Positions 1 through 64,000 of a stretch of 64,000 bases of DNA are shown piece by piece. Within the stretch, counting starts at the first letter, position 1, and each line of letters starts with the position of its first letter. The notes beneath the pieces were generated by a model. That model saw nothing but the letters and a program-made list of their open reading frames with translations, was not told the DNA's origin and searched no databases. Source of the stretch: an uncultured Chloroflexia bacterium (lineage in GTDB: Bacteria; Chloroflexota; Anaerolineae; Promineifilales; UBA4811); assembly GCA_963707345.1 (NCBI GenBank), contig CAVPPE010000003.1, positions 512,072 to 576,071 of the forward strand, written 5' to 3'. Made by a program: the position numbers and the translations under genes.

Positions 1-3
1 TTT

Positions 4-3000
4 TTGTCATTCATCCGTCGTCGGCCGATGCAATCCGTGCACTTGTCCAGTGACTTTTTGCCGCTCCTGCTGGCATTGGTAGCGGCATTGATGGGGCTGC
101 TGTTTCTGGCCCGTCGCCGCCTCTTGCCCGCGGATCGCAGCCGCCTGGTGGAGCGTGTTGCGGAACTGGAGGCACTGGGGCAGGCCGGCCGGGCGCTGGT
201 GGAAGCGCAACTGGACCCGGATGCGCTGTACGAGTTCATTTTTGAGCAGATCAGCACCATCATTGACACGTCTATCTTCCAGCTTGGCCTGTTTGAGGAT
301 GGCTGCTACCGTATTGTGATCTGGGTGCGGGATGGGGAGCGCTGTCCCCCGGCCGAGTTTGACCTGGGCGAGGGGGAGGGGTTGGTGGGATGGGTAGCTC
401 AACACAAGCAGCCACTACTTATTCGCAACTTTCAGAGCGAGTGGCAGGATTTGCCGGCCCGGCCGCGATACATCAGCGAGCACCCACCCAGTTCAGCCAT
501 CTTCATCCCTTTGGTGACAGGCGGCCAGTGCGTGGGAGCCATGGCCGCGCAGAGCTACCAGACCGGTGCTTTTTCCCAAGATGATGTGCGCCGGCTCTCG
601 ATTGTGGCCAACCAGGCAGCTTCGGCCATCGCCAACGCGCGACTCTACCAGCAGGCACAGTCCCGCGCAGCGCAACTCGAGTTGGTCGGCAGCGTGTCAC
701 GCCAGGTTCGCGCCATCACGCCGCTGCCCGATCTGTTTGCACAGACTGTGTCGCTGATACAGCAGACCTTTGGCTACTATTGTGTCAATATCTATAGCTA
801 TGATGCTTCGACTGACCAGGCTGCTTTGCAGGCCAGCACCTCGGCCGATGTGTGGGAGAGCCACCAACAACTGCCGGCCGACGGGGGCTTGATCAACTGG
901 GCAGTCGATCACCGCAAGACGGTGCTGGTCAACGATGTTTCGGCCGATGCGCGTTTTCTCTTCCTAAGCGCCTTGCCGAACACCCGCTCAGAAATGGTAG
1001 TGCCATTGCTGATCGAAGATCATGCGCTGGGCGTGCTGGACCTGCAGAGCGACCGACCGAATGCTTTTGGCTCAGAGGATCAATTTGCGCTGGAAGCGCT
1101 AGCCGACCAGATTGCCTTGGCGATTCAGGAATCCCGGCTGTACAATGCGGAGCGGCACCAACGGTCAGTTGCCGAGACGCTCCGCGAAGTGGCGGAAACC
1201 ATCACCTCTTCATTGGACTTGGAAACGGTGCTTCATGCGATCCTTACCGATTTGCGGCGGGTGTTGCCCTACGACGCGGCATCCGTGTTACTGCTGGAGC
1301 GCGAAGATACCGTGGTGGTTCAGGCTGCCCAGGGGCTGCCCAGTGTAGTTGGCACCCAGGGAGAAGAGTTCTGCCTGGCTGATTCGGAGCGACTGAGCCA
1401 GCTGGCGGAGGTGAATCATCCCATTGTCTTTCACTGTGAGGACGGGGCCGGCTGCTACCATGCCTTGCTGGATTTGCCGCCGGAGCACGCCTGCCTGGGT
1501 GCCCCGCTCATCGCCCGGGGTGAGCTGATTGGTTTCATCACCGTGGATGCGTTGCCGCCGCAAACATACGGGCGCGAGGACGTGGCGGTGATTGCGATGT
1601 TTGCAGGACAGGCGGCCGTGGCCATTGACAATGCCCGCCTCTTTGCATCGCAAAAGGAGGAGGCCTGGGTCTCCGGCGCGCTGTTGCAGATGGCAGAGGC
1701 GACGGCGCGTTCAACCGAGTTGGAGCAGGTGATTGACACCATTGTGCGCATGACCGTTTCTCTGGTGGGGGTAGGCCAGTGCGGTATCCTGCTCTGGCAG
1801 GATGAGCCGGCCGCGTTCCGGGGAACGCAACTGGCCGGCAAGGGGGCAGAACTGACCAACGAGTTTGCCCACATCTGGTTGCCACTCAACACCTGGGCGC
1901 CGCTGGATGCACTCAAAGTTCGGCCGCAGCCGCTCCTGCTGGGCGGCGGCGAGGCGCTCAGCGCGCTGCCGGACGAGCTTTTTGACTTTTTCGGGCTGGA
2001 CAATTGGCTGCTGCTGTTGCCGCTGGTAGCCAAAGGCGAGTTGATGGGGGTAATGTTGGCCTCTGGCGACACGGCCGACGTGGACCTCATTCGTCGCCGG
2101 GTGCACCTGGTTGGAGGGATTGCTAGCCAGGCCGCCATGGCCATTGAGAACGCCCGGCTGTACGCTGCCCAACAGGAAGAAGCGTATGTCACCATCGCCT
2201 TGCTGCAAGTGGCAGAGGCGGTCAACAGCTTGACGAACCTGACGGATATTCTCGACACCATCGTCCGACTGGCGCCCATTCTGGCTGGCGTGGATCGCTG
2301 CGCTATCGTCATCCGGCAGGGGTATCAGGTCTGGGATTGCGGGCCGCATTATGGCTTTGGAACGGAAGAGTGCGTGCTGATGGAGCAATCGCTGTCGCAC
2401 GACTCGATCGTTGACTTTTTGACAGCTATGGAAGAAGGGAATGGTCCGCTAGGTGCCGGGCCTGGCTACCCTTTGCCGTTGCCGGTGGCCTGGCAGGAGT
2501 TGCTGGCGGCCGATGGGTTGCTGGCCCTGCCGCTGGTCACCCGGAGAGAGCTGGTCGGTGCTATCCTGGTCACTTTTCCAGCGCAAGTCGCTCCATTCAG
2601 TTCTCGCCGCCAAAACATTTTGACCGGCATTGCACATCAGGCTTCGATTGCAATTGAAAATGATCAGTTGTACGGCGAGGCGCTGGAGCGTGAGCGGATG
2701 GAGCGGGAGTTGGAAGTGGCGCGCGGTATTCAATCCAGCTTTCTTCCAGACGTGCGGCCGGAGCACCCGGGTTGGAGCGTGGATGCTTTTTGGCGTGCGG
2801 CCCGTCAGGTTGGGGGTGACTTTTACGATTTCTTTCGGCTGACCCGCAGCGCCGAGGAGAGCGAGTTGTGGGGAATTGTGGTGGCAGACGTGGCGGACAA
2901 GGGGGTGCCGGCCGCGCTGTACATGGCTTTGTCCCGCACTCTCATCCGTTCGGTGGGCCACAACCGACACGACCCGGCCGCCTGCCTGGCCCGCGTCAAC

Positions 3001-3450
3001 GATCTATTGCTCGCCGACTCCCGCTCTGACCTGTTTGTGACGGTCATTTATGCCGTGTGGGAGCCGGAGAGCGGCCGGTTGAGCTACACCAATGCGGGTC
3101 ACAACCCGCCCCTTTATTTGCGGGCCAATGGGGCGGTGGAGGTGCTAAAGCAAAACAATATCGTGCTGGGGGTGTTGCCTTCCGCACCAATGGACACGCA
3201 CACGATTCACATCCGGCCGGGCGAGGCAATGATCCTGTACACCGATGGCATCACCGACGCCCTCAACCAGGACAAGGATGAATTTGGGCTGGAGCGGCTG
3301 GTGCAGGTGGTGCGTGAAAATCGCCGCCTGGGGGCCACCGGGATGGTGGAAGCAATTCGGGCGGCCGTGGATGACTTTGTGGGGCAGGAAGCCCAGTTTG
3401 ACGATCTGACGCTGGTGGTTATCAAGCGGGAGCCGGATAGCGACCGATGA
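4..3450 (+). CDS. Membrane-anchored multi-GAF (5x) PP2C/SpoIIE-family serine phosphatase (RsbU-like)
   Basis: 1148-aa ORF with an N-terminal TM segment (LLPLLLALVAALMGLLFL). Five GAF-like modules each end in an AxAIxNARLY-type helix (ANARLYQQ, QESRLYNAE, DNARLFAS, ENARLYAAQ, ENDQLYGE). C-terminal PP2C motifs: ARGIQSSFLP, GGDFYDF, ADVADKGVPAAL, YTDGITDA. The frame is open to the window edge, so the 5' end may be truncated; alternative ATG at 28. Confidence 0.85.
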   Translation: MSFIRRRPMQSVHLSSDFLPLLLALVAALMGLLFLARRRLLPADRSRLVERVAELEALGQAGRALVEAQLDPDALYEFIFEQISTIIDTSIFQLGLFEDGCYRIVIWVRDGERCPPAEFDLGEGEGLVGWVAQHKQPLLIRNFQSEWQDLPARPRYISEHPPSSAIFIPLVTGGQCVGAMAAQSYQTGAFSQDDVRRLSIVANQAASAIANARLYQQAQSRAAQLELVGSVSRQVRAITPLPDLFAQTVSLIQQTFGYYCVNIYSYDASTDQAALQASTSADVWESHQQLPADGGLINWAVDHRKTVLVNDVSADARFLFLSALPNTRSEMVVPLLIEDHALGVLDLQSDRPNAFGSEDQFALEALADQIALAIQESRLYNAERHQRSVAETLREVAETITSSLDLETVLHAILTDLRRVLPYDAASVLLLEREDTVVVQAAQGLPSVVGTQGEEFCLADSERLSQLAEVNHPIVFHCEDGAGCYHALLDLPPEHACLGAPLIARGELIGFITVDALPPQTYGREDVAVIAMFAGQAAVAIDNARLFASQKEEAWVSGALLQMAEATARSTELEQVIDTIVRMTVSLVGVGQCGILLWQDEPAAFRGTQLAGKGAELTNEFAHIWLPLNTWAPLDALKVRPQPLLLGGGEALSALPDELFDFFGLDNWLLLLPLVAKGELMGVMLASGDTADVDLIRRRVHLVGGIASQAAMAIENARLYAAQQEEAYVTIALLQVAEAVNSLTNLTDILDTIVRLAPILAGVDRCAIVIRQGYQVWDCGPHYGFGTEECVLMEQSLSHDSIVDFLTAMEEGNGPLGAGPGYPLPLPVAWQELLAADGLLALPLVTRRELVGAILVTFPAQVAPFSSRRQNILTGIAHQASIAIENDQLYGEALERERMERELEVARGIQSSFLPDVRPEHPGWSVDAFWRAARQVGGDFYDFFRLTRSAEESELWGIVVADVADKGVPAALYMALSRTLIRSVGHNRHDPAACLARVNDLLLADSRSDLFVTVIYAVWEPESGRLSYTNAGHNPPLYLRANGAVEVLKQNNIVLGVLPSAPMDTHTIHIRPGEAMILYTDGITDALNQDKDEFGLERLVQVVRENRRLGATGMVEAIRAAVDDFVGQEAQFDDLTLVVIKREPDSDR

Positions 3451-3461
3451 CTTGGCCTCTG

Positions 3462-4892
3462 CTAGGGCGCAAAGTTGAAAAAGTTGTAGGTTGCCCGCGA
3501 AACATCCGCCAATAGCGGCGAGCTGACCTGCCATTCCAGCCAGCCGGGGGTGTACAGGTATTCCACCAGCACATAGTCGCCACCGGGGGTGAAAACAATG
3601 CCCGCGTCACCGTGGGTTTCGGCCGCCCAGCCATGCTTGTGGGCTACGTTGGTCCCCTCCGGCACCCCGGCCTCAATCAGCGAGCCAATCCGGTTCTGGT
3701 TCATCATTTCCAGCATCATCCGGCACTCATCCGCGGTTAGCTGGTCTGGATAGGCAACCAGCAATGTGCCACCTCCGGCCGCGCACTGGTAGATCATCTC
3801 TAGCAGCATCCCCAGGTCCTCTGGCGTGGTCTGCATCTTGGGATCGGGCTGGGTGGTGATGTCCGTCCGCTGGTTGGCCGGCGTGGCGTACGTCCCCGGG
3901 ATGTCTTCCTCATAAGGCACGGCAATAAAGGTGTTGATCAGGCCCAGATACCACAAGGATTCGGTCACCTTTTGGGCCCCCAGCATGCCGTTGTCTTCAC
4001 CAGCAATTACATCGAGCAGCAGGTTGGCGGTATAGTTCCCGCTTTCGATCATGGTCTGCGTGAGCAGTTTGGTTTCCTCAATGTTGGGCGGCCGGTCCAG
4101 GGTGCGAAACGTCTCCAGCATGATGGGGATTTTGGTCATGCTGAGGCCCGAGAAGGCCACGTCTTGATTGATTCCCAGCGTCTGGCCGGTTTGCAGGTCA
4201 ATCACGTAGATAGCATAGATGCCGTTAAAATCGGCCAGATGATTCTCGATCAGCCGGCCGAGAATCTCCAGATCCGGCAGAGCCGATGCCAGTTGATCCA
4301 CGACCAGCGTCGCCTGACGGTCGGCCGGGGCAAGCAGCGCTTGTTCCACCAACGGCAGGGAAGCGGCCACATTCATCTGATAGCCCGGCTGCCCGGACTG
4401 GAAGTTGAGGGTGGCCGGCACAGGAACAGGGGGTTGGGGTGGGGCATCCCGCGTGTTGGCAATGTTGGCCAGCATCACTTCCAGACGGCGGGTGTTCAAG
4501 CTGGCATCCAGCTCTACCGGCGTAATCTCTACCAGCCGGTTGAGCAGGAAATCGATAAAGCCAGGCCAGAAACCCTGCGTGTCCTTTTGCTCTGTGGCCT
4601 GTTGGAGCATGGAGTCCAGGTTGATGGTGAATTCCACGTCGGCCGGGCTCAGGGGGATGCGCTCGCCCTGGTAGTAGAGGTCAACCTCCGAGTTGTAGAT
4701 GGCTTGGACCTGGCGGGCGGCTTCCTCATCGGTCAGCCCGCCTACGTTCACGCCGCCGATGGTCAAGCCGCTTGGAAAGCGGGTGCGAAAATTGGAGTAG
4801 CTGTTGAGCTGGATTACCAGCAGCGCTACCGCAATCACCACCAACAGGATGACGATCCATTCAACCCAGACAATAGCCCCTCGTCGGCTCAC
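3462..4892 (-). CDS. Membrane-anchored class A beta-lactamase-like serine hydrolase
   Basis: 476-aa ORF with GTG start preceded by a GGAGGAG RBS. N-terminal TM helix (WIVILLVVIAVALLVI) and an SxxK motif (GLSMTKIPIM) in a beta-lactamase/transpeptidase-like C-terminal half. Confidence 0.7.
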   Translation of the reverse strand: MSRRGAIVWVEWIVILLVVIAVALLVIQLNSYSNFRTRFPSGLTIGGVNVGGLTDEEAARQVQAIYNSEVDLYYQGERIPLSPADVEFTINLDSMLQQATEQKDTQGFWPGFIDFLLNRLVEITPVELDASLNTRRLEVMLANIANTRDAPPQPPVPVPATLNFQSGQPGYQMNVAASLPLVEQALLAPADRQATLVVDQLASALPDLEILGRLIENHLADFNGIYAIYVIDLQTGQTLGINQDVAFSGLSMTKIPIMLETFRTLDRPPNIEETKLLTQTMIESGNYTANLLLDVIAGEDNGMLGAQKVTESLWYLGLINTFIAVPYEEDIPGTYATPANQRTDITTQPDPKMQTTPEDLGMLLEMIYQCAAGGGTLLVAYPDQLTADECRMMLEMMNQNRIGSLIEAGVPEGTNVAHKHGWAAETHGDAGIVFTPGGDYVLVEYLYTPGWLEWQVSSPLLADVSRATYNFFNFAP

Positions 4893-4931
4893 TGGTCACT
4901 CTCCTCCAAATATGCCTCGTAAGGCTTGCAC

Positions 4932-4960
4932 AAAAGCGCCGCCCCCAATTGAGGCGGCGC
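4932..4960 (-). terminator. Intrinsic terminator downstream of rdgB
   Basis: 8-bp GC stem GCGCCGCC/GGCGGCGC (4936-4943 with 4953-4960), followed on the minus strand by TTTT (4932-4935). Confidence 0.5.
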
Positions 4961-5000
4961 GGTGAAAAGTATAGCACAGTTGGGGGGCAGGCACAACCAC

Positions 5001-5606
5001 TCAACTTAGCTTGTCAAGGATGATCGGGCAGGCGGCCCGCGCGGCGCGCCCGCGGTGGCTGATGTGGTTTTTGGTGGCTTCCGGCAATTGCGCCATGGTG
5101 CAGTCGTGCTCCGGCAGGCAAAAGACCGGGTCGTAGCCAAAACCATGCTCCCCGGCCGCCTCAAACGCAATCATGCCCTCGCAAACACCTTCCACGACGG
5201 AGAGCTGGCCGGCCGGTGTTGCCAGCGCGATGATGCAACGAAAGCGGGCGGTTCGACGCTCCCAGGGCACCCCATCCAGCTCCTTGAGCAGGTGCTGCCA
5301 GCGGCCGGCGTCGCTCAATCCCGGCCCGCCAAAGCGCGCCGAGCGGATGCCGGGCCGGCCGTCCAGCGCGTCCACCTCCAGCCCGGAATCGTCGGCCAGC
5401 GTCAGCGGAATGCCAAGCGAACTGCTGGCGCAGGCAAAGGCCAACGCCTTGATGGTTGCGTTTTCGCGGTAGGTGGCGCCGCTCTCGTCAACCTCCAAGT
5501 GGATGCCCAGTTCGGCCGGGCCAATGCAGGTGATGGGCAAATCGGCGAACAGGCCGTTGTATTCCCGGACTTTGCCAGGGTTGCCGGTGGCAATCAGTAA
5601 CTTCAT
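5001..5606 (-). CDS. rdgB: Non-canonical purine NTP pyrophosphatase (RdgB/HAM1 family)
   Basis: 201 aa. N-terminus MKLLIATGNPGKVREY and C-terminal FGYDPVF...ISHRGRA are family hallmarks. Confidence 0.9.
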   Translation of the reverse strand: MKLLIATGNPGKVREYNGLFADLPITCIGPAELGIHLEVDESGATYRENATIKALAFACASSSLGIPLTLADDSGLEVDALDGRPGIRSARFGGPGLSDAGRWQHLLKELDGVPWERRTARFRCIIALATPAGQLSVVEGVCEGMIAFEAAGEHGFGYDPVFCLPEHDCTMAQLPEATKNHISHRGRAARAACPIILDKLS

Positions 5607-5759
5607 CGCGGCTCCTCAAGCGCCTGCCAAAACTGACTGGCTGAACGATATTACCTCCTCAACAGGTCTGCGCCGATTATACCTGCTCGGCAGGCGGGAT
5701 CAAGGGCCGATTTGCGCCACGGCCGCTCCACTGTCGCCCGCTGTTTTGGCAACGGCCGC

Positions 5760-5787
5760 TTGACTTTCACATCCCCCTCTGTACAAT
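5760..5787 (+). promoter_or_regulatory. Candidate sigma70-type promoter for rmlA-rmlB
   Basis: TTGACT (5760-5765), 16-nt spacer, TACAAT (5782-5787), about 60 nt upstream of the rmlA ATG. Confidence 0.35.
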
Positions 5788-5846
5788 TCTAGCAGTTGCA
5801 CCGACAGGTCGGGGCAGCACACCCAGATAAGGAGTTTGTATCAACT

Positions 5847-6926
5847 ATGAAGGGACTGATTCTTTCCGGCGGCAAAGGGACCCGCCTTTATCCGCTCACG
5901 TTTACCAGCGCCAAGCAGCTTATCCCGGTGGCCAACAAGCCTATTCTTTTCCGCGTCATCGAGGCGATCCGCGAAGCGGGGATCGAGGATATAGGCATTG
6001 TGGTGGGTGACACGGCCGACGAGATCAAGCAGGCGGTCGGCCGGGGCAAGCGCTGGGATGCCAATGTGACCTACATCCACCAGGAAGCGCCGCTGGGGCT
6101 GGCCCATGCGGTCAAGATATCCCGCGATTTCCTGGGTGACGAGCGTTTTGTGATGTTCCTGGGTGATAATGTGATCGAGGGCGGTATCAGCCCCCTGATC
6201 GCCGAATTTGCCCACAGCGACTGGAACAGCCAGATTGTTTTGACCCGTGTGGAGCACCCGGAACAGTACGGCGTGGCCGAGTTGAGCGAAGACGGCCGGA
6301 TCATCCAGCTTGTCGAAAAGCCCCAGGTACCCCCAAGTGATCTAGCGTTGGTGGGAATTTACATGTTCGATCACCATGTGTTTGAAGCGGTGGAGGCGAT
6401 CAAACCATCCTGGCGCGGTGAGTTGGAGATTACGGATGCCATCCAGTGGCTGGTGAGCAACAGCTACCGGGTGTTCCCCTACATCCACCGGGGTTGGTGG
6501 ATCGACACCGGCCGCCCAGGCGACATGCTGGACGCCAACAGCATGGTGCTGGAAGAGCTGGCTCACAAGGTGGATGGGTACGTGGACCGCGACTCGACCG
6601 TGGGGCACAATGTCACGGTCGAGCGGGGCGCCGAGATTGTCAACAGCGTGATACGCGGCCCGTCGATCATCGGCCGGAACAGCCGTATTGTAAACAGCTA
6701 CATTGGCCCTTACACCTCGATCTACCACGATGTGGTCATCACCAACAGCGAGATCGAGCGCTCCATCGTCCTGGAGAACTCGCGCATCTCCGATATCCCG
6801 GCCCGCATTCAGGACAGCCTCATCGGCCGGCAGGTGGTGATTGACCGCTCGCCCATCAAACCCAAGGCGCACAAGCTGATGCTGGGTGACTATAGCCAGG
6901 TTGGCATTCTGAACGGTGCGGCATGA
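5847..6926 (+). CDS. rmlA: Glucose-1-phosphate thymidylyltransferase, long form with C-terminal left-handed beta-helix
   Basis: MKGLILSGGKGTRLYPLT nucleotidyltransferase signature. ATG at 5847 preceded by AAGGAG; the ORF-track start at 5796 lacks an RBS. The C-terminus has hexapeptide-repeat character. Confidence 0.85.
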   Translation: MKGLILSGGKGTRLYPLTFTSAKQLIPVANKPILFRVIEAIREAGIEDIGIVVGDTADEIKQAVGRGKRWDANVTYIHQEAPLGLAHAVKISRDFLGDERFVMFLGDNVIEGGISPLIAEFAHSDWNSQIVLTRVEHPEQYGVAELSEDGRIIQLVEKPQVPPSDLALVGIYMFDHHVFEAVEAIKPSWRGELEITDAIQWLVSNSYRVFPYIHRGWWIDTGRPGDMLDANSMVLEELAHKVDGYVDRDSTVGHNVTVERGAEIVNSVIRGPSIIGRNSRIVNSYIGPYTSIYHDVVITNSEIERSIVLENSRISDIPARIQDSLIGRQVVIDRSPIKPKAHKLMLGDYSQVGILNGAA

Positions 6927-7951
6927 AACGACTGATGATCACAGGCGGGGCGGGTTTCATTGGCTCTAATTTCACCCGCTATTTGCTGGAACGGTACCCA
7001 GACTACTTTGCGCTGGTCTACGACAAGCTGACCTATGCCGGTAATCTGGACAACCTGAAGGATGTGGCGGCCCGATTTGCCGGCCGGTACGCTTTTGTGC
7101 AGGGCGATATCTGTGATCCGGCCGCGGTGGAGCAGGCAGTCAAGCAGCACCGGATTGACACGATTGTGAACTTTGCGGCCGAGACTCACGTGGACCGCTC
7201 GATCATGGACCCGGACGCATTCATCCGGACCGACGTGTACGGCACCTACGTCCTGTTGGAAGCAGCCCGCACGCTTGGGCTGGAGCGCTATCACCAGATT
7301 TCCACCGACGAAGTTTATGGCCACGTTCCGGATGGGGCTTCCAACGAGACCGATCCCGTAGCGCCGCGCAGCCCATACGCCGCCAGCAAGACCAGCGGCG
7401 ACCTGATGGTGAACGCCTACTGTGTCACCTATGATCTCCCGGTGACCATCACCCGTGGGGCCAACAACATTGGCCCGTATCAATACCCGGAAAAGGTGGT
7501 CCCGCTATTTGTGACCAATGCCATCGATGATGAACCGCTGCCGGTGTATGGGGATGGTCTTCAGGTCCGGGATTACCAGTACGTGCTGGACCATTGCGAG
7601 GGGATTGACCTGGTGTTGCACAAGGGGCAATTCGGCGAAATCTATAACGTTGGCACCGGCACCGAGATGCACAACCTGGATATGACCCATTTGATTCTGG
7701 ACCTGCTGGGCAAACCCAGGACGCTGATCCGTCACGTTCCGGACCGCGCCGGACACGACCGCCGCTACAGCTTGAATGTGGAAAAGATCTGTGCGTTGGG
7801 TTGGGAACCAACCCACAGTTGTGCTGAGGCAATCGAACTGAGCGTCAATTGGTATGTGAAAAACGAGTGGTGGTGGCGCAAAATCAAATCGGGAGAGTAC
7901 AAGGAGTATTATCGGCAGCAGTACGGCTGGCGACTGGCCCAGATGCCATAG
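6923..7951 (+). CDS. rmlB: dTDP-glucose 4,6-dehydratase
   Basis: MKRLMITGGAGFIGSNF Rossmann motif, YAASK catalytic motif, and a 4-nt overlap with rmlA. Confidence 0.92.
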   Translation: MKRLMITGGAGFIGSNFTRYLLERYPDYFALVYDKLTYAGNLDNLKDVAARFAGRYAFVQGDICDPAAVEQAVKQHRIDTIVNFAAETHVDRSIMDPDAFIRTDVYGTYVLLEAARTLGLERYHQISTDEVYGHVPDGASNETDPVAPRSPYAASKTSGDLMVNAYCVTYDLPVTITRGANNIGPYQYPEKVVPLFVTNAIDDEPLPVYGDGLQVRDYQYVLDHCEGIDLVLHKGQFGEIYNVGTGTEMHNLDMTHLILDLLGKPRTLIRHVPDRAGHDRRYSLNVEKICALGWEPTHSCAEAIELSVNWYVKNEWWWRKIKSGEYKEYYRQQYGWRLAQMP

Positions 7952-7973
7952 CCCTATAGGCTGATGTGTTCAA

Positions 7974-8010
7974 CCTCCCGCAGATGTGGACCTTTGCGGG
8001 AGGTTTTTTT
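7974..8010 (+). terminator. Intrinsic terminator after rmlB, possibly bidirectional
   Basis: 9-bp stem CCTCCCGCA/TGCGGGAGG (7974-7982 with 7995-8003) followed by T7 (8004-8010). It lies between convergent genes. Confidence 0.7.
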
Positions 8011-8013
8011 GTG

Positions 8014-9903
8014 TCAGGCGATGGCCCAAAAGTTGACCCCGTACACAATCAGTGTCAGTATGGCGTCGGAGGCGGCCGCTACAGCGTAAAAAACCACCGC
8101 AGACTGAGTGCGGCGCTTGCGGATGCGAACCGCCACTAGCAGGGCTATGCCTAGGATTGCCAGCGGGACTGCTATCTGGAGCATGCGGTGCAGCCCGGCC
8201 GGGAGGTCCAGCCAGGCTGAAAACGGCGTGTATGTTAATATGCTGGGAAAGAGGAGTAGCTTGGTTGCTTGATACACGATGATCCCAACTCCCAACAACG
8301 CCTGGTTCACATCTTTCGGCCGCCGATCCTGGTTCCAGACGAGTTCCAGCCCACCCAGCAAAATCAGGCCCGGCGCCAGCCAGATTAGCGCAAAGGGGAA
8401 CATGGCCAAGCCAGAGAGCCCTTCCATCGCTCCCTGCAGCGTTGCGTGAACCAGGTCGTCTTTGTTTAACCGATCCAACAGGGCGCGGGCGGCCGGGTTG
8501 GTGGTGGCGTAATAGGCCTGTGTCCTGGCAGCGCCTTCTCGCCAGACCATATGCAGGTTGCCGGCCGCATCGGCCGATAGGGCCGCCTCCTGCGAGAGTG
8601 ATTCCGTTTTGGATGCTGGCTGATAGCCCTTTTCTGTACCCTCGGAGAACAGCACTGTCGCCGTCTGCGCACGGACGTCCTGCCGGAATTGCTGGTAAAA
8701 GGTGAACGCCACCGCCAATTCGCCCCTCTCACCATCCAGTGGAGACGGCTGGTAAATAAAGTCGGACCTCAACTGGAGGGAGGCCGGCCGGATCATTTCG
8801 GCCAGCGGCAAGCTGCCACTGTACGGCACGGCCGGTGGTGATTCAATGGCATACAGGTTGATGCGCTCTGGCGCGGGTGAGGATGGATGACCCATTGGGA
8901 AGGCGATGAACTCGCTGTGTGCGGTGCCGGCTTCTTCACCAGACTGTCTTTGCTGGTGCCACAGCACGTACACCCAACCTTCGGAGAGTCCCAACTCGGG
9001 GCCATACAACGAGATGCCTGTGCCAGAACTGATCTGTGCCACTTCGGTCGGTGTGTTGGGTGCGCTCTGGCCTGGGAATAGAGTAGTGTACAGGAATCGC
9101 TGCTCGGTGCGCCAGGCGATGTGGTAGGTGCCGGCCGCACCGCGCTGCACGGCCGGTGCTTCGCCCTCGGTTGAGATCATAAGAGGGGGAGCCTGGGTAG
9201 TGCCCTGGGGGTCGAGCGCTAGCCCGTAAATCCCTCCTTCGTCGCGGATGTCCCACACCACGAACGCGCCACCATCCTCGGCCGGCGTCACATCATAGCT
9301 GTCAATTGATCGGTCTGGGGCAGTCAACTGCTGGATTTCGCCAATCATTTGACCTGTGCCATCCAGGAGCACGTGGCGCAGTGACCAGAGGTTCTGGACG
9401 TTGGGCCTGCTGGCCCACAAGAGGTGCAGTTGACCGTCTCCGGCCGGCACCAGTCTCACCGTGCGGGGGTGCTCGTCCGCCAGTTCCATGTCGGTCGATA
9501 CTGTTTCTTCGGCCAGCGAGTCCAGTTGCTGGTAGTGGATGCCTAGTGTGTTGCGAATCTGATAGGGCCAGACCAGGTGAACGCGGCTGCCGTCGGCCTC
9601 TGTGACAATGCTGGGGGCGCCGCTGACAAACTGGCCCAGATAAAGCGCCCGGCTCCAGTCCCGCGATGGTTTTCTGCCTCTGGGCGGCGCGACCGAACAA
9701 CTGGTCAGGGTGACCAGCAAGATTGCAATCAGTACCAGTGGCGCTTGGGCGCGGATTTTTGTGTTGCGCACGATTTTCTCCAGTTTCAGCGGCTTTGGTG
9801 GCGTGGGTGCCAAGTCGTAAAGTTTACTCCCCAGCAGCGCAATCGGTTCAGATTGCTCATCGCAGATAGCCGATCCAATCATATCACAAGACGGCAGATG
9901 CAA
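8014..9903 (-). CDS. Hypothetical membrane protein: N-terminal anchor or lipobox, propeller-like ectodomain, four C-terminal TM helices
   Basis: 629-aa ORF. Has LLVTLTSC (lipobox-like) and six recurring hhhhW strand motifs (VHLVW, LHLLW, AFVVW, YHIAW, VYVLW, LHMVW). C-terminal hydrophobic helices. The true start is uncertain. Confidence 0.6.
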   Translation of the reverse strand: MHLPSCDMIGSAICDEQSEPIALLGSKLYDLAPTPPKPLKLEKIVRNTKIRAQAPLVLIAILLVTLTSCSVAPPRGRKPSRDWSRALYLGQFVSGAPSIVTEADGSRVHLVWPYQIRNTLGIHYQQLDSLAEETVSTDMELADEHPRTVRLVPAGDGQLHLLWASRPNVQNLWSLRHVLLDGTGQMIGEIQQLTAPDRSIDSYDVTPAEDGGAFVVWDIRDEGGIYGLALDPQGTTQAPPLMISTEGEAPAVQRGAAGTYHIAWRTEQRFLYTTLFPGQSAPNTPTEVAQISSGTGISLYGPELGLSEGWVYVLWHQQRQSGEEAGTAHSEFIAFPMGHPSSPAPERINLYAIESPPAVPYSGSLPLAEMIRPASLQLRSDFIYQPSPLDGERGELAVAFTFYQQFRQDVRAQTATVLFSEGTEKGYQPASKTESLSQEAALSADAAGNLHMVWREGAARTQAYYATTNPAARALLDRLNKDDLVHATLQGAMEGLSGLAMFPFALIWLAPGLILLGGLELVWNQDRRPKDVNQALLGVGIIVYQATKLLLFPSILTYTPFSAWLDLPAGLHRMLQIAVPLAILGIALLVAVRIRKRRTQSAVVFYAVAAASDAILTLIVYGVNFWAIA

Positions 9904-9939
9904 AAGGGTGGCCTAAAAGGACAAATGCCGCAAAATCGG

Positions 9940-9968
9940 TTGACGGCCGGGGCAAACCCGACTATAAT
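9940..9968 (+). promoter_or_regulatory. Candidate sigma70-type promoter of the IclR regulator gene
   Basis: TTGACG (9940-9945), 17-nt spacer, consensus TATAAT (9963-9968). The palindrome TGCAACnnnGTTGCA lies at 9980-9994, just downstream. Confidence 0.45.
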
Positions 9969-10016
9969 GATTTCCGACTTGCAACGCTGTTGCATAATGT
10001 GCGACTTGATTGCGAA

Positions 10017-10787
10017 ATGGACAAGGATAGCGCTAGCATCCAATCCATCGAACGGGCGGTTAAAATCCTCAAAGCATTCAGCCTAGACCAACCCGAATGG
10101 GGGGTAAACGAAATGGGCCGCCTGCTGAACCTGCACAAGAGTACGGTGTCCCGGTTGATGATGACCTTGGAGCGTGGAGGATTGCTCTGGCGCAACCCGG
10201 AGACCCAGCGCTACCAACTGGGAATCGACCTGATCGGGATGGCCTCACTGGTTACCAGCCACCTGGATGTCCGGGCTATGGCGCGCCCGTTCCTGCGGGA
10301 GCTTGCCGGCCGGTGTCAGGAGACTGTAAATTTGGTGGTGATGGACGAGGGCGATGTGGTCAACCTGGAGCAATTCGTGCCCCCAGCCCGGCAGGTGAAG
10401 AACATTGGCTACGTGGGGCGGCGCATGCCGGTGTATTGCACGGCCGCCGGCAAGGTGCTGCTGGCCTACCTCCCGGGGCACGAGCTGGAACAAAAGCTGC
10501 CAGCCGAATTGCACTGCTACACCGATCATACCATTTCTGACCTGGCTGTGCTGCGGGCCGAGTTGCGGCAGGTGCGGCAGATTGGATACGCTGTGGTCCA
10601 AGAAGAGTTGGAAATTGGGCTCAATGCCATTGCCGCGCCGGTGTTCGATCACGCCGGCCGCGTGCGGTATGCTGCCAGTGTTGCCGGGCCAGCCTATCGC
10701 GTCAAACCAGAACTGTTCCCAGAACTGGCCGGGCAGGTGGTGGCCACTGCGGCCGAGCTGTCCCGCCAACTGGGTTATCGGCCGTAG
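10017..10787 (+). CDS. IclR-family transcriptional regulator
   Basis: SIERAVKILKAFS...LHKSTVSRLMMTLE winged-HTH followed by an IclR effector domain (GLNAIAAPVFDHAGRV). Start is ambiguous: TTG 9990, GTG 9999 or ATG 10017. Confidence 0.85.
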   Translation: MDKDSASIQSIERAVKILKAFSLDQPEWGVNEMGRLLNLHKSTVSRLMMTLERGGLLWRNPETQRYQLGIDLIGMASLVTSHLDVRAMARPFLRELAGRCQETVNLVVMDEGDVVNLEQFVPPARQVKNIGYVGRRMPVYCTAAGKVLLAYLPGHELEQKLPAELHCYTDHTISDLAVLRAELRQVRQIGYAVVQEELEIGLNAIAAPVFDHAGRVRYAASVAGPAYRVKPELFPELAGQVVATAAELSRQLGYRP

Positions 10788-10794
10788 GGAAGGA

Positions 10795-10987
10795 GGCGAA
10801 CCGGGTCTTTTCACAACCCAGGCGTGAAGCGCGAGGGAAGACCGGTGAAACTCCGGAGCTGTCCCGCAACTGTAAGCCTGGCCCTCCCGGCCGGGCAAGC
10901 CAGACACCTTGGCTCCATGACTCTACCCTGAGATCTTCGTGGAAGGAGAACAGGCGTCCATCGATTGGATAGCCTGTTCTTTTTTTA
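10795..10987 (+). promoter_or_regulatory. Cobalamin (B12) riboswitch with intrinsic terminator expression platform
   Basis: Core AGGGAAGACCGGTGAAACTCCGGAGCTGTCCCGCAACTGTAAGC (10834-10877). B12-box-like AAGCCAGACACCTTGGC (10897-10913). Terminator stem GAACAGGC/GCCTGTTC (10948-10955 with 10972-10979) plus T7. Sits directly upstream of the corrinoid protein gene. Confidence 0.8.
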
Positions 10988-11012
10988 TTACATTCATTTA
11001 GGAGGTTTTGCG

Positions 11013-11648
11013 ATGGCAGACATTCTGCAAAAGATAGCGGAGAATTTGTATAGCGGCGAAGAAGAAGAGGTCGCTGCGCTGGTCGAAAAGTGCCTGGAGC
11101 AAGGAATGGCCCCGGCCGATATCCTGTCCAATGGCCTCATCGCTGGCATGGATGTGGTCGGCCGCGATTTCAAGGCGGGCGATCTGTTTGTGCCCGAGGT
11201 GTTGATTGCTGCCCGCGCCATGTCGGCCGGGATGGAAGTGTTGCGGCCGCTGCTGGCCGAGTCGGGTGCCGCCAGCACTGGCAAATTCCTCATCGGCACG
11301 GTCAAGGGCGACCTGCACGACATTGGCAAGAATCTGGTCAAGATGATGCTGGAAGGGGCTGGTTTTGAGACCGTTGACTTGGGCACCGATGTGGAGCCGA
11401 AGGTCTTTGTAGACAAGGTCCGCGAGCACAAGCCCCGCCTGATTGGGATGAGCGCGCTGCTTACCACCACCATGGTGTACATGAAGGCGACCATTGAGGC
11501 GCTGGAAGAAGCTGGCTTGCGCGATTCAGTCAAGATCATGGTGGGCGGCGCTCCGGTAACGGCCGCCTTTGCCCAGGATATTGGCGCCGATGCCTATGCC
11601 CCCGATGCGGCCAGCGCGGTGGACAAAGCGCGCGAACTGACCGCATAA
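11013..11648 (+). CDS. Methyltransferase cognate corrinoid protein (MtbC/MttC/MtgC-like B12-binding protein)
   Basis: ATG 11013 preceded by GGAGG. N-terminal B12-binding cap helix bundle, then a DxHxxG motif (GDLHDIGKN) and MSALLTTT. Confidence 0.9.
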   Translation: MADILQKIAENLYSGEEEEVAALVEKCLEQGMAPADILSNGLIAGMDVVGRDFKAGDLFVPEVLIAARAMSAGMEVLRPLLAESGAASTGKFLIGTVKGDLHDIGKNLVKMMLEGAGFETVDLGTDVEPKVFVDKVREHKPRLIGMSALLTTTMVYMKATIEALEEAGLRDSVKIMVGGAPVTAAFAQDIGADAYAPDAASAVDKARELTA

Positions 11649-11722
11649 AAATGTGACAAGCTGGGCGTGGAACACGGCTAAATGCACCGGTTCCCCGCCC
11701 TTGAGGTAGTGGGGTAGATACG

Positions 11723-13180
11723 GTGGCAAAACAGAAACGGCAACCACAGACGGGGTTACCCGGTGGTCAATACCGGCCGCTGACCGATGAACAAATAGCT
11801 TGCATCCACCAGGCGGCGCTCAGTATCTTGGACCGAACCGGCGTCCAGGTCGAGGAATCCGAAGCGCTGCGCCTGTTCCGGGATGCGGGCGCTTTGGTAA
11901 CTGGAAACCGGGTGCACATCCCGCGCGGCTTGGTAGATGATGCGGTTGTTTCGGCTCCCGAGCGGGTGGTGTTGGCCGGCCGGGATTCCCGCTGGGACCT
12001 GGAGTTGACCGGCTCGCAGGTACACATGGGCACCGGCGGCGCTGCGCTGACGGTGTTCGACATCGAGACCGGGCAGCCACGCCCGGCCGTGTTGCGGGAC
12101 GTGGCGGAATTGGCCCGGCTGGTGGATGCGCTGGATCATATTCACTTCTATCTTGTCCCCGTGTACCCAACGGACATGGGCAAAGACGAAGTGGATGTCA
12201 ACCAGTATTATGCTGGGCTGGCCAACACGGTCAAGCACGTCCAGTCCGGTGTGTACAGCGTGCAGGGCATCCGCGACACGGCGGCGATGGCGGAGCAGAT
12301 CGCCGGCGGCGCGACCGCGCTGCGCGAGCGGCCGATCGTATCCTTCATCACCAGCTGGATGGTTAGCCCGCTGCTGTTTGCCACCGATGTCACCACGCTG
12401 CTAATTGAAACCTGTCGCCAGGGGCTTCCGGTGGTGCTCTCGGCCGCGCCGATGGCCGGCTCAACCTCGCCGGTGACGCTGGCCGGCACGCTTGCCCAAC
12501 TGACGGCCGAACAACTGGCCGGTGTGGTGCTGACCCAACTGGTTCGCAAAGGGACGCCGGTAGTCATGGGCCCTATCCCCGCCACGGCCGACATGAAGAG
12601 CGGCCGCTACCTGGGTGGCTCGGCCGAGTTTGGGCTGACCAACGCGGCGATGGCACAAATCGCCCAGTTCTACCGGCTGCCGATCTACAACTCGGCCGGG
12701 ATGACCGATGCCAAAATCCCTGACATCCAGGCCGGCTTTGAAAAGGCGATGAGCGTGGTGCTGGCCGCGCTGGCCGGCAGCAACTTTATCCACCACGCGG
12801 CCGGGATGCTGGAAAACATGAATAGCGTCGCGGCCGAGCAGTTTGTCATTGACAATGACATCCTGGGTATGGCGTTGCGGGTCTTGCGCGGCGTGGAAGT
12901 GAGCGATGAAACCCTGGCGCTGGACACCATCCATCAGGTCGGTCCGGGCGGCCATTTCCTGATGGCCGACCACACGCTGCGCCACATGCGGACCGAGTTC
13001 TTTTATCCCTCGGCCGTGGTGGACCGGCGCGGCTGGGAAGGCTGGCTGGCGGATGGCGGCCGGGACGCGGCCGCCCGCGCCCGTGAGATCGCCCGCGACA
13101 TCCTAGCTAACCACCGGCCAGAGCCGCTGGCCCCGGCCGTGGACGGCTGGATTCGGCAGCGGTTTGCCCTAAAAATCTAA
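11723..13180 (+). CDS. MttB-superfamily methyltransferase, non-pyrrolysine (paralogue 1, subfamily A)
   Basis: 485 aa with trimethylamine-methyltransferase-family N-terminus (LTDEQIACIHQAALSILDRTGVQV) and no in-frame TAG. Most similar to paralogue 3. Confidence 0.9.
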   Translation: MAKQKRQPQTGLPGGQYRPLTDEQIACIHQAALSILDRTGVQVEESEALRLFRDAGALVTGNRVHIPRGLVDDAVVSAPERVVLAGRDSRWDLELTGSQVHMGTGGAALTVFDIETGQPRPAVLRDVAELARLVDALDHIHFYLVPVYPTDMGKDEVDVNQYYAGLANTVKHVQSGVYSVQGIRDTAAMAEQIAGGATALRERPIVSFITSWMVSPLLFATDVTTLLIETCRQGLPVVLSAAPMAGSTSPVTLAGTLAQLTAEQLAGVVLTQLVRKGTPVVMGPIPATADMKSGRYLGGSAEFGLTNAAMAQIAQFYRLPIYNSAGMTDAKIPDIQAGFEKAMSVVLAALAGSNFIHHAAGMLENMNSVAAEQFVIDNDILGMALRVLRGVEVSDETLALDTIHQVGPGGHFLMADHTLRHMRTEFFYPSAVVDRRGWEGWLADGGRDAAARAREIARDILANHRPEPLAPAVDGWIRQRFALKI

Positions 13181-13243
13181 CACTGTACCTGGCCCCAAAC
13201 CGGCCGGGTACAGGCAACGCGCAAACGATCAAGGAGAGTTCTT

Positions 13244-14686
13244 GTGACGCAACAGATACCTGTTCCTACTTTGCATCCCACTATTCGGATGCTTTCGGAT
13301 GACCAGATCAAGGCCATCCACAACACCAGCCTGGACATCCTGGAGCAAACGGGCATTGTGATGAAACACGATTACGCCCGTGAGTTGCTGCTGGAAGCGG
13401 GCGCGTGGGAATCGGATAGGCGCATCAAGATTCCCGAGTTTATGGTGATGGATGCCATCGCCTCGGCGCCGTCGCGCATCCCCATGTACAACCGGTTGGG
13501 CGAGCTGGTGATGCCGCTGGAATCGGGCAAGGTCTTTTTTGGCCCTGGTTCCGATTGCATTTTCACCATGGACCTGGAAACTGGCGAAAGGCGATTTGCG
13601 ACGGCCGAAGACATCCGGCGAATTGCTCATCTCTGCAACGGTCTGCCGCAGATGGATTTCGTTATGTCAATGGGGAACCCATCGGACGTGCCGGCGATGG
13701 ACATTTACATTCACGAGTTTGTCAGCATGATCCGCGGCTCGGTCAAGCCCAACGTGTACACGGCCAACAACCGCGCGGACATGGAGGCCATCTACCGGAT
13801 TGCCTGCGCCGTGGCCGGTGGCGAGACGGCGCTGCGGGAAAAGCCTTTTATGATGTTGTATGCCGAGTCGATCTCGCCGCTGCTTTATCCGGAAGAGTCG
13901 GTAGACAAGCTGCTTTTCTGCGCCGAGGTGGGCATCCCGGTGACTTATCCGCCCTCGCCCAATACCGGCGGTGGCGGCCCGATTACTCTGGCGGGCGCGC
14001 TGGCGCTGGGCAACGCTGAGTGCCTGGTGGGGCTGATCCTGACCCAGTTGGTCCGGCCGGGTACCTCGTTCCTCTATGGCATGAACACGGCCGCGCTGGA
14101 CATGAAGTCGGCCATCGTCAGCTACGGCGCACCGGAGTGGCCCACCGGCATGGCCGCCTGGTGTGACCTTGCCCGCTATTATGACCTGCCCACCTGGGGC
14201 GCAGGCGGGGCGACCGACAGCAAGGTGGTGGACACCCAGGCTGGCATTGAGGCCACCACTTCGATCATGGCCGCGTTCCTGACCCGCTGCAATCTGGTCC
14301 ACGACGTGGGCTATATCGAATACGGCACCACTTCGTCCATGGAGATGCTGGTGGTGGCTGATGAGATTATCCGCGACATCCGCTTTATCATGGGTGGCGT
14401 GGAGGTGAGCGAGCGGACGCTGGCCCGTGAAGCGATTCACCGTGTCAAGCCGGGTGCCGGTTTCCTGGCCGAGGATCACACGCTCAAGAACTGGAAGTGG
14501 GCGCAGTGGCGGCCGGAGCTGATTGACCGCAGCCGCTACGACCGTTGGGTGAGCCAGGGCAGCAAGGATATGACCAAGCGCGCCAACGAGCGGGCGCGCA
14601 AAATCCTGGCAGAGCACCAGGTTCCGGCGCTGCCCCAGGCGGCCGAGGATGAGATCGCCCAGGTGCTGAAGGAGCGAGCCGGTTAG
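13244..14686 (+). CDS. MttB-superfamily methyltransferase, non-pyrrolysine (paralogue 2, subfamily B)
   Basis: 480 aa, GTG start after AAGGAGAG. LSDDQIKAIHNTSLDILEQTGI. Most similar to paralogue 4. Confidence 0.9.
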   Translation: MTQQIPVPTLHPTIRMLSDDQIKAIHNTSLDILEQTGIVMKHDYARELLLEAGAWESDRRIKIPEFMVMDAIASAPSRIPMYNRLGELVMPLESGKVFFGPGSDCIFTMDLETGERRFATAEDIRRIAHLCNGLPQMDFVMSMGNPSDVPAMDIYIHEFVSMIRGSVKPNVYTANNRADMEAIYRIACAVAGGETALREKPFMMLYAESISPLLYPEESVDKLLFCAEVGIPVTYPPSPNTGGGGPITLAGALALGNAECLVGLILTQLVRPGTSFLYGMNTAALDMKSAIVSYGAPEWPTGMAAWCDLARYYDLPTWGAGGATDSKVVDTQAGIEATTSIMAAFLTRCNLVHDVGYIEYGTTSSMEMLVVADEIIRDIRFIMGGVEVSERTLAREAIHRVKPGAGFLAEDHTLKNWKWAQWRPELIDRSRYDRWVSQGSKDMTKRANERARKILAEHQVPALPQAAEDEIAQVLKERAG

Positions 14687-14709
14687 CAGCATGCGTTTGG
14701 GAGTGTGGT

Positions 14710-16146
14710 ATGGCGCGTTTGGGTCTGCCGGGCGGGCAGTATCAGCCGCTGATGGCCGGAGAGGTTGAGCAGATTCACCAGGCATCCTTGCGGGTGCTGC
14801 AGGAGACCGGCCTGCGCGTGGAGAACGAGCGGGCGCTGGGCCTCTACCGGCGGGGCGGAGCCCGCATTGACGGCGACCGCGTTTATTTCCGGCCGGAGAT
14901 GGTAGCGGATGCGCTGCGAAAGGTACCGTCCCGCGTGTTGCTGGCCGGCCGTGACGCGGAGCAGGATCTGCTACTGGAGGGCAAACGGGTCTATGCCGGC
15001 ACCGGAGGTTCGCCGACCATGGTGCTGGACCCGGGCGCGGACACGGTCCGGCCGGGTGTGCTGCAAGACCTGGCGGACCTGGTCCGGCTGGTGGAAGCGC
15101 TGGCTTTCTGCGATTTCGTCGTCATCCCGCTGCACCCCACCGACGTCCCTGACGCGGAGGTGCCGATCAATCGCTTTTTTACCAGCCTGTCCAATACTGG
15201 CAAACACGTGATGGGCGGGGTTGGCTCGGTAGATGGCGCGCGCCAGGTGATCGAGTTGGGCACGCTGGTGGCGGGCAGCCTGGAAGCGCTCCAGGCCCGG
15301 CCGGTCATTTCGGCCATCGCCAGTTGGATGGTCAGCCCGTTGCAGCTGGACACTGGCGTGACCGACATCTTGCTGGAGTGGTGCCGACACGGGTTGCCCG
15401 TGGCGCTTTCCTCGGCACCCATGGCCGGCTCGACCTCCCCGGTTACGCTGGCCGGTTCTCTGGTTCAGCTCAACGCAGAGCAATTGAGCGGCATTGTGCT
15501 GACGCAACTGGCCCGTCCGGGCACGCCCGTTCTGGCCGGCTACATCCCCGGCGTAGCAGACATGCGCAGCGGCGGCTACCTGGGCGGCGCGGTTGAATTT
15601 GGGATGATGCAGGCGGCCGCGGCCCAACTGGCTCACTTTTATCGCGTGCCCATCTACTGCTCGGGCGGAATGACCGATAGCAAAGTGCCGGATGCCCAGG
15701 CCGGTTACGAGAAGATGAGCACCCTGCTGCTGGCGGCTATGGGTGGCTGCAACTATATTCACCACGCCATCGGCATGATCACCAATATGAACGCGACCTC
15801 CTTGGAGCAGGCGGTCATCGACGATGAGATTGTGGGCATGGCGATGCGGGTGTTGCGTGGAGTCCAGGTCTCTGATGATGTGATGGGTGTGGAGGCAATC
15901 GGCCGGGTGGGGCCGGGAGGCCATTACCTGACCGATCCCCACACGCTGCGATACATGCGTTCGGAACTGTTCCAGCCACACCTGTCGCATCGGCCGAGCC
16001 GGACGGTGTGGGAGGGGGAAGGCAAGCGGGATACGCGCGGCCGGGCGGCCGCTCGCGTGGAAACCCTGTTGCGCCAGCACAGCCTGCCCAAACTGCCGGA
16101 AACGGTGCAGGCGGCCGCCAAGGCGAGATTCCGGATTGTGGCATGA
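14710..16146 (+). CDS. MttB-superfamily methyltransferase, non-pyrrolysine (paralogue 3, subfamily A)
   Basis: 478 aa. LPGGQYQPLMAGEVEQIHQASLRVLQETGL aligns along its length with paralogue 1. Confidence 0.9.
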   Translation: MARLGLPGGQYQPLMAGEVEQIHQASLRVLQETGLRVENERALGLYRRGGARIDGDRVYFRPEMVADALRKVPSRVLLAGRDAEQDLLLEGKRVYAGTGGSPTMVLDPGADTVRPGVLQDLADLVRLVEALAFCDFVVIPLHPTDVPDAEVPINRFFTSLSNTGKHVMGGVGSVDGARQVIELGTLVAGSLEALQARPVISAIASWMVSPLQLDTGVTDILLEWCRHGLPVALSSAPMAGSTSPVTLAGSLVQLNAEQLSGIVLTQLARPGTPVLAGYIPGVADMRSGGYLGGAVEFGMMQAAAAQLAHFYRVPIYCSGGMTDSKVPDAQAGYEKMSTLLLAAMGGCNYIHHAIGMITNMNATSLEQAVIDDEIVGMAMRVLRGVQVSDDVMGVEAIGRVGPGGHYLTDPHTLRYMRSELFQPHLSHRPSRTVWEGEGKRDTRGRAAARVETLLRQHSLPKLPETVQAAAKARFRIVA

Positions 16147-16155
16147 ATCGGCCGG

Positions 16156-16197
16156 TTGACTTCTGGTGTAACGTGTGCTATTCTGTAGTGCAGAATA
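16156..16197 (+). promoter_or_regulatory. Candidate promoter with overlapping operator palindrome upstream of the ABC importer genes
   Basis: TTGACT (16156-16161), 17-nt spacer, TATTCT (16179-16184). A perfect inverted repeat TATTCTG-N5-CAGAATA (16179-16197) overlaps the -10. A second candidate is TTGCAT (16252-16257), N17, TACAAT (16275-16280). Confidence 0.35.
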
Positions 16198-16462
16198 TCT
16201 GATATTCGGATAGTTTGGCGCCACTGCGCCGGTGATCAGAAACAGCGATTGTTGCATGGGTTGTGCGAAGGTGATACAATGTGCTTCGAGAATTGCGCGG
16301 CAATCCCTTTTAAAACTACGATTCTTCCTCTGTAATCACCTCGTGATTTCTGATCTGACGTTTCCACATAGAGTGAAAGGAGTGTTATCAGGCGAATTTC
16401 CCAGACATCAGCCCAACCTTTGATTTTGCCTTTACAAATACTCAAGGAGGAGTGGTTTACCC

Positions 16463-18163
16463 ATGGAGATCATTAAGAAGCACAAGAGGGATGAGGTTCA
16501 CGAGTACATCCCCGAGTTGAAAGACCTGTACCGCAAGGGTCGTGTCAGCCGGCGCGAGTTCCTACGAACGGCGACCCTGTTGGGTATGTCCCTGGCTGGC
16601 GCCACCACGTTTTTGGCGTCCTGCTCACAGGAAGAGCCCACCAAGGTTCCTGAGGCCACCACGGCTCCGGAAGCGACCGAGGTTCCGGCCGGCCCCAAAC
16701 GCGGCGGCACGTTGACCATCGCCACCCGCGTGCAGCGGATTGACCATCCGGCCCGCCTGTCGTGGATTGAGGGCGTCAACCAGTGGCGCCAGGTCTGCGA
16801 GTACCTCACGCTGACCGGCTATGATAACGTTACCGTTCCCTGGCTGCTGGAAAAGTGGGAAGCCAATGCAGACCTATTGGAGTGGACCTTGTTCCTCAAC
16901 AAGGGGATCAAGTTCAACGATGGCTCTGATTTTACGGCCGACGATGTGATTTTCAACATCGAGCAATGGCTCTCCGAGGAGGTTGGCTCCTCCATGGTCG
17001 GGTTGATGGGTGGCTACCTCGCGGCCAGTGATGCGGAAAAGGTGGATGACTATACCGTCAAGTTGCACCTCTCCCAGCCACAGTTGGCCGTGCCGGAGCA
17101 TCTCTTCCATTACCCCGCCATGGTCCTGCCCAAGACCTTTGAGGGCGACATCGTTCGCCAGCCGGTCGGGACCGGCCCCTTCAAGATGGAAGAGTACGTG
17201 GAGACCGAGCGGGCGGTTTACGTCCGGCGCGAGGACTACTGGAAGATGGGCGCCGATGGCAAACCGCTGCCATACCTGGACAAGGTTGTGTTTCTGGACC
17301 TGGGCGAGGAAGAGGCAGCTCAGATTGCGGCGCTGCAGAGTGGGCAGGTGGACAACATCTTTAACCCCTCGGCCGAGATCTGGCAGGCGGTCAAGGACCT
17401 GCCCAACGTCAAAGTCTACTCCGCCCCAACCGCGCAGACCTTTGTCATCCGCATGCGGGCAGACATGGAGCCCTGGAGTGACAACAAGGTCCGCCAGGCG
17501 CTAAAGAAGAGCATTGATCGCCAAAAGATGCTGGACCTGGCTTGGTTTGGCAACGGTGTGCTGGGCCACGACGCCCACGTCGCCCCGGTGCATCCCGAAT
17601 ACTGCGAAAAGCCGATCCCCGAGTACGACCCGGAGGGTGCCAAGGCGTTGCTGGCCGAGGCCGGCTACCCCGATGGCCTGGAGGTCGAGTTGGCAACTCA
17701 GGAAGCTCGCGCCGAACCGGCGATGGCCCAGGCGCTCAAGGAATCGGCCGTGGCCGGTGGTTTCAACATCAACCTCAACATCATGCCGTCGGCGCAGTAC
17801 TGGGATGTCTGGACCGAGGTCCCGTTGGGCATCACCATCTGGGCGCACCGGCCGCTGGGTACCATGGTGCTGGCGCTGGCTTACACGGCCGACGCGGAAG
17901 GCAAAGCCGCCCCCTGGAACGAAACCTACTGGGTGGATGAGGAGTTCAGCTCCCTGCTCAAAGAAGCCGAAAAAACCCTGGACGTCGAAGCCCGACGCGA
18001 GATCATGTGCAAGCTGGAGGACATCCAGATGGAGCGCGGCTCAATTGGCATCGCCTTCTGGACCAGCGTTTGGTACATCGCGCACAAGAAGTTGCAGAAC
18101 GTGGCGGCACATCCGACCAACTACGACCTGCTCTTCGATGCGTGGATTGATCCGGATGCCTAA
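16463..18163 (+). CDS. ABC transporter substrate-binding lipoprotein, family 5 (peptide/opine/nickel type), Tat signal
   Basis: 566 aa, RBS AAGGAGGAG. Twin-arginine signal SRREFLRTATLLG followed by lipobox LASC. DppA/GsiB-like body. Confidence 0.9.
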   Translation: MEIIKKHKRDEVHEYIPELKDLYRKGRVSRREFLRTATLLGMSLAGATTFLASCSQEEPTKVPEATTAPEATEVPAGPKRGGTLTIATRVQRIDHPARLSWIEGVNQWRQVCEYLTLTGYDNVTVPWLLEKWEANADLLEWTLFLNKGIKFNDGSDFTADDVIFNIEQWLSEEVGSSMVGLMGGYLAASDAEKVDDYTVKLHLSQPQLAVPEHLFHYPAMVLPKTFEGDIVRQPVGTGPFKMEEYVETERAVYVRREDYWKMGADGKPLPYLDKVVFLDLGEEEAAQIAALQSGQVDNIFNPSAEIWQAVKDLPNVKVYSAPTAQTFVIRMRADMEPWSDNKVRQALKKSIDRQKMLDLAWFGNGVLGHDAHVAPVHPEYCEKPIPEYDPEGAKALLAEAGYPDGLEVELATQEARAEPAMAQALKESAVAGGFNINLNIMPSAQYWDVWTEVPLGITIWAHRPLGTMVLALAYTADAEGKAAPWNETYWVDEEFSSLLKEAEKTLDVEARREIMCKLEDIQMERGSIGIAFWTSVWYIAHKKLQNVAAHPTNYDLLFDAWIDPDA

Positions 18164-18189
18164 AGCGTTACGCTGTAGGTAATCTGCGG

Positions 18190-18230
18190 GTAGTGAGGCG
18201 GGCACTGTTCGCCTCACTACCTTTTTGTTT
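18190..18230 (+). terminator. Intra-operon hairpin/attenuator after the SBP gene
   Basis: 11-bp stem GTAGTGAGGCG/CGCCTCACTAC (18190-18200 with 18210-18220) followed by CTTTTTGTTTT. Confidence 0.5.
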
Positions 18231-18269
18231 TCCCCCACTGGGGACATTCCTGGACACTGGGGAGAGCCT

Positions 18270-19568
18270 ATGTCAAAGTACATCATTCGACGTCTGGGAT
18301 TCATGTTGCTGACCATGTTCATGGTCTCAATAGCCGTCTTTTTAATCTCGGAGGCGGCTCCGGGAGACGTAGCGCGCCACATTCTGGGGCAGTTTGCCAC
18401 CCCTGAACAGGTCGAATTAATGCGGGATCAGATGGGCCTTGATGAGCCGTTGTACGTTCGCTACTTTGATTGGCTGGTTGGCAACGATTGGCGGGTGGAT
18501 AATCTGGTGGGGTTGCCCCTGACCCAGGCTGAGGTTGGTAGCTCGCAAGAGGTGGGCTGGTACGCCCAGGCGCCAGATGGTACCTTGAAGCAGTGGAAGA
18601 TGAAGAAGGAGGGGTTGGTCGAGATTCGTGTCTCGCTGGATGGCAGCCGGAATGAGTTGCCGTTTGACAACTGGCAAATGGATGACGATGGTAACGAAAT
18701 CTTTTGGGGGGTAGATACGGCCAGCCACGTGGTTTTGTGGCAAAAGGACGCCGAGATACGAGAGACGGGAGCGGCTTCGGCCGGGCGGGCCATGACGGAG
18801 GCGAGTGGCCAGCAATACTATCCCATCCGGAAAGGCTTGCTGCGCGGCGATCCGGGTGTTTCGCATCGCACCGGCCGGCCGGTGGGCCCAACGCTCGCCC
18901 GGCGCGTGCGCAACTCGTTCACCATGGCTGGCATCGCCTTTCTCATCATCATGCCCGTCGCGCTGGTTCTTGGCATTGTGGCCGGCCTGCGCGAGGGGCG
19001 GGCGGCCGATCGCGCGATTTCGGTTCTCAGCCTGGTCACCACCTCGATCCCTGAATTCGCCAGTGGCGTATTCCTCATCCTGGTCTTTGCCTTTTGGCTA
19101 GAACTGTTGCCGGGTGCAGCCATCTTTGTCAACGACACGGCCCCGTGGCAGGAACCCAAGCTGCTCATCTTGCCGGTACTCACGCTCACCCTTGTCGAGG
19201 TGGGATACGTTGCTCGGATGACCCGCGCCAGCATGGTGGAAGTCATGAATGCCCCCTACATCCGTACCGCCTTTCTAAAAGGGCTGCCTTACCGACGGAT
19301 CGTCATCAAGCATGCCCTCCGCAATGCCCTGATGGCTCCTATTACTGTCATCATGCTGCACGTGAACTGGCTGGTGGGCGGCATTGTGGTGGTAGAATCG
19401 GTGTTTGGCTACCCGGGGTTGGGCCTCTACCTGCTCGACTCGGCCCTGTTCAAGGATGTAAACGCCATTGAGGCAGGCGCCATGCTGATGGTGGCACTGG
19501 CGGTCGGCACTCAGTTGATTGCTGACGTTCTCTACACGTTCCTCAACCCGCGCATTCGGTACACCTAA
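18270..19568 (+). CDS. ABC transporter permease (DppB/OppB/GsiC-like) with a large extracytoplasmic loop insertion
   Basis: MSKYIIRRLGFMLLTMF is a typical OppB N-terminus and the C-terminal permease core is present. About 115 extra residues lie between YFDWLVGN and LLRGDPGVSHRTGRPV. Confidence 0.88.
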   Translation: MSKYIIRRLGFMLLTMFMVSIAVFLISEAAPGDVARHILGQFATPEQVELMRDQMGLDEPLYVRYFDWLVGNDWRVDNLVGLPLTQAEVGSSQEVGWYAQAPDGTLKQWKMKKEGLVEIRVSLDGSRNELPFDNWQMDDDGNEIFWGVDTASHVVLWQKDAEIRETGAASAGRAMTEASGQQYYPIRKGLLRGDPGVSHRTGRPVGPTLARRVRNSFTMAGIAFLIIMPVALVLGIVAGLREGRAADRAISVLSLVTTSIPEFASGVFLILVFAFWLELLPGAAIFVNDTAPWQEPKLLILPVLTLTLVEVGYVARMTRASMVEVMNAPYIRTAFLKGLPYRRIVIKHALRNALMAPITVIMLHVNWLVGGIVVVESVFGYPGLGLYLLDSALFKDVNAIEAGAMLMVALAVGTQLIADVLYTFLNPRIRYT

Positions 19569-19577
19569 GGAGGAGCT

Positions 19578-20450
19578 ATGGTTCAGTCCGGCGAAAAAAG
19601 TCAGCGAGTTAGCGCCCTGCGGCGTCTGTGGGAAAATGTATCCGCGTTGAGCAACTCACGCGTGGCGATGGTGGGCCTGGCACTTGTGCTCTTTTGGGTC
19701 CTGGTGGCGATTTTTGCTCCACTCATATCTCCCTATGACCCGTTGGCACAGGATTCATCGGCCATCAATCAGGCCCCATCACAGCAGTACATTCTGGGCA
19801 CGGACAACCTGGGGCGGGACATCCTTTCTCGCCTTGCCCACGGTAGCCGCACCATCCTGTTATTGGCCCCCCTTTCCGTGCTGGCCTCGGTAGTGGTGGG
19901 GGCTTTTCTGGGGCTGGTGGGCGGTTATTTTGGCGGTACCGTGGATGAAGTGGTGATGCGCATCCTGGATGCCATCATGGCCTTCCCCACCATTTTGCTT
20001 TATCTGATCATCATCTCGGCAATTGGCCCCTCGGCAATCAACGTGGTGGTGGCGATTACCTTTGTAGGCGCGCCGGGCGTGGCGCGTCTGGTGCGCAGCC
20101 TGACGCTGGACATCCGCACCCGTGACTATATCCGCGCGGCCGAAACCCGGGGCGAAAACCCATTCTATATCATGTTCCTGGAGATTCTGCCCAACGCCCG
20201 CGGCCCCATCATCATCGACTCGATGCTGCGGGTGGGGTATGCCATCTTTTCCATCGGTACATTGGGCTTTTTGGGGTTGGGGCTGCCGCCGCCAACCCCC
20301 GACTGGGGCGGGATGATCAGCCAGGCGCGTAAATTCATCTGGACCAATCCGCTGGGCGTCCTGTGGCCGGCGCTGGCGATTTCTAGCCTGGTGGTCGGGC
20401 TCAACCTGTTTGCCGATGGCTTGCGTGAAGAGTCAACCAGGTATCAGTAA
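19578..20450 (+). CDS. ABC transporter permease (DppC/OppC/GsiD-like)
   Basis: 290 aa, RBS AAGGAGGAG. ILGTDNLGRDILSRL motif and binding-protein-dependent transport inner-membrane signature. Confidence 0.9.
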   Translation: MVQSGEKSQRVSALRRLWENVSALSNSRVAMVGLALVLFWVLVAIFAPLISPYDPLAQDSSAINQAPSQQYILGTDNLGRDILSRLAHGSRTILLLAPLSVLASVVVGAFLGLVGGYFGGTVDEVVMRILDAIMAFPTILLYLIIISAIGPSAINVVVAITFVGAPGVARLVRSLTLDIRTRDYIRAAETRGENPFYIMFLEILPNARGPIIIDSMLRVGYAIFSIGTLGFLGLGLPPPTPDWGGMISQARKFIWTNPLGVLWPALAISSLVVGLNLFADGLREESTRYQ

Positions 20451-20462
20451 GGGAGTTTGAGC

Positions 20463-22563
20463 ATGAATATCGGCACACACAAACCTCAAACCCCAATCCT
20501 GGACGTGCGCAACCTGGTGATTGCTTATGAGACGCGCAAGGGCGATGTAAACGCGGTGCGCGATGTTTCGTTCCAGATCAACCGGGCGGAAACGGTGGGG
20601 ATTGTGGGCGAGTCGGGGTGTGGCAAGAGCACGGTGGCATTTGGCATTGTCAACTTTTTGGGGCGCAACGGCCGTATTGTGGACGGCCAAATCATGTTCC
20701 AGGGACAGGACCTGGTCGGCCGGTCGCCGGAAGAGTTGCGGCGCATCCGCGGCGATCGAATTGCCATGGTCTATCAGGACCCCATGCAAGCCCTCAACCC
20801 GTCCATGCGGATTGGCGATCAGATGTCGGAAGTGCTGATTGTCCACCGGCAGATGAAAAAGGCCGCGGCCGAGGCCAAATGCGTGCAGATGCTGGATCAG
20901 GTCAAGATGCCCGACCCGGCCAGCGTGATGCAGCGATTCCCCCACCAGATCTCTGGTGGGCAGCAGCAACGGGTGGTGATAGCCACGGCGCTGCTGAATG
21001 ATCCGGCGTTGCTCATCATGGACGAGCCGACGACGGCGCTGGACGTGACGGTGGAAGCGGCCGTGTTGGACCTGGTTGGCGAGTTGCAGCGCGAGTTTGA
21101 TACCGCCATCATGTACATCAGCCACAACCTGGGCGTGATTGCCCGGGTCTCCGACCGTCTGGCGGTGATGTATGCGGGGGAAATGGTGGAACGGGGCGCG
21201 GTGCGCGACGTCTTTCTGCGGCCGTTCCACCCGTACACGCAGGGGCTGCTGCGTTGCGTGCCTCGGCTGGGCATGGACAAGCGCAGTAGCTTTCTCTATC
21301 CCATCCCCGGCCGGGTGCCGTCGCCCAAAAACCTGCCACCGGGCTGCGTCTTTGAACCCCGGTGCAGCTTTTCCCGGCCGGAATGCAGCCAGCGTCCGCC
21401 CGAACTGCGCGAAGTGGAGCCGGGTCACTGGGCGCGCTGTCTCTTTGCGCAGGAGATTCGGCAGCAGGGGTGGCAGCCCCCGGCCGATATCCTGGAAAGC
21501 CTGGTGGCCCCGGCCGAGGCCAAGGAAAAGGCTCCCATCCTGCAGGTGGACCACGCCAAGACCTATTACGAAGTTCCCTCGACGCAGCTCTTCGACCGGA
21601 AAAAGCTGTATGTCAAGGCGGTGGACGACGTCAGCATTCAGGTCAAGCCCGGCCAGACGCTGGGTATTGTGGGTGAATCTGGCTGCGGAAAGAGCACGCT
21701 GGTCAAAACCATCATTGGCATGGAGCCGCCCACCGGGGGCGAGTTCGAGTTCATGGGGGTTGACATCTCCAACCCGGTCTCCAAACGAGGAATGGAGATC
21801 ATCAGCAACCTGCAGATGGTTTTCCAGAACCCCGAACTCGACGCTCAACCCCTCGTTCACGGTTGGGCAGCAGATTGCCCGGCCGCTGCGCCGCTTCAAT
21901 ACGGTACCCTCCGATCAGGTCCGCCAGGAGGTGATTCGCCTGTTGGGGATGATGAAGCTGGGCGAGCGCTACTACGACCGGCTGCCACGCCAGCTAAGCG
22001 GCGGCGAAAAGCAGCGGGTAGGTATTGCGCGTGCCATCGCCGGCCGGCCGGAATTGGTGCTCTGCGACGAGCCGGTTTCTGCGCTGGACGTCTCGGTCCA
22101 GGCGGCCGTGCTCAACCTGCTGATGGAAATCCAGAAAGAGTTGGGCACCACGATGATCTTTATTGCCCACGATTTGAGCGTGGTCCGCTTTTTCTGCGAC
22201 CACATTGCGGTGATGTACCTGGGCCAGATTGCCGAGATTGGCCCGGCCGAGGCGATCTATGCGCCGCCCTATCACCCCTACACCGAGGCGTTGCTCTCGG
22301 CCGTGCCGATTCCGGACCCGTCGGCCGCGCAGAAGCACATCCGCCTGGAGGGCAACGTGCCCAGCGCGCTGCGCCCGCCGGCCGGTTGCCGTTTCCACAC
22401 CCGCTGCCCGCGCCGCAACCTGCTACCGGATGGCGGCCGGGTCTGCGAGAGCGAGACGCCGCCCTGGCGAGAGGCCGGCAACGGTCACCGGATCTTTTGT
22501 CACATCCCACTGGACGTGTTGCGGCAGATGGAAGCGGTGGTCACCACGCAAGAGATGCCCTAG
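20463..22563 (+). pseudogene. Fused double ABC ATPase (GsiA / DppD-DppF fusion type), frame broken by a 1-nt insertion near 21831-21834
   Basis: Two Walker A sites (both GESGCGKST), two signature motifs (SGGQQQRV, SGGEKQRV) and two oligopeptide-transporter C-terminal Cys motifs. The frame changes inside MVFQNP|NSTLNPSFTVGQQIARPL, within the run AACCCCG. Confidence 0.85.
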
Positions 22564-22586
22564 TTGGCTGCAAGGAGAAGTGCGAC

Positions 22587-23243
22587 ATGTTTGTAAAGGA
22601 TTATATGACTCGCCACCCGCTAATCGCGGAGCCAACCATGCCGGTGCTGGAAGCCCAGCGGTTTATGGGAGAGAACAAGGTTCGGCATTTGCCAGTAGTT
22701 GGAGATGGCAAACGCCTGCTCGGTCTGGTAAGCCGCCAGTCCTTGATGGTTGATCCCGGCAAACTGGGCAGCTTTAATCTATGGGAGATTGCCAGCTACA
22801 TGTCCGACCTGCGGGTGCAGGACGTGATGGTCAAGGCGGAGAACGTGTTTACCGTGCAGCCAAATGCAACACTAGAGGAAGCCACCCACATCATGGTGGA
22901 TCATCGGGTGGGGTGTTTGCCGGTAATGGAAAACAACGTCGTGGTCGGCATCATTACCGAGATTGATATGCTGGTCCATCTGTCCAACCTACTGGGTGGT
23001 CATGTGCACGGGGTGCGAGCAACGATCCGCGTCCCGGACCGCATTGGTGAGTATGCCAAGATCACCAACGCCGTCGCCAGCCGGGGATGGGGCATTTATG
23101 CCAGCGGCAGCGTGCAATCACCCAAGAATCCGGAATCTTGGGACGTGGTGATCAAGGTACGCAATGTACCTAAGGAACTGCTCGCGGCCGCGTTGATGAG
23201 CGTTGAGGAACAGGAACTGATCGACATCCGCGAGACGTCCTAG
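22587..23243 (+). CDS. CBS-pair domain protein with C-terminal ACT-like domain (AcuB-like)
   Basis: MFVKDYMTRHPLIAEPTMPVLEA...VRHLPVV and a second CBS (VQDVMVKAENVFTVQP...HRVGCLPVM). ATG at 22587 after AAGGAGAAG. The ORF-track 928-aa ORF is read-through of the upstream frame. Confidence 0.85.
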   Translation: MFVKDYMTRHPLIAEPTMPVLEAQRFMGENKVRHLPVVGDGKRLLGLVSRQSLMVDPGKLGSFNLWEIASYMSDLRVQDVMVKAENVFTVQPNATLEEATHIMVDHRVGCLPVMENNVVVGIITEIDMLVHLSNLLGGHVHGVRATIRVPDRIGEYAKITNAVASRGWGIYASGSVQSPKNPESWDVVIKVRNVPKELLAAALMSVEEQELIDIRETS

Positions 23244-23269
23244 CCCGGCCGCCATCTGTTCATCTGTTT

Positions 23270-23300
23270 CAGAACCCGGCTGTACCAAGGCCGGGTTCTG
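23270..23300 (+). terminator. Possible weak terminator hairpin after the CBS gene
   Basis: 11-bp stem CAGAACCCGGC/GCCGGGTTCTG (23270-23280 with 23290-23300). The downstream T-tract is poor. Confidence 0.35.
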
Positions 23301-23314
23301 TCTGGGAGCCAGTT

Positions 23315-24307
23315 ATGCCGCTAGTCGATGAGTTTGTCGCCATGTTTGGGGTCTGGGAAGAGGCCGGGCCGTACCTGACGCTGATGTTCTCTGAACAGGA
23401 GATGCAACTGATTGTGCGCATGGCCGGCCGCACCCTGTCAGCCGATGAACTGGCGGCCGAGATCGCCCTGTCGGTCGCGGAGGCCGAACCGTTGCTGGAT
23501 AGCTGCTATCGGCGCCGGTTGATGGACCGCGCGTTGCGAGACGGCGTGCCAGTTTTCACCTCCACCGATCTGTACCGCTTCTTGAATCACTTTGCGCGCT
23601 ATGAGCGCTGGGATGAGATTCCGCCCGCCGGCCGCCAGTCGCTTGATCGGCGCTTTCTGGCCGAGTTTATCGCCCGCGTCCGGCCGGGAGTGGAGGGCAA
23701 ACTGTCCGGCCGGTTGACGGGCAGCGCTCTCCCCAATGACGCCGTCATGTTGCTCCATGAAGTGGATGCGATGCTGGACGCCGCGACTGACATCGTGGTC
23801 CAGCCATGTGATTGCCGCCGTTTGGCGCAAAACTGCGACCGGCCGGTGGAGGTCTGCATCTGGCTGGACGACGGCGCGCGGGATGCGCTGGCGCGCGGTC
23901 ACGGCCGGCAACTCACCCGCGAGGAGGCCAAGGAGCTGGTGCGCTGGGCGGACAAAAAGGGGCTGATGCACACGGCCGACAGCGACTGGCACAACCGTGG
24001 TCTGCACGCCATCTGCAATTGCTGCGGTTGCGATTGCTATCCCTTCCGCGCTGCGCGGGAGCTGGGCAGCGAACATCTTTGGCCCCAGCGACGGTATGTT
24101 GCAGCTTACGACCCGGCCGCCTGCTCCGTGTGCGGCCTCTGCGTCCAGCGCTGCCATTTTGAAGCCTTTTTCCACGACGGCACCACGGCCGAGGTCAAGG
24201 GCAAGAGCAAGCTGGTGGTCCACTACGATTCCGGCCGCTGCTGGGGGTGCGGGTTGTGCGCCAACGCCTGCCCGGCCGCTGCTATTGTGATGGAACCGCT
24301 GGATTGA
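23315..24307 (+). CDS. Cys-rich Fe-S protein with C-terminal 2x[4Fe-4S] ferredoxin domain
   Basis: 330 aa. Unusual CNCCGCDCYPF cluster, then CSVCGLCVQRC and CWGCGLCANACP ferredoxin motifs. I do not recognise the N-terminal 200 aa. Confidence 0.75.
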   Translation: MPLVDEFVAMFGVWEEAGPYLTLMFSEQEMQLIVRMAGRTLSADELAAEIALSVAEAEPLLDSCYRRRLMDRALRDGVPVFTSTDLYRFLNHFARYERWDEIPPAGRQSLDRRFLAEFIARVRPGVEGKLSGRLTGSALPNDAVMLLHEVDAMLDAATDIVVQPCDCRRLAQNCDRPVEVCIWLDDGARDALARGHGRQLTREEAKELVRWADKKGLMHTADSDWHNRGLHAICNCCGCDCYPFRAARELGSEHLWPQRRYVAAYDPAACSVCGLCVQRCHFEAFFHDGTTAEVKGKSKLVVHYDSGRCWGCGLCANACPAAAIVMEPLD

Positions 24308-24316
24308 GGGGTAGGG

Positions 24317-24874
24317 ATGGAACCCTGGAAAACGCTCTCGCGCAAAACCATCCTGGACCACAGTAAATTCCTGCGTGTGGAAGAACATGTGGTGCAACTG
24401 CCGGACGGCCGGGTCATCCCGGACTGGCCCTGGGTGATTGCGCCGGATTATGTTAATGTGGTTATACTGACGGAAGACCGCCGCTGGGTGTTGTTCCGGC
24501 AGGTCAAATACGGGGTAGATGGCACCTCGCTGGCCCCGGTGGGCGGCTATCTGGAGCCGGACGAGGACCCGCTGGCGGCCGCCCAACGGGAGATGCTGGA
24601 GGAGACCGGCTACGCGGCCGACCGGTGGGTCAGCCTGGGGCGCTTTCGGGTGGGGGCCAACCGGGGCTATGGGATGGCCAACTTTTACCTGGCGCTGGGA
24701 GCCCGCCGGGTGGCCGAGCCGGACGCCGATGACCTGGAGGAACAGCAGTTGCTGCTTCTGACACGGGTTGAGGTGGAGCAAGCGCTTGCGACCGGCGGAT
24801 TCAAAGTGCTGGCGTGGGCTTCCATTGTGGCATTGGCATTGCAGCATCTGGATAGGCATGACCCGGATTGTTGA
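24317..24874 (+). CDS. NUDIX hydrolase (ADP-ribose pyrophosphatase-like)
   Basis: Nudix box GGYLEPDEDPLAAAQREMLEETGY. Confidence 0.85.
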   Translation: MEPWKTLSRKTILDHSKFLRVEEHVVQLPDGRVIPDWPWVIAPDYVNVVILTEDRRWVLFRQVKYGVDGTSLAPVGGYLEPDEDPLAAAQREMLEETGYAADRWVSLGRFRVGANRGYGMANFYLALGARRVAEPDADDLEEQQLLLLTRVEVEQALATGGFKVLAWASIVALALQHLDRHDPDC

Positions 24875-26289
24875 CCTGCTGGCGGTGCCGATTGCCGGTG
24901 CATATTACACGGAGGACCTGGCTGCGCTGCAGGCCAGGCCGATCCCGCTGGAGGCGCGCTACACGGCCGAGGCGGTCACGGCAGGCTTTCACGCCGTGCG
25001 ACAGGTGGCGGAAGGGGTCTCCGTGGGGCTGGTGCTCGAACTCGGGCCAGGTGGCCTGGGGCGACTGCGTGGCGGTGGCCTACAGCGGCAAGGCCGGCCG
25101 GGAGCCGGTCTTTTCCAGTCAGGCAGGAATGACCGCCATCCGGGAGCGGGTTGCTTCGCTGCTGATTGGGCGTTCGCTGACCAGCTTTCGCGAGTTGGCG
25201 GCCGCGGTGGACGCGCTGACAGAAGAGGTGACGGTAGAGCGGCCGGCCCCACCGCCAGAGTTGGCCGATGAAGACCCCATCATCCGGCCGGAGATGTCCC
25301 GCCGCGAGTTGCTGACGGCTCCGGCCCGCTTTCTCCGCGCGGTGCAGCAGGAGGTGGAGACGGAATCCGGGCCGGCGATGGAGCAAGTGCTGCTAACCCG
25401 GCCGCTTCATCCAGCCGTCCGCTACGGTGTCAGCCAGGCGCTACTGGCGGCCGCGGCGCAAGCGCGCCACCGGACCATGGCCGAGGTGATTTGCCAGGAG
25501 TGGGGCCTGCCCCGGCCGGTGGCGCTGGTTCCCATCCACGCCCAATGCGGGGGTGATCGCTACCACGGGGCGGACAAGATGATCGTTCGGCGAGTAACCT
25601 CGTTGCCTCACGCGCTGGTTGACGATATCCCGGAGCAGTTGGGCTCCGACGGGGGCAAGCTGGTGCAATACGTCCGCTGGCTGGCCGGCCGCATCCGGCA
25701 ATTGGGCGGCCCCAATTACCGGCCGACGATCCACATCGACGTCCACGGCGCGCTGGGCAAGATCTTTGACAACCAGCCAGGCAGGGTCTTGGGCCAGTTG
25801 GGCGCGCTCGAAAAAGCGGCGCAGCCCTATCCGTTACGGGTCGAATGCCCGGTGATGCTGGACAGCCGCCAGGCGCAGATGGACGCCATGCGCACCTTGC
25901 GCGACTATCTCCGCTTTCGCAAGTTTTCCGTCCAGTTGGTGGCTGACGAATGGGCCAACACGCTGGACGACATTTGCGCGTTTGCCGCGGCCGGCGCGGC
26001 CGATATGATCCAGATCAAAATGCCCGACCTGGGGGGCATCCACAACGCGGTGGACGCCGTGCTGGTTTGCAATGCGGCCGGGGTGGAGGCTTTCCTGGGG
26101 GGGAGTTGCGCCGAAACCGACCTCTCCGCCCGGGTTTCCGTACACCTGGCGCTGGCCGCACGGCCGGCGATGGTGATGGCCAAACCCGGCATGGGGGTGG
26201 ATGAGGCGGTGGTGCTGGCGCAAAACGAGATGGCCCGCACCCTGGCCTGGCTCCAGGCGTCGCCGGCCGGGGATTGGCATTTGACATAA
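24858..26289 (+). pseudogene. mal: Methylaspartate ammonia-lyase family enzyme (enolase superfamily), frame broken by a 1-nt insertion near 25044-25048
   Basis: N-terminus MTRIVDLLAVPIAGAYYTEDL...VSVGLVLELG lies in frame 0 and continues as QVAWGDCVAVAYSGKAGREPVF in frame +1. The C-terminus ADMIQIKMPDLGGIHNAVDAVL...AKPGMGVDEAVVLAQNEMARTLAWL matches MAL hallmarks, including the QIK catalytic lysine context. Confidence 0.85.
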
Positions 26290-26303
26290 TCAGAAAGGCA
26301 ACT

Positions 26304-27752
26304 ATGGACACCAACTACACGGCTCACCAAACTCCACAATTTCGCGTTCTGTCAGACCAGCAGATCAACAGGCTTTACCAGGCTACCCTGGAATGCCTCA
26401 ATCGCACTGGTGTCAATGTGCTGAATGCCGAGGCGCGCGAGCTGCTGGCAGCGGCCGGCGCGCGCGTGGATGGGGTGCGGGTGCGGATTCCGCCGCACAT
26501 TATCCAGGATGGGGTAGCCGCCAACCCGCGCTCCTTTACTCTCTGGGGGCGGGATGGCAAACCACGCATTCAGGTGGTCCCCGGCCGGGTACACTTTGGC
26601 CCCGGTCCCACCTGTACCTACTACGTGGACCCGGAGACCGGCGAGCGTCGCAAGACACGCCGCGGCGACCCGGCGCAAACCGCGCGTGCCTGTGATGCGT
26701 TGGATAACATTGATTATGTCATGTCGCTGGGATTGATTGACGACGTGACCTCCTCGCTGGCCTCAGTGTACGAGTTTGCCGAAATGATAGCCAACACCGT
26801 CAAGCCGGTGCTGGCCTGGGCATTTGCCCCCGACCAGGTGTCGGACATCTACCAGATGGCGGTGGCGGTGGCGGGAGGGGAGGAGACGCTGCGCCGCCGG
26901 CCGTTCCTGGCCTTTTTCTCCACCTTTCAATCGCCGTTGGTGCTCACCCAGGAGGATATGGCCAATGTCTTCCGCGCGGCCGAGCATGACCTGCCGATCG
27001 TATTCCTCGGCGGCGGCTCGCTGGGCCAGACCGGGCCGGTTACCGGTGCCGGCCTGATCGTCACCTATTTGGCCGGCGCGCTGGCCGGCCTGGCAGCCAT
27101 CCAGTTGAAAAAGCGGGGCACGGCCGTTTGCATTGGCGGGGTGCCACAAGCCATGGATCTGCGCACCGGCCGGATTGCCTATGGCTCCCCGGAGATGAGC
27201 CTGCTCAGCGCGGCCATGTCCGATATCTCCCGCTGGCTGGGGGTGCCGTTTATGGGCACGGCCGGCGCGTCCGAGGCCAAGCTGGTGGACGTGCAGGCGG
27301 CTATCGAGAGCACAATGCAGGTGGTCTTTTCGCTGCTCAGTGGCGCAACTTTGGTGCACGACGTGGGCTTTTTGGACTGCGCTGACATTGGCTCGCTGGA
27401 GATGTTGGTGATGAGCGATGAGATCATTGCCATGTCCCGGCGAGTCATGCGCGGGGTGGAGGTCAGCGATGGCACCCTGGCGCTGGAGCTGATAGATCGG
27501 GTTGGCCCAGGCGGCGAATTTATGTCTACTAAAGAGACGGCCCGGCTCTGCCGGACGGAGATCTGGACCCCCACCGTGCTGGACCGGGATTCGTGGGTGA
27601 GCTGGGAGGCGGCCGGGGCGCAGACCGCGCACGACCGCATCCGGGCCAAGTTACGCAAGATTCTGGCCACACACCGGCCGGAACCCCTCCCGGCCGGCGC
27701 GCAGGAGCAGATTGATGCCATTTTGTGGGCAGCCGAGGAGCGCGAAGTATGA
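26304..27752 (+). CDS. MttB-superfamily methyltransferase, non-pyrrolysine (paralogue 4, subfamily B)
   Basis: LSDQQINRLYQATLECLNRTGVNV aligns with paralogue 2. ATG at 26304, just after the MAL stop (26287-26289). Confidence 0.9.
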   Translation: MDTNYTAHQTPQFRVLSDQQINRLYQATLECLNRTGVNVLNAEARELLAAAGARVDGVRVRIPPHIIQDGVAANPRSFTLWGRDGKPRIQVVPGRVHFGPGPTCTYYVDPETGERRKTRRGDPAQTARACDALDNIDYVMSLGLIDDVTSSLASVYEFAEMIANTVKPVLAWAFAPDQVSDIYQMAVAVAGGEETLRRRPFLAFFSTFQSPLVLTQEDMANVFRAAEHDLPIVFLGGGSLGQTGPVTGAGLIVTYLAGALAGLAAIQLKKRGTAVCIGGVPQAMDLRTGRIAYGSPEMSLLSAAMSDISRWLGVPFMGTAGASEAKLVDVQAAIESTMQVVFSLLSGATLVHDVGFLDCADIGSLEMLVMSDEIIAMSRRVMRGVEVSDGTLALELIDRVGPGGEFMSTKETARLCRTEIWTPTVLDRDSWVSWEAAGAQTAHDRIRAKLRKILATHRPEPLPAGAQEQIDAILWAAEEREV

Positions 27753-29089
27753 GCATCCGGCCGGTCACCGACTTGATCACCAGCCTGAGCTGGGAGCGGG
27801 TGCCACCGGCCGCCCGGGAACGGGCGCGGCTGGCCTTTCTCGATACCCTGGGGGCCATGCTGGTGGGCACGCTGGCCCCGGTAGCGGGTATCACGGCCGA
27901 TATGGCGGCCGAGACCTGGCCCGGCGATGCAGCCACTATTCTGCTGACCGGCCGGCGGGCGTCGGCCGTGGGGGCCGCCTTTGCCAATGGCTATGCAGCC
28001 AACGGAATCGACATCGACGATTGCGCCCTCTACACCAAGGGGCACCCCGGCGCACAGATTGTGCCCACGGCGCTGGCACTGGCGGAGGCGTTGGGGCGCA
28101 GCGGCGCGGAGATGCTGACGGCCGTGGTGGTGGGGTACGAGGTCGCGCACCGGATGGCGCGCATCTGGCACGTCACCCACGAGGTGTACCAGGCATGCGG
28201 CTCGTGGGGCTCGGTGGCCTGCGCGGCCGTCGCCGCACATCTGCTCCGCCTTGCTCCATCCCAAACGGAGCACGCGCTGGGCATTGCCGAGTATCACGCC
28301 CCCAACCTGCCGATGATGCGGGATATTGACCATCCAACGATGGTCAAGCACGGTATTGGCTGGGGTGCGATGACCGGCATCATGGCCGCTCAACTGGCGG
28401 CCCGTGATTTTACCGGAGTCCCGTGCAGTTTGGGCTTTCCGGAGTACTCGGATTGGGTGGCGGACGTCGGCCGGTGCTATGTGATGGTGGACGGCATTGC
28501 CTGGAAGGGGTACGCGTGTTGCGCCTGGGCGCACGCCACGCTGCGGGCGGCCGAAGGGCTGGTGGCGGCGCATCCCATCCGGCCGGAGGCCATCGCCCAC
28601 GTCCGGGTGGAGCTTCCGCGCGACGGCGTCCGGCTGGGCGGCCGGCTGCCCACGACCACCGAGGAAGCGCAATTCAACGTCGCCTGGCCACTGGCGGCTT
28701 TGTTGGTGGATGGGGAGGTGGGGCCGGAGCAGGTGCTGCCCCATCGCCTGTCTGATCCCCGCTTGCAGGCGTTGGTTGGCAAGGTGGAACTGGTGGAAAC
28801 GGCCGAGCTGAACGACCTTTACCGGCGTGCGCAGCAGGGCGACCCGACCGGCCGCTATGCCAGCGTAGTCACCATCACACTGCATGACGGGCAAGCGTTC
28901 CGCTCTGGCATGGTGGAGGGCGAGATTAACTACCCGCAGGCGGGATGGGACGCGGAGCGGGTAGAAGCCAAGTTCAGTTGGCTGGGCGGCCGGGTGCTGG
29001 ATTCCGAAAGACTGGCCCAGGTGTTGTCCGTGGGGCGAAAGATGGACGGGGTCGCTACTGTGGCCGCTCTGACCGGATTGCTGCGTTAG
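27749..29089 (+). CDS. MmgE/PrpD-family protein (2-methylcitrate dehydratase-like)
   Basis: MSIRPVTDLITSLSWERVPPAARERARLAFLDTLGAMLVG is a typical PrpD-family N-terminus. ATGA overlap with paralogue 4. Confidence 0.88.
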   Translation: MSIRPVTDLITSLSWERVPPAARERARLAFLDTLGAMLVGTLAPVAGITADMAAETWPGDAATILLTGRRASAVGAAFANGYAANGIDIDDCALYTKGHPGAQIVPTALALAEALGRSGAEMLTAVVVGYEVAHRMARIWHVTHEVYQACGSWGSVACAAVAAHLLRLAPSQTEHALGIAEYHAPNLPMMRDIDHPTMVKHGIGWGAMTGIMAAQLAARDFTGVPCSLGFPEYSDWVADVGRCYVMVDGIAWKGYACCAWAHATLRAAEGLVAAHPIRPEAIAHVRVELPRDGVRLGGRLPTTTEEAQFNVAWPLAALLVDGEVGPEQVLPHRLSDPRLQALVGKVELVETAELNDLYRRAQQGDPTGRYASVVTITLHDGQAFRSGMVEGEINYPQAGWDAERVEAKFSWLGGRVLDSERLAQVLSVGRKMDGVATVAALTGLLR

Positions 29090-29195
29090 TTGCCTCGCCG
29101 CTCAAAGAGGGGTATCATCCCTTCCGCTGGAATTGTAACCATTGGGTACCTGCCCGCTGGATGAATCGCGCTGCGGCGCTAGAAATGAGGAAAGC

Positions 29196-30135
29196 GTGAA
29201 AACAGTCTTTGTCGCTCAACTCCAGGCCGGGGTGGAGCTATTTGACCAGCCCTTCCTGTTGGTGGACCTTTCCCCCCGCACGACGCGGGATGGCCGGCCG
29301 TTCATTCTCTTCAACCTTTCAGATCGGACCGGCAAAGTAAGCGCGGTCTACTGGAACGTGCCGGATGAAGTGGTGCGCGATTGCCAGCCCGGCAAGGTGG
29401 TGCTGGTGACGGGGGATGTCCGCCTGTATAACAAGCGATTGCAGGTGGTTGCGCTGGATTTGCAGCCGTACGAGCCCGAGACGATGGCCGATTTTGCCCC
29501 CGCCACCGGCCGGGACCGCGACGAGATGATCGCCGAGTTGCGGCAAGTGATTGACGGGGTTCGCCAGCCGCTGGGGCAGTTGCTGGCCGATCTGTTGCTG
29601 CAACCCGCGTTTCTGCGTCAGTACGCAGAGGCTCCGGCCGCCAAACTGATGCATCACGCCTACATTGGAGGCCTGCTGGAACACGCGCTGCGGTTGGCTG
29701 TGCTATGTGATGCGCTGGTTGAACAATACCCGGCTGTCGACCGGGATCTGCTGGTCGCCGGCGCGCTGCTGCACGACGTGGGCAAGGTCTATTCATACGA
29801 GTTCGGCTGCCAGTTTTCCCCTCACCGACGACGGCCGGCTGGTGGGCCACATCACCAACGGGGCGCTGATGGTGGACAGAGCGGCGGCCGGCATCTCGGA
29901 CTTTCCGGCCGACCTGCGGCGGGATTTGTTGCATCTCATTGTCAGCCACCATGGCACGCTGGAATGGGGGTCGCCGGTGCCCCCCCGCACCCTGGAAGCG
30001 GTGCTGCTTCATCAGGTCGATTTGCTCGACAGCCGGTTGCAGGGGTTTATGGATCACGTGGACGGCGAGCCCGGCGATGTGGAGTGGACCTCCCCCAGCC
30101 CAATGTTTGGCTACGAGTTGAAACGCAAAGTCTGA
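29196..30135 (+). pseudogene. OB-fold + HD-domain 3'-5' exoribonuclease (YhaM-like), frame broken by a 1-nt insertion near 29814-29820
   Basis: GTG start after GAGGAAAG. OB-fold N-terminus (RDGRPFILFNLSDRTGKVSAVYW). HD region HHAYIGGLLEH...GALLHDVGKVYSYEF in one frame continues as FPLTDDGRLVGHITNG...LIVSHHGTLEWGSP in the +1 frame. Confidence 0.75.
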
Positions 30136-30159
30136 GTGGGGCGGCTTTGCCGCGTCAGG

Positions 30160-30834
30160 TCACAGGATCTCGGCCAGATCGGCCGTGCAACCTAGCAACA
30201 TGTGAGCGCCAGCGCGCTCCAGTTCGCCTTGTTCCCCAAATCCACAGAGCACGCCCACGCTCCACGCGCCGGCGCGCCGGGCGGCCTGGATGTCCACCGG
30301 CGTGTCTCCCACCATCAGACAACGCTCGATGGGCACCCGCAGCTTGGTGGCTGCCAGTTGTAGCGGCGCAGGGTGTGGCTTGATGCGGCGCGTGTGCTGC
30401 CGGCCGATCATGGCCTCCAGGTGGGTTGTAATCTCTGGGTGGGCGGTTTGCAGAGCGGTGAGGTGGCGCGTGCTACGGGTGGTGACCAGCGCCAATTTGT
30501 ATCGGCCGGCCAGTTCAGCCAGCATTTGCGGCACACCGTCGATCGGGTGGTAATTGGTTGGACCCTGGCTCCCGCGCCGAGCGTGCCAGCGAGCACTGGC
30601 GGCCGTCAGCGGACCATCCAGCCCCAGCCGGTCCAGCAGGGAGAAAGCGGTGTTGACAGGGGTTTCGGCTTGCATCATTAGCCAGCGGGCCAGCGGCCGG
30701 GGAGACCGGGCGGGGAACAAGGCGCGAAAGACACTCAGGCGGGCTGCCAGGCGGTCCACCGCCGCGTCATCCGTGTCCACCAGTGTCCCGTCCAGGTCGA
30801 ACAGGATGGCGTCGATGTTGGCGGGGTCAATCAT
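30160..30834 (-). CDS. HAD-superfamily hydrolase (phosphoglycolate phosphatase-like)
   Basis: Motif I ILFDLDGTLVDTD and motif IV MVGDTPVDIQAARRAG. ATG at 30834 forms an ATGA overlap with the upstream gene. Confidence 0.85.
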   Translation of the reverse strand: MIDPANIDAILFDLDGTLVDTDDAAVDRLAARLSVFRALFPARSPRPLARWLMMQAETPVNTAFSLLDRLGLDGPLTAASARWHARRGSQGPTNYHPIDGVPQMLAELAGRYKLALVTTRSTRHLTALQTAHPEITTHLEAMIGRQHTRRIKPHPAPLQLAATKLRVPIERCLMVGDTPVDIQAARRAGAWSVGVLCGFGEQGELERAGAHMLLGCTADLAEIL

Positions 30835-31478
30835 CCGGCCAACAGCGCAAGCAGCAGGGTGGAAACCGCGGGGATGGTCAGGTTGTCCAATCCCCACGGC
30901 GAGACAGCCTCAACCAGCGTGGCTCCGAGGGCGGTCGCCAGTGCCAGTCCCAAGGGGCCGGCCACATTGAAAATGGCCAGCGCCAACGCGGTGGCTACGG
31001 CGCTGGCTGTAAGCATGGCGAGGCTGCCCTCCAGCGTGCGGGTGGAGCCCAGCACGGTATACCTCCGCCGGCCGAATCGCCGGCCGATGACGGCTGCCAG
31101 CGCGTCACCCCAGGTCAGCGGCATCAGCGCACCCACCAGCAACCCCGGCCGGTCCCAAAACAGCCAGATGATGACCACAAACGCGAGCGGAAAGTAGACT
31201 GTGCCCAGGTTGGAGCGGTCGGAGCTGGTCATGGCCTGCAATACGCCGTACTTCCAGTCGAGCAAGTTGATGAGGATAAAAGCGGCCGGTGGGATGATCG
31301 CCCATTGTCGTTCTTGAAAAATGAGCACGGCGATAAAGCTGTACATCCCCACCGCAAGGTGGATGAACTTGCGAGTAAAGTCGGGGCTATAGTTGCGCCA
31401 GCGGCGCAATCCTTCCCCGATGCCGATCACGGTGAGCACGTAGGCAAAGGAAAGCAGAATGGCAAGCCAGGGCGGCAT
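30831..31478 (-). CDS. Integral membrane CTP-dependent polyprenol/phytol kinase-like protein (CTP_transf_1 / DGK1-VTE5 family)
   Basis: 215 aa, multi-TM. WGDALAAVIGRRFGRRRY...RTLEGSLAM motif. Confidence 0.7.
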   Translation of the reverse strand: MPPWLAILLSFAYVLTVIGIGEGLRRWRNYSPDFTRKFIHLAVGMYSFIAVLIFQERQWAIIPPAAFILINLLDWKYGVLQAMTSSDRSNLGTVYFPLAFVVIIWLFWDRPGLLVGALMPLTWGDALAAVIGRRFGRRRYTVLGSTRTLEGSLAMLTASAVATALALAIFNVAGPLGLALATALGATLVEAVSPWGLDNLTIPAVSTLLLALLAG

Positions 31479-31489
31479 GTGGATCTCCT

Positions 31490-32425
31490 CTAAAGTCGCA
31501 GGTGTTCGTACAGCATGTCCAGGGTCAGGTCTGGCACCACAGTCTGGTCGCTGGCAATCGTCAGGCTGGCAGCCGAGCAGCCCAGGTGCATGGCCTGGGA
31601 GGCCGGGATATCATTGAGCAGGGCAAAGATGACGGCCGCGGTCAGGGCATCGCCCGCGCCGGTGAGGTCCACCACCTCGGTGTGCACGGCCGGCACGCGC
31701 CCGCTTTCATCCACGGTTGCGTAGCAGAGCCCGTGTTCCGCCATGGTGATGACGGCGATTTCCACACCCAGCGATACCAGTTTTTTGGCGGCCGCCAGCG
31801 CCGCCTCTGTGTCGCCGTCCGGGATGGGCAAATCGCACAACGTTTGAGCTTCCTGGGTGTTGGGCACAATCAGCAGCAGGTCGCGCAGATAGGGGCGCAG
31901 GCGAGTGGCCAAACCGGCCGCCGTCGGATCGGCGCAGATGGGTAGCTGGTATTGGCGGGCCAATCGGAAGATGGTCTTGAGCGTGGAGCGGGGTAGATTG
32001 GCATCCACTACCACCATGGCTGCGTCGCGGAAAAGGCGGCGTTTTCCATAGATGTAGCTGGCGCGGATAGCGGCTGCGATGCGTGTGTCGTCCATGCCGT
32101 ACTGCAAGGCCCCGCTCTGGTCCAAAAAGGCCATGTACGCACCGGTAGGTTTGCCGGTTTCCACCATTATGTGGGTGGTATCGATGCCGGCTTCGGCCGC
32201 CTGAAAGAGGATGCGTTGACCGGAGCGGTCGTCGCCCACCGCCGAGAGCAGGATGGTGGGCACTCCCAGCCGGGACAGGTTTTCGGCAATGTTGCGCGCC
32301 ACGCCACCCACGCTGGCGCGGATTGTGCCACGGATGGAAGTGCCCTGCTGCAACGCTTCGGCCGCGCGCCCTTTCATGTCCAGGCAGGAAGTTCCAATTA
32401 CCAGGACGTATGGTTCACTCATCAA
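31490..32425 (-). CDS. PfkB-family carbohydrate/nucleoside kinase (pseudouridine/ribokinase-like)
   Basis: VLVIGTSCLDMKG...GGVARNIAENLSRLG and the C-terminal DLTGAGDALTAAVIFAL signature. Confidence 0.85.
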   Translation of the reverse strand: MMSEPYVLVIGTSCLDMKGRAAEALQQGTSIRGTIRASVGGVARNIAENLSRLGVPTILLSAVGDDRSGQRILFQAAEAGIDTTHIMVETGKPTGAYMAFLDQSGALQYGMDDTRIAAAIRASYIYGKRRLFRDAAMVVVDANLPRSTLKTIFRLARQYQLPICADPTAAGLATRLRPYLRDLLLIVPNTQEAQTLCDLPIPDGDTEAALAAAKKLVSLGVEIAVITMAEHGLCYATVDESGRVPAVHTEVVDLTGAGDALTAAVIFALLNDIPASQAMHLGCSAASLTIASDQTVVPDLTLDMLYEHLRL

Positions 32426-32457
32426 ACACCTCCGGCCGGTATGGGGATTCTGCCGGT

Positions 32458-33303
32458 TTATTCTGTCGGTTCGGCAGGCTTGGCTTGCAGCGCCTCTAGC
32501 CGCTGGACAGCCGCCTCGATCAGGCGCGCTGCCAGGGTTGTTTTACGGCTGATGGCGTCGATTGCGTTCTGCGCAGCGCCAGCCGCGCGAGCGGAGTACA
32601 TGGCCTGTTCGGCCGCTTTGGCCGCCAGCATGGAAGCTTTTTCTGTCCGAATTAGCAGTTGTTCGAGTTTGTCCGTCAACTCGTGCAGCCGCTTTTCGGT
32701 GGAGGCCAGCCGGTCCTCGGTGTCAGCCAGCCGGTTCAGCAGCCCGACAATCTTGGGATCGCCGAGGGTTTCGTGGCGCAGCAGCGTCTCGTGGTCCTTC
32801 TTGAGCAGGACGTGGATGCTCTTTAGATCCTTGAAAAGCTGGTCGCGGTCTGCCTTGGGCAGCGAGCTGCGTGTCTCGGCCTCATCCAATTCCTGCTCGA
32901 TGCAGCCCAGCGCCGATTGGTAGTGCCGCAGCGCGGTGGACCACTCGCCGGGAAGATGCTCCAGCACCATGCCCATGGACCAGTAGGCAATGCCCTCGTT
33001 ACGCAGGCCGCCGGGCTGTCCGCCGGCCAAAGTAAAATGCATGCGCGCCTGCCCAAAAGCCTCCAGCGCATCCTGGTAATGGTGCGGGCCCAGCAGGCGA
33101 AAGATTTCACCCAGTTGGCAGGCAATGATCCCCTGGTGGGCGTGTTGCCCGTGCGCTTCTACCTTTTTGATGAATTCGCGGCACAAGCGGATTGCATCCT
33201 GTTGGCGATGGCTGGCACGTGCCTCCTGGATGCGGACCAAAAGCTGTGCCAGTTGGTCATCGTCGGGGATGGTAAGCCATGAGATCGTATAGTCTGCTTG
33301 CAT
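32458..33303 (-). CDS. Hypothetical protein: helical-repeat N-terminal half and coiled-coil C-terminal half
   Basis: 281-aa ORF with a strong GGAGGAGGG RBS, 3 nt downstream of the SPFH gene stop. The C-terminus has heptad-like LADTEDRLASTEKRLHELTDKLEQLLIRTEKA. Confidence 0.6.
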   Translation of the reverse strand: MQADYTISWLTIPDDDQLAQLLVRIQEARASHRQQDAIRLCREFIKKVEAHGQHAHQGIIACQLGEIFRLLGPHHYQDALEAFGQARMHFTLAGGQPGGLRNEGIAYWSMGMVLEHLPGEWSTALRHYQSALGCIEQELDEAETRSSLPKADRDQLFKDLKSIHVLLKKDHETLLRHETLGDPKIVGLLNRLADTEDRLASTEKRLHELTDKLEQLLIRTEKASMLAAKAAEQAMYSARAAGAAQNAIDAISRKTTLAARLIEAAVQRLEALQAKPAEPTE

Positions 33304-33306
33304 TGA

Positions 33307-34740
33307 TTAACCCTCCTCCGGCTGTGTGCGCCCGCCCTGGATGGTCTTGCGCAGTTGGCTGAGGCTGTGATCTAGTTGTTGTGCATGGTCTTCCCGGCCG
33401 GACTGACGATAAAGCTGTTCCAGGCTGTCGATCAGGCGCAGGGCCAGCAGTTGTTTGGGCGGGACGGATGGCGTTGCTTGCCGGGATGCCTGAAAGCTGG
33501 CGACCAGGGCCTGGATGATTTGTTGCTGCGCCTGCGCTCGCGCCCGGCCGATCTGCCGGATGGCGGAGGCACGACCCTCGGCCTCGCGTGCCCGGTCGCG
33601 GCGCTGTCGCTCCGCCCGCCAGAATTCAACGTACTGTTCGGTGATAGCGGGGCTGAGTTGGAATTCCCCAAGCCAAACCTCGGTGACCTCGATCCCGGCC
33701 GGCTCCATCATCTGGCGGATTCTTGCCCTTACTTCATCCTGGATTGCCAGGCGGGGATCGGCCGAGTTGTCCAGCGGCTCGAAGACTTCGTCCAGGCGGT
33801 ATTTGGCCACTACCACGTTGAGTGTGCCAGGGGCCAGGTTGATGGCGCGGTCTTCCCAAGGCCGCGGGCCGCTTTTGGTAAACATGGTGGTGCGGGACAG
33901 AAGGTTGACCGCTTTTTCATCAAAGGCAAAGGGTTTTCTGGCCGAGGGTGGGGGTGGCTCTGCTGGCTGCCGGATGCGGCTGTGGACCGTGACCTCCACG
34001 GTGACGGGGATGCCATCGCGGGTGAGGGCGATGACGGTGGCGCTGCGGACGATTTGCCGCAGGTTGATGACCTTGTACACGCGCTCAAAGCGGTGGAGGC
34101 GGGCCACGCTGGGGCCGACCACCCGGCTCAACCGGCCGCCCCGTTCCAGTTGCGCTGCGTGTTCGGGTGGGATGATGACGTTGCCCGGGCCACCGGCCCA
34201 GGCGATAGTGCGATTGCGGGCGCGGCCGCCGGCCGGGGTGAGTACCCCGTCCTTGATCATGGCTACTCGGCCGGGCCCCTGCCCCCGCCCAAAGCCGGGG
34301 GGCAGGATCTGCTCTTCGTCGCGCGGGTCAAGAAAATAGAAAGATGGGTCAACCATGGCGTCAAAGAGGTATTCCAACGCTACAAAGTAGTTGTCCATGC
34401 CGTAAAGCCGCTGCACAAAGCGTGCTGCCCCCAAAAAGGGAATGACCGCCATCAGATTGATGGGGAGCAGGTAGCGCAAGACATCCCAGTTGAGGAAGGT
34501 GCCGATCAGGGTCATGACCATGCGAACCAGCGGCCGTGCCAGCAAGGGTGCCATGGTGAGGTAGGCGTCCCACGGCCATTGAGTCAGGTCCGGTTGTGGT
34601 TTGCCGTTTACCTGCCAGGCCAGCCAGAAAGCCAGCAAGTTGAGTGCCGCCAGCAAAGCCACTTTGACTATCAGGGACCCCGCCCTTTCCTGAACCCACA
34701 GGCGGCGGCTTTCTTCAGCGCGAGGGCGCGATTCTGTCAT
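33307..34740 (-). CDS. Divergent SPFH/band-7-like membrane protein (paralogue B)
   Basis: 477 aa with N-terminal TM helices. Core VVGPSVARLHRFERVYKVINLRQIVRSATVIALTRDGIPVTVEVTV resembles an SPFH beta-sheet. Long helical C-terminal tail. ATGA overlap with the upstream paralogue. Confidence 0.7.
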   Translation of the reverse strand: MTESRPRAEESRRLWVQERAGSLIVKVALLAALNLLAFWLAWQVNGKPQPDLTQWPWDAYLTMAPLLARPLVRMVMTLIGTFLNWDVLRYLLPINLMAVIPFLGAARFVQRLYGMDNYFVALEYLFDAMVDPSFYFLDPRDEEQILPPGFGRGQGPGRVAMIKDGVLTPAGGRARNRTIAWAGGPGNVIIPPEHAAQLERGGRLSRVVGPSVARLHRFERVYKVINLRQIVRSATVIALTRDGIPVTVEVTVHSRIRQPAEPPPPSARKPFAFDEKAVNLLSRTTMFTKSGPRPWEDRAINLAPGTLNVVVAKYRLDEVFEPLDNSADPRLAIQDEVRARIRQMMEPAGIEVTEVWLGEFQLSPAITEQYVEFWRAERQRRDRAREAEGRASAIRQIGRARAQAQQQIIQALVASFQASRQATPSVPPKQLLALRLIDSLEQLYRQSGREDHAQQLDHSLSQLRKTIQGGRTQPEEG

Positions 34741-36011
34741 AGCAGGTCTTGCTCCTCAAGCCAGTTGCGCATGGCCAGCATGGCATCCAGTGTCTCCTTG
34801 GGGATGTGCGGTTGCAGCAGCGGGTCGGCCGACATGGATTCCACCGCGTTCAACAGTTGCCAGGTGACCAGGTCGGCTGGCTCAATGCCCGCCAGTCCCT
34901 GGGCGGCCGAGAGCCCGTTGATGAGGCCCTGCACCATTTCCCACTGGGCCGCCGCTTCGGCCGACCGCTGGATGCGCTCCGCTTCAGCATCTCCAATTGC
35001 GCGCGTACTTTCTGCACGGGCAGCCCATTCCTTTTGCCAGGTGGCAATGCGTTGTTCCAACACCGAATCGGGGAAGGTGAGGGTGCCAAAGCCAGCCGCA
35101 ACCAACTCAATCCCGCGCTGCGTCAGATCGTTGCGCACGGCCGTCGATAGCAGTGACGCGAGAGCCAACCGCGGGGTTTGCTCTGGCGAGGTGGGGGCAA
35201 ACAACTGATCCAACCGGAAGCGGGCCATGATCTCCCGAAAGCGCGACACCGCTACCTGCAGGGCATAGTCGTCCCAGTGGTAGAGAGTATTCTCCGCTGT
35301 AGTTCCTTCCCGGCCGTAGACCACCCGGTGGACGGTTTCCCCTGACCATGGAAAATCATCTGACGCGCTGGTTGCGGTACTGGGCTGGATGCGAAACAGG
35401 CAAAAGACCATTGCTTCCAGCGGCACCCCATCCTTGGTGCTGGCCTTGACTTGGCTGGTGCGAATCTGTGTGTGCAGGTCCACCGGCGTTTTAATGCGCT
35501 CAAAGCGCCGGAGAAAATTGATCCCCGGTCCCACGACTCGCGAAAACATGGTTGCAGTTTGAAGCACGACCGCGTTGCCCACGCCCACCAGTATTACGCC
35601 TGTGCCCCATCGGGGGACCATGCTGGCGCGAACATCCCGCACGACCCTGTTGCCATCTACAACATAGCTGGTGAGGTGAAAGTTGAACAGGTAGGATGCC
35701 AGTGCCTGGGCAGCGCGCAGCCAACTGACCCCTTTGATGATGGGAAAGAGCGAGCGGGAGACCATGGTCAGGGAGACGGCAAAGAAGACCAGCGCCAGGG
35801 TTGGCGTCAGCAGGGCGCCCCCAAGCCCATTCCAGCGGCCGGCGATGATGGAAAGATACGCACACGCTGCTGACAGGATGGAGAGGCGAATCCAGGCTTC
35901 ACTTCGGCCGAAAAAGGGGCGGCCCAAAAACAGCACAAGCGCCGGCACGAGCGCCGCAATAGCCACAACCAGGAATTCCAGCCACTTCATTTCCGGTTTG
36001 CCTGACCCCAA
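34737..36011 (-). CDS. Divergent SPFH/band-7-like membrane protein (paralogue A)
   Basis: 424 aa with 3-4 N-terminal TM helices. Core VVGPGINFLRRFERIKTPVDLHTQIRTSQVKASTKDGVPLEAMV parallels paralogue B. Alternative ATG start at 35990. Confidence 0.7.
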   Translation of the reverse strand: MGSGKPEMKWLEFLVVAIAALVPALVLFLGRPFFGRSEAWIRLSILSAACAYLSIIAGRWNGLGGALLTPTLALVFFAVSLTMVSRSLFPIIKGVSWLRAAQALASYLFNFHLTSYVVDGNRVVRDVRASMVPRWGTGVILVGVGNAVVLQTATMFSRVVGPGINFLRRFERIKTPVDLHTQIRTSQVKASTKDGVPLEAMVFCLFRIQPSTATSASDDFPWSGETVHRVVYGREGTTAENTLYHWDDYALQVAVSRFREIMARFRLDQLFAPTSPEQTPRLALASLLSTAVRNDLTQRGIELVAAGFGTLTFPDSVLEQRIATWQKEWAARAESTRAIGDAEAERIQRSAEAAAQWEMVQGLINGLSAAQGLAGIEPADLVTWQLLNAVESMSADPLLQPHIPKETLDAMLAMRNWLEEQDLL

Positions 36012-36041
36012 AATTCTTTTCCGAAATGTGACATTGCCAAG

Positions 36042-36815
36042 TTACTCTACCACATTTTGCAGGAAAGGAAAAGCAGCTTGGCGTACGCCATCGCACAGAA
36101 AGACACGCGCACCGCTGTCTCGATACCCTAATCCGGCCGCCAGCCGCCAGGATGCCTCGTTCCCATCAGCCATCGTGTAGAGAGGGGTCACCCTGTGTTC
36201 CAGCAGCCAGTTGCTCAGAGCCGATACTACGCTGCGGCCAAACCCACGGCCGCGAACTTTGGGATCGGTATTGACATAAATGTCCGCAAACGCGGGGGAG
36301 CGCCAGTTGACCCCGGCCGTGGACAGCGTCGGCCCCACCGGCCGGGCACCGCGGTCAAAGCTCTGTCCCCGGATGACAAAGCGCGGGTCGCCGCCGGGCG
36401 TTGGCGCCCGGGTCACCAGCACATTGATCACCGGCCGCAAGTCGCCCGGTTTGAGCTGGTAGATACTGGCCAGCGTTTCTCCGCTGACTGCAAAAAAAGC
36501 CTCGATCACCGGCCGCAGATTGGCGGGAACAGCAATGATGACAGCCGCCTCCGGAGGCAGGGCGCTGGTGAGCAACTCGGCCGCCACCTCAGGTTTCTCT
36601 GCGCGCAGGGTGAGCAGCGGCCGGAACAGGTCCATCCCGGTCTGGCTGAGCGCGAGAAAACCGTCGGGCCGCTCGCTCGAATCACGGTGGACCAGCAGCG
36701 TGGTGCGCTGGTCCGGGTGATGGAAGGCATAGTAGGATGCCAGTGCATCGGCTGGGGCTTGGGGGTCCAGCAAGTGGCGGATAGCCTGCCGCTTGAGAGC
36801 CAGGTTTTCGCTCAT
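36042..36815 (-). CDS. GNAT-family N-acetyltransferase
   Basis: C-terminal acetyl-CoA-binding motif VRGRGFGRSVVSALSNWLL...GNEASWRLAAGLGY. Confidence 0.7.
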   Translation of the reverse strand: MSENLALKRQAIRHLLDPQAPADALASYYAFHHPDQRTTLLVHRDSSERPDGFLALSQTGMDLFRPLLTLRAEKPEVAAELLTSALPPEAAVIIAVPANLRPVIEAFFAVSGETLASIYQLKPGDLRPVINVLVTRAPTPGGDPRFVIRGQSFDRGARPVGPTLSTAGVNWRSPAFADIYVNTDPKVRGRGFGRSVVSALSNWLLEHRVTPLYTMADGNEASWRLAAGLGYRDSGARVFLCDGVRQAAFPFLQNVVE

Positions 36816-37474
36816 CGGCCAAACTCGGTAGGGGGTGATGAGCGATCAAAATGCACCGCCTGTACCTCGCCGCGCCAGTGGCGGAAGGCGTTGGGCACCC
36901 AACTGCGATGGCCGACGTCCAGCGGTGGCAGCGCGCCTTCGGGGAACCAGCCCATGTCCAGCTTTTCCCCTGCGTGGGTAGGCGGCAGTGGGTCCAGGCC
37001 CACCGGCCGGCAGAGAAAGCTGAGGTGGTACACGTGTTGACCCGGGAATGTCCTCACCGCCCGGGAGTTGTAGATGCCAATCAGCGCGACCGACTCAACT
37101 CGCCAGCCGGTCTCCTCGTGGCATTCGCGGGCGGCGCCCTCGGCCGCGGTTTCCCCTACGTCAAACGCGCCGCCGGGCGCTGCCCACAGACCGCTGTCGG
37201 CCCGCTGAATGAGCAGGATTTCCCCGGCCGGGTTGATGACCAGCGCATCTCCCATCACCATGGGGGTGTAATGGCCCAGTAGTTGCAGCAAAACTTGCTG
37301 CATGGCCAACGGCTCCCGGCCATCCACCAGGCTGAACATCTCGGCCGCAATCTGCCGCAGCCGCAGATAGTTGGCTTGGTCGTAGGGATTCTTGACGAAC
37401 TGCAGCCCGTTTCCACTGAGGGCGCGCAGCTCGTCGGCCCAGAGGGCAAGCTGTTGTGTGATGTCCATGGGCAT
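36812..37474 (-). CDS. NUDIX hydrolase with Nudix N-terminal helper domain
   Basis: N-terminus QQLALWADELRALSGNGLQFVKNPYDQANYLRLRQIA and Nudix box GGAFDVGETAAEGAARECHEETG. Confidence 0.8.
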   Translation of the reverse strand: MPMDITQQLALWADELRALSGNGLQFVKNPYDQANYLRLRQIAAEMFSLVDGREPLAMQQVLLQLLGHYTPMVMGDALVINPAGEILLIQRADSGLWAAPGGAFDVGETAAEGAARECHEETGWRVESVALIGIYNSRAVRTFPGQHVYHLSFLCRPVGLDPLPPTHAGEKLDMGWFPEGALPPLDVGHRSWVPNAFRHWRGEVQAVHFDRSSPPTEFGR

Positions 37475-37540
37475 AGTGTATCCAAGCGGCCGCTAAACGC
37501 CAAGTGGACGACCGCGCGGATCCTGTTACAATCGGCCGCC

Positions 37541-38599
37541 ATGTTGGACGCAGCGGCAGAATGCTTATTGGCCTGGTGGGATGCCGGGCACGATTCGTTT
37601 CCCTGGCGTGAGACGACTGATCCGTATGCTATCTGGGTGAGCGAGGTGATGCTGCAGCAGACCCAGGTGGGTACGGTGGTCCCCTATTTTGAGCGTTGGA
37701 TGGCCCGCTTTCCCACGGTGGAGGCGCTGGCATCGGCCGATTTGACGACGGTGCTTAAAGCATGGGAAGGGCTGGGCTACTACAGTCGGGCGCGTAATCT
37801 GCAGCGGGCGGCGCGGCAGGTGATGGAGGTGCATGCCGGCCAGTTGCCGTCCGAACCAGCAATCTTGCAGACGCTGCCGGGAATTGGCCGTTACACGGCC
37901 GGGGCAATTGCCAGCATAGCGTTTGGCCGGCCGGCGGCTGTGGTGGACGGCAACGTGACCCGCGTGCTGTCCCGGCTGGCTGATCTGGAGGGCGACGTAA
38001 CCCGCGCGGCGACAAAACGCGAACTCTGGTTACTGGCCGAGTCACTGGTGCCATCCAACCGGCCGGGGGATTTCAACCAGGCGCTGATGGAGTTGGGGCG
38101 CACGGTCTGCACACCGGCCCGGCCGCAGTGCCACCTCTGCCCGCTGAATGCGCAGTGCAGGGCGCGGGCCCGCGGTACGCAACTGGATCGGCCGGTGCGG
38201 CCGCCGCGCAAGCGAGTACCCTATCACACCGTCACGGCCGGGGTGATCTGGCACAATGGCAAGGTGCTAATTGCCCAGCGGCCGGTGGACGATATGCTTG
38301 GGGGGCTGTGGGAGTTCCCTGGCGGCAAGCTGCAAACGGGGGAGACGCTTCCGCAATGTCTGCAGCGCGAGATCCGCGAAGAGTTGGGGTTTGAGATCGA
38401 GGTGGGAGAGTTGCTCACGGTGATCCAGCATGCCTATACTCACTTTCGCATCACGTTGCATGTGTTCTGCTGCCGGTACGCGGCCGGGGAGCCACGGGCG
38501 CTGGAAGTGGCTGACTGGAGCTGGGTCACGCTGGGCGAGTTGGATGCTTTTCCCTTTCCGGTGACCGATCAACAGATCATTGACGCCTTGCGGACCTAA
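37541..38599 (+). CDS. mutY: A/G-specific adenine DNA glycosylase
   Basis: FPWRETTDPYAIWVSEVMLQQTQV, HhH-GPD (LPGIGRYTAGAI), Fe-S loop CTPARPQCHLCPLNAQC and a C-terminal MutT-like domain (WEFPGGKLQTGE...REIREELG). ATG at 37541. Confidence 0.9.
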   Translation: MLDAAAECLLAWWDAGHDSFPWRETTDPYAIWVSEVMLQQTQVGTVVPYFERWMARFPTVEALASADLTTVLKAWEGLGYYSRARNLQRAARQVMEVHAGQLPSEPAILQTLPGIGRYTAGAIASIAFGRPAAVVDGNVTRVLSRLADLEGDVTRAATKRELWLLAESLVPSNRPGDFNQALMELGRTVCTPARPQCHLCPLNAQCRARARGTQLDRPVRPPRKRVPYHTVTAGVIWHNGKVLIAQRPVDDMLGGLWEFPGGKLQTGETLPQCLQREIREELGFEIEVGELLTVIQHAYTHFRITLHVFCCRYAAGEPRALEVADWSWVTLGELDAFPFPVTDQQIIDALRT

Positions 38600-38604
38600 T
38601 CCGG

Positions 38605-39426
38605 TTAGGGGTGGAAGGCGGCCAGGATACGGTCGATGCGAAAGGTGCGCTGGGCATTGCGCAGCCGGCAAAAAGCGATCAGATAGTCGTCGCCCCGGTA
38701 GTTGCCCAGGTAGTACGGCTCGATGATCCGTTCTGTGGTGATGCCGTCGTCGTCCAGGTAGCGGATGCCGATGGGGGAGCGGTTGCGGACCGCTTCTTCC
38801 AGCGGCGAGGGCAGGCTGATGGGAAAGGGGGGTGGAAAGTAGATGGGGCCACCCTGGGCGTGCATCAGGTCTCCCACCGTGTGGATGCCCCAATGGTTCA
38901 GGTCCTTGAGCATGCGGCGAAAGACCTGTGCGGTCAGCCAGGCATCGTTGCGGGCACGGTGGGTCCGGCCGATGCGAATACCCAACTGGCGGGCTACCTC
39001 TTTCAGATTGTTGCGCCCAAAGTGGTACCGCTGCCGGGCCAGTTCCAGCGTGCAGGCGCACGGATTGAGCAGCGGTGTACGGCCGGCCAGCGTCCATTCG
39101 GCGGCGATAAAGGTAGCGTCAAAAGAGGCATTATGGGCCACCACCAGCGCACCATCCAGCGTCTGGGTAATCCGGTCTGCGTGGTAGGCAAATGGATGTT
39201 TATCGGCTACATCAGCGTCGTAAATGCGGTTGACGCGGGAAGCGGCCGGGTCAATCGGCCGGCCGGGGTTGACCAGTTCGTCCAGTTGTGCGGTTTCCTG
39301 CCAATTCTCCAGGCGCAGAATCGCGATTTCGATAATCCGATGGCCCAAAGCCGGTTCCAGGCCGGTAGTCTCGGTATCCAGCACTGCCAGTGGAACCTGG
39401 TCGATCAATTGGTCTTGAAGTCTCAT
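38605..39426 (-). CDS. DEDDh 3'-5' exonuclease (DnaQ/epsilon-like) fused to a WYL-like C-terminal domain
   Basis: ExoI AVLDTETTGL, ExoII VVAHNASFDATF, ExoIII HRARNDAWL. The C-terminus IRYLDDDGITTERIIEPYYLGNYRGDDYLIAFCRLRNAQRTFRIDRI looks like a WYL domain. Confidence 0.8.
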   Translation of the reverse strand: MRLQDQLIDQVPLAVLDTETTGLEPALGHRIIEIAILRLENWQETAQLDELVNPGRPIDPAASRVNRIYDADVADKHPFAYHADRITQTLDGALVVAHNASFDATFIAAEWTLAGRTPLLNPCACTLELARQRYHFGRNNLKEVARQLGIRIGRTHRARNDAWLTAQVFRRMLKDLNHWGIHTVGDLMHAQGGPIYFPPPFPISLPSPLEEAVRNRSPIGIRYLDDDGITTERIIEPYYLGNYRGDDYLIAFCRLRNAQRTFRIDRILAAFHP

Positions 39427-39600
39427 GGTACACCTTTTCCAGAGGGCGTTCTTGTGATAAGCAAGACAGCCGTTGCTTGGGGGCTGTGTACTTGCTTGGC
39501 TCCTATTGTAAAGCGGGCGGACTCGGGTGTCAAACGCACGGCCGCGGGCCGTAGGCCCAAGGCAATTGCATCTTGGTCAATTGCTCCCACAAAAGGTGGA

Positions 39601-39644
39601 AAAGTGGGGGGGGTGCTGGGGGGCTTCGCCCCCCCACTTTTACT
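39601..39644 (+). terminator. Orphan strong hairpin with flanking T/A tracts (bidirectional terminator-like)
   Basis: A 10-12 bp stem AAAGTGGGGGGG/CCCCCCCACTTT (39601-39612 with 39629-39640). T-rich sequence follows on both strands. No CDS ends here. Confidence 0.4.
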
Positions 39645-39747
39645 TTCTTGGAGACTGCGTCACCGAAACTGGGTTGGAACAATCGCCCTGCCGTAGGCCA
39701 AAAGTCTGCTTGCCCGCCCCTGGTGGGGATGGTAAAATAAGCCGAGC

Positions 39748-39830
39748 GGGGCGGTGGCGGAATGGCAGACGCCGGAGACTTAAAATCTTCTGTCCACGCG
39801 GACGTGTGGGTTCGAATCCCACCCGCCCTA
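39748..39830 (+). tRNA. tRNA-Leu (anticodon UAA), class II with long variable arm
   Basis: Hand fold: acceptor GGGGCGG/CCGCCCT, D-arm GCG-GAATGGCAGA-CGC, anticodon stem GGAGA/TCTTC with loop CTTAAAA, variable arm TGTCCACGCGGACGT, T-arm GTGGG-TTCGAAT-CCCAC, discriminator A. CCA is not encoded. Confidence 0.9.
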
Positions 39831-39836
39831 CAGCAA

Positions 39837-39863
39837 GGGAGCGAGTTGGGTCGCCCCCTTTTT
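39837..39863 (+). terminator. Intrinsic terminator after tRNA-Leu
   Basis: Stem GGGAGCGA/TCGCCCCC (one mismatch) followed by T5 (39859-39863). Confidence 0.5.
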
Positions 39864-39919
39864 GGATGCCCGGCCAACTCATGGTTGGTAGAATGGTACA
39901 GTTGCTTGGAGGCTAATTG

Positions 39920-41470
39920 ATGCGCTTCTCCCGCACTGCAGGTGTGCTGGTCCATCCGACCTCGTTTCCCGGCCGCTATGGCATTGGAGATCTGGGTGAT
40001 GCGGCCTACGAATTCATTGATTTTCTGGTCGAAAGCAAGCAAAGTCTTTGGCAGGTGCTGCCGTTGGGGCCAACAGGCTATGGAGACTCGCCCTATCAAT
40101 GCTTTTCGGCCGTCGCCGGCAACCCGTTGCTGGTGAGTCCTGATTTGCTGGCACGCGCTGGTTACTTGCCGGCCGCGGCGTTGGACAAGGTGCCGGACTG
40201 GCCGGAACAGTGGGTGGACTTTGGACCGGTCATTGAATACAAGCAGCAACTGCTAGCTCAAGCCTTTGTCCATTTCCAGAGCTATGGCACGGTCGCGCAA
40301 CGGGATTCGTTTGACCGCTTTTGCCAGGAACAGGCTGGCTGGCTGGCTGATTTTGCTCTTTTTATGGCACTGAAGACGCATCACATGGCGCACCAGGGGG
40401 GAGTGTGGAACACCTGGCCGCGCGAGATTGCCCAACGCCAACCGGCCGCGCTCAAGCGATGGTCAAACAAGCTTGTGGAGCAGGTGGCCCAGTTTAGATT
40501 CCAGCAGTTTCTTTTCTTTGAGCAGTGGTCGGCATTAAAGGCCTATGCCAATGAGCGGGGCATCCGCATTATTGGCGACGTCCCCATTTTTGTGGCCTTT
40601 GACAGCGCTGATGTGTGGGCCAATCCGGAGCTTTTCTATCTGGCCGAGGATGGCAGTCCAACTGGGGTGGCAGGAGTCCCGCCGGACTACTTTAGCGAGA
40701 CCGGCCAGCGCTGGGGAAACCCGCTGTACCGCTGGGACAGGATGGCGCAGGATGGGTATCGCTGGTGGGTGGGCCGCTTGCGGATGACCTTTGCCCAGGT
40801 GGACATTGTGCGGATTGATCACTTTAGGGGATTTGAGGCCTACTGGGAGATCCCGGCCGAGGAGCCGACCGCAGTCGTCGGCCGGTGGGTGAAGGGGCCG
40901 GCGGCCGGCTTTTTCCAGGCCATGCAGCAGGCTCTTGGGGCCGAGTTGCCCATCATCGCTGAGGATTTGGGCGTCATCACCCCCGAAGTTGAGGGGCTGC
41001 GCGACCAGTTTGACTTTCCCGGCATGAAGATCCTCCAATTTGCCTTTGGCGGCGAGAAGAACAACGATTTCCTGCCGCACACGTTTGCCCACAACTGCGT
41101 CGTCTATACCGGCACCCACGATAACGAGACCACCGTCGGCTGGTACCAGAATGCCAGCGAGGAGGAGCGCGACCATGTCCGGCGCTACCTGGCGCGGGAT
41201 GGGCAGGATATTGCCTGGGATATGATCCGGCTGGCCTATGCTTCGGTGGCAGATACGGCTATCGCCACCATGCAGGATTTGATGACCCTGGGCAACGAGG
41301 CGCGCATGAACTTTCCCAGCAAGGCCGGCGGCAACTGGCAGTGGCGGTACACGCGGGAGATGCTGACGGCTGGCATTGCACAGGGGCTGCGAGAGATGAC
41401 CGAGTTGTATGGCCGCGCGCCAGAGGAGGTTTCGGAGGAAGATACATCCGAGATAGAGGCGGCCGACTGA
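39920..41470 (+). CDS. malQ: 4-alpha-glucanotransferase (amylomaltase)
   Basis: RTAGVLVHPTSFPGRYGIGDLG, LPLGPTGYGDSPYQCFS, RIDHFRGF, IAEDLGVITPEV, YTGTHDNETTVGW. Confidence 0.92.
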   Translation: MRFSRTAGVLVHPTSFPGRYGIGDLGDAAYEFIDFLVESKQSLWQVLPLGPTGYGDSPYQCFSAVAGNPLLVSPDLLARAGYLPAAALDKVPDWPEQWVDFGPVIEYKQQLLAQAFVHFQSYGTVAQRDSFDRFCQEQAGWLADFALFMALKTHHMAHQGGVWNTWPREIAQRQPAALKRWSNKLVEQVAQFRFQQFLFFEQWSALKAYANERGIRIIGDVPIFVAFDSADVWANPELFYLAEDGSPTGVAGVPPDYFSETGQRWGNPLYRWDRMAQDGYRWWVGRLRMTFAQVDIVRIDHFRGFEAYWEIPAEEPTAVVGRWVKGPAAGFFQAMQQALGAELPIIAEDLGVITPEVEGLRDQFDFPGMKILQFAFGGEKNNDFLPHTFAHNCVVYTGTHDNETTVGWYQNASEEERDHVRRYLARDGQDIAWDMIRLAYASVADTAIATMQDLMTLGNEARMNFPSKAGGNWQWRYTREMLTAGIAQGLREMTELYGRAPEEVSEEDTSEIEAAD

Positions 41471-41473
41471 ATC

Positions 41474-41968
41474 ATGAAGCTGGGCATTCTTTCTGACACC
41501 CACAACGAGATTAGCAGAACTCGCGCTGCCCTGGCGGCCTTTCGTGCCTGGGGGGCGGACAAACTGGTCCACTGTGGCGATGTGAACAGGCCGGCCGTGG
41601 TTCAACTTTTCCAGGGTTGGGACACAGTTTTTGTGTACGGCAACCTGGACCGCGACAAGGGGGAACTGGATCGGGCGGTGGCGCAGGTGCCGGGCCCACT
41701 CTACATTGACATTACCTATGAGGCGATTCTGGCCGGGGTGCGGGTGGGGGTCTGTCACGGGCACGACCTTGACCTACTGGATGCGATGATCGGCAGTGGT
41801 GCATATGATCTAGTTTTGCACGGCCACACACACGCGCACCGCGATGAGCAGATAGACACTACCCGCGTCATCAACCCTGGCGCATTGGGCGGCCGTTACG
41901 TAGAGCCGCGTTCTGTTTGCATTGTTGACCTTGTTACCCTAGCAGCCGAGTTTGTCTATGTTGGATAG
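41474..41968 (+). CDS. YfcE/MJ0936-family metallophosphoesterase
   Basis: MKLGILSDTHNE, HCGDV, GNLD, CHGH, LHGHTH. Confidence 0.85.
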   Translation: MKLGILSDTHNEISRTRAALAAFRAWGADKLVHCGDVNRPAVVQLFQGWDTVFVYGNLDRDKGELDRAVAQVPGPLYIDITYEAILAGVRVGVCHGHDLDLLDAMIGSGAYDLVLHGHTHAHRDEQIDTTRVINPGALGGRYVEPRSVCIVDLVTLAAEFVYVG

Positions 41969-42977
41969 AACAGCTATCAAAGAAGAGTTTTTTGGTATTT
42001 TGACTGACGATGGCTTGGCGCTGGAGGCCACTCTGGTGCGCCCGGCCGGCATGCCGGATAGGAACGTGCAGGTGGTGCAGGTGTGGTTGCCCAAGTACCC
42101 GCTCACCCGCGGCAGCGTGCTGACTCTGGCTCGGCGCGATACGATAGCCACGGGTGAGCGCTCGCGCATGGTGAATTTGACCTTTGACCTGCGAGGGACC
42201 GGCGAAAGCGATGGCATCCCCAGCCCGGAAGGATTTGAAATCGACCTGCGGTCGGCGCACGAGTGGGCCAAGGAGCGGTTTGGCCACGACGTGGTCTTCC
42301 GCCCGTTGGGCTTTGCGGACCTGGGCGGCGCAAATCGGCTGGTCACCATCCCGTTGCGGCCGGGCGTGCTGTTGGAGCTGTATTGCTATAACTCGGTGGG
42401 GGCGAGCAAGGGCAATGTGCTCTATTTTTCCCAATACACCAGCTTTAACCGTGGCGACGATGCTCTTTGTCGCGAGGTTGCGGATGCGGGGTACACAGTG
42501 TATGGTGGGGATTTGGTGCGTTATCTACTGCTAGCGGGTCCTGCCACCCCAGAGGATTTGTGGGCGGACGGCCGGGCGTTGGCGCTGCAAATGGACCAAC
42601 CGCTCTATCTGGTGGCGCGGGCTTTTGCGGCCGGGCCGGCTATGGTGATGGCGGCCGGCGTACCAGCGATAACCGGGATAATTGTCACCGGCGTGGCGCA
42701 GGAGGGGTTGCAGCCGGCTCATCTCTTTGCGCAAGACAATCCAGCCCATTTCATGCTCTCGCGCCACATCAAAAAGGTGGGGCCTCGACCGATCATCTTT
42801 TTGTGGAACCGGGCTGAGGCCGGTCAGTTTCTTTCGGTGAGCCTCAAAGGGATATTCGAGTTGGCGGAGCAACCCCGTTTGTGGGGAGTGGTCGTGCATG
42901 TTGACTCGTCCATCCTGTTGAACGCACTAAACTGGCTGAAGGACAATGGCGCGTCGGCAGCCAGGGCCGGTGGATAG
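41952..42977 (+). CDS. Hypothetical protein (possible alpha/beta-fold, no clear nucleophile motif)
   Basis: 341-aa ORF with a coding-like composition. A DLRGTGESDG segment is reminiscent of alpha/beta hydrolases. Function unknown. Confidence 0.5.
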   Translation: MSMLDRTAIKEEFFGILTDDGLALEATLVRPAGMPDRNVQVVQVWLPKYPLTRGSVLTLARRDTIATGERSRMVNLTFDLRGTGESDGIPSPEGFEIDLRSAHEWAKERFGHDVVFRPLGFADLGGANRLVTIPLRPGVLLELYCYNSVGASKGNVLYFSQYTSFNRGDDALCREVADAGYTVYGGDLVRYLLLAGPATPEDLWADGRALALQMDQPLYLVARAFAAGPAMVMAAGVPAITGIIVTGVAQEGLQPAHLFAQDNPAHFMLSRHIKKVGPRPIIFLWNRAEAGQFLSVSLKGIFELAEQPRLWGVVVHVDSSILLNALNWLKDNGASAARAGG

Positions 42978-42993
42978 GGGGCCACGGACGAGT

Positions 42994-44457
42994 TTAGGGG
43001 GGAGCCTGATCCAATGCTCGTTGCGCCAACCTGGCGTAGCTGCCGAGCTGTGGGGTGCTGCATGCCCGGCAGGATAGGTCCAGCGCAATAGCCTGCTCAA
43101 AGGCTGCTCTTGCTTCCCGCCACTTTGACAGGCTAGCATACAATTCACCCAGGTGAAAATGGACGGCCGGGTTGGCGGGGTTGCCGCGCTGCGCCGCCAG
43201 CAAATTGGTCTCTGCCAACCTCGGCTGGTCGGCTGCCAGTTGGGCCCAACCCAGCATATCCAATGCGGCCGGATCCTGGGGTGCCAGCGCCACCGCTTTT
43301 TGTGCCGCTAGTAGCCCGCCTTCCACGTCTCGCAGCCCCTCCAGGTGAAAGCGTGCCAGCAGTTGCCAGAAGGCCGGCTCGCTCGGCGCCCGGCGGATGG
43401 CGGCTTGATACCACGCCTCGGCCGAAGCCAGGTCGCCTTCCAGTTCGTAGGTCAGCGCCACATCGGCCGCGTGGGCCGAGTTGTTGGGGGCTAGCTCCCA
43501 GGCGCGGAAGAACTCCGGCCGGGCTAGGTCCGGCCGGGCTGCGCCCAGCCAGTGACGCCCCATCAGGCTGTGGGCCAGCGGGTTCTCAGGTTGCAGTTCG
43601 ATGGCGCGGGCCAGCGCAGCCCGGCCATCTTTCCCCAACAGGTTCTGGGACGTTCCCAGATAGGCCCAGGCGTCGGCATAGCCGGGTTCAATCGCCAGCG
43701 CGACCTGAAACTGTTCCAACGCCAGGGCCGGCTCGCCAATCTCCAGGTAGGCCACCCCAATCCGGCCGGCTAGGTGGGCCGGCTCGGTGACATCCCGCAG
43801 TTCGTGAAGGTTTTCCAGCAGCAGGTCGCAGTGTTGCCGGAAGAGGGGATTGTTCCGTGCCAGCATCAAGTGGCCCCGCGCTAGCTCTGGCTCTGATGGT
43901 AGCAACAGCACACCGGCCCACCAGTGCGCCTCGGTGTTTTCCGGATCCGCCTGTGCGATGGCTGCGTAAGCATGAGCAGCGGCCGGCCACTCTCCTTTGT
44001 GGAGGTGCGCAGGAGCCAGCTCGCGCCAGAGCGACGGCTCGGCCGGCTCGGCCGCGTAGGCCAGTGCCCACTGCTCGGCCGCGGCCAAGGTATCCCCCAG
44101 AGCCAGGGAGGTCTCCGCCAGCCCGCGCCGGACGGCCGGGCTAAATCCTTCGTAGGGTATGGCAGCTAGCCAGGCCAGGCGGGCGGCTTCGAATGCGGCC
44201 GGGTCGCTTGGCCCCTGTTGGGCCAATGCCAGTTGGGCCTGAGCGATCCGCACGGCTGCCGGTGCAATGCCGTCCGCGTGTTCGGCCGCCTGCCGGTACT
44301 GTTGCAGTGCCTCCGCCGGGCGGCCGGAGGCTAGCAGCGCGTCGCCTCGTGCCAGAGCAGTCGTGATGCTGATTGGGTTGGCAGTCAATCCCAACAGCAA
44401 GATCAGGCCGATCACCAACAGCAAGCCAAGCCAGCGGCTGGTCATCTGGTCTCCCAT
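42994..44457 (-). CDS. Membrane-anchored TPR-repeat protein
   Basis: N-terminal TM (WLGLLLVIGLILLLGL) followed by many 34-aa-type helical repeats (e.g. AEAWYQAAIRRAPSEPAFWQLLARFHLE). Confidence 0.75.
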   Translation of the reverse strand: MGDQMTSRWLGLLLVIGLILLLGLTANPISITTALARGDALLASGRPAEALQQYRQAAEHADGIAPAAVRIAQAQLALAQQGPSDPAAFEAARLAWLAAIPYEGFSPAVRRGLAETSLALGDTLAAAEQWALAYAAEPAEPSLWRELAPAHLHKGEWPAAAHAYAAIAQADPENTEAHWWAGVLLLPSEPELARGHLMLARNNPLFRQHCDLLLENLHELRDVTEPAHLAGRIGVAYLEIGEPALALEQFQVALAIEPGYADAWAYLGTSQNLLGKDGRAALARAIELQPENPLAHSLMGRHWLGAARPDLARPEFFRAWELAPNNSAHAADVALTYELEGDLASAEAWYQAAIRRAPSEPAFWQLLARFHLEGLRDVEGGLLAAQKAVALAPQDPAALDMLGWAQLAADQPRLAETNLLAAQRGNPANPAVHFHLGELYASLSKWREARAAFEQAIALDLSCRACSTPQLGSYARLAQRALDQAPP

Positions 44458-44631
44458 GAAATTGCGTCAAAGATAATGTGCAAAATGTGATGCATGACGT
44501 TGCGTAAATTCCTCCAGCGATTATTATACCCAAAGGTCGGTGCCTGGCACTTTTTTGAGTGAGCTGAATTGAATCCTGCACGGTGCGGTCCCGGCCGGTC
44601 TGCAGGACGATTGCTCAAGTCTGTTGTTGTG

Positions 44632-44660
44632 TTGCTGGATTTGTACGTTTGGTGTATCAT
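44632..44660 (+). promoter_or_regulatory. Candidate sigma70-type promoter of the nuoB operon
   Basis: TTGCTG (44632-44637), 17-nt spacer, TATCAT (44655-44660), in a 313-nt AT-richer intergenic region. Confidence 0.3.
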
Positions 44661-44770
44661 TACTGCCGCTCTTGGGGTACTCAACCCCAAAGACTTGGTG
44701 TCAAATACAAGTGATGTGGCCTTGATCACAAGACTGGTCCCCCCGAAATTGACAGGAGATAGGAACACTA

Positions 44771-45418
44771 ATGACAGATGAGCTTTCGCATCCCAATATC
44801 CCTGTGCCTGATGATCTCAAGGGAACGGTAACCCTCGCCACCTGGGAAAAGTTTTACAACTGGTGCCGAGCCCGCTCCGTCTGGCCCATGATGTTCGGCC
44901 TGGCCTGCTGTGCCATTGAGATGGTCGCCATGGCTACCTCGCGCTTTGACTTTGCCCGCTTTGGCATGGAGGTCATGCGCGCCAGCCCGCGTCAGGCTGA
45001 CCTGATGATTGTATCTGGAACGGTCACCAAAAAGATGGTGCCGCAGATTGTGCGTCTGTACAACCAAATAGCGGAGCCTCGTTACGTACTGGCGATGGGT
45101 GCTTGTGCCAGCGGTGGCGGGCCATTCAAAGAGGGCTATAGCGTTGTCTCTGGCGTTGACAAGTACGTCCCGGTGGATGTCTATGTGCCGGGATGCCCCC
45201 CCACGCCGCAGGCTTTGATCTACGGGTTTATCAAGCTGCACGAAAAGATCGAGAATCAGCCGCGCCAGGAATACACCTGGTACCAGAACCGCGGCCAGGG
45301 CGAGGTTATCCCTGTGCCCGTCCTGGGGCCAGATATTTTTGACCCGCGCCAGATTCCCCTCATCAAGGCCGAAACTGCCAAGGCGCGTGCAGCGGCCGCC
45401 GAGACCGACAGCGAATAG
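44771..45418 (+). CDS. nuoB: NADH-quinone oxidoreductase subunit B
   Basis: [36 protein letters not shown] and VPGCPP supply the four N2-cluster cysteines. Confidence 0.93.
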
Positions 45419-45434
45419 AGGAGAAGGTCCCCCC

Positions 45435-47216
45435 ATGAGCGAAAACTTGCATGTTGAAGCGGAAGCCTCCGAGCTGGAGACCAATGCAATAGAGCAGGCC
45501 TACCAGTTGCTGCAGCAAGAATTCCCCGGCAAGGTCAAGCCCGACGGCCGGGAAGGGTACGAGGGCGTCATTGTTGACGCGGACACGTTGCTGGAAGCGG
45601 CGACCTTTATGCGGGACAAGCTGGGCTTTGGCTATTTGTCGAGTGTCACTGGCGTGGATTACATCAACGACGGCTTGTTGGAATCGGTGTATCATGCGTA
45701 CAGCATGGAGGCCGCCGGGAGCGCATTGGTGTTCAAAGCGCAGGTAGCCCGCGACAACCCAGAAGTGCCCTCGCTGATCTCGGTTTGGCCGTCCGTCAAC
45801 TTCCAGGAGCGGGAAGCGTACGACATGGTTGGCATCCGCTATCAGGGCCATCCCAACTTGCAGCGTATTTTAACCTGGGAAGGATTCCACGGCTTTCCTC
45901 TGCGCAAGGATTGGAAAGAGCCGTACTTTGAAGAGGAACACAAGCCCTTTTCCAGCCGCCATCCCGAGGGGCATGTTTCCCGTGTCGAGGATCGCAATCC
46001 GTTTGGCAAGAATGTGCAATACCCACCGGATTTCGACCCAGACGAGTGGACAGAGGATATTGCCCAGCTTTCAGTTTACCAGACACTGGAGCGCAAGGCC
46101 CAGTCCGATGAGTTGGATACCGAGACATTGGTCATCAACCTGGGGCCGCAGCATCCCAGCACACACGGTGTGTTGCGCGTTGTTGCGGTGGTGGACGGGG
46201 AGACGATTGTTGACCTGATGCCGGTCTTTGGCTACTTGCACCGCAATCACGAGCAGATTGGCGAGCGATGTACCTTCCCCCAGATCACGCCCTACACGGA
46301 CCGGCTGGACTATATTTGCTCCATGTCCAACAACCTGGGTTATATCCTGGCGCTGGAAAAGTTGGTTGATGCCCGGCCGCCGGAGCGGGCAGAATACCTG
46401 CGCGTCATCATGGCCGAGTTGACACGCATCGTCAATCACATGCTGGCCATTGGCTTTCTGTGGAACGATGTAGGGGCCTTTTTCACCCCGGTGGTGTATG
46501 GTTTTAACGAGCGTGAGCTGATCCTTGACCTGTTTGAGATGGCGTCCGGTTCCCGCATGATGTGCAACTATATGCGGGCGGGCGGCGTGGCAGAGGACGT
46601 GCCGGATGGCTGGATGGAGAAGGCGCGGCCGGTGATCTTTGATCGCATGCCGCGTTTTGTGGATGAGTTGGAGCGGCTGGTCGTGGGCAACGAGATCTTT
46701 CGCGCCCGGTCGATCGGCGTTGGAATTCTTCCGCCAGAGAGGGCGATTGCGCTGGGAGCCACCGGGCCGTTGTTGCGGGGATCCGGCGTCCCGTACGACC
46801 TGCGGCGGGCAGAACCCTATTCCATTTATGACCGCTTTGATTTTGACGTAGCGGTGCGTTACAATGGGGACGTGTATGACCGTTTTATGATCCGGTTCGA
46901 TGAAATGCGCCAGAGCCTGCGGATATTGCAGCAGGCAATGAACCAGATTCCCGACGGCCCGATTCAGACCAGCAAGAAGAACTGGACCCTCAAAGTGCCG
47001 CCGGGCGAGGCATACCACCGGATTGAGGCCCCCAAGGGCGAACTGGGGTTCTATCTGGTCAGCGACGGCCGGTCGAACCCCTGGCGGTATCATGTGCGCT
47101 CAACCAGCATGATCAACCTGACGACGCTGGCAGAGATGTGCAGGGGCCACAAGATTGCAGATGTGGTGGTCATCCTGGGCAGCATCGACATTACTCTGGG
47201 AGAGGTGGACCGCTAA
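45435..47216 (+). CDS. nuoCD: NADH-quinone oxidoreductase fused subunits C/D
   Basis: ATG 45435. NuoC part ([19 protein letters not shown]). NuoD part ([15 protein letters not shown] ... [14 protein letters not shown]) with no NiFe-hydrogenase Cys ligands. Confidence 0.93.
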
Positions 47217-47845
47217 TGTACGGACTGGGAATTCTCAAGGGCTTGAGCGTTACACTGAAGCATTTCGTCAACACCTATCTGGATGACTTTAAATACGGGT
47301 TTCTGTGGCTGGGGAACAAACGGTACACGCCAGAGGTGCTTCCCATCCGGCAGAGCGCCCAGGCTCGTGGGGTGTTTACCGTGCAATACCCGGACGAGGT
47401 GTTGCCGCCCCAGGAGCGATTCCGTTTTGTCCCTTTCCTGGTGTTCGAAGGGACCGCGGAAAACCCGGAGCATCGCTGCACCGCTTGCGGTATCTGCTCC
47501 AAGGCGTGCCCCCCACAGTGTATCTGGATTGTGCGGGCGACCGACCCTGAATCCGGCAAGCCGCTCAAGCAGCCGGCCGAGTTTTACATCGACATTGACA
47601 TCTGCATGAACTGCGGCTCCTGCGCGGAATACTGCCCGTTCGATGCCATCAAGATGGACCACGATTTTGAACTGGCGGATTACGACCGGACGGTCTCGCA
47701 TATCCATGACATCAAGCGACTGAGCAAGCCGGTAGAATATTACGCCAAGATTCGGCCGACTTACTATGCGGCCGAAGTACAGGCCAGGGCTGAACTGGAA
47801 GCCAAAAAGGCGGCCGCCGCCAAGGCCAAGGCCGCCAAAGAGTAA
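47216..47845 (+). CDS. nuoI: NADH-quinone oxidoreductase subunit I (2x[4Fe-4S])
   Basis: CTACGICSKACP and CMNCGSCAEYCP. The ATG overlaps the last base of the nuoCD stop. Confidence 0.9.
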   Translation: MYGLGILKGLSVTLKHFVNTYLDDFKYGFLWLGNKRYTPEVLPIRQSAQARGVFTVQYPDEVLPPQERFRFVPFLVFEGTAENPEHRCTACGICSKACPPQCIWIVRATDPESGKPLKQPAEFYIDIDICMNCGSCAEYCPFDAIKMDHDFELADYDRTVSHIHDIKRLSKPVEYYAKIRPTYYAAEVQARAELEAKKAAAAKAKAAKE

Positions 47846-47962
47846 ACCCAAGAGCCTCGGCGGCCGAGCGCCGTTCCGAGTAGCTTAGATCTGAACGCGG
47901 GGCCGCCCTCGAGGTAAGGAGGGCGGCCGTTGCGTTATCAAGAGGTTTGGAAAGGATAGATA

Positions 47963-48997
47963 GTGAAAGATAGAATTGACCGAGAGCAGGTTTTGCGTGC
48001 TCTTGGCACGGTCATGGAGCCAGAACTGCACCGAGATCTGGTTTCGTTGAACATGATTGACAACCTGGAGGTGGACGGCGGCCGGGTTCGCTTTACCATC
48101 ATGCTCACCACTCCCGCCTGCCCCCTGAAGGGCAAAATCGAGGGAGACGCGCGTCAGGCAGTCATGCGCCTGACAGGCGTGGAAGAGGTAGAGATCAAGA
48201 TGGATTCCCGGGTGACGACCGACCGCCGGATTATGGGCAAGCTTTCCATCCCGGTGCGCAACACCATTGCCGTTTCCAGCGGCAAGGGTGGGGTAGGAAA
48301 ATCCACCGTGGCCGTTAATTTGGCTGTGGCCCTGGCACAGACCGGCGCGCGGGTGGGCTTGCTGGATGCCGATATCCTGGGGCCCAACATTCCCATGATG
48401 ATGGGGGTGACTGAACTGCCCGCACCGGCCGAGGACAAACTTACCCCGGCCGAAGCCATGGGTGTCCAGTTGATGTCGATGGGGTTCCTGGTCCCGGCCG
48501 ATGAGCCGTTGGTCTGGCGCGGCCCCATGCTGCACAGCGCCATCCGGCAGCTGTTTTCCGATGTGGCCTGGAGCGAGCTGGACTATATGGTCATCGATTT
48601 GCCTCCAGGCACGGGCGACGCGCAACTTTCGCTGGCGCAGTCGGTCCCGCTCACCGGCGTGGTAATCGTCACCCAGCCGCAAAACGTGGCGCTCAGTGAT
48701 GCCCGCAAAGGGCTGGCCATGTTTGCCAGGCTGGAAGTGCCGGTGTTGGGTGTGATCGAGAACATGAGTGGCGAGTTCTTTGGGCAGGGCGGCGGCCGCC
48801 AGTTGGCGGACGAGTTTGGTGTGCCGTTGTTGGGGCAGGTTCCGCTGGACTCGCAGGTGCGGGTTGGCGGTGATGCGGGCACCCCGACCGTGGTTTCTGC
48901 GCCGGATTCGCCGGCCGGCCGCGCTTTCCGCGAAATTGCCAATCAGGTGGCGGCGCGCATCAGCGTGCTGGCTTTTGATGGAAGCCGGCCGGGTTAG
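47963..48997 (+). CDS. apbC: Mrp/ApbC/NBP35-family P-loop ATPase with N-terminal DUF59 domain, lacking the CxxC cluster-binding motif
   Basis: DUF59 ([15 protein letters not shown]...TTPACPLKG), deviant Walker [12 protein letters not shown] and [21 protein letters not shown] appears where family members carry ENMSxxxCxxCG. Confidence 0.88.
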
Positions 48998-49030
48998 CGC
49001 TGTGCTGTATGCCATCTGCTGTGTGATAGC

Positions 49031-50122
49031 ATGCCATCGCTAATCGTTGGGGTCCAATTTGGCCCCGTGGGCAAGCAATATCACTTTGACGCGCAGGGCA
49101 TAGCCGACCTGCAGCCGGGTGATCGCGTGGTGGTCCGGACCAGCCGGGGCAAGCAATTGGGTATCATCACCGGATACGTGCCCAAGGAGCAGCTTGATAG
49201 TCGCTCCTACAAACCCATTGAGCGCCGTGCCTCTCCGCAGGACTTGGTTCAGCAGCAACAATGGGATGCCAAGGCGCATAGCGCTCTGGTAGCTTGTGTG
49301 GACAAGGCGCAAGAGTTGGGACTCACGGACTACAAGTTCGTCCGAGCAGAGTACAACTTTGACGGCTCGCAGGTCACCATCTTTTACACCACGGAGCGCA
49401 AGCGGTCCGACGTCCGAGCGCTGCACCGGGAATTGCGGCGCGCTTTGCGGACACAGGTCGATCTGTTCCAGGTTGGCCCGCGCGACCTGGCGAAAATGCT
49501 GGATGGATTGGGTGCCTGTGGGGAACAGCGCTGCTGTGCCCGCTTTCTCACCAAGTTCAACTCGGTGTCCATTCGCATGGCCAAGGTGCAGAACATTTCC
49601 CTCACGCCCAGTGAGATCACAGGGGTTTGCGGCCGGTTGCGCTGCTGCTTGGCCTACGAGTTCGACCAATATTCGGAAGCGGCCGAGGGGTTGCCCCGCC
49701 GTGGCAAAGATGTGGTTACTCCTTATGGCAGGGGCCGGGTGGTGGAGGTTCGCACCCTGGCCGGGGAGATAGTGGTGGATGTAGAGGGGGCGCGCCATAC
49801 CGTGCTGCGGGAAGATATCGGCAAAAAAGAATTCACTACCCCGCCGACCAAGGATGTCCCCTGGCCATCCTGGCTGCCTGAAAAGGCCGGGCAAGACGAG
49901 CCTGAGGAAGCAGAGCGGCCAGCCAGGGAGCAACCCCGCGCCAAGCCGAAACAGGACAGGAAAAGGGACCGGCGCGCTCCGCGCTCGCAGCAGCCCCCGG
50001 GCAAGGGCACAGATGACCGGCCGGCTGCACCCAAGGAGCCCAAGCCGCAGAAAAGTGGCAGGAAGCCATCCCGGCGCCGACGGCGTTCCAACCCACGCGG
50101 CCGGCAGGATGCACAGGAATGA
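49031..50122 (+). CDS. PSP1-domain protein (YaaT/RicT-like) with Lys/Arg/Pro-rich C-terminal tail
   Basis: IVGVQFGPVGKQYHFDAQGIADLQPGDRVVVRTSRGKQLGIITG and CGRLRCCLAYEF are PSP1 hallmarks. The last ~90 aa are low-complexity and basic. Confidence 0.8.
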   Translation: MPSLIVGVQFGPVGKQYHFDAQGIADLQPGDRVVVRTSRGKQLGIITGYVPKEQLDSRSYKPIERRASPQDLVQQQQWDAKAHSALVACVDKAQELGLTDYKFVRAEYNFDGSQVTIFYTTERKRSDVRALHRELRRALRTQVDLFQVGPRDLAKMLDGLGACGEQRCCARFLTKFNSVSIRMAKVQNISLTPSEITGVCGRLRCCLAYEFDQYSEAAEGLPRRGKDVVTPYGRGRVVEVRTLAGEIVVDVEGARHTVLREDIGKKEFTTPPTKDVPWPSWLPEKAGQDEPEEAERPAREQPRAKPKQDRKRDRRAPRSQQPPGKGTDDRPAAPKEPKPQKSGRKPSRRRRRSNPRGRQDAQE

Positions 50123-50814
50123 CCGAATCGTTGCGCCAAGTTCTGGTGATGATGGCGCACCCGGATGACCCCGACTTTTTCTGTGGCGGGACGCTGGCGC
50201 GCTGGGTCCAGGAGGGGCTGGAGGTCCGTTATCTGCTGGCAACCAGCGGGGACAAAGGGGGCAACGATAACTCGCTTTCTGTCGAACAGTTGATAGCCCG
50301 GCGGGAGGCCGAACAGATGGCGGCCGCCAGCGTGATTGGTGCCAGGGAGGTGGTCTTTATGCGGCACCGTGATGGTGCCTTGGCGCCCGATCTGGCATTG
50401 CGCCGCCAGTTGGCGCGCGCGATCCGCCTTTTCCGGCCGGACATCATTGTCACCAATGACCCTCAGCGCCAGGCGATGGGCGACCGGCGGATTAACCACT
50501 CGGACCATCGGGCTATCGGTGAAGCGGTGCTGGCGGCCGTCTTTCCAGCGGCTGGCAACGGCCGCTACTTTCCCGAACTGCAGCAAGTGGAGGGGCTAGC
50601 GCCGCACACCCCGGCCGAGGTCTGGCTGACGGGAACCGAACAGCCCAACCATGGTGTTGACATAACGGATTTTATCGAGCAGAAGATAGCGGCCATCCGG
50701 CAGCACCGCAGCCAGCTGACTGACCCCGAGGCTCAAATGAGTCGGGTGCGAGGGCGAGCCCTGCAGGACGACGGCCGGTACGCCGAACAGTATAAGCGAA
50801 TTATCTTGCGATGA
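50119..50814 (+). CDS. PIG-L/LmbE-family deacetylase
   Basis: VLVMMAHPDDPDFFCGGTLARW and the HSDHRAIGEA motif. 4-nt overlap with the upstream gene. Confidence 0.85.
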   Translation: MTESLRQVLVMMAHPDDPDFFCGGTLARWVQEGLEVRYLLATSGDKGGNDNSLSVEQLIARREAEQMAAASVIGAREVVFMRHRDGALAPDLALRRQLARAIRLFRPDIIVTNDPQRQAMGDRRINHSDHRAIGEAVLAAVFPAAGNGRYFPELQQVEGLAPHTPAEVWLTGTEQPNHGVDITDFIEQKIAAIRQHRSQLTDPEAQMSRVRGRALQDDGRYAEQYKRIILR

Positions 50815-52007
50815 ACGAATTGGGAGTCGACTGGCGGGCAGAAGCGGATGGCCTGCGCGATCGGTTGGTTGTTTGGCGACGCGATTTCCACATGCATCCC
50901 GAGATTGGGTTTCAGGAGTATCGCACGGCCGGGGTGGTGGCGGCCGAACTGGAGCGGCTGGGTTACGTGGTCCATTCCGGCGTGGCCCAAACCGGCGTGG
51001 TGGGCCTGCTGGCACCCGGACGGCCTGGCCCCACGGTGCTGCTCCGCTTTGATATGGATTGCCTCCCCCTGCAAGAGGAAAACGACGTCCCGTACCGTTC
51101 CCAGAACGACGGGCTGATGCATGCCTGCGGCCATGATGGGCACGTTTCCATTGGCCTGGGCGTGGCGACCTTGCTGGCTCGCCATCGTGATCAATTGAGC
51201 GGGGCGGTCAAACTGATGTTCCAGCCCGGCGAGGAAGGGATGAACGGCGCGGCCGCGATGGTTGAGGCGGGCGTGCTGGATCAGTATGGCCCCCGGCCGG
51301 ACGTCGCCCTGGCGGCGCACCTGTGGAACGATCTGCCTTTGGGGCAGGTTGGCGCAGCCGCTGGGCCGGTGATGGCGGCGGCCGAGGCCTGGGAGTGCCA
51401 GATCAAGGGCAAGGGCGGGCACGGCGCCGCCCCCCACCAGACGGCCGATCCGGTGGTGGCAGCCGCTCAACTGGTCCTGGCCTGGCAAACTGTGGTCAGC
51501 CGCAATGTCAATCCGCAGGAGACGGCCGTGCTCAGCGTGGGCGCCATCCATGCGGGCGAAGCTTTTAACATCATTCCCCACTCGGCGACGCTGAGGGGCA
51601 CCATTCGCACTTTTTCTCCCAAGGTTCGGGAGACCGTGCTGCGCCGCTTTGAAGAGATTGCCCAGCACGTGTGCGCGGCGCATCACTGCCAGGCGGAGAT
51701 CAAGCTGATGCCCCTGACCCCGGCCGTGGTCAATCATGCAGATGTGACCGCCACGGTTCGCCAGGTGGCGGCCGAACTGGTCGGTGCGGATAATGTGCTC
51801 GACGTCCGCACGATGGGCTCCGAGGACATGGCCTTTGTCAACGCCCAGGTGCCGGGCTGCTATCTTTTTGTGGGGTCGCGTAACCAGTCGGCCGGGTTGG
51901 TGCATCCGCACCACAGCCCAAACTTTGATTTTGATGAAGATGCCTTGCCGCTGGCGGTGGGGCTGTTGACGGTCGCGGCCGCACGGTACCTGACAGGTCA
52001 GGCATGA
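50811..52007 (+). CDS. M20D-family amidohydrolase (N-acyl-amino acid amidohydrolase/hippuricase-like)
   Basis: [46 protein letters not shown]. Confidence 0.88.
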
Positions 52008-53473
52008 ACCAGCAGGCAACCCCGGCCGTGGTCGTCATCTTTGGCGCGTCTGGCGACCTGGCACAGCGCAAGCTGGTGCCGGCACTCCACAGCCTGAACT
52101 GCGAGAACCTGCTGCCGCCCACCACCCAGTTGATCGGCGTTGCCCGCAGCCCCCTGTCGGACCAGGCTTTCCGCGACCATCTTTATCAGGGGGTGGAGGC
52201 CTACTCGCGGCTCAAACCCGGCCTCTGCCAGCTTTGGGCTGGCTTTGCCGGCCGGCTGTCCTACCTGGCCGGGGGCTATGATGACCCAACTACCTATCAG
52301 CGGCTGGCGGAACGGCTGGCTCAACTGGACGCCACGGCCGGGACCAATGGCAATCACCTCTTTTACCTGGCTACCCCGCCGTCGCTGTATCCGGTCATCA
52401 TCCGTCAACTGGGCCAGGCCGGTCTGCATCGGGGCCAAACCGGCTGGAGCCGGATTATCATCGAAAAGCCATTTGGGCATGGCCAGGAGAGCGCCCGGGC
52501 GCTCAACCGGGAGGTGCACGCGGTCTTTCAGGAGGATCAGGTTTACCGCATTGACCATTACCTGGGCAAGGAGACGGTGCAAAACATCCTCGCCTTTCGC
52601 TTTGCCAACGCCATCTTTGAACCCCTGTGGAACCGCAACTATGTGGACCACGTGCAGATCACGGTTGCGGAACAGGTCGGTGTGGGCCATCGGGCTGGCT
52701 ATTACGACCGGGCTGGCGTGCTGCGCGACATGTTCCAGAACCATCTGCTCCAGTTGCTGGCACTGACCGCCATGGAGCCCCCGGCCGTCCTGAATGCCAA
52801 CGCGCTGCGCGATGAAAAGGTCAAGGTTCTGCGCTCGACGCGCGTGGCTGGGAGTGTGCGGGGGCAGTACGCGGGTTATCGCCGGGAAGAGGGAGTCGCG
52901 CCTGACTCGCAGACGCCCACCTTTGCGGCGCTGCAACTATATGTGGACAATTGGCGCTGGCGCAGCGTGCCTTTTTATCTGCGCTCCGGCAAGGCGCTTG
53001 CAGAAAAGACCACCGAGATCGCCATCCAGTTCAAGTGCGTGCCCCACCTGATGTTTCCTCTCCCGGCCGACGGCCGCATCACACCCAACCTGCTCTCATT
53101 ATGCCTCCAGCCGGATGAAGGGATTCACCTGCGCTTTGAGACCAAGGTCCCCGGTGCCGGCATGCAGACCCGCTCGGTGGACATGGAGTTCCACTACGCG
53201 GACGATTTTGGCGCGGCCGCGTTGCCGGACGCCTACGAGCGGTTGCTGCTGGACGCTGTCCAGGGCGACGCCGCCCTGTTTGCCCGCGCCGACGAGATTG
53301 AGCTGGCCTGGGGGCTGGTGGACCCGCTGCTGGCCGGCCGGGACCGGTCGGAGGCAGAGCCACTGGCTGTTTACCAGCCGGGTAGCTGGGGCCCGGCCGA
53401 GGCGGACGCCTTCTTGGCGGCCGATGGCCGTGCCTGGGTCAGCGGCTGCGGCGGCCACGATCCGGCCGGATGA
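52004..53473 (+). CDS. zwf: Glucose-6-phosphate 1-dehydrogenase
   Basis: [37 protein letters not shown]. Confidence 0.93.
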
Positions 53474-54192
53474 CTGAATACCGCGTCTTTCCGAATGCCA
53501 GTGCGGTTGCCGAGGCGGCGGCCAACCTCTTGGCGCAATTGGCTCAAGGTGCCGTGCGGGAGCGCGGCCGGTTTGCGGTCGCGCTGGCCGGGGGCAAAAC
53601 CCCTCGCGCGACGTACGCCCTGCTCGCCCGGCCGCCGTGGCGGGAGCAGATCCCCTGGCCGCAGGTGCACCTCTTTTGGGGGGATGAGCGCTGCGTCCCG
53701 CCGGATCATGACGCCAGCAACTACCGGCTGGCCCGGGAAGTGTTGCTGGATCACGTCTCGCTGCTGGCCGACCAGGTCCACCGCGTTCCGGGCGAACTGG
53801 AGCCGGAGGCGGCCGCGCAGGCCTATACCGACGAGCTGATGGTATTTTTTGGCGTGGATTGGCCCCAATTTGACCTGGTGCTGTTGGGGATGGGGGCCGA
53901 TGGGCACACCGCCTCCCTCTTTCCCAACTCGGCCGCCTTGCAGGTCCGTGACCGGCCGGTGGTGGCAGTGTCGGCCGACTACCAGGGGCGGCCGGCGGGG
54001 CGCGTGACGCTGACATTGCCGGCCATCAACGCGGCGCGGCAGGTGCTTTTTCTGGTGACCGGCGCGGCCAAAGCGGACGCCGTCAAAGCTACCCTGATAG
54101 AACAGGCCCCCCTCCCGGCCGCCATGGTTCGGCCGGAATCGGGGGGCCTGCTCTGGTTGTTGGACGCGGCCGCGGCCGGCCAGGTGGCCTAG
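53470..54192 (+). CDS. pgl: 6-phosphogluconolactonase
   Basis: [24 protein letters not shown] and [15 protein letters not shown]. 4-nt overlap with zwf. Confidence 0.9.
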
Positions 54193-57100
54193 CCGCCCAT
54201 CCGCGTCATAAAGTCCTGCACGTCCTTCTTGAACGTGCGCAATTCCTTCAGTTCCGTCTCCAGCTTGGCCACCTTGGGGGGGGCCGCTTCCAGCGTGGCC
54301 TGCTTTTGCTCCAGCGTCTGCAACTGCCCGCGCAAGGCAACCAATTCCTGATCCTTCTGCGCCAGCGTTGTTTTCATCTCCTCCAGCGATGTGCCGAGCG
54401 CTTCGACCTTGGCCGCAGCTGCCTGCTGTGCCTCGGTCTCCACGCGCACCACCTCGGCCGATTTGGGCGCATCCTCGGCCCGCACAAAGTAGCGGACCAC
54501 ACCATCCTGTTCGTAAAGCACCAGCCGGTCGCCGGCTGCAAAGGTTGCCGGCATCCGGCCGACCGCCTGCAAGTTCTTGAGCCCCAACGACGGATCGTAT
54601 TTCTCCACCCGCTCGATGGTCGCGTTGGCATCCTCGGCGTTTTCCAGCGCCTTTTCCAGCGGTTGATCCACCACCTCGTTCTTTTGCGCCTCTGCTTTTT
54701 CCTGCGGCCGGAAGAGGAGCTGGCCGACCTGACCGCCTAGCCAATCGCCGGTCACGTTCTGCGCCAGCTTGACCGTACTCACAGTCTCGGCCAACTTGCG
54801 TTGCAGCAAGCCGCTCTGTACGGCAGCCAGTCCAACGTTCAACTGGGTCGCCTTGGGCATGGCGGCCGCTTGAGCTTGCGTCCGCTTTTGCACAAAACCG
54901 GCCAGGAGATTGGGGAAGACCATGCAGCAGACCTGCTCCACTGCCCAATCCACAAGCGGGGTGATGGGGAGGAACGAGAGCCAGTAGCCCATGGTGGGGA
55001 AGCTTTTGACGTACTGGCGCTGGCTAAAGTTGCACACCTTGAACACTTCTTCGTCGCGCACCTGCACGGCCGCCAGATAAACCTCGTCTTCCTCACCGCA
55101 TTCGGGGCAGTTGACCAGCAGGTGATGGCAGAAGCAGTCCTTCAGGTACTGCACCAAACCGCCGATCAGCGCCACAAAGGCGGCAAACACCTTGGCCCGA
55201 TAGTCCACCAGCGCGTCGTAAAAGGCCTGGTTGCCGGGGATGGGATCGGCCGTGGCAGTCGGTTGCAGGTAGTCGGCCGAGACGACCGTGATGGTCCGGC
55301 TTACCCCGTTGAGGAAGTAGACCCGCTCGCCGTTCGGGTCCACGGCTATACCCATGGGGCCAATCTGCAGCGGCAGGACAAAGGGCGGCAGGTCGCCGGG
55401 CAGCACCGGGACCACCGTGTCGTTGGCCACCTCCACCAGCCCGGCCAGGAACCAGTCAGCGGCCGTGGCGATGAGGTACTCGCTGCCCGGCACGTGCGCC
55501 AGGCGAATCTGGGTGTCCGGCATATCCAATGTGGCCGACGGGTTTGCCTGGTGCCAAGGGAAGATGCACAACTTGCGGTCTTCGCTGCCCGCAACGCTGG
55601 CTACGGCGTACAGCTTGATGGCGTCGCCAAAGGGAACCACGGCGATGTCATCCCGGCCGGTGGTCTGTGCGCCCAGCGATGGCAACTGGTAGGTAAAGGT
55701 GACCGTAAAGTTGCTCCAATCGATCTCCAGCACCTGGTCAAACTCGACGCCGGCCGGGGCGTTTGCGCTGGCGGCCGAGGCAAAAGCCCGCTGCACATCA
55801 TCTGCAAGGACCAGGTGGCCGGCCGCTTTGAAGGGAGTCACCAGTTTGATCGTCGGCTGGCTGTCGTTTAGCTTGCTGATGAGAAACAGCCCGCTTTCCT
55901 CTCCCCGACCCACTGCCAGTAGCCGGTCTTTGAATTTACCCGGCCGGGCCAGCGTTTTGAGCACCACGTCACACAGGATGGTGACCGGTCGCCATCTGTA
56001 CTCGCCGTCCTGGATTTCGGCGGCCGCAAAGACCGTGTTCTCGTTGTTCACGCTGCCGATGGCGTACAATTGCTCCCCGTCGGCCGAGAAAGCAACATCC
56101 TGCACCACCAGCCCTTCGCCGCCGGGCATCTCCACGATCTTGACCAGCTCTTCCTTGCGCAGGTCAAAAACGTGAATCTCGTCATCATAGCCCACCGCGT
56201 AGCCGGCCGCGCCACTGGGATGGATTCGCAAACGGGTGTGCGGGCTGAGGCCAAAGATGGTGGACATCTCGATGTCTTCAAAGGGATAGTCCGGGAACTG
56301 GGGCGCGTCGTCAAACATCGCGCAAAAGGTTTTGCTCTGCAGCACATCGCGGAGTTGGAAGTAGAGCCGCCGCAGGATGTCATCTTCCTTGTCGGAGAGG
56401 TAAACGTGCTTGCCAAAGAGCGGATACGGGAACTGCACCAGCAGGTTGACCAGCGTGATGAGCTGTTTCCAGCGGGCGCTGACCAACCCGCCTTCGTCGT
56501 CATCGGCGGCCGCGCCGGTCAGCAACTCGATCAACTCCTTGAATGGTTCGGCAATACAGTCGCGGTAAAAGTCCGCCAGGATACTCCCCTTGAGCCACTG
56601 TTCCAGCGGGTTTTTGTTGGGAGTGTAGGGGCGCACGTCTACCTGCGGCTGGCCGTTGGCGTCCAGTTCGATGACCAGGGAGAATTCGCCGTAGCGCTTG
56701 CCATCCTTTTCCTTCAGCAAGGGCTGGTTGGGATGGGCGGCCTCCCAGGCTTGCACCAATTCCAGCACCGGGACCGACAGGTTCTCGTCCAGCACCAGGT
56801 CCCGCCCTTCGCAATCCAGCGCGTAGCCCGGCCGCACGATCACGGTCACCCGATCGCTCACCACCTCCGGGTCATCCTCGCACTCTACCTGCAGGCCGCA
56901 AACGACCCCCCAGCCGTGCAGATGTTTGTTGTGATGGCTCAGGTCGCGCAGGGCGCACAGTTGGTCCAGCGCCTCCTGTACGGTGGTCGCGTTGACCGCG
57001 TCACAATTGCTGTCGTCGTAGCACACATCCTCCGCGCAAATTTTGGTGAGCGGCGGAAAGTGCGGCCGGCAATCCTCGACGGTGGAATCGGCCCATTCCT

Positions 57101-58289
57101 CACCCTCGTCGGCCGTGGTGTCCTCCGCCCACGTGATTATTGCCAGCCTGCAAAAGTGGTGTTCCACCCCTTGCGGCGGGGCGGCGCTCAACTCGTCGAT
57201 CTTGCCGGTCGCGGTGCGGGCGGCAAAGGTCCAATAATCGCCAGGCTGGAAATCCGCACCAGAGAACGCGATCTGGACCCCATCCTCCAGCAGAATCGGC
57301 CCGGCCGCGACGGGAATGACGTCGCTGCCCTGATCCCAGCGCCGCACCCTGGCCCCGGTCCCGGCCGTCACCGCCCGGTCCAGCGTCAGGACGCGCTGGG
57401 CCGCGTCGACCTGGTTGATCTTTGCCATCGTTCCGGGCCGCAGCCAGAGGTCGTCAGCCTCATCCAGCACCTCCACCCAGTCGCCCGGCTGCAAGGCCAG
57501 CACCTGGTCCCGGCCGAGCTGCTTGAGCTGCACCTTGGTGGGTTCGGCCGGGAGCATGTCCTCCACGGCATAGACCACCGCGCCATTGTCGCGCGACCAT
57601 TTAAAGGTGGCAGCCCCCATCCCATCGCCATCGTGGATCTCCACCCGGTAGAGTCGGTTTTCCAGCCCACGGTAGCCACCGCCGGCCGGGATCAGGCACG
57701 GATCGGCTGCACCGGGGTCGATCAGCACGCTGGTGGTGAGCTTGCCGCGCTGATCGAGCGGCGGCACCGGCGGCCAGGGGTCAAACTCGCCCTCGCAGTC
57801 GGTCTCCTCCACCCCCGGCCGGACGCGCACCTGCCACACCGTTTGCAGGCGGGTGGTGGTGTCCGCGCCGCCCAGCGCCGGCTCCAGCAGTTCCGGATCC
57901 TCTACGGCCGTCACGTGCCGCTGCCAGATGTCCAGATAGACCAGGTCGACCCGGCCGTCCTGCGGGTTCAACGCCGGCGGGTTTGGTAGGTCGGGTTGGC
58001 TGGCATAGCTGTCCCCCTCAGCCACGCAAACGATGCCGCCAGCGTACAGCCGGCCGTCGGTCAGCGTCAGGTCGTCCCCGGCTGGGGTGGGGGTCACCCC
58101 AAAACCGGCATCGAACTTGGGCACGCCGCACTGGCCGATGACGTCGGTGGCGCGGGTCTCATCCAGGTATGCCTGGATGGCGGCCGACTCGTTCCAGTCA
58201 GCGTCCAGGTCCACCCGGCCCTGCTGCTTCAGCACGCGGGCGAATGGCTTCTTTGGGTCAAAGGTAAAACGTGTGAAATCCCCTTTCAT
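54189..58289 (-). CDS. 1366-aa multidomain protein in the tail-fibre slot of a phage-tail-like locus
   Basis: Uninterrupted 4.1-kb ORF, 13 nt downstream of the gpI-like gene. N-terminus FDPKKPFARVLKQQGRVDLDADWNE...GYRGLENRLYRVEIHDG. Propeller-like strands (IAVDPNGERVYFLNGVSRTITVV). DCFCHHLLVNCPECG. C-terminal heptads. See findings. Confidence 0.8.
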   Translation of the reverse strand: MKGDFTRFTFDPKKPFARVLKQQGRVDLDADWNESAAIQAYLDETRATDVIGQCGVPKFDAGFGVTPTPAGDDLTLTDGRLYAGGIVCVAEGDSYASQPDLPNPPALNPQDGRVDLVYLDIWQRHVTAVEDPELLEPALGGADTTTRLQTVWQVRVRPGVEETDCEGEFDPWPPVPPLDQRGKLTTSVLIDPGAADPCLIPAGGGYRGLENRLYRVEIHDGDGMGAATFKWSRDNGAVVYAVEDMLPAEPTKVQLKQLGRDQVLALQPGDWVEVLDEADDLWLRPGTMAKINQVDAAQRVLTLDRAVTAGTGARVRRWDQGSDVIPVAAGPILLEDGVQIAFSGADFQPGDYWTFAARTATGKIDELSAAPPQGVEHHFCRLAIITWAEDTTADEGEEWADSTVEDCRPHFPPLTKICAEDVCYDDSNCDAVNATTVQEALDQLCALRDLSHHNKHLHGWGVVCGLQVECEDDPEVVSDRVTVIVRPGYALDCEGRDLVLDENLSVPVLELVQAWEAAHPNQPLLKEKDGKRYGEFSLVIELDANGQPQVDVRPYTPNKNPLEQWLKGSILADFYRDCIAEPFKELIELLTGAAADDDEGGLVSARWKQLITLVNLLVQFPYPLFGKHVYLSDKEDDILRRLYFQLRDVLQSKTFCAMFDDAPQFPDYPFEDIEMSTIFGLSPHTRLRIHPSGAAGYAVGYDDEIHVFDLRKEELVKIVEMPGGEGLVVQDVAFSADGEQLYAIGSVNNENTVFAAAEIQDGEYRWRPVTILCDVVLKTLARPGKFKDRLLAVGRGEESGLFLISKLNDSQPTIKLVTPFKAAGHLVLADDVQRAFASAASANAPAGVEFDQVLEIDWSNFTVTFTYQLPSLGAQTTGRDDIAVVPFGDAIKLYAVASVAGSEDRKLCIFPWHQANPSATLDMPDTQIRLAHVPGSEYLIATAADWFLAGLVEVANDTVVPVLPGDLPPFVLPLQIGPMGIAVDPNGERVYFLNGVSRTITVVSADYLQPTATADPIPGNQAFYDALVDYRAKVFAAFVALIGGLVQYLKDCFCHHLLVNCPECGEEDEVYLAAVQVRDEEVFKVCNFSQRQYVKSFPTMGYWLSFLPITPLVDWAVEQVCCMVFPNLLAGFVQKRTQAQAAAMPKATQLNVGLAAVQSGLLQRKLAETVSTVKLAQNVTGDWLGGQVGQLLFRPQEKAEAQKNEVVDQPLEKALENAEDANATIERVEKYDPSLGLKNLQAVGRMPATFAAGDRLVLYEQDGVVRYFVRAEDAPKSAEVVRVETEAQQAAAAKVEALGTSLEEMKTTLAQKDQELVALRGQLQTLEQKQATLEAAPPKVAKLETELKELRTFKKDVQDFMTRMGG

Positions 58290-58302
58290 CGTTGCCTCCT
58301 GG

Positions 58303-60390
58303 TCACGTCACGTAAATGATCCCTGGCTCCAGGCCAAAGGGCAGGTACTCTTCCAATCGGATGCGCAAATTAGTCTCCCGCTGCGGCTGCATCAGGCTGC
58401 AAAACGCGCCCATCTCCGAGCCATCGGCCGCGCCGGTGCGAATCTCGTCCGGGCAATCGTGCCCCAACTGGCCGTAGCCCGGATCGCCGTAGTGGGTAGA
58501 AGTATAGCTGGGGCGCAGGCAGGCCAGGATGGCAGTGTGCTGGGCGGCCGGGGCCTTGTCCAGCGCCAGGTCTGGCTGGCAGCGGTAGCGGCGCGGAGTG
58601 GTGGAGCCGTCCGGCACAAAGCTTAAGCGGACGCAGCCGTTTTGCCGGCGGGCCGCCCGGACTTGACCGTCGAAAATGCACTCGGATGCGGTCAGCTCTT
58701 TGACGTACACTTCGCCCCAAAAGGTGGAGCGTTCGGCCGTGGTGGGAGGCCCCGGCCGGGTGGCCTCGTCGTTGGCGGCGATGGCCGGCTGCGGCAGATG
58801 GCCCACCGGCAAACCCTGCACCATGCTGTCGCGGATGGTCAAACTCTCACAGTCGGCCGGCAAGCGCAGCGGGCCGGTGATGCTCTTGTCAATGGTTACT
58901 GCCAGGTCGGCCGAGCGGCTGCCCACCAGCGTCAGGCTGTCCAGGTCCGGGAAGCGGGGCCGCCCATCTTCACGCAACAGCCGGCCGGGCACTAGCGTGC
59001 AGTGCGCCAGAGTCAGCTTCAGGTCGCCCTTCAGCCGCAGCGCCCCGCCGATCAGCAATCCGTTGAGCGTCAATTCGGCATCGCCGGCCGGCGCGCTGAG
59101 CACCGGCTGACCCACCGGCAGCACCACCGGCCGGAAGCCGTTCTTGGCCTCGATGACCAGCTTGCCATCGGCCGGCAACTGGATGTTGAACAGCCCCCCG
59201 TAAACGCCATTGTCCACAATCTGGATGACGGCTGGCGCCTTGCTGTGGGTCACCTCCCACTCATTCAGCCCATCCTGCAGCGTGCGATTGGGCAACTGCT
59301 TGCCAACCTGGATGAGCACCAGCCCGCGCCGCCCGGCCGCCAGCGATTCCTTTCGGTCGTACGGGCCGCCGCCCATCTCGGCGCTAAAGCCGTAGGTCAT
59401 GTCCACCGTCACTGCGCGCGGGGCGATGCCGGCCGGAAAAGCGATCCGGCCGTGGCGCACATCCACCGCCACCTTGCCGGCCGGGGGGTCTCCCCAGGTG
59501 GAGAGGTCCTGGCAGACAATCTCGGAGAGCGGGACCAGGTCCAGTGGGTCGGCCGTGGGGCCGCGGTAGATAGCCAGGCTTTTGCCCGGCCCGTAGAAAT
59601 CGGCCGGCCGGAAGTAAAAGGCGGCCGGGCGGATCGGGCCGGGGACGTGCAACTCGGTCGCCAACTGGTCGGCGGCCGCCTCCCGCTCCGGGTTGGTAAA
59701 GAGCGGGGCGGGGTTGCCCAGCGGGCTAAAATAAAAGCCACGCGAGAAGCTGCCAGAGCGCCGCGCCGGAACCCCCGTCATGGGGAACTGGCTTAACCGC
59801 CAGAGGAAAAAGTTGATCTTGCGGATGTTGTGCCGGCCGACCCGCTGATCGGCCGGGCGCACATCCACTGTGTGGCAAAGGGTGTCAAACGGCCCATCCA
59901 GCCGGTCCGCGGCGTCCATCTCCCGCAGGTTGACCGTTCCCACCCGGCCGATGGCGTGTGGGAAGCGATGGTCCGGGTTGGCCGCCGTTGTGTAGCGCAA
60001 ATGGTTGACGTTCTGGGTCCAGCCTAGGTTCTCAAAGGCCGCCACCGCGTGCGCACCCCAGTTGGTCACGTCGCGGGCCAGCTCTTCCAGCATGGGCAGC
60101 ACCCCCTTGCGCCGCCGGTAAGAGATGGTCTTGGCGACATCGGCGCGGCGCCCCTGGATGATCTCGTAGAGCGGATTGTTGCCCACCAGATCGCCGATGT
60201 AGGGGATCACCCAATCTGCACAGGTCTCAATAAACAGATCGTCCCACAGGCCGTCAACGTCCCGCTTGAGGATGTCCACCTGCTCCGCGACAATTTCCAG
60301 CAGCGCACGGAGTGGATAGCCTTGCTCGGCGTCGCGCATACGGTAGACGGCCGGGAGCAACTGATACAGGTCCACAGCTTTATCGCTCAT
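58303..60390 (-). CDS. Phage-tail-like baseplate protein (P2 gpI / Afp12 / gp7-position, TIGR02242-like N-terminus)
   Basis: LYQLLPAVYRMRDAEQGYPLRALLEIVAEQVDIL...ETCADWVIPYIGDLVGN. ATGA overlap with the upstream gpJ-like gene. Confidence 0.8.
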   Translation of the reverse strand: MSDKAVDLYQLLPAVYRMRDAEQGYPLRALLEIVAEQVDILKRDVDGLWDDLFIETCADWVIPYIGDLVGNNPLYEIIQGRRADVAKTISYRRRKGVLPMLEELARDVTNWGAHAVAAFENLGWTQNVNHLRYTTAANPDHRFPHAIGRVGTVNLREMDAADRLDGPFDTLCHTVDVRPADQRVGRHNIRKINFFLWRLSQFPMTGVPARRSGSFSRGFYFSPLGNPAPLFTNPEREAAADQLATELHVPGPIRPAAFYFRPADFYGPGKSLAIYRGPTADPLDLVPLSEIVCQDLSTWGDPPAGKVAVDVRHGRIAFPAGIAPRAVTVDMTYGFSAEMGGGPYDRKESLAAGRRGLVLIQVGKQLPNRTLQDGLNEWEVTHSKAPAVIQIVDNGVYGGLFNIQLPADGKLVIEAKNGFRPVVLPVGQPVLSAPAGDAELTLNGLLIGGALRLKGDLKLTLAHCTLVPGRLLREDGRPRFPDLDSLTLVGSRSADLAVTIDKSITGPLRLPADCESLTIRDSMVQGLPVGHLPQPAIAANDEATRPGPPTTAERSTFWGEVYVKELTASECIFDGQVRAARRQNGCVRLSFVPDGSTTPRRYRCQPDLALDKAPAAQHTAILACLRPSYTSTHYGDPGYGQLGHDCPDEIRTGAADGSEMGAFCSLMQPQRETNLRIRLEEYLPFGLEPGIIYVT

Positions 60391-63071
60391 GTTTCACCTG
60401 TCAGTCCAAGTGTGATGGTGATATCGGCCGCGGCCAGTGTCGCCAGTTCGTCAAGCCAGATGGCCAGGTGGGCTTGCACCGGGTCGACCGTCGCGCCGTG
60501 GCTGGCTCGATCGGCCGGGCTCTTGAATTGCAGCCGATTCACTTCCACCGCCTCCACCCCCTCCACCTCCTGCACCACGCGGTACACGTCGCTCAGGTGG
60601 ATGGGTTGGCCCAGGTTCAGGTTGTCAAAATCAAAATAATCAGCCAGAGTCGATTGGGCGGCCGCTTGCACCGTCTCGGTCTGGTAACTGGCATCCAGCT
60701 TGATGGCCGCCTCAATTTGCAGCGCGACCGGGTGGTAATCGCTCACGATCAGCTTGCGGTTGGGGTCGCGCCGGCTGTCCAGGTCGGCGACCAGGTTTTT
60801 GTGCGTATCGCCGCCCGGCTCGACCGGCGCGCCGTCGTCACCCGCTACAGTGAGCAGCACAACCTGCTCCATGCCATCCCACTGCCAGCTAGCGCGTGCC
60901 TTGGCGATGCCGGCATAGGCGCGAGCCGCATCCTCAAAGTCGCGCAGGGAGACCACCCGCTCAAAGGTGCGGACGGTGTTGGGGGCGTTGGTGCGGGCCT
61001 GTGCCAGGCTCTCCGGTTCGGCACCCCCGGCCGCCGCGGCCGGGTTGGTGGCCGATTTGAGGCCAGTGGGTTTGTCCAATAGGGTGGTCAGCACCCCGGC
61101 CGTGATGTTGCCATCCTGCCCGATCCCTTGCCGGTAGTTGCCGATGACGTTGTTGCGGCCGGTGGGCAAACGCGCCCCGGTGGTCCCGTCGCCAAACTGG
61201 ATGGTCATCTCGCCCTCGTCGTCGACACGGGTCACAAAGACCCGCTCGTCGGCCGGCCGGCCGTAGAGCGAATCCCGCTCCTGCCATTTGACGCCGTCCA
61301 CCCGTATCTGTAGAGTGTTTGCCGCGCCGTTCTTGGCCCCCGCCTGGGGGACAAAGGTGACCGGCGACTTTTTGAGCGCAAACGACTGGAGTCCCTGGCT
61401 GGCGTCGCCGCTACCCAACACTTCGTCTGCTACGGTTTCGCCGTGGGTGACGAGCACCACGTTGGCCCGGCCGGTGGCCGTGGCGCTGACCAGCGAATCC
61501 TGCAGCGCGTCCGCCAGCGTAATCTTGAGGTGGTCTCCTTCTACCGCGATGCTGCTGATTTTGCTGGCCTGCGCCCGGCCGGCCCCATCCTCCAAAATGA
61601 TCCGCCGGCCGGAGACCAGATACTGGGCGCGTTCGGCCGCGGTCAACCCCAACTCGGACAGGGGCACATAGACTGCATTGCCGCTGATGGTGGGGCCGTA
61701 TTGGGATTGCCACAATGAGATAGGAGGGCCTTCCAGTTCGTAGACCACGGCCGAGCGCACGTCGATGCCGATGGGTAGTTGCGGCGACACGGCGACCCGC
61801 GTGACGGTGGCTTGCATGACGGGCGGTCCGGTCCCGCTGGTGGGGATCTGTGCGGCAACCTGCTCGACGGCGGTCACCGTCACGGTTTGGACCACCGCGC
61901 CGTTTCTGAGCTTGCCGGCCACCAGCAGCTCGGTGTTCTCTTTCAAATCGTCGTACACACCATCCAGTTGTAGCAAGGCGTAACCGGCCGTGTACGGATC
62001 AAAGCTCTTTTCCTGCCAGAGCACGTTGTTGTGGCTATCCACGCTGACGGAAAAGAACTTAGCCGGGGCGTTGTGACCAAAAAGGCGGAACTTGCGCGTC
62101 CATTTGTGGATCTTGGCTCCGGCCGAAAAGCTGCAGCGCACGGCCGGTTCCCAGGTGATCTCCTGCCGCCAGTCCACTTGCTGGATGTCCGCTACTTCTT
62201 TGTCCTCCACATGGACCGGGTTATCGCAGCCGGTGTAAACCGGTGTGATTTCAATTCCAGGTATGGGCGCTTTCTCTGCCTTTTCCAGTAAATCATCTTC
62301 CATCTCGGCCAGCAGTTCCTGAATGCGGTGCCGGGCTTCCTTTACCTGCTTGCTCACATGGTCAGCCATCTCACCCAGGCCCAGGTCAACGGTGGGGCCT
62401 GCCATGGCCTGAACAAGAACGGGCTGGTAGATGACGATCTTTTCCCCGGCCGCCAGGTAGCTGATGTCCCCCAGCGCGGTGGCTACGGTTCGCCCGGCCG
62501 CCAGTGGCGTATCGGCAGTAGGCTGGGGGTAGACGCGGAAGTGGTTGAGCGGCGGTATGACTGTCAGCGTCTCAACCGTCTCGAATTTCTGCGGTTTCTC
62601 GTCTTGCCCCGGCACGCTCTGCGCCCGCAGGCCGATGGGAATCACCACCGTTTTTCCCTTGTCCACGGTAAAGGCCAGTTGAGTGGTGGCGGCCATGCCG
62701 TTGGCCGGCCGGTAGTCGAGCAGCGCTGCCAACCGCAACACCGACTCGCGGTGCACCGCTGTGCGCAAGTACGCCTCGTTGGCAATCCGTTCCTGGTAAA
62801 AGGTCAGGATATCGGCCAGGTAAGCCCACATCTCCAACAAGGCAATACCAAAATCGTCACTCTGGCGGGAGGTCCAGTCGTTCAGCGGCCGGATAGGTTT
62901 GTGCCCTTGCTCCGGCGTGATTTTGGTCCCGGCGATCGCTTGCAGCATCGCCTGGCGGAAGGTGGGGTAGCTGCCCACCCGGTAGACGACGGCCGAAAGG
63001 CCCGGCCGGTTATCCATGCATTCGGGCGTCGGGGGAACCGGCGCCTGGCAACAGCCACACGAGTCGCTCAT
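60387..63071 (-). CDS. Baseplate J (gpJ/gp6/Afp11)-like putative baseplate assembly protein
   Basis: N-terminus MSDSCGCCQAPVPPTPECMDNRPGLSAVVYRVGSYPTFRQAML. gpJ-type motifs NYRQGIGQDGN and GGAEPESLAQARTNAPNTVRTFERVVSLRDFE. Confidence 0.85.
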   Translation of the reverse strand: MSDSCGCCQAPVPPTPECMDNRPGLSAVVYRVGSYPTFRQAMLQAIAGTKITPEQGHKPIRPLNDWTSRQSDDFGIALLEMWAYLADILTFYQERIANEAYLRTAVHRESVLRLAALLDYRPANGMAATTQLAFTVDKGKTVVIPIGLRAQSVPGQDEKPQKFETVETLTVIPPLNHFRVYPQPTADTPLAAGRTVATALGDISYLAAGEKIVIYQPVLVQAMAGPTVDLGLGEMADHVSKQVKEARHRIQELLAEMEDDLLEKAEKAPIPGIEITPVYTGCDNPVHVEDKEVADIQQVDWRQEITWEPAVRCSFSAGAKIHKWTRKFRLFGHNAPAKFFSVSVDSHNNVLWQEKSFDPYTAGYALLQLDGVYDDLKENTELLVAGKLRNGAVVQTVTVTAVEQVAAQIPTSGTGPPVMQATVTRVAVSPQLPIGIDVRSAVVYELEGPPISLWQSQYGPTISGNAVYVPLSELGLTAAERAQYLVSGRRIILEDGAGRAQASKISSIAVEGDHLKITLADALQDSLVSATATGRANVVLVTHGETVADEVLGSGDASQGLQSFALKKSPVTFVPQAGAKNGAANTLQIRVDGVKWQERDSLYGRPADERVFVTRVDDEGEMTIQFGDGTTGARLPTGRNNVIGNYRQGIGQDGNITAGVLTTLLDKPTGLKSATNPAAAAGGAEPESLAQARTNAPNTVRTFERVVSLRDFEDAARAYAGIAKARASWQWDGMEQVVLLTVAGDDGAPVEPGGDTHKNLVADLDSRRDPNRKLIVSDYHPVALQIEAAIKLDASYQTETVQAAAQSTLADYFDFDNLNLGQPIHLSDVYRVVQEVEGVEAVEVNRLQFKSPADRASHGATVDPVQAHLAIWLDELATLAAADITITLGLTGET

Positions 63072-64000
63072 TTTCCACCTAGCATGTTCAGGCGCAGCAC
63101 GCCGTGTTCCTGAAAATTGGGGTCGTTATCCAGCCGCGCCACCTCCAGGCGACCCAGCGGGATGTACCCCTGATCCAATTCGCTATTGGCCGCCTTGCCA
63201 AACCGTTGAAATAGCTTCACCTCGGCCGAATCTACCCCTTCCACCGCCTCCACGGCCGCATACAGCTTGCTCAAATATACCGACTGCCCAAAGGTCCACT
63301 GGTCGGGGTGGAAAAAGCCACCCGGCCGGTTGCTGAGCGCCTTGAGAACTGCCTGTTGGACGTGAGCCCGGAAATGGGTCGGCGCCACGCAGACGTCGAT
63401 CTCGATCTCTAGCGACACATAAGTTGGCGGGTCGATCTCCAAATCGTAGCCGGCCTGAGTAAAGCGGCGCACCCAGGCCTTGATTCGCTCCTGCAACGCC
63501 GCGGGCAGATCGGCCCGGCCGACCGGGTCCACGGTGATAAAGACGGTGTGCCAACTCCCGGTCCAGCGAAAGGTGGCCACCGCTTTGGAGACATCAGGGT
63601 GTTTTCCGGCCGCCCGGGCGTAATCCGCCTCGGTGACCGCTCGCAACTGCTCAGCGTGGAAGGCGGCCGGGGCCAGTTGTTTTGCCTGCTCGATGGGCTC
63701 CGGATCGATTCCGCCCCAGGCCGGCAGCGGGTTGCGCACGGCCGTCACGTCGGGCCAGGCAAGTGCGGCCGCCGGCCGGATCAGATGACTGAGCGCTTCT
63801 GCCCCCACGTTGCCCGCGCTGCCCACCCCGACCCGGTAGTCCACTCTCACATTGGCCTTGTCGGGCGGGGCAGCACCGTATTCGTTGTCGCCAAAGCGGA
63901 GCAGCGGCCGGCCGTCGTTGTCGGTCTCGACCGCAACGTGGTGGGCAAAGTCATCGCTGTCCAACAAATGGAGCACCGGTTGCCAGTCATCGGCCGGGGA
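63068..64000 (-). CDS. Baseplate J-like protein (C-terminal part; 5' end beyond the window)
   Basis: The frame stays open to 64000. DYRVGVGSAGNVGAEAL and GGIDPEPIEQAKQLAPAAFHAEQLRAVTEADY are gpJ-type motifs. ATGA overlap with the downstream gene. Confidence 0.8.
   Translation of the reverse strand, partial: SPADDWQPVLHLLDSDDFAHHVAVETDNDGRPLLRFGDNEYGAAPPDKANVRVDYRVGVGSAGNVGAEALSHLIRPAAALAWPDVTAVRNPLPAWGGIDPEPIEQAKQLAPAAFHAEQLRAVTEADYARAAGKHPDVSKAVATFRWTGSWHTVFITVDPVGRADLPAALQERIKAWVRRFTQAGYDLEIDPPTYVSLEIEIDVCVAPTHFRAHVQQAVLKALSNRPGGFFHPDQWTFGQSVYLSKLYAAVEAVEGVDSAEVKLFQRFGKAANSELDQGYIPLGRLEVARLDNDPNFQEHGVLRLNMLGGK

Follow-up and report, generated by a model that had tools for sequence, protein, structure and literature searches.

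Hyper-abundance of the EagI-type palindrome CGGCCG in a Chloroflexota lineage, a candidate HIP-like element

The window, which is the whole 64-kb stretch of DNA analyzed here, from an uncultured bacterium of the Anaerolineae (Chloroflexota), holds 49 gene models, among them those of a GAF/SpoIIE protein, methylaspartate ammonia-lyase (MAAL) and G6PD with 6-phosphogluconolactonase (6PGL). Every one of these models, along with the intergenic spacers, contains the hexanucleotide palindrome CGGCCG. By exact count the word occurs 434 times (6.8/kb, or one per 147 nt) at positions running from 22 to 63991, and it makes up 4.0% of the window's bases. Single sites illustrate each of the three reading phases, and some copies overlap one another:

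1..64000, no strand: dispersed CGGCCG population, 434 sites by exact count
22..27, + strand: example site in phase CGG/CCG (Arg-Pro), in the GAF/SpoIIE gene
186..191, + strand: example site in phase xxC-GGC-CGx (x-Gly-Arg)
350..355, + strand: example site in phase xCG-GCC-Gxx (x-Ala-x)
61250..61263, no strand: overlapping run CGGCCGGCCGGCCG, three CGGCCG with common bases
Starts at 18872, 22041, 39256, 48912, 59601 and 63905: additional overlapping CGGCCG doubles

The base fractions of the window (G = 0.326, C = 0.296) predict 57.2 copies at zero order, giving an observed/expected ratio (O/E) of 7.6, and CGGCCG ranks first in abundance among all 4096 hexamers. The Markov O/E declines from 7.5 at order 1 to 4.3, 2.5 and 1.3 at orders 2, 3 and 4, the low values at high order arising because the sub-words consist of CGGCCG themselves. 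After removal of the copies that overlap CGGCCG, the words GGCC, CCGG, CGGC, GCCG, GCCGGC, GGCCGG and CCGGCC have an O/E of only 0.6-1.0. Enrichment among the 16 NGGCCN words is likewise restricted to CGGCCG, and the remaining GC palindromes are rare or depleted, including GGCGCC (27 copies; O/E 0.47), CCGCGG (33; 0.58) and CCCGGG (19; 0.33). The window thus contains a GC-rich palindrome far above its compositional and Markov expectation, as is characteristic of the HIP class. By gene, the median O/E is 7.0 and the ratio exceeds 3 in 46 of 49 genes, with densities of 6.4/kb in plus-strand and 7.5/kb in minus-strand genes. The initial annotation had described massive over-representation of this word, in all codon phases and on the genes of both strands, from hand counts in five blocks. 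Those counts (4, 6, 7, 3 and 11) are exact, its example sites at 22, 186 and 350 lie in the phases given above, and the rarity it noted for GGCGCC and CCGCGG extends to the whole window. The over-representation itself also stands, but the proposed values of ~10-fold and one site per 100 nt are slight overestimates, since the blocks chosen for counting hold more sites than average.

As read from the translations, coding sites occur 87 times as CGG/CCG, 240 times as xCG-GCC-Gxx and 101 times as xxC-GGC-CGx. Codon shuffling with the protein and codon usage held fixed leaves CGGCCG at an O/E of 3.40 (z = 30.6), which becomes 2.66 (z = 27.5) when dinucleotides are fixed too and 1.66 (z = 18.9) when all in-phase trinucleotides are fixed. 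An excess over the codon-aware nulls is seen in each of the three phases; neither a corrected ratio near 1 nor confinement to a single phase, the outcomes named beforehand as evidence against a DNA-level process, is observed. Under the codon-aware nulls with z of 31 and 28, CGGCCG tops the 4096 hexamers, and apart from words that overlap it, no hexamer is strongly positive. Occupancy of the compatible peptide contexts gives the same picture. In the window, CGGCCG fills 69% of RP, 69% of [APTS]A[AGDEV] and 64% of xGR contexts, as against 7%, 20% and 22%, respectively, in four sister loci of equal GC (Fisher P = 2e-16, 1e-25 and 3e-10). Overall, the word is 6.7 times as frequent as in the equal-GC sister lineages, and both amino-acid composition and codon usage away from CGGCCG are the same as in those lineages.

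The 2,023 nt of non-coding DNA (54.5% GC) contain 12 copies against 0.82 expected (O/E 14.6, Poisson P ~1e-10), a tally that includes the site at 63991, which lies beyond the end of the truncated last gene model and could belong to coding sequence:

5720..5758, no strand: two intergenic sites, at 5720 and 5753, in the spacer 5607-5795
9944, 10888, 13201, 16149, 23246, 32433, 44592, 47861, 47924 and 63991: further sites outside gene models

The bias targets the DNA word itself, with equal strength in the three phases and in spacers. Such frame-independent presence in coding and non-coding DNA, with no explanation in codon usage, is a second hallmark of the HIP class that CGGCCG displays.

The flanks of the sites vary, as first noted, and do not extend the palindrome. 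There is a preference for C at -1 and G at +1 (~41-43%), with the two sides independent: complementary flank pairs number 140 against 129 expected, and CCGGCCGG occurs 83 times, near the ~76 calculated from independent flanks. A longer true motif is rejected by this independence and by overlapping words that fall to an O/E of 1 or below once CGGCCG is masked. The variable flanks and unextended palindrome also dismiss small mobile repeats (REP/REPIN, MITE and very small mobile elements), and the commonest 10-mer in the window reaches 13 copies. Of 25 sites, 0 fall inside any lineage-specific insertion, by which insertion of a 6-nt unit or a tiny mobile element is rejected. Spacing is nearly random (CV 1.03; variance/mean per kb 1.3), without clusters, arrays or a gradient in the window, and site density follows local GC (r = 0.70). 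A periodicity search over the 64 kb, which is too short for the longer HIP1 periods, returned the 3-nt codon period only, with none at 8-13 nt. A Chi-like recombination hotspot is rejected as well, given that Chi-like motifs are oriented and strand-biased; CGGCCG is its own reverse complement and therefore cannot carry orientation.

The consequences of this bias extend to protein sequence, as seen by comparing the genes of two loci with their orthologs:

52004..54192, + strand: G6PD and 6-phosphogluconolactonase genes, 22 sites (first ortholog comparison)
53335..53340, + strand: CGGCCG site in G6PD gained via a residue change (ortholog comparison)
24868..26289, + strand: MAAL gene, 15 sites (second ortholog comparison); as called in the source, this gene begins ~67 codons downstream of the ORF start used here

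Each of the 22 G6PD and 6PGL sites is common to only 0-3 of 44-85 orthologs, or to 8 in a single case, and this sharing is measured across the distance to the closest protein relatives, which are 78% identical. In G6PD and MAAL, 15 of 26 sites sit at places where a compatible peptide occurs in less than 20% of the 119 homologs, so that amino-acid replacements were required. The site at 53335 is one example: 66 of 86 G6PD orthologs have Trp where the window has Arg (TGG to CGG), and the relative L084 reads CGGCTG at this place. Numerous sites needed transversions or multiple changes, such as LP to RP and AQD to AAD. CGGCCG-compatible peptide contexts are 1.5-1.8 times commoner per 1000 codons in the window than in the sisters, with dipeptide ratios of 1.38 for RP and 1.43 for GR against 0.63 and 0.79 for the reversed PR and RG. 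Conserved G6PD columns are avoided by the sites (permutation P<0.001), and replacements were pushed toward new compatible peptides mainly at weakly constrained positions. Under pressure at the DNA level to form CGGCCG, the choice of codons and even the sequence of proteins have been remade. The DNA-level, HIP1-like process suggested from the initial inspection is accordingly supported by the occupancy of 64-69% in each phase, the excess in spacers, the unchanged codon usage and the remodeled adjacency of residues.

Among the relatives, this excess is patchy, which is a further trait of HIPs. In the five nearest (77-78% G6PD identity; GC 61-63%), the O/E of CGGCCG is 0.9-1.6. Nine related Anaerolineae/Chloroflexota loci contain no copy where 4.6-17 are expected, a complete avoidance that fits active restriction there. 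Two others, L055 and L057, are instead rich in the octamer ACGGCCGT, built on a CGGCCG core, at 1,930-1,960 per Mb (O/E 80-104); this density of ~2/kb is within the HIP1 range, and in hosts rich in ACGGCCGT, mobile DNA of plasmid/ICE-like type bears the octamer at up to 3.7/kb. L055 and L057 overlap in G6PD alone (72% nucleotide identity), which is too little for a test of octamer conservation. On sequence comparison, then, the CGGCCG excess appears to be lineage-specific and derived after the split from the sampled relatives. An exact 39-mer scan of metagenomes for a sister strain returned only G6PD genes of 72-74% identity, and viral contigs scanned for CGGCCG triplets gave mostly chance matches at ~67% GC (median O/E 2.1), none of them related to the genes of the window.

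CGGCCG is a methylated motif in environmental MAGs, modified at base 4 (Nanomotif supplement), under the codes 21839 and m, which we read as 4mC and 5mC. In cyanobacteria, short alternate HIPs of 5-6 nt co-occur with cognate methyltransferases (PMC4390886), and methylated HIP1 raises transformation, an effect that is largely methylation-dependent (10.1101/2024.09.10.611283). A resident restriction-modification system usually leads to avoidance of its own site (PMC4687349). By analogy with these systems, the abundance of CGGCCG is probably linked to methylation, and the avoidance in nine loci together with the ACGGCCGT excess elsewhere indicates that enzymes of CGGCCG specificity matter in the clade. 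The 64-kb window itself, by gene annotation and inspection of the Pfam-less ORFs, has no methyltransferase, restriction enzyme, Vsr or competence genes, and the Pfam-less ORFs gave no candidate defense or restriction-modification gene.

Point substitutions in neighbor words of every kind give rise to the sites, which decay through ordinary C-to-T transitions, and these neighbors bear on the earlier suggestion of very-short-patch repair bias. Under such a drive, a C5-methyltransferase on CGGCCG and a Vsr-like endonuclease would turn near-cognate T:G into C:G, so that the word accumulates as a side effect of mutation, the mechanism put forward for CCWGG in E. coli (Dcm/Vsr). Cytosine methylation of CGGCCG is known, and the Trp-to-Arg change at 53335 is exactly the CGGCTG to CGGCCG conversion expected. 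However, the repair drive is disfavored because the C-to-T neighbor words are not depleted: their window/sister ratios are 0.86 (TGGCCG/CGGCCA), 1.18 (CAGCCG/CGGCTG) and 1.09 (CGACCG/CGGTCG), and their O/E under codon shuffling is 0.76-1.21. Transition neighbors instead rise from 17% of the synonymous near-misses in sisters to 41% in the window (P = 2e-5), and the loss falls on the transversion neighbors, whose number per context drops from 0.377 to 0.106. The sole transition class not raised is that of C4 (CGGTCG/CGACCG), the base methylated elsewhere, which agrees with the drive although the difference (4/114 vs 7/140) is not significant. Together with the many sites that needed transversions or multiple changes, a Dcm/Vsr effect that is far below 7-fold and the absence of a vsr gene from the window, this renders repair drive improbable. 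A signal for uptake or transformation that needs no methylation, and that spreads as a molecular drive because site-bearing alleles are transmitted more often, shares with USS/DUS the presence in all frames and spacers, the use of weakly constrained positions and the lineage specificity; HIP1 has also lately been put forward as an uptake sequence, and the octamer load of mobile DNA in ACGGCCGT-rich hosts would suit such a role. Yet known uptake sequences are 9-12 nt long and non-palindromic, occur at ~1/kb and are coupled to an identified competence receptor, whereas a 6-nt palindrome discriminates only ~7-fold per kb. The window lacks competence genes, to our knowledge no natural competence has been described in Anaerolineae, and the methylation dependence of the HIP1 effect noted above further argues against a signal read without methylation, which we consider unlikely.

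Selection for a DNA-binding or structural role unrelated to modification, as in nucleoid protein binding, condensin loading or segregation, would suit the dense, even distribution over all genes and spacers, and a palindrome is well matched to a dimeric binder. The structural role floated in the initial annotation nevertheless finds no support in the spacing, which has neither helical nor longer periodicity, nor clustering or a gradient, while density tracks local GC. No nucleoid protein known to us is associated with a GC palindrome of 6 bp that recurs 6.8 times per kb, and avoidance of the word in relatives points to restriction-modification enzymology, so this role too is given little credence. 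That the excess simply reflects how a GC-rich genome is composed, in bases, codons, codon pairs or amino acids, might be argued from the order-4 Markov ratio of just 1.3 and from the correlation with local GC. The sub-words that lower this ratio are made of CGGCCG, however, and sisters that match the window in GC, codon usage and amino-acid composition show an O/E of ~1. A compositional origin is refuted by this baseline, by the persistence of the excess through three codon-aware nulls, in all phases and in spacers, and by the unchanged usage away from the motif, and its residual probability is negligible. Also very improbable is an artefact of assembly or basecalling, in which systematic long-read errors at a modified motif yield spurious CGGCCG. 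Modified motifs do cause systematic nanopore errors, and the source is a single 845-kb contig compatible with long-read assembly. Such errors are mainly transitions that tend to destroy the motif, whereas the neighbors drained here are transversions, and ~370 convergent substitutions per 64 kb (~0.6%) would be required in DNA whose genes are intact and which is 97% coding. The G6PD sites shun conserved columns, like real evolved changes, and the ACGGCCGT excess resides in contigs named NODE_..._cov_..., suggestive of independent, probably short-read assemblies.

We favor instead, with moderate confidence, the view that CGGCCG is a lineage-specific, HIP-like iterated palindrome maintained by a fixation bias for an EagI-type site linked to a modification enzyme. 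After the split from the sampled relatives, a directional bias, assumed to act genome-wide from the 64 kb studied, would have favored the fixation of any substitution creating exact CGGCCG; in the window it has converted roughly two-thirds of the synonymously compatible contexts to the word. With the sisters as neutral baseline, the odds ratio of ~10 would correspond to a scaled advantage S of ~2-3 per site. The word may be favored because a DNA-modification enzyme of the cell, with EagI/XmaIII-type specificity, recognizes it; the likeliest candidate is a cytosine methyltransferase (N4 or C5) that targets CGG(C)CG and is either an orphan or long established. Each modified site could then bring a slight benefit, or a bias in transmission, when self DNA is handled, as proposed for HIP1, with uptake or recombination of conspecific DNA and strand or self discrimination in repair as candidate benefits. 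The HIP analogy may be imperfect, as a hexamer at 6.8/kb is shorter and ~2.5 times denser than any described HIP. A broader and more tentative possibility is that Chloroflexota independently evolved a HIP-type system on the EagI core, with the bare hexamer in the lineage studied here and ACGGCCGT both in lineages resembling Ardenticatenaceae and in their plasmid/ICE-like elements. Once methylated, the word would mark DNA as self for uptake, recombination or repair, and its transmission bias (S ~2-3 per site) would outweigh selection on the protein at hundreds of positions in 64 kb, while sisters that encode the cognate restriction enzyme would purge it completely. If so, iterated palindromes would be a general and recurrent outcome of methyltransferase domestication beyond cyanobacteria.

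HIP1 has been a puzzle of cyanobacterial genomics for three decades, with all comparative evidence to date confined to a single phylum and, in essence, a single word. In the literature searched, no report was found of CGGCCG or ACGGCCGT hyper-abundance, nor of a HIP-like element in Chloroflexota. CGGCCG offers an independent case: it comes from a different phylum, has a different restriction-modification core, is six nucleotides long where HIP1 has eight, and occurs more densely. A single bacterial class holds avoiding, neutral, hexamer-saturated and same-core octamer-saturated lineages and thus provides a natural experiment on the genes that co-vary with palindrome accumulation, for which methyltransferase, restriction enzyme, repair, and competence or T4SS genes are candidates; this bears on whether selection, repair or transmission bias is the driver. 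In practical terms, one site per ~150 nt skews k-mer-based binning, codon-usage statistics and detection of HGT, and digestion of such DNA with EagI or NotI-type enzymes would be extreme. The word could also mark the lineage, tying plasmids or viruses to their hosts.

Among known systems, the recognition word of the EagI/XmaIII/Eco52I type II specificity is identical to CGGCCG, but in the window, which carries no such genes, the site is saturated and not avoided. Dcm/Vsr action on CCWGG in E. coli is comparable as DNA-level over-representation of a cytosine-methyltransferase target; there the effect is small and T-containing neighbor words are depleted, whereas the CGGCCG excess is ~7-fold and such neighbors are undepleted. 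The USS of Haemophilus and DUS of Neisseria resemble CGGCCG, as studied over 64 kb, in all-frame over-representation, protein changes at weakly constrained positions and lineage specificity, and they are explained by transmission or fixation bias and not by function at each site. They differ from a 6-nt palindrome at 6.8/kb whose flanks add no conserved positions. The closest likeness is to cyanobacterial HIP1 (GCGATCGC) and the alternate HIPs (GGGATCCC, GCsGC and rCCGGy), which are also short, GC-rich palindromes, abundant in all frames of coding DNA and in non-coding DNA, and patchy across related lineages. The abundance of HIP1 is likewise unexplained by codon usage (PMC5861425), and both words have a type II restriction-modification core, CGATCG (PvuI-type) in HIP1 and CGGCCG (EagI-type) here. 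The differences are the phylum, the word, a hexamer with free flanks in place of an octamer, and a density of 6,780 per Mb in the 64-kb window against 300-2,700 for HIP1 (PMC4390886). HIP1 is also reported to be quasi-periodic, whereas CGGCCG has no periodicity detectable in 64 kb, a length that affords little power. Site conservation between related genomes beyond that of control palindromes is the key evidence of selection on HIP1 (Xu et al. 2018), and the octamer ACGGCCGT of L055 and L057 is the closer formal analogue of HIP1. The placement of CGGCCG in the HIP class sensu Elhai 2015 rests on abundance and frame independence within 64 kb and on patchiness among relatives, and because the word is neither GCGATCGC nor contains CGATCG, it is HIP-like and not HIP1.

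The hexamer palindrome CGGCCG, the site of EagI/XmaIII/Eco52I, is the commonest hexamer in the window. An exact census of the 64 kb gives 434 copies, or one per 147 nt, where the base composition (62.2% GC; G 0.326, C 0.296) predicts 57.2, an observed-to-expected ratio (O/E) of 7.6. The hexamers ranked second and third, GGCCGG (255) and CCGGCC (218), are the same word shifted by one base. Under Markov models of order 1, 2, 3 and 4 the O/E is 7.5, 4.3, 2.5 and 1.3, respectively, a drop that leaves the signal unweakened because the sub-words are themselves made of CGGCCG. With the copies that overlap it removed, GGCC, CCGG, CGGC and GCCG stand at O/E 0.6-1.0, as do GCCGGC, GGCCGG, CCGGCC, GCGGCC and TCGGCC. 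Among the 16 words of the NGGCCN set only CGGCCG is enriched, and the remaining GC palindromes of the window are rare or depleted. C is mildly favoured at -1 and G at +1 (41-43%), each side independently of the other; a longer palindrome was considered and rejected, as these preferences do not extend the word. Spacing is near Poisson (CV 1.03; per-kb variance/mean 1.3), density tracks local GC (r=0.70), and no periodicity other than 3 nt was detected across the 64 kb. The five block counts of the initial annotation proved exact on recount, and its three example sites lie in the codon phases it had assigned to them.

Codon-aware tests were carried out on a model of 49 genes, built from ORFs whose GC1/GC2/GC3 values follow the expected pattern and supported by Pfam matches. 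Gene starts in this model are approximate; the ORF of methylaspartate ammonia-lyase (MAAL), for example, begins 67 codons upstream of the source-called start. Genes in either orientation carry the word, and it is found as CGG|CCG (87), xCG-GCC-Gxx (240) and xxC-GGC-CGx (101). When protein sequence and per-gene codon usage are held in shuffles, O/E is 3.40 (z=30.6); holding dinucleotides as well gives 2.66 (z=27.5), and holding all in-phase trinucleotides too gives 1.66 (z=18.9). The excess is large in each phase under all three shuffles, and under the first two CGGCCG is the extreme outlier of all 4096 hexamers. Outside the gene models (2,023 nt, 54.5% GC), 12 copies stand against 0.82 expected (O/E 14.6, P ~1e-10). 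Given an excess in every phase under three shuffles, together with that of the spacers, neither an O/E near 1 after codon correction (1.66-3.40 was found) nor confinement to a single codon phase was observed, the two outcomes that the initial annotation had named as fatal to its claim.

Evidence for a process acting on DNA also comes from the use of the word where the encoded peptide permits it. The baseline for this comparison was the called genes of four sister loci (related loci of equal GC), amino-acid-controlled and comprising ~53 kb of different genes.

Peptide contexts encoded with CGGCCG, window versus sister loci
Arg-Pro: window 69%, sisters 7%, Fisher P 2e-16
[APTS]-Ala-[AGDEV]: window 69%, sisters 20%, Fisher P 1e-25
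x-Gly-Arg: window 64%, sisters 22%, Fisher P 3e-10

An occupancy of about two-thirds, nearly identical across three unrelated phases, is hard to explain unless the force behind it acts on the DNA word, and bears out the DNA-level reading first proposed. If the sisters are taken as neutral, the pooled odds ratio of ~10 would correspond to a scaled advantage of ~2-3 per site.

The proteins themselves are also affected. Peptide contexts compatible with CGGCCG are 1.5-1.8 times more frequent per 1000 codons in the window than in the sisters, and the dipeptides RP (1.38) and GR (1.43) are enriched while their reverses PR (0.63) and RG (0.79) are depleted. Total amino-acid composition and codon usage outside the motif equal those of the sisters; residue order is rearranged in the window proteins, residue frequencies are not. 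Each of the 22 sites in G6PD and 6-phosphogluconolactonase (6PGL) is common to only 0-3 (once 8) of 44-85 orthologs. Alignment of G6PD and MAAL, each with its 119 nearest homologs, showed that at 15 of their 26 sites a word-compatible peptide is present in <20% of homologs, and thus amino-acid replacements were needed there; the other 11 lie in conserved compatible peptides and were created synonymously. At one site Arg stands for the Trp of 66/86 orthologs. Sites in G6PD shun conserved columns (permutation P<0.001), and in MAAL this avoidance is a trend that is not significant.

None of the sites in the G6PD and MAAL alignments falls inside a lineage-specific insertion, and therefore the sites arise by substitution. 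The initial annotation had offered very-short-patch repair as one option: a Vsr-type drive, resolving T:G to C:G, would build up CGGCCG and predicts depletion of its C-to-T neighbour words. That signature is not shown, as these neighbours stand at 0.86-1.18 of the sister baseline and 0.76-1.21 of the codon-shuffled expectation. It is instead the transversion neighbours that are drained, from 0.377 per synonymously compatible context in the sisters to 0.106 in the window. Transition neighbours hold steady (0.078 to 0.074), and consequently the transition share of near-misses rises from 17% to 41% (P=2e-5). Such a pattern is expected of a fixation bias towards the exact word, reaching it from every neighbour and balanced by routine transition losses from a site pool that is now very large; a repair bias limited to one mismatch type would not leave it. 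An assembly or sequencing artefact is very unlikely as the source of the word, since ~370 convergent errors per 64 kb would be needed, yet the genes are intact; moreover, such errors would not be expected in the mutational class of the drained neighbours, and the amino-acid changes in G6PD respect protein constraint.

The gene content is that of an ordinary chromosome, including GAF/SpoIIE, an Opp-type ABC transporter, NuoB/CD, Mrp, G6PD/6PGL and MutY, along with a corrinoid protein accompanying MttB paralogs, and a contractile-injection cluster of the baseplate-J/DUF6519 kind. The 64-kb window yielded no gene for a DNA methyltransferase, an endonuclease, Vsr or competence. Three regions merit description:

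10965-16146 and 26274-27752: four MttB-family (trimethylamine methyltransferase-like) paralogs and a B12-binding corrinoid protein
38605-39426, - strand: DEDDh (RNase T/DnaQ-like) exonuclease-WYL fusion, PADLOC candidate defence family PDC-S48 (E=7e-40)
54189-64000, - strand: contractile-injection-system-like cluster, with CGGCCG at 7-12/kb, the densest in the window

The MttB paralogs adjoin the Opp-type transporter, MAAL and a PrpD-like protein, and the region looks like a cluster for methylated-amine or quaternary-amine utilisation. The fusion gene is adjoined by MutY (37283-38599). The contractile-injection-like cluster encodes a 1366-aa DUF6519 protein (weak CIS13 match), two baseplate-J-like proteins and a 695-aa protein for which no family match was found; with the highest CGGCCG densities of the window, it is therefore no recent import. 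GC skew is positive over 1-52 kb and negative over 52-64 kb, flipping at ~52000-54000, where gene orientation changes from mostly + to -.

G6PD places the organism within uncultured Anaerolineae (Chloroflexota), with the nearest species-representative genome 73% identical and the nearest relative among 5.8 billion proteins 78% identical; no sister strain was found in the collections searched. The five closest relatives (L081-L085, GC 61-63%) have a CGGCCG O/E of 0.9-1.6. The word is 6.7 times more frequent in the window than in their pooled DNA, and none of its one-mismatch neighbours shifts by more than ~1.5-fold; the excess is thus private to the window's lineage. Among 80 related loci O/E is mostly 0.2-2, reaching 5.8-7.3 only in L055 and L057. 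Nine Anaerolineae/Chloroflexota loci (L012, L021, L039, L047, L048, L051, L056, L069 and L079) have no copy against 4.6-17 expected (L056, 0 vs 17). This absence is a classic sign of restriction avoidance, and indicates that cognate restriction enzymes probably circulate in Anaerolineae. Across the class, the word is purged in some lineages and saturating in others.

In the two exceptional loci, both Chloroflexota/Ardenticatenaceae (GC 53-57%), most sites belong to ACGGCCGT, an octamer palindrome with CGGCCG as its core (42/66 in L055:1-21416 and 41/51 in L057:1-21201), present at ~2/kb with O/E 80-104. Searching IMG/VR revealed several contigs that carry the octamer at 2-3.7/kb. Those of the octamer or hexamer type are L220, L273, L206, L216, L295, L319, L289 and L239, of which L289 (52% GC, CGGCCG 6.6/kb, O/E 22) and L239 are intermediate and hexamer-like. 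Genes in L220 for ParA, an anti-repressor, an FtsK/VirD4-like ATPase and a VirB1-like transglycosylase suggest a plasmid or ICE and not a lytic phage. Iterated palindromes with a CGGCCG core thus recur in Chloroflexota and its mobile DNA, with lineage-specific flanks.

Other words deviate as well. The most under-represented hexamer in the window is CAGCTG, a PvuII-type site, with 6 copies (1399, 12352, 15343, 48548, 50713 and 54416) vs 38-55 expected (codon shuffles, z ~-8). L081-L084, the four closest relatives, have no copy (4-7 expected in each), and the scarcity of the word suggests an old, clade-wide restriction avoidance. GGGCCC (10 vs 37 expected), GGCGCC (26 vs 64) and CCCGGG (19 vs 48) are also depleted. 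Further palindromes are 5-14-fold over-represented in single related loci:

L040, L053, L059: GCGCGC
L056, L027, L073: TGATCA
L064: CGAGCTCG, ATCGAT, GAGCTC

Such lineage-specific excesses may be common in Chloroflexota. The 21-kb locus L035 (Chloroflexi bacterium RBG_19FT_COMBO_62_14) contains 9-12 copies of the 10-mer GTCTTGTGTC and its shifts, suggestive of a repeat array.

Methylation of CGGCCG is documented elsewhere. The Nanomotif supplementary tables list it among methylated palindromic motifs, with the modification on the fourth base, in two MAGs with ordinary site counts, from an anaerobic digester (code 21839) and a fecal sample (code m); these codes are read as 4mC and 5mC. Among cyanobacteria, the short alternate HIPs GCsGC and rCCGGy accompany cognate methyltransferases (PMC4390886), selection acts on sites of HIP1, the highly iterated octamer palindrome (PMC5861425), and transformation is up to 100-fold more efficient with methylated HIP1 (10.1101/2024.09.10.611283); in a 2026 preprint an uptake-signal role for HIP1 is put forward. 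By analogy, the most likely cause in the window would be a resident methyltransferase that modifies CGGCCG, with the modified sites gaining an advantage when self DNA is handled.

The literature search returned no report of hyper-abundance of CGGCCG or ACGGCCGT, nor of a HIP-like element in Chloroflexota. Membership of the USS/DUS was tested and rejected. REP/MITE elements were rejected as well, since the sites come from substitution and not insertion. The nearest known kind is the HIP class, and the abundance of ACGGCCGT in L055 and L057 is squarely within the HIP1 range. HIP1 proper is rejected for the window, as the word is different: HIP1 is cyanobacterial and has a PvuI core, whereas the window's word belongs to Chloroflexota, has an EagI core, shows no detectable periodicity in 64 kb, a span with little power for longer periods, and, unlike HIP1, is a bare hexamer at a density of 6,780 per Mb compared with 300-2,700 per Mb for HIP1 (PMC4390886).

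What the first reader, a model, noticed from the sequence alone, without database searches (positions are those of the whole stretch)
10017..29089. B12-dependent methyltransferase island with four non-Pyl MttB paralogues and a peptide/opine-type importer
One DxHxxG corrinoid protein is followed by three MttB-family genes, and a fourth lies 10 kb downstream. By eye they fall into two subfamilies (1 with 3; 2 with 4). None has an in-frame TAG, so all are non-pyrrolysine members. Characterised relatives of this kind demethylate quaternary amines (glycine betaine, proline betaine, carnitine, gamma-butyrobetaine). The transporter here is not the betaine type (OpuA/ProU). It is a family-5 SBP with GsiA-like fused ATPase, the class used for peptides, glutathione and opines. 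The island also has an IclR regulator and CBS, Fe-S, NUDIX, MAL-like and PrpD-like genes. No methylcorrinoid:tetrahydrofolate methyltransferase or RamA-type reductive activase is visible in the window. The substrate or substrates and the methyl acceptor are therefore open questions.
Basis: partly seen in the sequence, partly recalled or inferred. Interest (0 to 1): 0.7.

Follow-up and report, generated by a model that had tools for sequence, protein, structure and literature searches.

The report
Corrinoid demethylation island with odd lyase
An uncultured Anaerolineae bacterium carries a conserved vitamin-B12-dependent gene island that strips methyl groups from an imported, still unidentified nitrogen compound; its four methyltransferases and a modified ammonia-lyase resemble no characterised enzyme, which points to an undescribed breakdown pathway.

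Summary
Window 10017-29089 encodes, all on the + strand: IclR, a corrinoid protein, three MttB genes, a family-5 SBP ABC importer, a CBS protein, an Fe-S protein, NUDIX, a MAL-like gene, a fourth MttB and a PrpD-like gene. No MttB has an in-frame stop.

New findings:
- The island is syntenic in many uncultured Anaerolineae, so it is a unit and not a chance neighbourhood.
- All four MttBs lack the Arg (MtgB R312) reported as conserved in every characterised non-Pyl member.
- The MAL-like protein belongs to a separate subfamily. Q73, the amine-pocket residue, is never Gln (A/S/E/C, or P in two divergent copies). F170 is His, and there is a 50-60 aa insertion.
- This subfamily sits next to MttB4 orthologues in 23 of 32 informative metagenome loci. 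Canonical MAL does so in 0 of 14.
- The PrpD-like protein is closest to iminodisuccinate epimerase.
- A cobalamin riboswitch with a terminator precedes the corrinoid gene.
- Relatives carry a pterin-binding methyltransferase and an ASKHA ATPase inside the island. The window has neither.
- Three 1-nt frameshifts at homopolymers are probably assembly errors.

Verdict: a new variant of corrinoid-dependent methylamine catabolism. The substrate is unknown; an N-methylated aspartate-type amino acid is my best guess.

The parts
10017..10787 (+). IclR-family transcription regulator
   Evidence: Pfam IclR_C 1.9e-46 plus HTH_IclR. An IclR gene sits at the same position in L023, L133, L134 and L135.
10786..10931 (+). 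Cobalamin riboswitch aptamer (RF00174)
   Evidence: 41.4 bits against a gathering score of 31.5.
10941..10990 (+). Hairpin plus U-run (intrinsic-terminator-like expression platform). The RBS AGGAGG lies at 11000-11005.
   Evidence: Read from the sequence. The MFE fold shows a long stem before UUUUUUU.
11013..11648 (+). Corrinoid (B12-binding) protein, DxHxxG = GDLHDIG
   Evidence: Pfam B12-binding_2 and B12-binding. TIGR02370 216.2 against cut-off 215.3. 77% identical to the corrinoid protein of the syntenic island L135.
11723..13180 (+). MttB1. Non-Pyl MttB with Met at the Pyl column. Signature G-Y-H-M at MtgB Y97/R312/H348/F356.
   Evidence: PF06253 1.4e-122. Alignment and residues. A PYLIS_3 hit at 12701-12800 has AUG in place of UAG. 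120 or more orthologues at 67-81% identity, with Chloroflexota or Anaerolineae labels wherever a source names one.
13244..14686 (+). MttB2. Non-Pyl MttB, signature S-W-H-G, Ala at the Pyl column.
   Evidence: PF06253 1.1e-96. Residues. Orthologues at 67-71% in L008 and L030, always followed by an MttB3 orthologue.
14710..16146 (+). MttB3. Paralogue of MttB1 (51% identity), signature G-Y-H-M, Met at the Pyl column.
   Evidence: PF06253 8.8e-109.. PYLIS_3 hit at 15670-15773.
16463..18163 (+). Family-5 solute-binding lipoprotein (Tat motif RREFLR, lipobox LASC)
   Evidence: SBP_bac_5 2.9e-80. The sequence itself. The best PDB match is only E 2e-36, to an unspecified peptide SBP, so no ligand can be inferred. 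A strong hairpin plus T-run follows at 18188-18222.
18225..20450 (+). Two ABC permeases (DppB/OppB-like 18225-19568; DppC/OppC-like 19578-20450)
   Evidence: BPD_transp_1 with BPD_transp_1_N and OppC_N.
20457..22563 (+). Fused double ABC ATPase (GsiA-like), 701 aa once a 1-nt frameshift at CCCC 21830-21833 is removed
   Evidence: Two ABC_tran domains plus oligo_HPY. Frame analysis. Intact 695-700 aa orthologues.
22641..23243 (+). Stand-alone CBS-pair protein (200 aa)
   Evidence: CBS 3.2e-21. Conserved directly after the ATPase in 20 or more related loci at 50-61% identity.
23315..24307 (+). Fe-S protein: N-terminal winged-helix-like domain, a Cys-rich middle domain, and a C-terminal 2x[4Fe-4S] ferredoxin domain. 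It is not RamA/RACo-like.
   Evidence: Fer4 families only, at residues 260-329. 17 invariant or near-invariant Cys. AF2 model pLDDT 92.5. Foldseek finds only domain-level matches to ferredoxin modules and wHTH regulators. An FeS gene lies upstream of the MAL-like gene in 19 of 36 informative loci. The family also occurs in unrelated contexts.
24317..24874 (+). NUDIX hydrolase, probably not part of the system
   Evidence: NUDIX 1.7e-11. No homologue in any of about 130 related loci.
24858..26289 (+). MAL-like enolase-superfamily C-N lyase, variant subfamily, 476 aa once a 1-nt frameshift at GGGCC 25044-25048 is removed
   Evidence: MAAL_N and MAAL_C. TIGR01502 398 bits. The PDB alignment shows Q73->A, F170->H, T360->S and L384->M, with the catalytic and metal residues kept. 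Subfamily statistics.
26274..27752 (+). MttB4. Non-Pyl MttB, signature P-M-H-A, Ala at the Pyl column.
   Evidence: PF06253 1.9e-82. An orthogroup at 55-77% identity in Anaerolineae and Desulfobacterota keeps the signature almost without exception.
27725..29089 (+). MmgE/PrpD-family protein, closest to iminodisuccinate epimerase
   Evidence: MmgE_PrpD_N and _C. Best PDB hit is IDS-epimerase 2hp0 at E 1.1e-21, then cis-aconitate decarboxylases. Orthologues at 55-67% identity lie near MttB4 in more than 15 loci.

Best explanation
This is a conserved catabolic island of anaerobic Anaerolineae. It imports a small N-methylated, amino-acid-like compound and harvests its methyl groups through a corrinoid relay.

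Proposed steps:
1. A Tat-exported family-5 binding lipoprotein, two permeases and a double ATPase import the substrate. This is inferred from the families.
2. The MttB paralogues each bind a methylated-amine species and pass one methyl group to Co(I) of the single His-on corrinoid protein. Either they act on successive methylation states or on related compounds. This is inferred from the family; no activity has been shown.
3. The methyl-Co(III) protein is unloaded onto tetrahydrofolate by a pterin-binding methyltransferase. In this genome that gene must lie outside the window. In relatives it sits inside the same island. This is inferred from synteny.
4. Inactive Co(II) is re-reduced by an activase encoded elsewhere. 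Relatives place a hydantoinase_A/MutL-like ASKHA ATPase next to the corrinoid gene. The conserved Fe-S protein may supply low-potential electrons. This step is speculative.
5. MttB4 works with a specialised MAL-like C-N lyase. The lyase keeps the whole MAL catalytic apparatus but has a remodelled amine pocket (Q73 to A/S/E) and a remodelled alkyl pocket (F170H, L384M). It therefore cleaves an N-substituted or N-methylated aspartate-type skeleton to a fumarate-type acid plus an amine. The IDS-epimerase-like PrpD protein adjusts stereochemistry. This is inferred from residues and gene linkage.
6. Expression is controlled by IclR and, for the corrinoid-MttB1-3 operon, by a cobalamin riboswitch.

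The substrate is not one of the known MttB-family substrates. My best guess is an N-methylated aspartate-type amino acid or betaine.
For: Gene content and order.

The island is a unit.
- The order SBP, permease, permease, ATPase, CBS, (FeS), MAL-like, MttB4, (PrpD) recurs in many Anaerolineae MAGs and metagenome contigs.
- IclR, MttB1-orthologue, MttB, MttB, SBP and onward recurs in L133-L136.
- One contig (Ga0307430_1000190, loci L136 and L072) carries the whole series from the corrinoid protein to PrpD.

The substrate is not a known one.
- R312 of MtgB makes the salt bridge to the substrate carboxylate and is reported as conserved in all characterised non-Pyl members (PMC13080624).
- The window proteins have Y, W, Y and M at that column, and their orthologues do the same.
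- In a neighbour-joining tree MttB2 and MttB4 lie in a large clade with no reference. MttB1 and MttB3 lie next to Pyl-MttB.

The MAL-like subfamily.
- The window protein has Ala at Q73. This is the same change as the engineered Q73A variant (PDB 3zvh), which accepts alkylamines and makes N-substituted aspartates.
- In 53 metagenome members Q73 is A 23, S 12, E 11, C 1 and never Q. F170 is His in 51 of 51.
- Every apparently full-length member carries a 50-70 aa insertion; the six shortest of the 53 recovered sequences do not show it.
- K331, H194, D238, E273, D307, Q329 and Q172 are kept in at least 50 of 53.
- All 27 canonical MALs in the same search keep Q73 and F170 and have no insertion.

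Linkage: 25 of 32 subfamily loci with enough downstream DNA have an MttB within 3.5 kb, and 23 of 32 have an MttB4 orthologue. For canonical MAL the count is 0 of 14.

The PrpD-like protein's best solved relative is an epimerase of N-(1,2-dicarboxyethyl)aspartate.

Other genes found next to MttB4 orthologues in other genomes are amino-acid or hydroxy-acid enzymes:
- a PRK07475 protein with a sub-threshold Asp/Glu-racemase Pfam match (12 loci);
- PLP gamma-lyase family;
- Kbl plus a Tdh-like ADH;
- BKACE;
- ADH plus a Desulfovibrio-type Mo aldehyde oxidoreductase.

THF as acceptor: a pterin-binding protein (NF005719, 278 bits against cut-off 259) lies inside the syntenic islands L135, L008 and L030.

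Riboswitch.
Against: - No step has experimental support, and the substrate is guessed.
- I could not align MtcB, MtpB, MtyB or MthB directly because no sequences were available. The R312 argument therefore rests on MtgB, 4yyc and a statement in the paper.
- Four divergent MAL-like orthologues have lost K331 or D307, so lyase chemistry is not universal in the subfamily.
- PrpD-like and FeS genes are present in only part of the loci. The FeS family also occurs beside unrelated genes.
- The accessory genes vary a lot between genomes and point to several different skeletons (threonine-like, homoserine-like, carnitine-like). That weakens the aspartate-type guess.
- The window copies of the ATPase and the MAL-like gene are frameshifted. 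If these shifts are real, the island is inactive in this organism.
- A canonical B12 riboswitch would switch a B12-dependent operon off when B12 is plentiful. I cannot explain this.
Confidence: 0.5

Rival explanations
1. Two or three independent modules are packed side by side rather than forming one pathway. The corrinoid protein with MttB1-3 would serve one methylated amine. FeS, MAL-like, MttB4 and PrpD would serve a different compound. The ABC importer would serve one or both.
For: - MttB1-3 and MttB4 belong to different clades.
- MAL-like plus MttB4 occurs without MttB1-3 in many loci, and the reverse also occurs.
- A 316-nt gap with a promoter-like site separates MttB3 from the SBP gene, and a terminator-like hairpin follows the SBP gene.
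- Accessory genes differ between genomes.
Against: - The window has a single corrinoid protein for all four MttBs.
- The complete order recurs in another organism on one contig (L136 plus L072).
- MttB3 orthologues sit directly upstream of the same SBP in L004, L133 and L048.
- This reading overlaps with the best explanation more than it excludes it.
Confidence: 0.25
2. This is an ordinary quaternary-amine cluster (glycine betaine, proline betaine, carnitine, gamma-butyrobetaine or choline phosphate) of the kind already characterised in Desulfitobacterium and Eubacterium. The MAL-like, PrpD-like and other genes would be unrelated neighbours.
For: - All characterised non-Pyl MttB members use such substrates.
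- NCBIfam's best corrinoid match is an MtgC model, though far below its cut-off (224 bits against 370).
Against: - Three of the four MtgB substrate-binding residues, including the essential R312, are absent from all four paralogues and their orthologues.
- Identity to MtgB is 26-34%.
- There is no betaine-type transporter.
- MAL-like is linked to MttB4 in 23 of 32 loci against 0 of 14 for canonical MAL, which is far from chance.
Confidence: 0.12
3. Fumarate-carrier route. The MAL-like enzyme first adds a simple methylamine (MMA, DMA or TMA) to fumarate. The resulting N-methylated aspartates are the true substrates of the MttB paralogues. Fumarate is regenerated at the end. This would be a pyrrolysine-independent way to demethylate methylamines.
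For: - Wild-type MAL already adds methylamine, and Q73A adds larger amines.
- Position 73 is A, S or E in nearly every subfamily member, which gives room or charge for a bulkier or cationic nitrogen.
- Several MttB paralogues could serve successive methylation states.
- MttB1 and MttB3 are the closest relatives of Pyl-type MttB, yet carry Met at the Pyl codon.
Against: - The tightly linked peptide/opine-type ABC importer would be unnecessary for volatile methylamines.
- No aspartase or fumarate-related gene is conserved in the island.
- There is no precedent.
Confidence: 0.06
4. The MAL-like gene is a genuine methylaspartate ammonia-lyase of the glutamate-fermentation (mesaconate) pathway, as an automatic annotation would name it.
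For: TIGR01502 scores 398 bits, above its 286-bit cut-off. All catalytic and Mg-binding residues are present.
Against: - No glutamate mutase genes are in the window. The only B12-binding protein is a methyltransferase-type corrinoid protein (MutS model 42 bits against cut-off 110).
- Q73 and F170 are invariant in 27 canonical MALs but replaced in the whole subfamily, which also has a 50-60 aa insertion.
- The subfamily's neighbours are MttB genes, not glutamate mutase genes.
Confidence: 0.04

Closest known systems
MtgB/MtgC/MtgA glycine betaine:THF methyl transfer system (Desulfitobacterium hafniense), and the Eubacterium limosum systems MtpB, MtcB, MtyB and MthB
   Same: A non-pyrrolysine MttB-family TIM-barrel methyltransferase is encoded next to a DxHxxG corrinoid protein. 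In relatives of this island a pterin-binding methyltransferase is also present.
   Different: - Identity to MtgB is 26-34%.
- Y97, R312 and F356 of the MtgB binding site are absent from all four paralogues.
- Four paralogues share one corrinoid protein.
- The importer is a peptide/opine-type ABC system, not a betaine transporter.
- The system is coupled to a MAL-like lyase.
- The host is an Anaerolineae fermenter, not an acetogen or an organohalide respirer.
Pyrrolysine-containing trimethylamine methyltransferase MttB (Methanosarcina barkeri, PDB 7xcl)
   Same: It is the best PDB hit of MttB1 (38% identity, E 6.5e-80). It has Tyr at the R312 column, as MttB1 and MttB3 do. The coding sequence around the Pyl codon is similar enough to trigger Rfam PYLIS_3.
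   Different: The UAG codon is AUG (Met) in MttB1 and MttB3 and their orthologues. TIGR02369 scores of 380-461 fall below its 525-bit cut-off. Nothing in the window indicates Pyl machinery.
3-Methylaspartate ammonia-lyase (Clostridium tetanomorphum 1kcz, Citrobacter 1kko) and its engineered Q73A variant (3zvh)
   Same: Same fold and full-length alignment. Q172, H194, D238, E273, D307, Q329, K331 and C361 are conserved. The window protein has Ala at position 73, like the engineered variant with broad amine scope.
   Different: About 40% identity. A 50-60 aa insertion lies between the N- and C-terminal domains. F170 is His, T360 is Ser and L384 is Met. The neighbours are MttB genes, not glutamate mutase.
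Iminodisuccinate (IDS) epimerase, MmgE/PrpD family (Agrobacterium, PDB 2hp0)
   Same: It is the best solved relative of the PrpD-like protein (E 1.1e-21). It acts on an N-substituted aspartate, which fits the inferred lyase substrate class.
   Different: The similarity is distant. Cis-aconitate decarboxylases score nearly as well. The function was not tested.
Enolase-superfamily betaine epimerases with demethylases in proline-betaine and hydroxyproline-betaine catabolism (HpbD pathway; from my own knowledge, not checked with the tools)
   Same: An enolase-superfamily enzyme is encoded together with N-demethylating enzymes and an ABC importer for an amino-acid betaine.
   Different: HpbD belongs to the MR/MLE subgroup and its demethylases are Rieske oxygenases. 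Here the enzyme is of the MAL subgroup and demethylation is corrinoid-dependent and anaerobic.

Membership tests
MttB superfamily (PF06253) | Full-length match to the MTTB profile | tested here: met
   E-values 1.4e-122, 1.1e-96, 8.8e-109 and 1.9e-82, covering profile positions from about 21-30 to 487-495 of 500.
MttB superfamily (PF06253) | A cognate corrinoid protein with a DxHxxG His-on motif is encoded nearby | tested here: met
   Corrinoid protein 11013-11648 with GDLHDIG. TIGR02370 216.2 against cut-off 215.3.
Pyrrolysine-type TMA methyltransferase MttB | In-frame UAG at the Pyl position; TIGR02369 equivalog cut-off | tested here: not met
   No in-frame stop. The Pyl column is M, A, M, A. 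Scores are 461, 413, 422 and 380 against a cut-off of 525.
MtgB glycine betaine methyltransferase | Substrate-binding residues Y97, R312, H348 and F356 (PMC13080624) | tested here: not met
   The four paralogues read G/S/G/P, Y/W/Y/M, H/H/H/H and M/G/M/A. Only H348 is kept.
Characterised acidic quaternary-amine MttB members (MtcB, MtpB, MtyB, MthB) | The Arg equivalent to MtgB R312 is conserved, according to the paper | tested here: not met
   Arg is absent from all four paralogues and from their orthologues.
Characterised acidic quaternary-amine MttB members (MtcB, MtpB, MtyB, MthB) | Phylogenetic clustering with those proteins | not testable with these tools
   Their sequences could not be obtained.
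3-Methylaspartate ammonia-lyase (EC 4.3.1.2) | Catalytic bases K331 and H194, Mg ligands D238, E273 and D307, plus Q329 and Q172 | tested here: met
   All are present in the window protein and in at least 50 of 53 subfamily members.
3-Methylaspartate ammonia-lyase (EC 4.3.1.2) | Amine-pocket Q73 and alkyl-pocket F170 and L384, as in all canonical MALs | tested here: not met
   The window protein has A73, H170 and M384. In the subfamily Q73 is never Q and F170 is His in 51 of 51. Canonical MALs keep both in 27 of 27.
3-Methylaspartate ammonia-lyase (EC 4.3.1.2) | Genomic association with glutamate mutase (GlmS/GlmE) | tested here: not met
   None is in the window. The neighbours are MttB genes.
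RamA/RACo reductive activases of corrinoid enzymes | ASKHA ATPase domain (RACo_C_ter) joined to an Fe-S domain | tested here: not met
   The Fe-S protein has only ferredoxin-domain matches. Its fold is wHTH, then a Cys-rich domain, then 2x[4Fe-4S]. No such gene is in the window.
Methyl-THF:corrinoid methyltransferase (MtgA/MtqA/AcsE type, PF00809) | Pterin-binding domain protein in the locus | tested here: not met
   Absent from the 64-kb window (Pfam; tblastn). Present in the syntenic islands L135, L008 and L030.
Cobalamin riboswitch (RF00174) | Score at or above the Rfam gathering threshold, located in a 5' leader | tested here: met
   41.4 bits against 31.5, at 10786-10931, between IclR and the corrinoid gene, followed by a terminator-like hairpin.
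Opp/Dpp/Gsi-type ABC importer | SBP_bac_5, two BPD_transp_1 permeases (OppC_N), and ATPase(s) with oligo_HPY | tested here: met
   The ATPase is a fused double ATPase as in GsiA and is frameshifted in the window.
MmgE/PrpD family | N- and C-terminal family domains | tested here: met
   1.4e-46 and 3.5e-27. The specific activity (dehydratase, epimerase or decarboxylase) was not tested. The PrpD equivalog scores 34 bits against a cut-off of 950.

The most novel reading that the evidence does not exclude
The MAL-like lyase and the MttB paralogues form a pyrrolysine-independent cycle for demethylating simple methylamines. The lyase adds mono-, di- or trimethylamine to fumarate. The resulting N-methylated aspartates, up to aspartate betaine, are demethylated stepwise on the corrinoid protein. 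Fumarate is then regenerated. Fumarate would thus act as a catalytic carrier that replaces the chemical role of pyrrolysine.
Probability: 0.05. Interest if true: 0.9.

Novelty: new variant of a known kind. Interest (0 to 1): 0.6.

Why it matters
The MttB superfamily has thousands of members, but only about six substrates are known, all from gut acetogens, Desulfitobacterium and methanogens.

This island gives a concrete lead to a further substrate class in Anaerolineae, an abundant and mostly uncultured sediment and sludge lineage. The lead has two parts:
- a defined MttB clade (MttB4) with an almost invariant and unusual pocket signature;
- its habitual partner, a natural MAL variant whose amine pocket carries the very change (Q73A) that protein engineers introduced to make N-substituted aspartates.

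If confirmed, three things would follow:
- a new anaerobic route for methylated nitrogen compounds into the C1 pool, relevant to methylamine, TMA and methane precursor budgets;
- natural C-N lyases of biocatalytic interest;
- a correction to automatic annotation, which would call these genes 'trimethylamine methyltransferase' and 'methylaspartate ammonia-lyase'.

The B12 riboswitch in front of a B12-dependent operon is a separate regulatory puzzle.

Tried and rejected
- **PYLIS_3 hits.** The Rfam hits inside MttB1 and MttB3 looked like a pyrrolysine signal. The alignment shows AUG where the model has UAG, few base pairs, and plain coding-sequence homology. I rejected them as evidence of Pyl.
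- **Fe-S protein as a RamA substitute.** There is no ASKHA domain and no whole-protein structural match. The family also occurs next to unrelated genes. Its role stays unresolved.
- **SBP ligand.** The best PDB match is E 2e-36, to an unspecified peptide SBP. Opine, nickel and glutathione binders all score weaker. No ligand can be inferred.
- **Source organism and the rest of the genome.** Exact-protein look-ups returned only short Logan contigs without DNA and an unnamed 845-kb contig. I could not search the genome for MtgA or RamA genes.
- **Are the frameshifts assembly errors?** I looked up the repaired MAL-like and ATPase proteins in the 15-billion-protein collection. Neither was found, so the test is inconclusive.
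- **Literature.** I found no paper linking MttB with MAL, and none on homoserine-betaine catabolism or on Anaerolineae MttB function. No newly characterised MttB member beyond MthB turned up. I also found no supplement holding the sequences of MtcB, MtpB, MtyB or MthB.
- **Nicotinate or trigonelline reading.** A Mo-hydroxylase often lies next to MttB4 in relatives, which suggested this. Its best solved relatives are Desulfovibrio aldehyde oxidoreductases, not nicotinate dehydrogenase, and the window has no such gene. I dropped the idea.
- **Riboswitch in related loci.** None was found upstream of corrinoid genes in 15 loci, so it is not a conserved feature of the island.

Full report
**What is there.**
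- IclR;
- a corrinoid protein with B12-binding_2 and B12-binding domains and the motif GDLHDIG;
- three MttB-family genes;
- a family-5 binding protein, two permeases and a double ABC ATPase;
- a CBS-pair protein;
- a 330-aa Fe-S protein;
- a NUDIX hydrolase;
- a methylaspartate-ammonia-lyase-like (MAL-like) gene;
- a fourth MttB gene;
- an MmgE/PrpD-family gene.

The MttB matches have E-values from 1e-82 to 1e-122 and cover almost the whole Pfam profile. None is interrupted by a stop codon, so all four are non-pyrrolysine forms. Pfam scans of all large ORFs and a tblastn search found no pterin-binding methyltransferase, no MtaA/UroD-type gene and no RamA/RACo-type gene anywhere in the 64 kb.

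**Corrections to the gene models.**
- The apparent 928-aa ATPase is a 701-aa double ATPase broken by a 1-nt frameshift at CCCC 21830-21833. A separate 200-aa CBS protein follows it. Orthologues are intact and 695-700 aa long.
- The MAL-like gene begins at ATG 24858 and has a 1-nt frameshift at GGGCC 25044-25048.
- A third frameshift lies in an unrelated OB-fold/HD gene at TTTTCCCC, about 29814-29821.
- All three shifts sit at short homopolymers, and one is in a housekeeping-type gene. Several related long-read MAGs show similarly split genes. I therefore think they are assembly errors. I could not prove this, because the repaired proteins are not in the protein collection.

**Organism and conservation.** MttB4 found 44 loci in the species-representative genomes. 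All but one are metagenome-assembled genomes; the exception is Desulfococcaceae bacterium HSG9. The best loci (up to 77% identity) belong to Anaerolineae or Chloroflexota, and weaker ones to Desulfobacterota.
- tblastn of the island proteins shows that the order SBP, permease, permease, ATPase, CBS, (FeS), MAL-like, MttB4, (PrpD) recurs in many of them. It also recurs in contigs found through the Fe-S protein.
- MttB1 has more than 100 orthologues at 67-81% identity; those that carry a source name are labelled Chloroflexota or Anaerolineae.
- Their contexts repeat the left half of the island: IclR, MttB1-type, MttB, MttB, SBP and onward.
- One contig carries the whole series from the corrinoid protein to PrpD (L136 plus L072).
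- NUDIX has no counterpart in any related locus, so it is probably an unrelated insertion.

The island is therefore a conserved unit and not a chance neighbourhood.

**The four MttB proteins.**
- MttB1 and MttB3 are 51% identical. All other pairs share 30-37%.
- Identity is 26-34% to D. hafniense MtgB and 30-38% to M. barkeri Pyl-MttB.
- A 2026 study of MtgB showed that Y97 and F356 hold the quaternary nitrogen and that R312 and H348 hold the carboxylate. R312L is inactive. The paper states that R312 is conserved in all characterised non-Pyl members (MtcB, MtyB, MtpB, MthB), whose substrates are all acidic quaternary amines (PMC13080624).
- In my alignment the four window proteins have Y, W, Y and M at the R312 column. 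Only H348 is kept.
- Each paralogue's signature is conserved in its orthologues. MttB4 reads P/L-M-H-A plus Ala at the Pyl column in about 40 sequences from two phyla. MttB2 reads S-W-H-G-A. MttB3 reads G-Y-H-M-M.
- In a neighbour-joining tree without bootstrap support, MttB1 and MttB3 lie next to Pyl-MttB. MttB2 and MttB4 lie in a large clade with no reference.
- Limitation: I could not obtain the E. limosum sequences, so their placement rests on the paper's statement.

**PYLIS hits.** Rfam reports PYLIS_3 inside MttB1 and MttB3 and their orthologues. The model's first triplet, UAG, is AUG here, and the match is essentially coding homology. It shows relatedness to Pyl-type mttB, not Pyl use.

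**The MAL-like protein.**
- The repaired 476-aa protein aligns over its full length with the solved MALs. It keeps Q172, H194, D238, E273, D307, Q329, K331 and C361.
- It has Ala at Q73, His at F170, Ser at T360 and Met at L384, plus a roughly 60-aa insertion between the two domains.
- Q73A is the engineered C. tetanomorphum variant (PDB 3zvh). It accepts linear and cyclic alkylamines and yields N-substituted aspartates. L384A widens the scope at the C3 substituent.
- A metagenome scan with this protein returned 53 close relatives (51-74% identity) and 27 canonical MALs (37-44%).
- In the close relatives Q73 is A 23, S 12, E 11 and C 1, never Q. F170 is His in 51 of 51. The insertion is present in every apparently full-length sequence; the six shortest of the 53 do not show it.
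- In the canonical group Q73 and F170 are invariant and the insertion is absent.
- Of subfamily loci with at least 2 kb downstream, 25 of 32 have an MttB gene within 3.5 kb and 23 of 32 have an MttB4 orthologue. Of canonical MAL loci, 0 of 14 do.
- This is a distinct, undescribed MAL subfamily that is habitually paired with one MttB clade. NCBIfam's MAL equivalog would still name it methylaspartate ammonia-lyase (398 bits against a 286-bit cut-off).
- There is no glutamate mutase in the window.

**Other members.**
- The PrpD-like protein's best solved relative is iminodisuccinate epimerase, which acts on an N-substituted aspartate. Cis-aconitate decarboxylases come next, and 2-methylcitrate dehydratase does not appear.
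- The Fe-S protein belongs to a large uncharacterised family with 17 invariant or near-invariant cysteines. A confident model (pLDDT 92.5) shows a winged-helix-like N-terminal domain, a Cys-rich middle domain and a 2x[4Fe-4S] ferredoxin domain. No whole-protein structural relative was found. It is not RamA-like. It precedes the MAL-like gene in 19 of 36 informative loci, but it also occurs beside unrelated genes.
- The SBP is a Tat lipoprotein of family 5 and is too distant from solved structures to infer a ligand.

**The parts missing from the window are present in relatives.**
- In L135 the order is IclR, pterin-binding methyltransferase, 672-aa hydantoinase_A/MutL-like ASKHA ATPase, corrinoid protein (77% identical to the window's), MttB1 orthologue and onward.
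- The pterin-binding protein passes NCBIfam's model for methyltetrahydrofolate:corrinoid methyltransferase (278 bits against 259). It also lies inside the islands of L008 and L030.
- The ASKHA ATPase recurs next to corrinoid and MttB genes in a Halanaerobiaceae MAG, L041.
- I infer that THF is the methyl acceptor and that this ATPase is a candidate activase. In the window's genome both must be encoded elsewhere.

**Regulation.** A cobalamin riboswitch (41.4 bits against a gathering score of 31.5) lies at 10786-10931. It is followed by a long hairpin with a U-run, an AGGAGG site and, a few bases further on, the corrinoid ATG at 11013. The canonical reading is that B12 causes termination, which is odd for a B12-dependent operon. 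I leave this unexplained. The riboswitch is not present in the 15 related loci I scanned.

**Hints on the substrate from accessory genes in relatives (none is in the window).**
- A Desulfovibrio-type Mo aldehyde oxidoreductase, often with an FAD subunit, in 18 of 70 loci.
- Zn- or Fe-ADH, with threonine dehydrogenase as the best NCBIfam match, in 14 loci.
- A PRK07475 protein with a sub-threshold Asp/Glu-racemase Pfam match, in 12 loci.
- PLP gamma-lyase-family enzymes, BKACE, SDR, class-I GATase and AFOR.
- In Desulfobacterota, a bona fide glycine C-acetyltransferase (Kbl) next to a Zn-ADH.

All of these are amino-acid or hydroxy-acid enzymes. They vary between genomes, which suggests a family of related pathways for methylated amino-acid-like compounds and not a single fixed route.

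**Most likely mechanism.** The substrate is imported by the ABC system. The MttB paralogues transfer methyl groups to the single corrinoid protein. An unlinked pterin-binding methyltransferase unloads them onto THF. The carbon-nitrogen skeleton is processed by the variant MAL-like lyase, helped by the IDS-epimerase-like protein, to give a fumarate-type acid and an amine.

What is shown: gene content, conservation, residue patterns and linkage statistics. What is inferred: every catalytic step and the nature of the substrate. I put 0.5 on this overall picture and about 0.3 on the substrate being an N-methylated aspartate-type amino acid or betaine. The rivals are set out separately: independent adjacent modules, an ordinary betaine cluster, a fumarate-carrier route for simple methylamines, and a genuine MAL.

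**Verdict.** The system belongs to the known class of corrinoid-dependent methylamine methyltransferase systems. It differs from it in three ways: in the substrate-binding residues of all four methyltransferases, in its conserved pairing with a new MAL subfamily, and in its importer type. I rate it a new variant of a known kind, with interest 0.6.

Noticed in passing
window 10786-10990: A cobalamin riboswitch with a terminator-like hairpin lies directly upstream of the corrinoid-protein gene. An apparent B12-OFF switch in front of a B12-dependent operon is unexpected. It is absent from the 15 related loci scanned.
   Followed up: partly
window 12701-12800 and 15670-15773; also L004, L008, L030, L133, L135: Rfam PYLIS_3 (pyrrolysine insertion sequence of mttB) scores above its gathering threshold inside MttB1, MttB3 and their orthologues. 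The triplet aligned to UAG is AUG (Met). This could mislead automatic annotation.
   Followed up: yes
window 21830-21833, 25044-25048, about 29814-29821: Three single-base frameshifts at short homopolymers, in the ABC ATPase, the MAL-like gene and an OB-fold/HD-domain gene. They are probably long-read assembly errors, but real pseudogenisation is not excluded.
   Followed up: partly
L135 5929-9044; L008 15468-16322; L030 14141-14995; L041 4732-6678: Related islands carry a methyl-THF:corrinoid methyltransferase next to the corrinoid or MttB genes. L135 and L041 also carry a 672-aa hydantoinase_A/MutL-like ASKHA ATPase, a candidate non-RamA corrinoid activase.
   Followed up: partly
L135 1919-4830: Two tandem genes encode DHDPS-family domains fused to a formaldehyde-activating-enzyme (Fae) domain, just upstream of the IclR and pterin-methyltransferase genes of the related island.
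   Followed up: no
window 54189-63976 (- strand): A 1366-aa DUF6519 protein, a 695-aa protein with no family match and two Baseplate_J-like genes. Together they look like part of a contractile-injection-system or phage-tail-like cluster.
   Followed up: no
window 18188-18222: A 16-bp hairpin followed by a T-run lies directly after the SBP gene. This is the kind of internal attenuator often seen in ABC operons.
   Followed up: no
window 23315-24307: The Fe-S protein represents a large uncharacterised family (609 homologues at E <= 0.001 among the candidates scored). It has a winged-helix-like N-terminal domain and motifs such as PCDCRR and CNCCxCDCYPF. No solved structure matches the whole protein.
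   Followed up: partly
window 4-3450: A multi-GAF SpoIIE-type phosphatase (at least 1148 aa, cut by the window edge).
   Followed up: no
L028 10001-16225 (Desulfobacterota): An MttB4 orthologue is followed by a PRK07475 protein (sub-threshold Asp/Glu-racemase Pfam match), an MtgB-like MttB (Y-R-H signature), a glycine C-acetyltransferase (Kbl equivalog) and a Zn-ADH. This could be a route from a beta-hydroxy amino-acid betaine to glycine betaine.
   Followed up: no

What the first reader, a model, noticed from the sequence alone, without database searches (positions are those of the whole stretch)
54189..64000. Distal (baseplate) end of a phage-tail-like contractile injection locus set among housekeeping genes
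Four co-directional minus-strand genes are tightly coupled, with ATGA start/stop overlaps at 63068-63071 and 60387-60390 and a 13-nt gap at 58290-58302. In order they are: a gpJ/gp6-like protein running off the window; a second 894-aa gpJ-like protein with the CxCC...NRPGL N-terminus; a 695-aa P2-gpI/Afp12-like protein; and a 1366-aa terminal protein. This is the Afp11-Afp12-Afp13 order of extracellular contractile injection systems. On the visible side there is no integrase, lysis, capsid or fibre-chaperone gene; the neighbour is zwf-pgl. In my two hand-counted blocks the locus is also CGGCCG-enriched (3 and 11 per 600 nt against about 0.5 expected), like the other sampled blocks. Both points argue for a resident, domesticated particle rather than a recent prophage. 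Sheath, tube, spike, ATPase and cargo genes should lie beyond 64000.
Basis: partly seen in the sequence, partly recalled or inferred. Interest (0 to 1): 0.8.

Follow-up and report, generated by a model that had tools for sequence, protein, structure and literature searches.

The report
Baseplate end of contractile injection system
The last 10 kb of the window encode the outer baseplate and the fibre-position protein of a phage-tail-like contractile injection machine of a recently catalogued, widespread subtype, so this is a sound but largely expected find.

Summary
Four intact, translationally coupled minus-strand genes (63068->64000, 60387-63071, 58303-60390, 54189-58289) end against pgl/zwf. 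Two are baseplate-J/TIGR02243 paralogues. The 695-aa protein has a remote gpI/TIGR02242-type N-domain fused to a right-handed beta-helix. The 1366-aa protein starts with DUF6519, which a 2026 paper names eBAP5, a baseplate anchor of eCIS fibres. The window could not be extended. In about 80 related loci from many phyla the same four genes follow gp25, spike, hub and CIS_tube. Three fully visible operons begin with sheath, gp19 tube, Pvc16 cap, WHD-AAA ATPase and eCIS_core genes, with cellular flanks and no head genes. The 695-aa and 1366-aa proteins have no relative in 50,697 phage genomes. Composition, including CGGCCG context bias, matches the host. The layout is the Tail_P2_I/eBAP5 baseplate type, not Afp11-12-13. 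Sheath and tube are inferred from synteny only. 'Extracellular' is unproven: the fibre-position protein is conserved along its full length and carries a beta-propeller, an invariant Cys cluster and a coiled coil. Verdict: new member of a known kind, modest interest.

The parts
63068..64000 (-). C-terminal part (at least 309 aa) of baseplate-J paralogue 1 (gpJ1), cut off by the window end. Orthologues are about 800-950 aa.
   Evidence: TIGR02243 at 2.1e-54, 185.2 bits, above the 155.8 cut-off. Baseplate_J at 3e-4. 78% identical to L001 and 67% to L002. Its stop overlaps the gpJ2 start in ATGA.
60387..63071 (-). Baseplate-J paralogue 2 (gpJ2, 894 aa) with a paralogue-specific CxCC...NRPGL N-terminus.
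   Evidence: TIGR02243 at 3.6e-71 and Baseplate_J at 4.6e-16. Best solved relative is S. coelicolor CIS chain 9gtp_1K at 3e-14, with weak hits to pyocin PA0618, diffocin TRI-2 and T4 gp6. Motif in 42/67 gpJ2 and 0/67 gpJ1. 29% identical to gpJ1.
58303..60390 (-). 695-aa wedge or adaptor protein: a remote gpI/TIGR02242/Mu-gp48-type N-domain (about aa 10-130), a right-handed parallel beta-helix body (about aa 200-660) and a strongly conserved C-terminal tail.
   Evidence: TIGR02242 in 43/49 family members (best 1.9e-7; window protein 0.057); Mu_Gp48 in 32/49; Tail_P2_I in 5/49; all below curated cut-offs. AF2 pLDDT above 90 over aa 200-660. Foldseek hits PL6 alginate lyase 7dmk at E=5e-5, probability 1.0, TM 0.29, plus pectate lyases and tailspikes. 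More than 4700 homologues. No phage match.
58290..58302 (-). 13-nt intergenic spacer carrying the ribosome-binding site AGGAGG for the fibre-position gene.
   Evidence: Read directly from the sequence.
54189..58289 (-). 1366-aa fibre-position protein (DUF6519/eBAP5 class), the last gene of the operon. Its stop shares the palindrome CTAG with the stop of the convergent pgl gene.
   Evidence: PF20129 DUF6519 at 4e-58, 197.8 bits against a 22.4 cut-off. More than 5000 homologues, many covering the full length at 36-47% identity. DUF6519 is named eBAP5, a fibre baseplate anchor, in PMC12923769. No phage match.
56790..58289 (-). Fibre-position protein aa 1-500: eBAP5/DUF6519 baseplate-anchor region, including a short CIS13-like motif at aa 450-504.
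   Evidence: CIS13_fam at 2.5e-7, far below its cut-off. 58-63% identity to homologues in the best-conserved blocks.
55275..56267 (-). Fibre-position protein aa about 675-1005: seven-bladed YVTN/WD40-like beta-propeller, the most plausible ligand-binding part.
   Evidence: AF2 pLDDT above 90. Foldseek target-normalised TM about 0.8 to WD40 and YncE propellers. Family profile against S-layer YVTN protein 1l0q at 1.1e-12. Only 21-46% identity to homologues.
54891..55229 (-). Fibre-position protein aa about 1021-1133: conserved Cys-rich helical module (K-D-C-x-C-x6-C-x-x-C, then C1086 and CC1121-1122) flanked by hydrophobic helices.
   Evidence: 62% identity, as conserved as the N-terminus. Motif in 112/120 homologues; hydrophobic helix median Kyte-Doolittle (19-residue window) 1.49. 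Invariant Cys columns. Model pLDDT 50-90.
54192..54659 (-). Fibre-position protein aa 1211-1366: small alpha/beta domain followed by a long C-terminal coiled coil.
   Evidence: AF2 model: aa 1211-1270 at pLDDT about 90, helices at aa 1278-1364. Weak coiled-coil matches. 17-30% identity with occupancy above 0.9.

Best explanation
Positions 54189-64000 are the 3' end of a roughly 25-kb operon for a phage-tail-like contractile injection system (CIS) of the Tail_P2_I-adaptor / eBAP5-fibre baseplate type.

Shown:
- Four intact, translationally coupled genes encode two diverged baseplate-J paralogues, a gpI-type adaptor with a beta-helix body, and a DUF6519 protein at the fibre position.
- In relatives the same four genes directly follow gp25, a DUF4280/PAAR-like gene, an OB-fold spike, a GPD hub and a CIS_tube initiator.
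- Further upstream in relatives lie a sheath, a gp19-type tube, a Pvc16 cap, a WHD-AAA ATPase and one to three eCIS_core (DUF4157) genes.

Inferred mechanism:
1. gpJ1 and gpJ2 occupy the two non-equivalent gpJ positions of each wedge. The (Cis11)2-Cis12 wedge of the Streptomyces CIS and the (gpJ)2-gpI wedge of pyocin R2 use two copies of one protein there.
2. The N-domain of the 695-aa protein completes the wedge core, and its beta-helix projects outward.
3. The DUF6519 domain docks on that adaptor.
4. The beta-propeller, Cys-cluster module and coiled coil form the distal sensor or attachment device.
5. Engagement of this device rearranges the baseplate, the sheath contracts, and the tube and spike are driven out with their cargo.

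Unresolved: whether particles are released and act on other cells (eCIS mode, about 0.6) or fire from inside the producer is not settled by sequence.
For: - Family assignments: TIGR02243 above cut-off for both gpJ proteins and DUF6519 at 4e-58.
- The gpI-type N-domain is seen consistently across the family.
- Conserved gene order in about 80 loci.
- Three complete operons with sheath, tube, PF12322, Pvc16, ATPase, eCIS_core, CIS_tube, GPD, base_V and gp25 upstream, with cellular flanks.
- gpJ2's best solved relative is the CIS-Sc baseplate-J-like chain 9gtp_1K; the paper describes a wedge of two Cis11 and one Cis12.
- PMC12923769 describes fibres downstream of Tail_P2_I, eBAP5 = DUF6519, and the Tail_P2_I/eBAP3,5 baseplate type.
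- Intactness and translational coupling.
- No viral or phage relatives of the two distal proteins.
- Host-like composition.
Against: - Sheath, tube, spike and ATPase were never seen for this genome. The source contig is in the protein collection but could not be retrieved.
- The closest locus by gpJ1 (L001, 78%) does not have the closest downstream genes, so cassettes can be mosaic.
- The Tail_P2_I/TIGR02242 assignment of the window's own 695-aa protein is sub-threshold (E=0.057).
- The wedge stoichiometry and the fibre docking site are inferred by analogy. No multimer model was made.
- No member of this sub-lineage appears to have been imaged or purified.
Confidence: 0.9

Rival explanations
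1. The locus builds an intracellular, anchored CIS rather than a released particle. The DUF6519 protein would tether or couple the baseplate to a host membrane or envelope structure, or would sense a signal. The system would fire from inside the producer, as in the thylakoid-anchored tCIS or the Streptomyces CIS with CisA.
For: - The fibre-position protein keeps the same architecture over its full length across many phyla, and its Cys module is as conserved as the baseplate anchor. That is unlike fast-evolving receptor-binding tips.
- It has an invariant CxC-x6-CxxC cluster, typical of metal sites in the reducing cytoplasm.
- The hydrophobic helices next to that cluster are often the most hydrophobic segments of the protein.
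- gpJ2's closest solved relative is from the cytoplasmic CIS-Sc.
- No lysis gene is annotated in the three complete operons.
Against: - Hydrophobicity is only borderline (median Kyte-Doolittle 1.49, window protein 1.43-1.53), so a membrane span is not predicted with confidence.
- The propeller surface and the C-terminal tail are variable (17-46% identity), as expected for a target-binding part.
- PMC12923769 treats DUF6519 proteins as eCIS tail fibres.
- No CisA-like bitopic protein lies downstream in the window; pgl follows directly.
- Phage fibres also bind metals, so the Cys cluster is not diagnostic.
Confidence: 0.3
2. This is the tail module of an ordinary or decaying myovirus prophage, with head, terminase and integrase genes beyond 64000.
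For: Baseplate J, gpI-type and fibre-position genes in this order are also the end of P2-like tail modules. gpJ2 has distant partial matches (28-34% identity over 31-48% of its length) to baseplate J genes of 10 phage records.
Against: - Three complete orthologous operons have cellular flanks and no capsid, portal or terminase genes, and they carry the eCIS markers Pvc16_N, WHD-AAA ATPase and eCIS_core.
- The 695-aa and 1366-aa proteins have no match in 50,697 phage genomes.
- Pattern scans of 2.9 million viral contigs found no relative of gpJ2 or of the 695-aa family.
- The only tRNA gene in the window is about 14 kb from the locus boundary, and no integrase family was found among the ten neighbouring ORFs scanned.
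- Composition matches the host.
Confidence: 0.03
3. The window holds only a stranded remnant: a baseplate-fibre fragment whose sheath and tube part has been lost, so no particle is made.
For: The upstream part is unseen. Cassettes are horizontally mobile and mosaic.
Against: - All four ORFs are full length relative to homologues, at 99-100% coverage.
- They keep ATGA coupling and a ribosome-binding site.
- They retain the invariant family residues.
- gpJ1 continues in frame to the window edge.
- The order gp25-gpJ1 is conserved in the related loci that have sequence upstream.
Confidence: 0.04

Closest known systems
eCIS loci with a Tail_P2_I-type baseplate and eBAP5 (DUF6519) fibres, catalogued computationally in PMC12923769 (Nat Commun 2026)
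   Same: - The DUF6519 N-terminus is on the last structural gene.
- That gene sits directly downstream of a gpI/Tail_P2_I-type gene and Baseplate_J genes.
- There is no recognisable Afp12.
- Relatives carry the eCIS markers Pvc16_N, eCIS_core and CIS_tube.
   Different: - The paper's example eBAP5 fibres carry macroglobulin shafts with pectin-lyase, lectin or hemagglutinin tips. Here the distal part is a YVTN/WD40-like beta-propeller, a Cys-cluster module and a coiled coil.
- The pectate-lyase-like beta-helix sits on the adaptor protein instead.
- The paper links eBAP5 mainly to Actinobacteriota. The relatives found here span Chloroflexota, Nitrospirota, Verrucomicrobiota, Acidobacteriota, Cyanobacteriota, Pseudomonadota and Methanothrix.
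Streptomyces coelicolor CIS-Sc (type IId, cytoplasmic; PDB 9GTP; PMC12237407)
   Same: - gpJ2's best solved relative is chain 9gtp_1K, a baseplate J-like protein of this assembly (3e-14).
- The wedge logic of two gpJ-type subunits plus one gpI-type subunit is the same.
- Relatives of the window locus carry Cis16/Pvc16 cap and Cis15-type ATPase genes.
   Different: - CIS-Sc uses two copies of one Cis11. Here there are two paralogues only 24-30% identical.
- CIS-Sc has no fibre and instead has the bitopic membrane protein CisA downstream. Here a 1366-aa DUF6519 protein occupies that position.
- In relatives of the window locus, the cap and ATPase genes lie between the tube genes and the cargo and hub genes.
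R-type pyocin / phage P2 baseplate (gpJ, gpI, gpH fibre)
   Same: - The order is gpJ, then a gpI-type protein, then the fibre.
- The wedge has two gpJ and one gpI.
- The fibre is proposed to attach through the gpI-type protein.
- gpJ2 gives weak sequence hits to PA0618.
   Different: - The proteins here are two to four times larger.
- The gpI-type protein carries a roughly 460-aa beta-helix.
- The fibre-position protein is unrelated to gpH.
- No fibre-chaperone gene is present.
- Relatives carry a cap, an ATPase and DUF4157 proteins that pyocins lack.
Afp / PVC (Afp11-Afp12-Afp13)
   Same: It is a tail-like injection particle, and its baseplate and fibre genes come late in the structural module in the same general order.
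   Different: - No Afp12 or Afp13 family signal was found.
- The adenovirus-like shaft and eBAP1 anchor are replaced by DUF6519.
- There are two gpJ paralogues.
- In relatives the ATPase and cap genes lie upstream, not downstream, of the baseplate genes.
T6SS baseplate (TssF2-TssG-TssK)
   Same: PMC12923769 reports that Tail_P2_I proteins resemble TssG and that eBAP3 fibres resemble TssK, and that eBAP5 shares partial similarity with eBAP3/eBAP4. The layout of two gpJ/TssF-type subunits, one gpI/TssG-type subunit and a shoulder-domain protein is analogous.
   Different: No TssJLM, ClpV or TssA signal was seen in relatives. The eCIS markers Pvc16_N and eCIS_core are present. The similarity to TssK and TssG was not tested here.

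Membership tests
Phage-tail-like contractile injection system (CIS/eCIS superfamily) | Baseplate wedge protein of the gpJ/gp6/Afp11 family | tested here: met
   TIGR02243 at 240.6 and 185.2 bits (cut-off 155.8); Baseplate_J at 4.6e-16; 9gtp_1K at 3e-14.
Phage-tail-like contractile injection system (CIS/eCIS superfamily) | Sheath, inner tube, hub/spike and gp25 genes in the same operon | not testable with these tools
   They lie beyond 64000, and the source contig was not retrievable. They are present in the orthologous operons L081, a JGI 54.6-kb contig and L082. gp25, spike and hub are present in 71-72 of the 80 related loci.
Phage-tail-like contractile injection system (CIS/eCIS superfamily) | eCIS-specific accessory genes (Pvc16_N cap, Afp15-type AAA ATPase, DUF4157/eCIS_core) | not testable with these tools
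   Not in the window. Present in relatives.
Phage-tail-like contractile injection system (CIS/eCIS superfamily) | No capsid, portal, terminase or integrase genes attached | tested here: inconclusive
   None among the ten neighbouring ORFs scanned on the visible side and none in three complete orthologous operons. The far side of this genome's locus is unseen.
Tail_P2_I / eBAP5-type eCIS baseplate (PMC12923769) | Fibre-position gene with an N-terminal DUF6519 (eBAP5) domain | tested here: met
   PF20129 at 4e-58, 197.8 bits against a 22.4 cut-off.
Tail_P2_I / eBAP5-type eCIS baseplate (PMC12923769) | Tail_P2_I-type adaptor gene immediately upstream of the fibre gene | tested here: inconclusive
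   Window protein: nothing in Pfam at E<=10, and TIGR02242 at E=0.057. Across the family: TIGR02242 in 43/49, Mu_Gp48 in 32/49 and Tail_P2_I in 5/49, always at the N-terminal 110-130 aa and always below the curated cut-offs.
Tail_P2_I / eBAP5-type eCIS baseplate (PMC12923769) | Absence of an Afp12 homologue | tested here: met
   No Afp12-type family hit for any of the four proteins. The A1 profile finds no PDB chain, Afp12 and Pvc12 included.
Afp/PVC-type eCIS (Afp11-Afp12-Afp13) | Afp13/Pvc13-type fibre (adenovirus-like shaft, eBAP1 anchor) | tested here: not met
   The fibre-position protein is DUF6519 plus a beta-propeller. No shaft-repeat or adenovirus-fibre hits were found.
Myovirus prophage tail module | Close relatives of the baseplate and fibre genes in phage genomes | tested here: not met
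   The fibre-position and 695-aa proteins have no tblastn match in 50,697 phage records. gpJ2 gives only 28-34% partial matches in 10 records. No relatives were found in IMG/VR pattern scans.
Cytoplasmic CIS of Streptomyces type (type IId) | No fibre gene, and a CisA-like bitopic membrane protein downstream of the baseplate genes | tested here: not met
   A 1366-aa DUF6519 protein occupies the position, and the next gene is the convergent pgl. No clear transmembrane helix: maximum Kyte-Doolittle (19-residue window) 1.57.
Type VI secretion system | TssJLM membrane complex, ClpV and TssA with a TssEFGK baseplate | not tested
   None of these families appeared in the Pfam maps of relatives, which instead carry Pvc16_N and eCIS_core. 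No dedicated search was made.

The most novel reading that the evidence does not exclude
The DUF6519 protein of this sub-lineage is not a receptor-binding tail fibre. It is a conserved coupling device made of a beta-propeller sensor, a Cys4-type metal or redox module with membrane-associating helices, and a coiled coil. It would tether the baseplate to a structure of the producer cell or gate firing in response to a signal. This widespread cassette, found from Chloroflexota to Methanothrix, would then be a further intracellular or conditionally fired CIS mode rather than a released eCIS.
Probability: 0.2. Interest if true: 0.7.

Novelty: new member of a known kind. Interest (0 to 1): 0.3.

Why it matters
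This adds one more chromosomally resident, host-adapted contractile injection locus of the Tail_P2_I/eBAP5 subtype. That subtype has so far been defined only computationally and, as far as I could find, has no purified particle or solved baseplate.

Three features are concrete handles for a structural or functional study of the subtype:
- The two diverged gpJ paralogues, where the Streptomyces CIS and pyocin R2 use two copies of one protein.
- The beta-helix on the adaptor.
- The fibre-position protein, which is conserved along its full length and carries an invariant Cys cluster.

The open question of released versus intracellular action is of real interest. The locus itself is what a specialist would expect to find.

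Tried and rejected
1. Extending the window. Exact-protein look-ups for gpJ2, the 695-aa protein and its identical database entry P0229 all returned 'not on record'. The cluster look-up shows the proteins sit on one 844,962-bp NCBI/ENA contig without name or accession. The single genome-contig scan found no copy of the source genome; the best hit was 78% identical.
2. Taxon of the source. This was not determined. The best gpJ1 hits are from an Actinomycetota MAG and from Chloroflexota MAGs, but the cassette is horizontally spread and no related locus shares the pgl/zwf flank.
3. Sequence-level link of the 695-aa family to any solved structure: none at E<=1.
4. Sequence-level link of the fibre-position family to the tCIS crown, TssK or any CIS fibre in the PDB: none. 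Only YVTN propeller and generic coiled-coil hits were found.
5. Clear transmembrane helices in the fibre-position protein: only borderline hydrophobicity, so a membrane-anchor reading could be neither confirmed nor excluded.
6. A catalytic reading of the beta-helix as a polysaccharide lyase. Fold similarity is generic (TM 0.2-0.3) and catalytic residues were not assessed, so no enzymatic claim is made.
7. The antisense ORFs longer than 100 aa across the region cluster only as shadows of the conserved sense genes and were dismissed.

Full report
**Observation.** The ORF list reproduces the four minus-strand genes at the stated coordinates: 54189-58289 (1366 aa), 58303-60390 (695 aa), 60387-63071 (894 aa), and an ORF from 63068 that runs off the window. 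The two ATGA stop/start overlaps and the 13-nt spacer are real, and the spacer carries AGGAGG. gpJ2 begins MSDSCGCCQ...NRPGL. Across related loci this motif occurs in 42 of 67 second paralogues and in none of 67 first paralogues, so it is a genuine paralogue signature. The neighbours are pgl (53470-54192) and zwf (52004-53473). They are followed by an amidohydrolase, a BshB-like deacetylase, RicT, a NuoC/D fusion, a TPR protein and MalQ. The only tRNA gene lies about 14 kb away.

CGGCCG occurs 434 times in the window against 57 expected from base composition. Its density is 5.4 per 600 nt in the locus and 3.8 elsewhere.

**What the four genes are.** Both gpJ-like proteins pass the curated cut-off of TIGR02243, and gpJ2 also passes Baseplate_J. 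gpJ2's best solved relative is a baseplate J-like chain of PDB 9GTP (3e-14). It also gives weak hits to pyocin PA0618, diffocin TRI-2 and T4 gp6. 9GTP is the Streptomyces coelicolor CIS, whose wedge contains two Cis11 and one Cis12, like pyocin R2 (PMC12237407). The two paralogues here are only 24-30% identical to each other.

The 695-aa protein has no Pfam hit even at E<=10. Scanning 49 family members individually gave TIGR02242 in 43 (best 1.9e-7; the window protein 0.057), Mu Gp48 in 32 and Tail_P2_I in 5. The hits were always over the N-terminal 110-130 residues and always below the curated cut-offs. An AlphaFold2 model (pLDDT 76 overall, above 90 for aa 200-660) shows a right-handed parallel beta-helix. 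It resembles PL6 alginate lyases, pectate lyases and phage tailspikes only at the level of the general fold. The protein is therefore a remote gpI-type wedge domain fused to a large beta-helix, and it is not an Afp12.

The 1366-aa protein starts with DUF6519 (4e-58). A model of aa 430-1366 (pLDDT 80) gives these parts:
- An alpha/beta domain and a helical linker.
- A confident seven-bladed propeller at aa about 675-1005. Foldseek gives a target-normalised TM of about 0.8 to WD40 and YncE propellers, and the family profile matches YVTN repeats at 1e-12.
- A Cys-rich helical module at aa about 1021-1133.
- A small alpha/beta domain.
- A long C-terminal coiled coil.

**Context from elsewhere.** The window could not be extended. 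Its proteins are in the protein collection on one 845-kb NCBI/ENA contig, but the position index has no record of them. A scan of species-representative genomes returned 80 loci, and 342 stretches in all encoded a relative. The best hits were 78% (an Actinomycetota MAG) and 67% (a Promineifilaceae chromosome). The loci come from many bacterial phyla and from Methanothrix.

Clustering all ORFs of these loci gave one conserved order: Pvc16 cap, WHD-AAA ATPase, a variable eCIS_core region, CIS_tube, a roughly 100-aa protein, GPD hub, OB-fold spike, DUF4280, gp25, gpJ1, gpJ2, the gpI-type adaptor, and a 1050-1460-aa terminal protein. Three operons anchored on the ATPase show the remaining upstream part: sheath, gp19-type tube, a PF12322 protein, an unknown protein and then the cap. 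Two of the three have a BTAD regulator in front. All three have cellular genes beyond and no head genes.

**Prophage rival.** The 695-aa and 1366-aa proteins have no tblastn match in 50,697 phage genomes, and gpJ2 has only ten distant partial matches. Pattern scans of 2.9 million viral contigs found nothing.

**Residency.** The tetranucleotide correlation of the locus with the rest of the window is 0.964, against 0.966-0.986 for other 10-kb blocks. That puts it at the edge of the range but not outside it. GC3 is the same as in the neighbouring genes. CGGCCG exceeds a synonymous-codon shuffle by about 2-4-fold in the CIS genes and the housekeeping genes alike, with the same codon phase (NCG-GCC-GNN). 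This supports long residence. No related locus shares the pgl/zwf flank, which fits horizontal spread of the cassette as a unit.

**Comparison with the known.** PMC12923769 (Nat Commun 2026) makes several relevant points:
- It names DUF6519 eBAP5, one of five baseplate-anchor domains of eCIS tail fibres.
- It places fibre genes downstream of Tail_P2_I and Baseplate_J genes.
- It distinguishes an Afp11/12 baseplate type from a Tail_P2_I type used by eBAP3 and eBAP5, which largely lacks Afp12.

The window matches the second type. It differs from the paper's eBAP5 examples in its distal domains. Those examples have macroglobulin shafts with pectin-lyase or lectin tips. Here there is a propeller, a Cys module and a coiled coil, and the beta-helix sits on the adaptor.

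**Mechanism and open point.** By analogy with the (Cis11)2-Cis12 and (gpJ)2-gpI wedges, gpJ1 and gpJ2 most likely fill the two non-equivalent gpJ positions. The adaptor's N-domain would complete the wedge, and the DUF6519 domain would dock on the adaptor. This is inference, and no multimer model was made.

Whether the particle is released is not shown. Against a classical fibre, the protein keeps one architecture across phyla. Its Cys module is 62% identical to homologues, as conserved as the baseplate anchor at 63%. The propeller (21-46%) and the C-terminal tail (17-30%) vary. The motif K-D-C-x-C-x6-C-x-x-C is present in 112 of 120 homologues, and the adjacent helix is only borderline hydrophobic, with a median Kyte-Doolittle value of 1.49. 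An intracellular or anchored mode therefore remains a live rival, at about 0.3.

**Verdict.** This is a new member of a known, recently catalogued kind.

Noticed in passing
window 54189-54192: The convergent fibre-position and pgl genes end on the same four bases: the palindrome CTAG provides TAG on both strands. There is no intergenic space for a terminator.
   Followed up: partly
whole window: CGGCCG is 7.6-fold over base-composition expectation (434 against 57) and about 2-4-fold over a synonymous-codon shuffle, mostly in the phase NCG-GCC-GNN. GCCGGC is also high (152). GGGCCC (10), CCCGGG (19) and GGCGCC (27) are depleted. This looks like a genome-wide context bias or restriction-avoidance pattern of unknown cause.
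   Followed up: partly
L001 (CAVPHL010000005.1) 8414-20942: The locus with the closest gpJ1 (78%) is not among the closest for gpJ2, the adaptor or the fibre-position protein, and its ORFs downstream of gpJ1 look broken or different. This could be cassette mosaicism or frameshifts in a long-read MAG.
   Followed up: no
L009, L012, L014 (Methanothrix MAGs): Archaeal loci carry the same gene order, with gpJ1 54-58% identical to the window's. This implies transfer of the whole cassette between domains.
   Followed up: no
L082 12468-19155; JGI 54.6-kb contig; L081 12406-13923: The region between the ATPase and CIS_tube holds one to three eCIS_core (DUF4157) genes of very different size; one has a faint CHAP hit. 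In some loci a 1230-1360-aa DUF4157-motif protein plus a TPR protein sits there. This appears to be the variable cargo slot.
   Followed up: partly
L082 2588-3601 and the JGI 54.6-kb contig (locus coordinates 3242-4168): A BTAD-domain regulator gene lies just upstream of the sheath gene in two of the three complete operons.
   Followed up: no
L031 19159-19695, L050 19202-19528 and others: In some lineages a small helical protein follows the fibre-position gene: cluster c43 (about 175 aa, 12 loci) or c57 (about 108 aa, 8 loci). Neither has a Pfam hit, and the window has neither because pgl follows directly.
   Followed up: partly
window 45339-47216: NuoC and NuoD are encoded as one 625-aa fusion protein.
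   Followed up: no
window 58303-63071 (tool behaviour): The window's proteins are present in the protein collection on an 844,962-bp contig, but the exact-match position index reports them as not on record. 'Not on record' from that tool does not mean the sequence is absent.
   Followed up: yes
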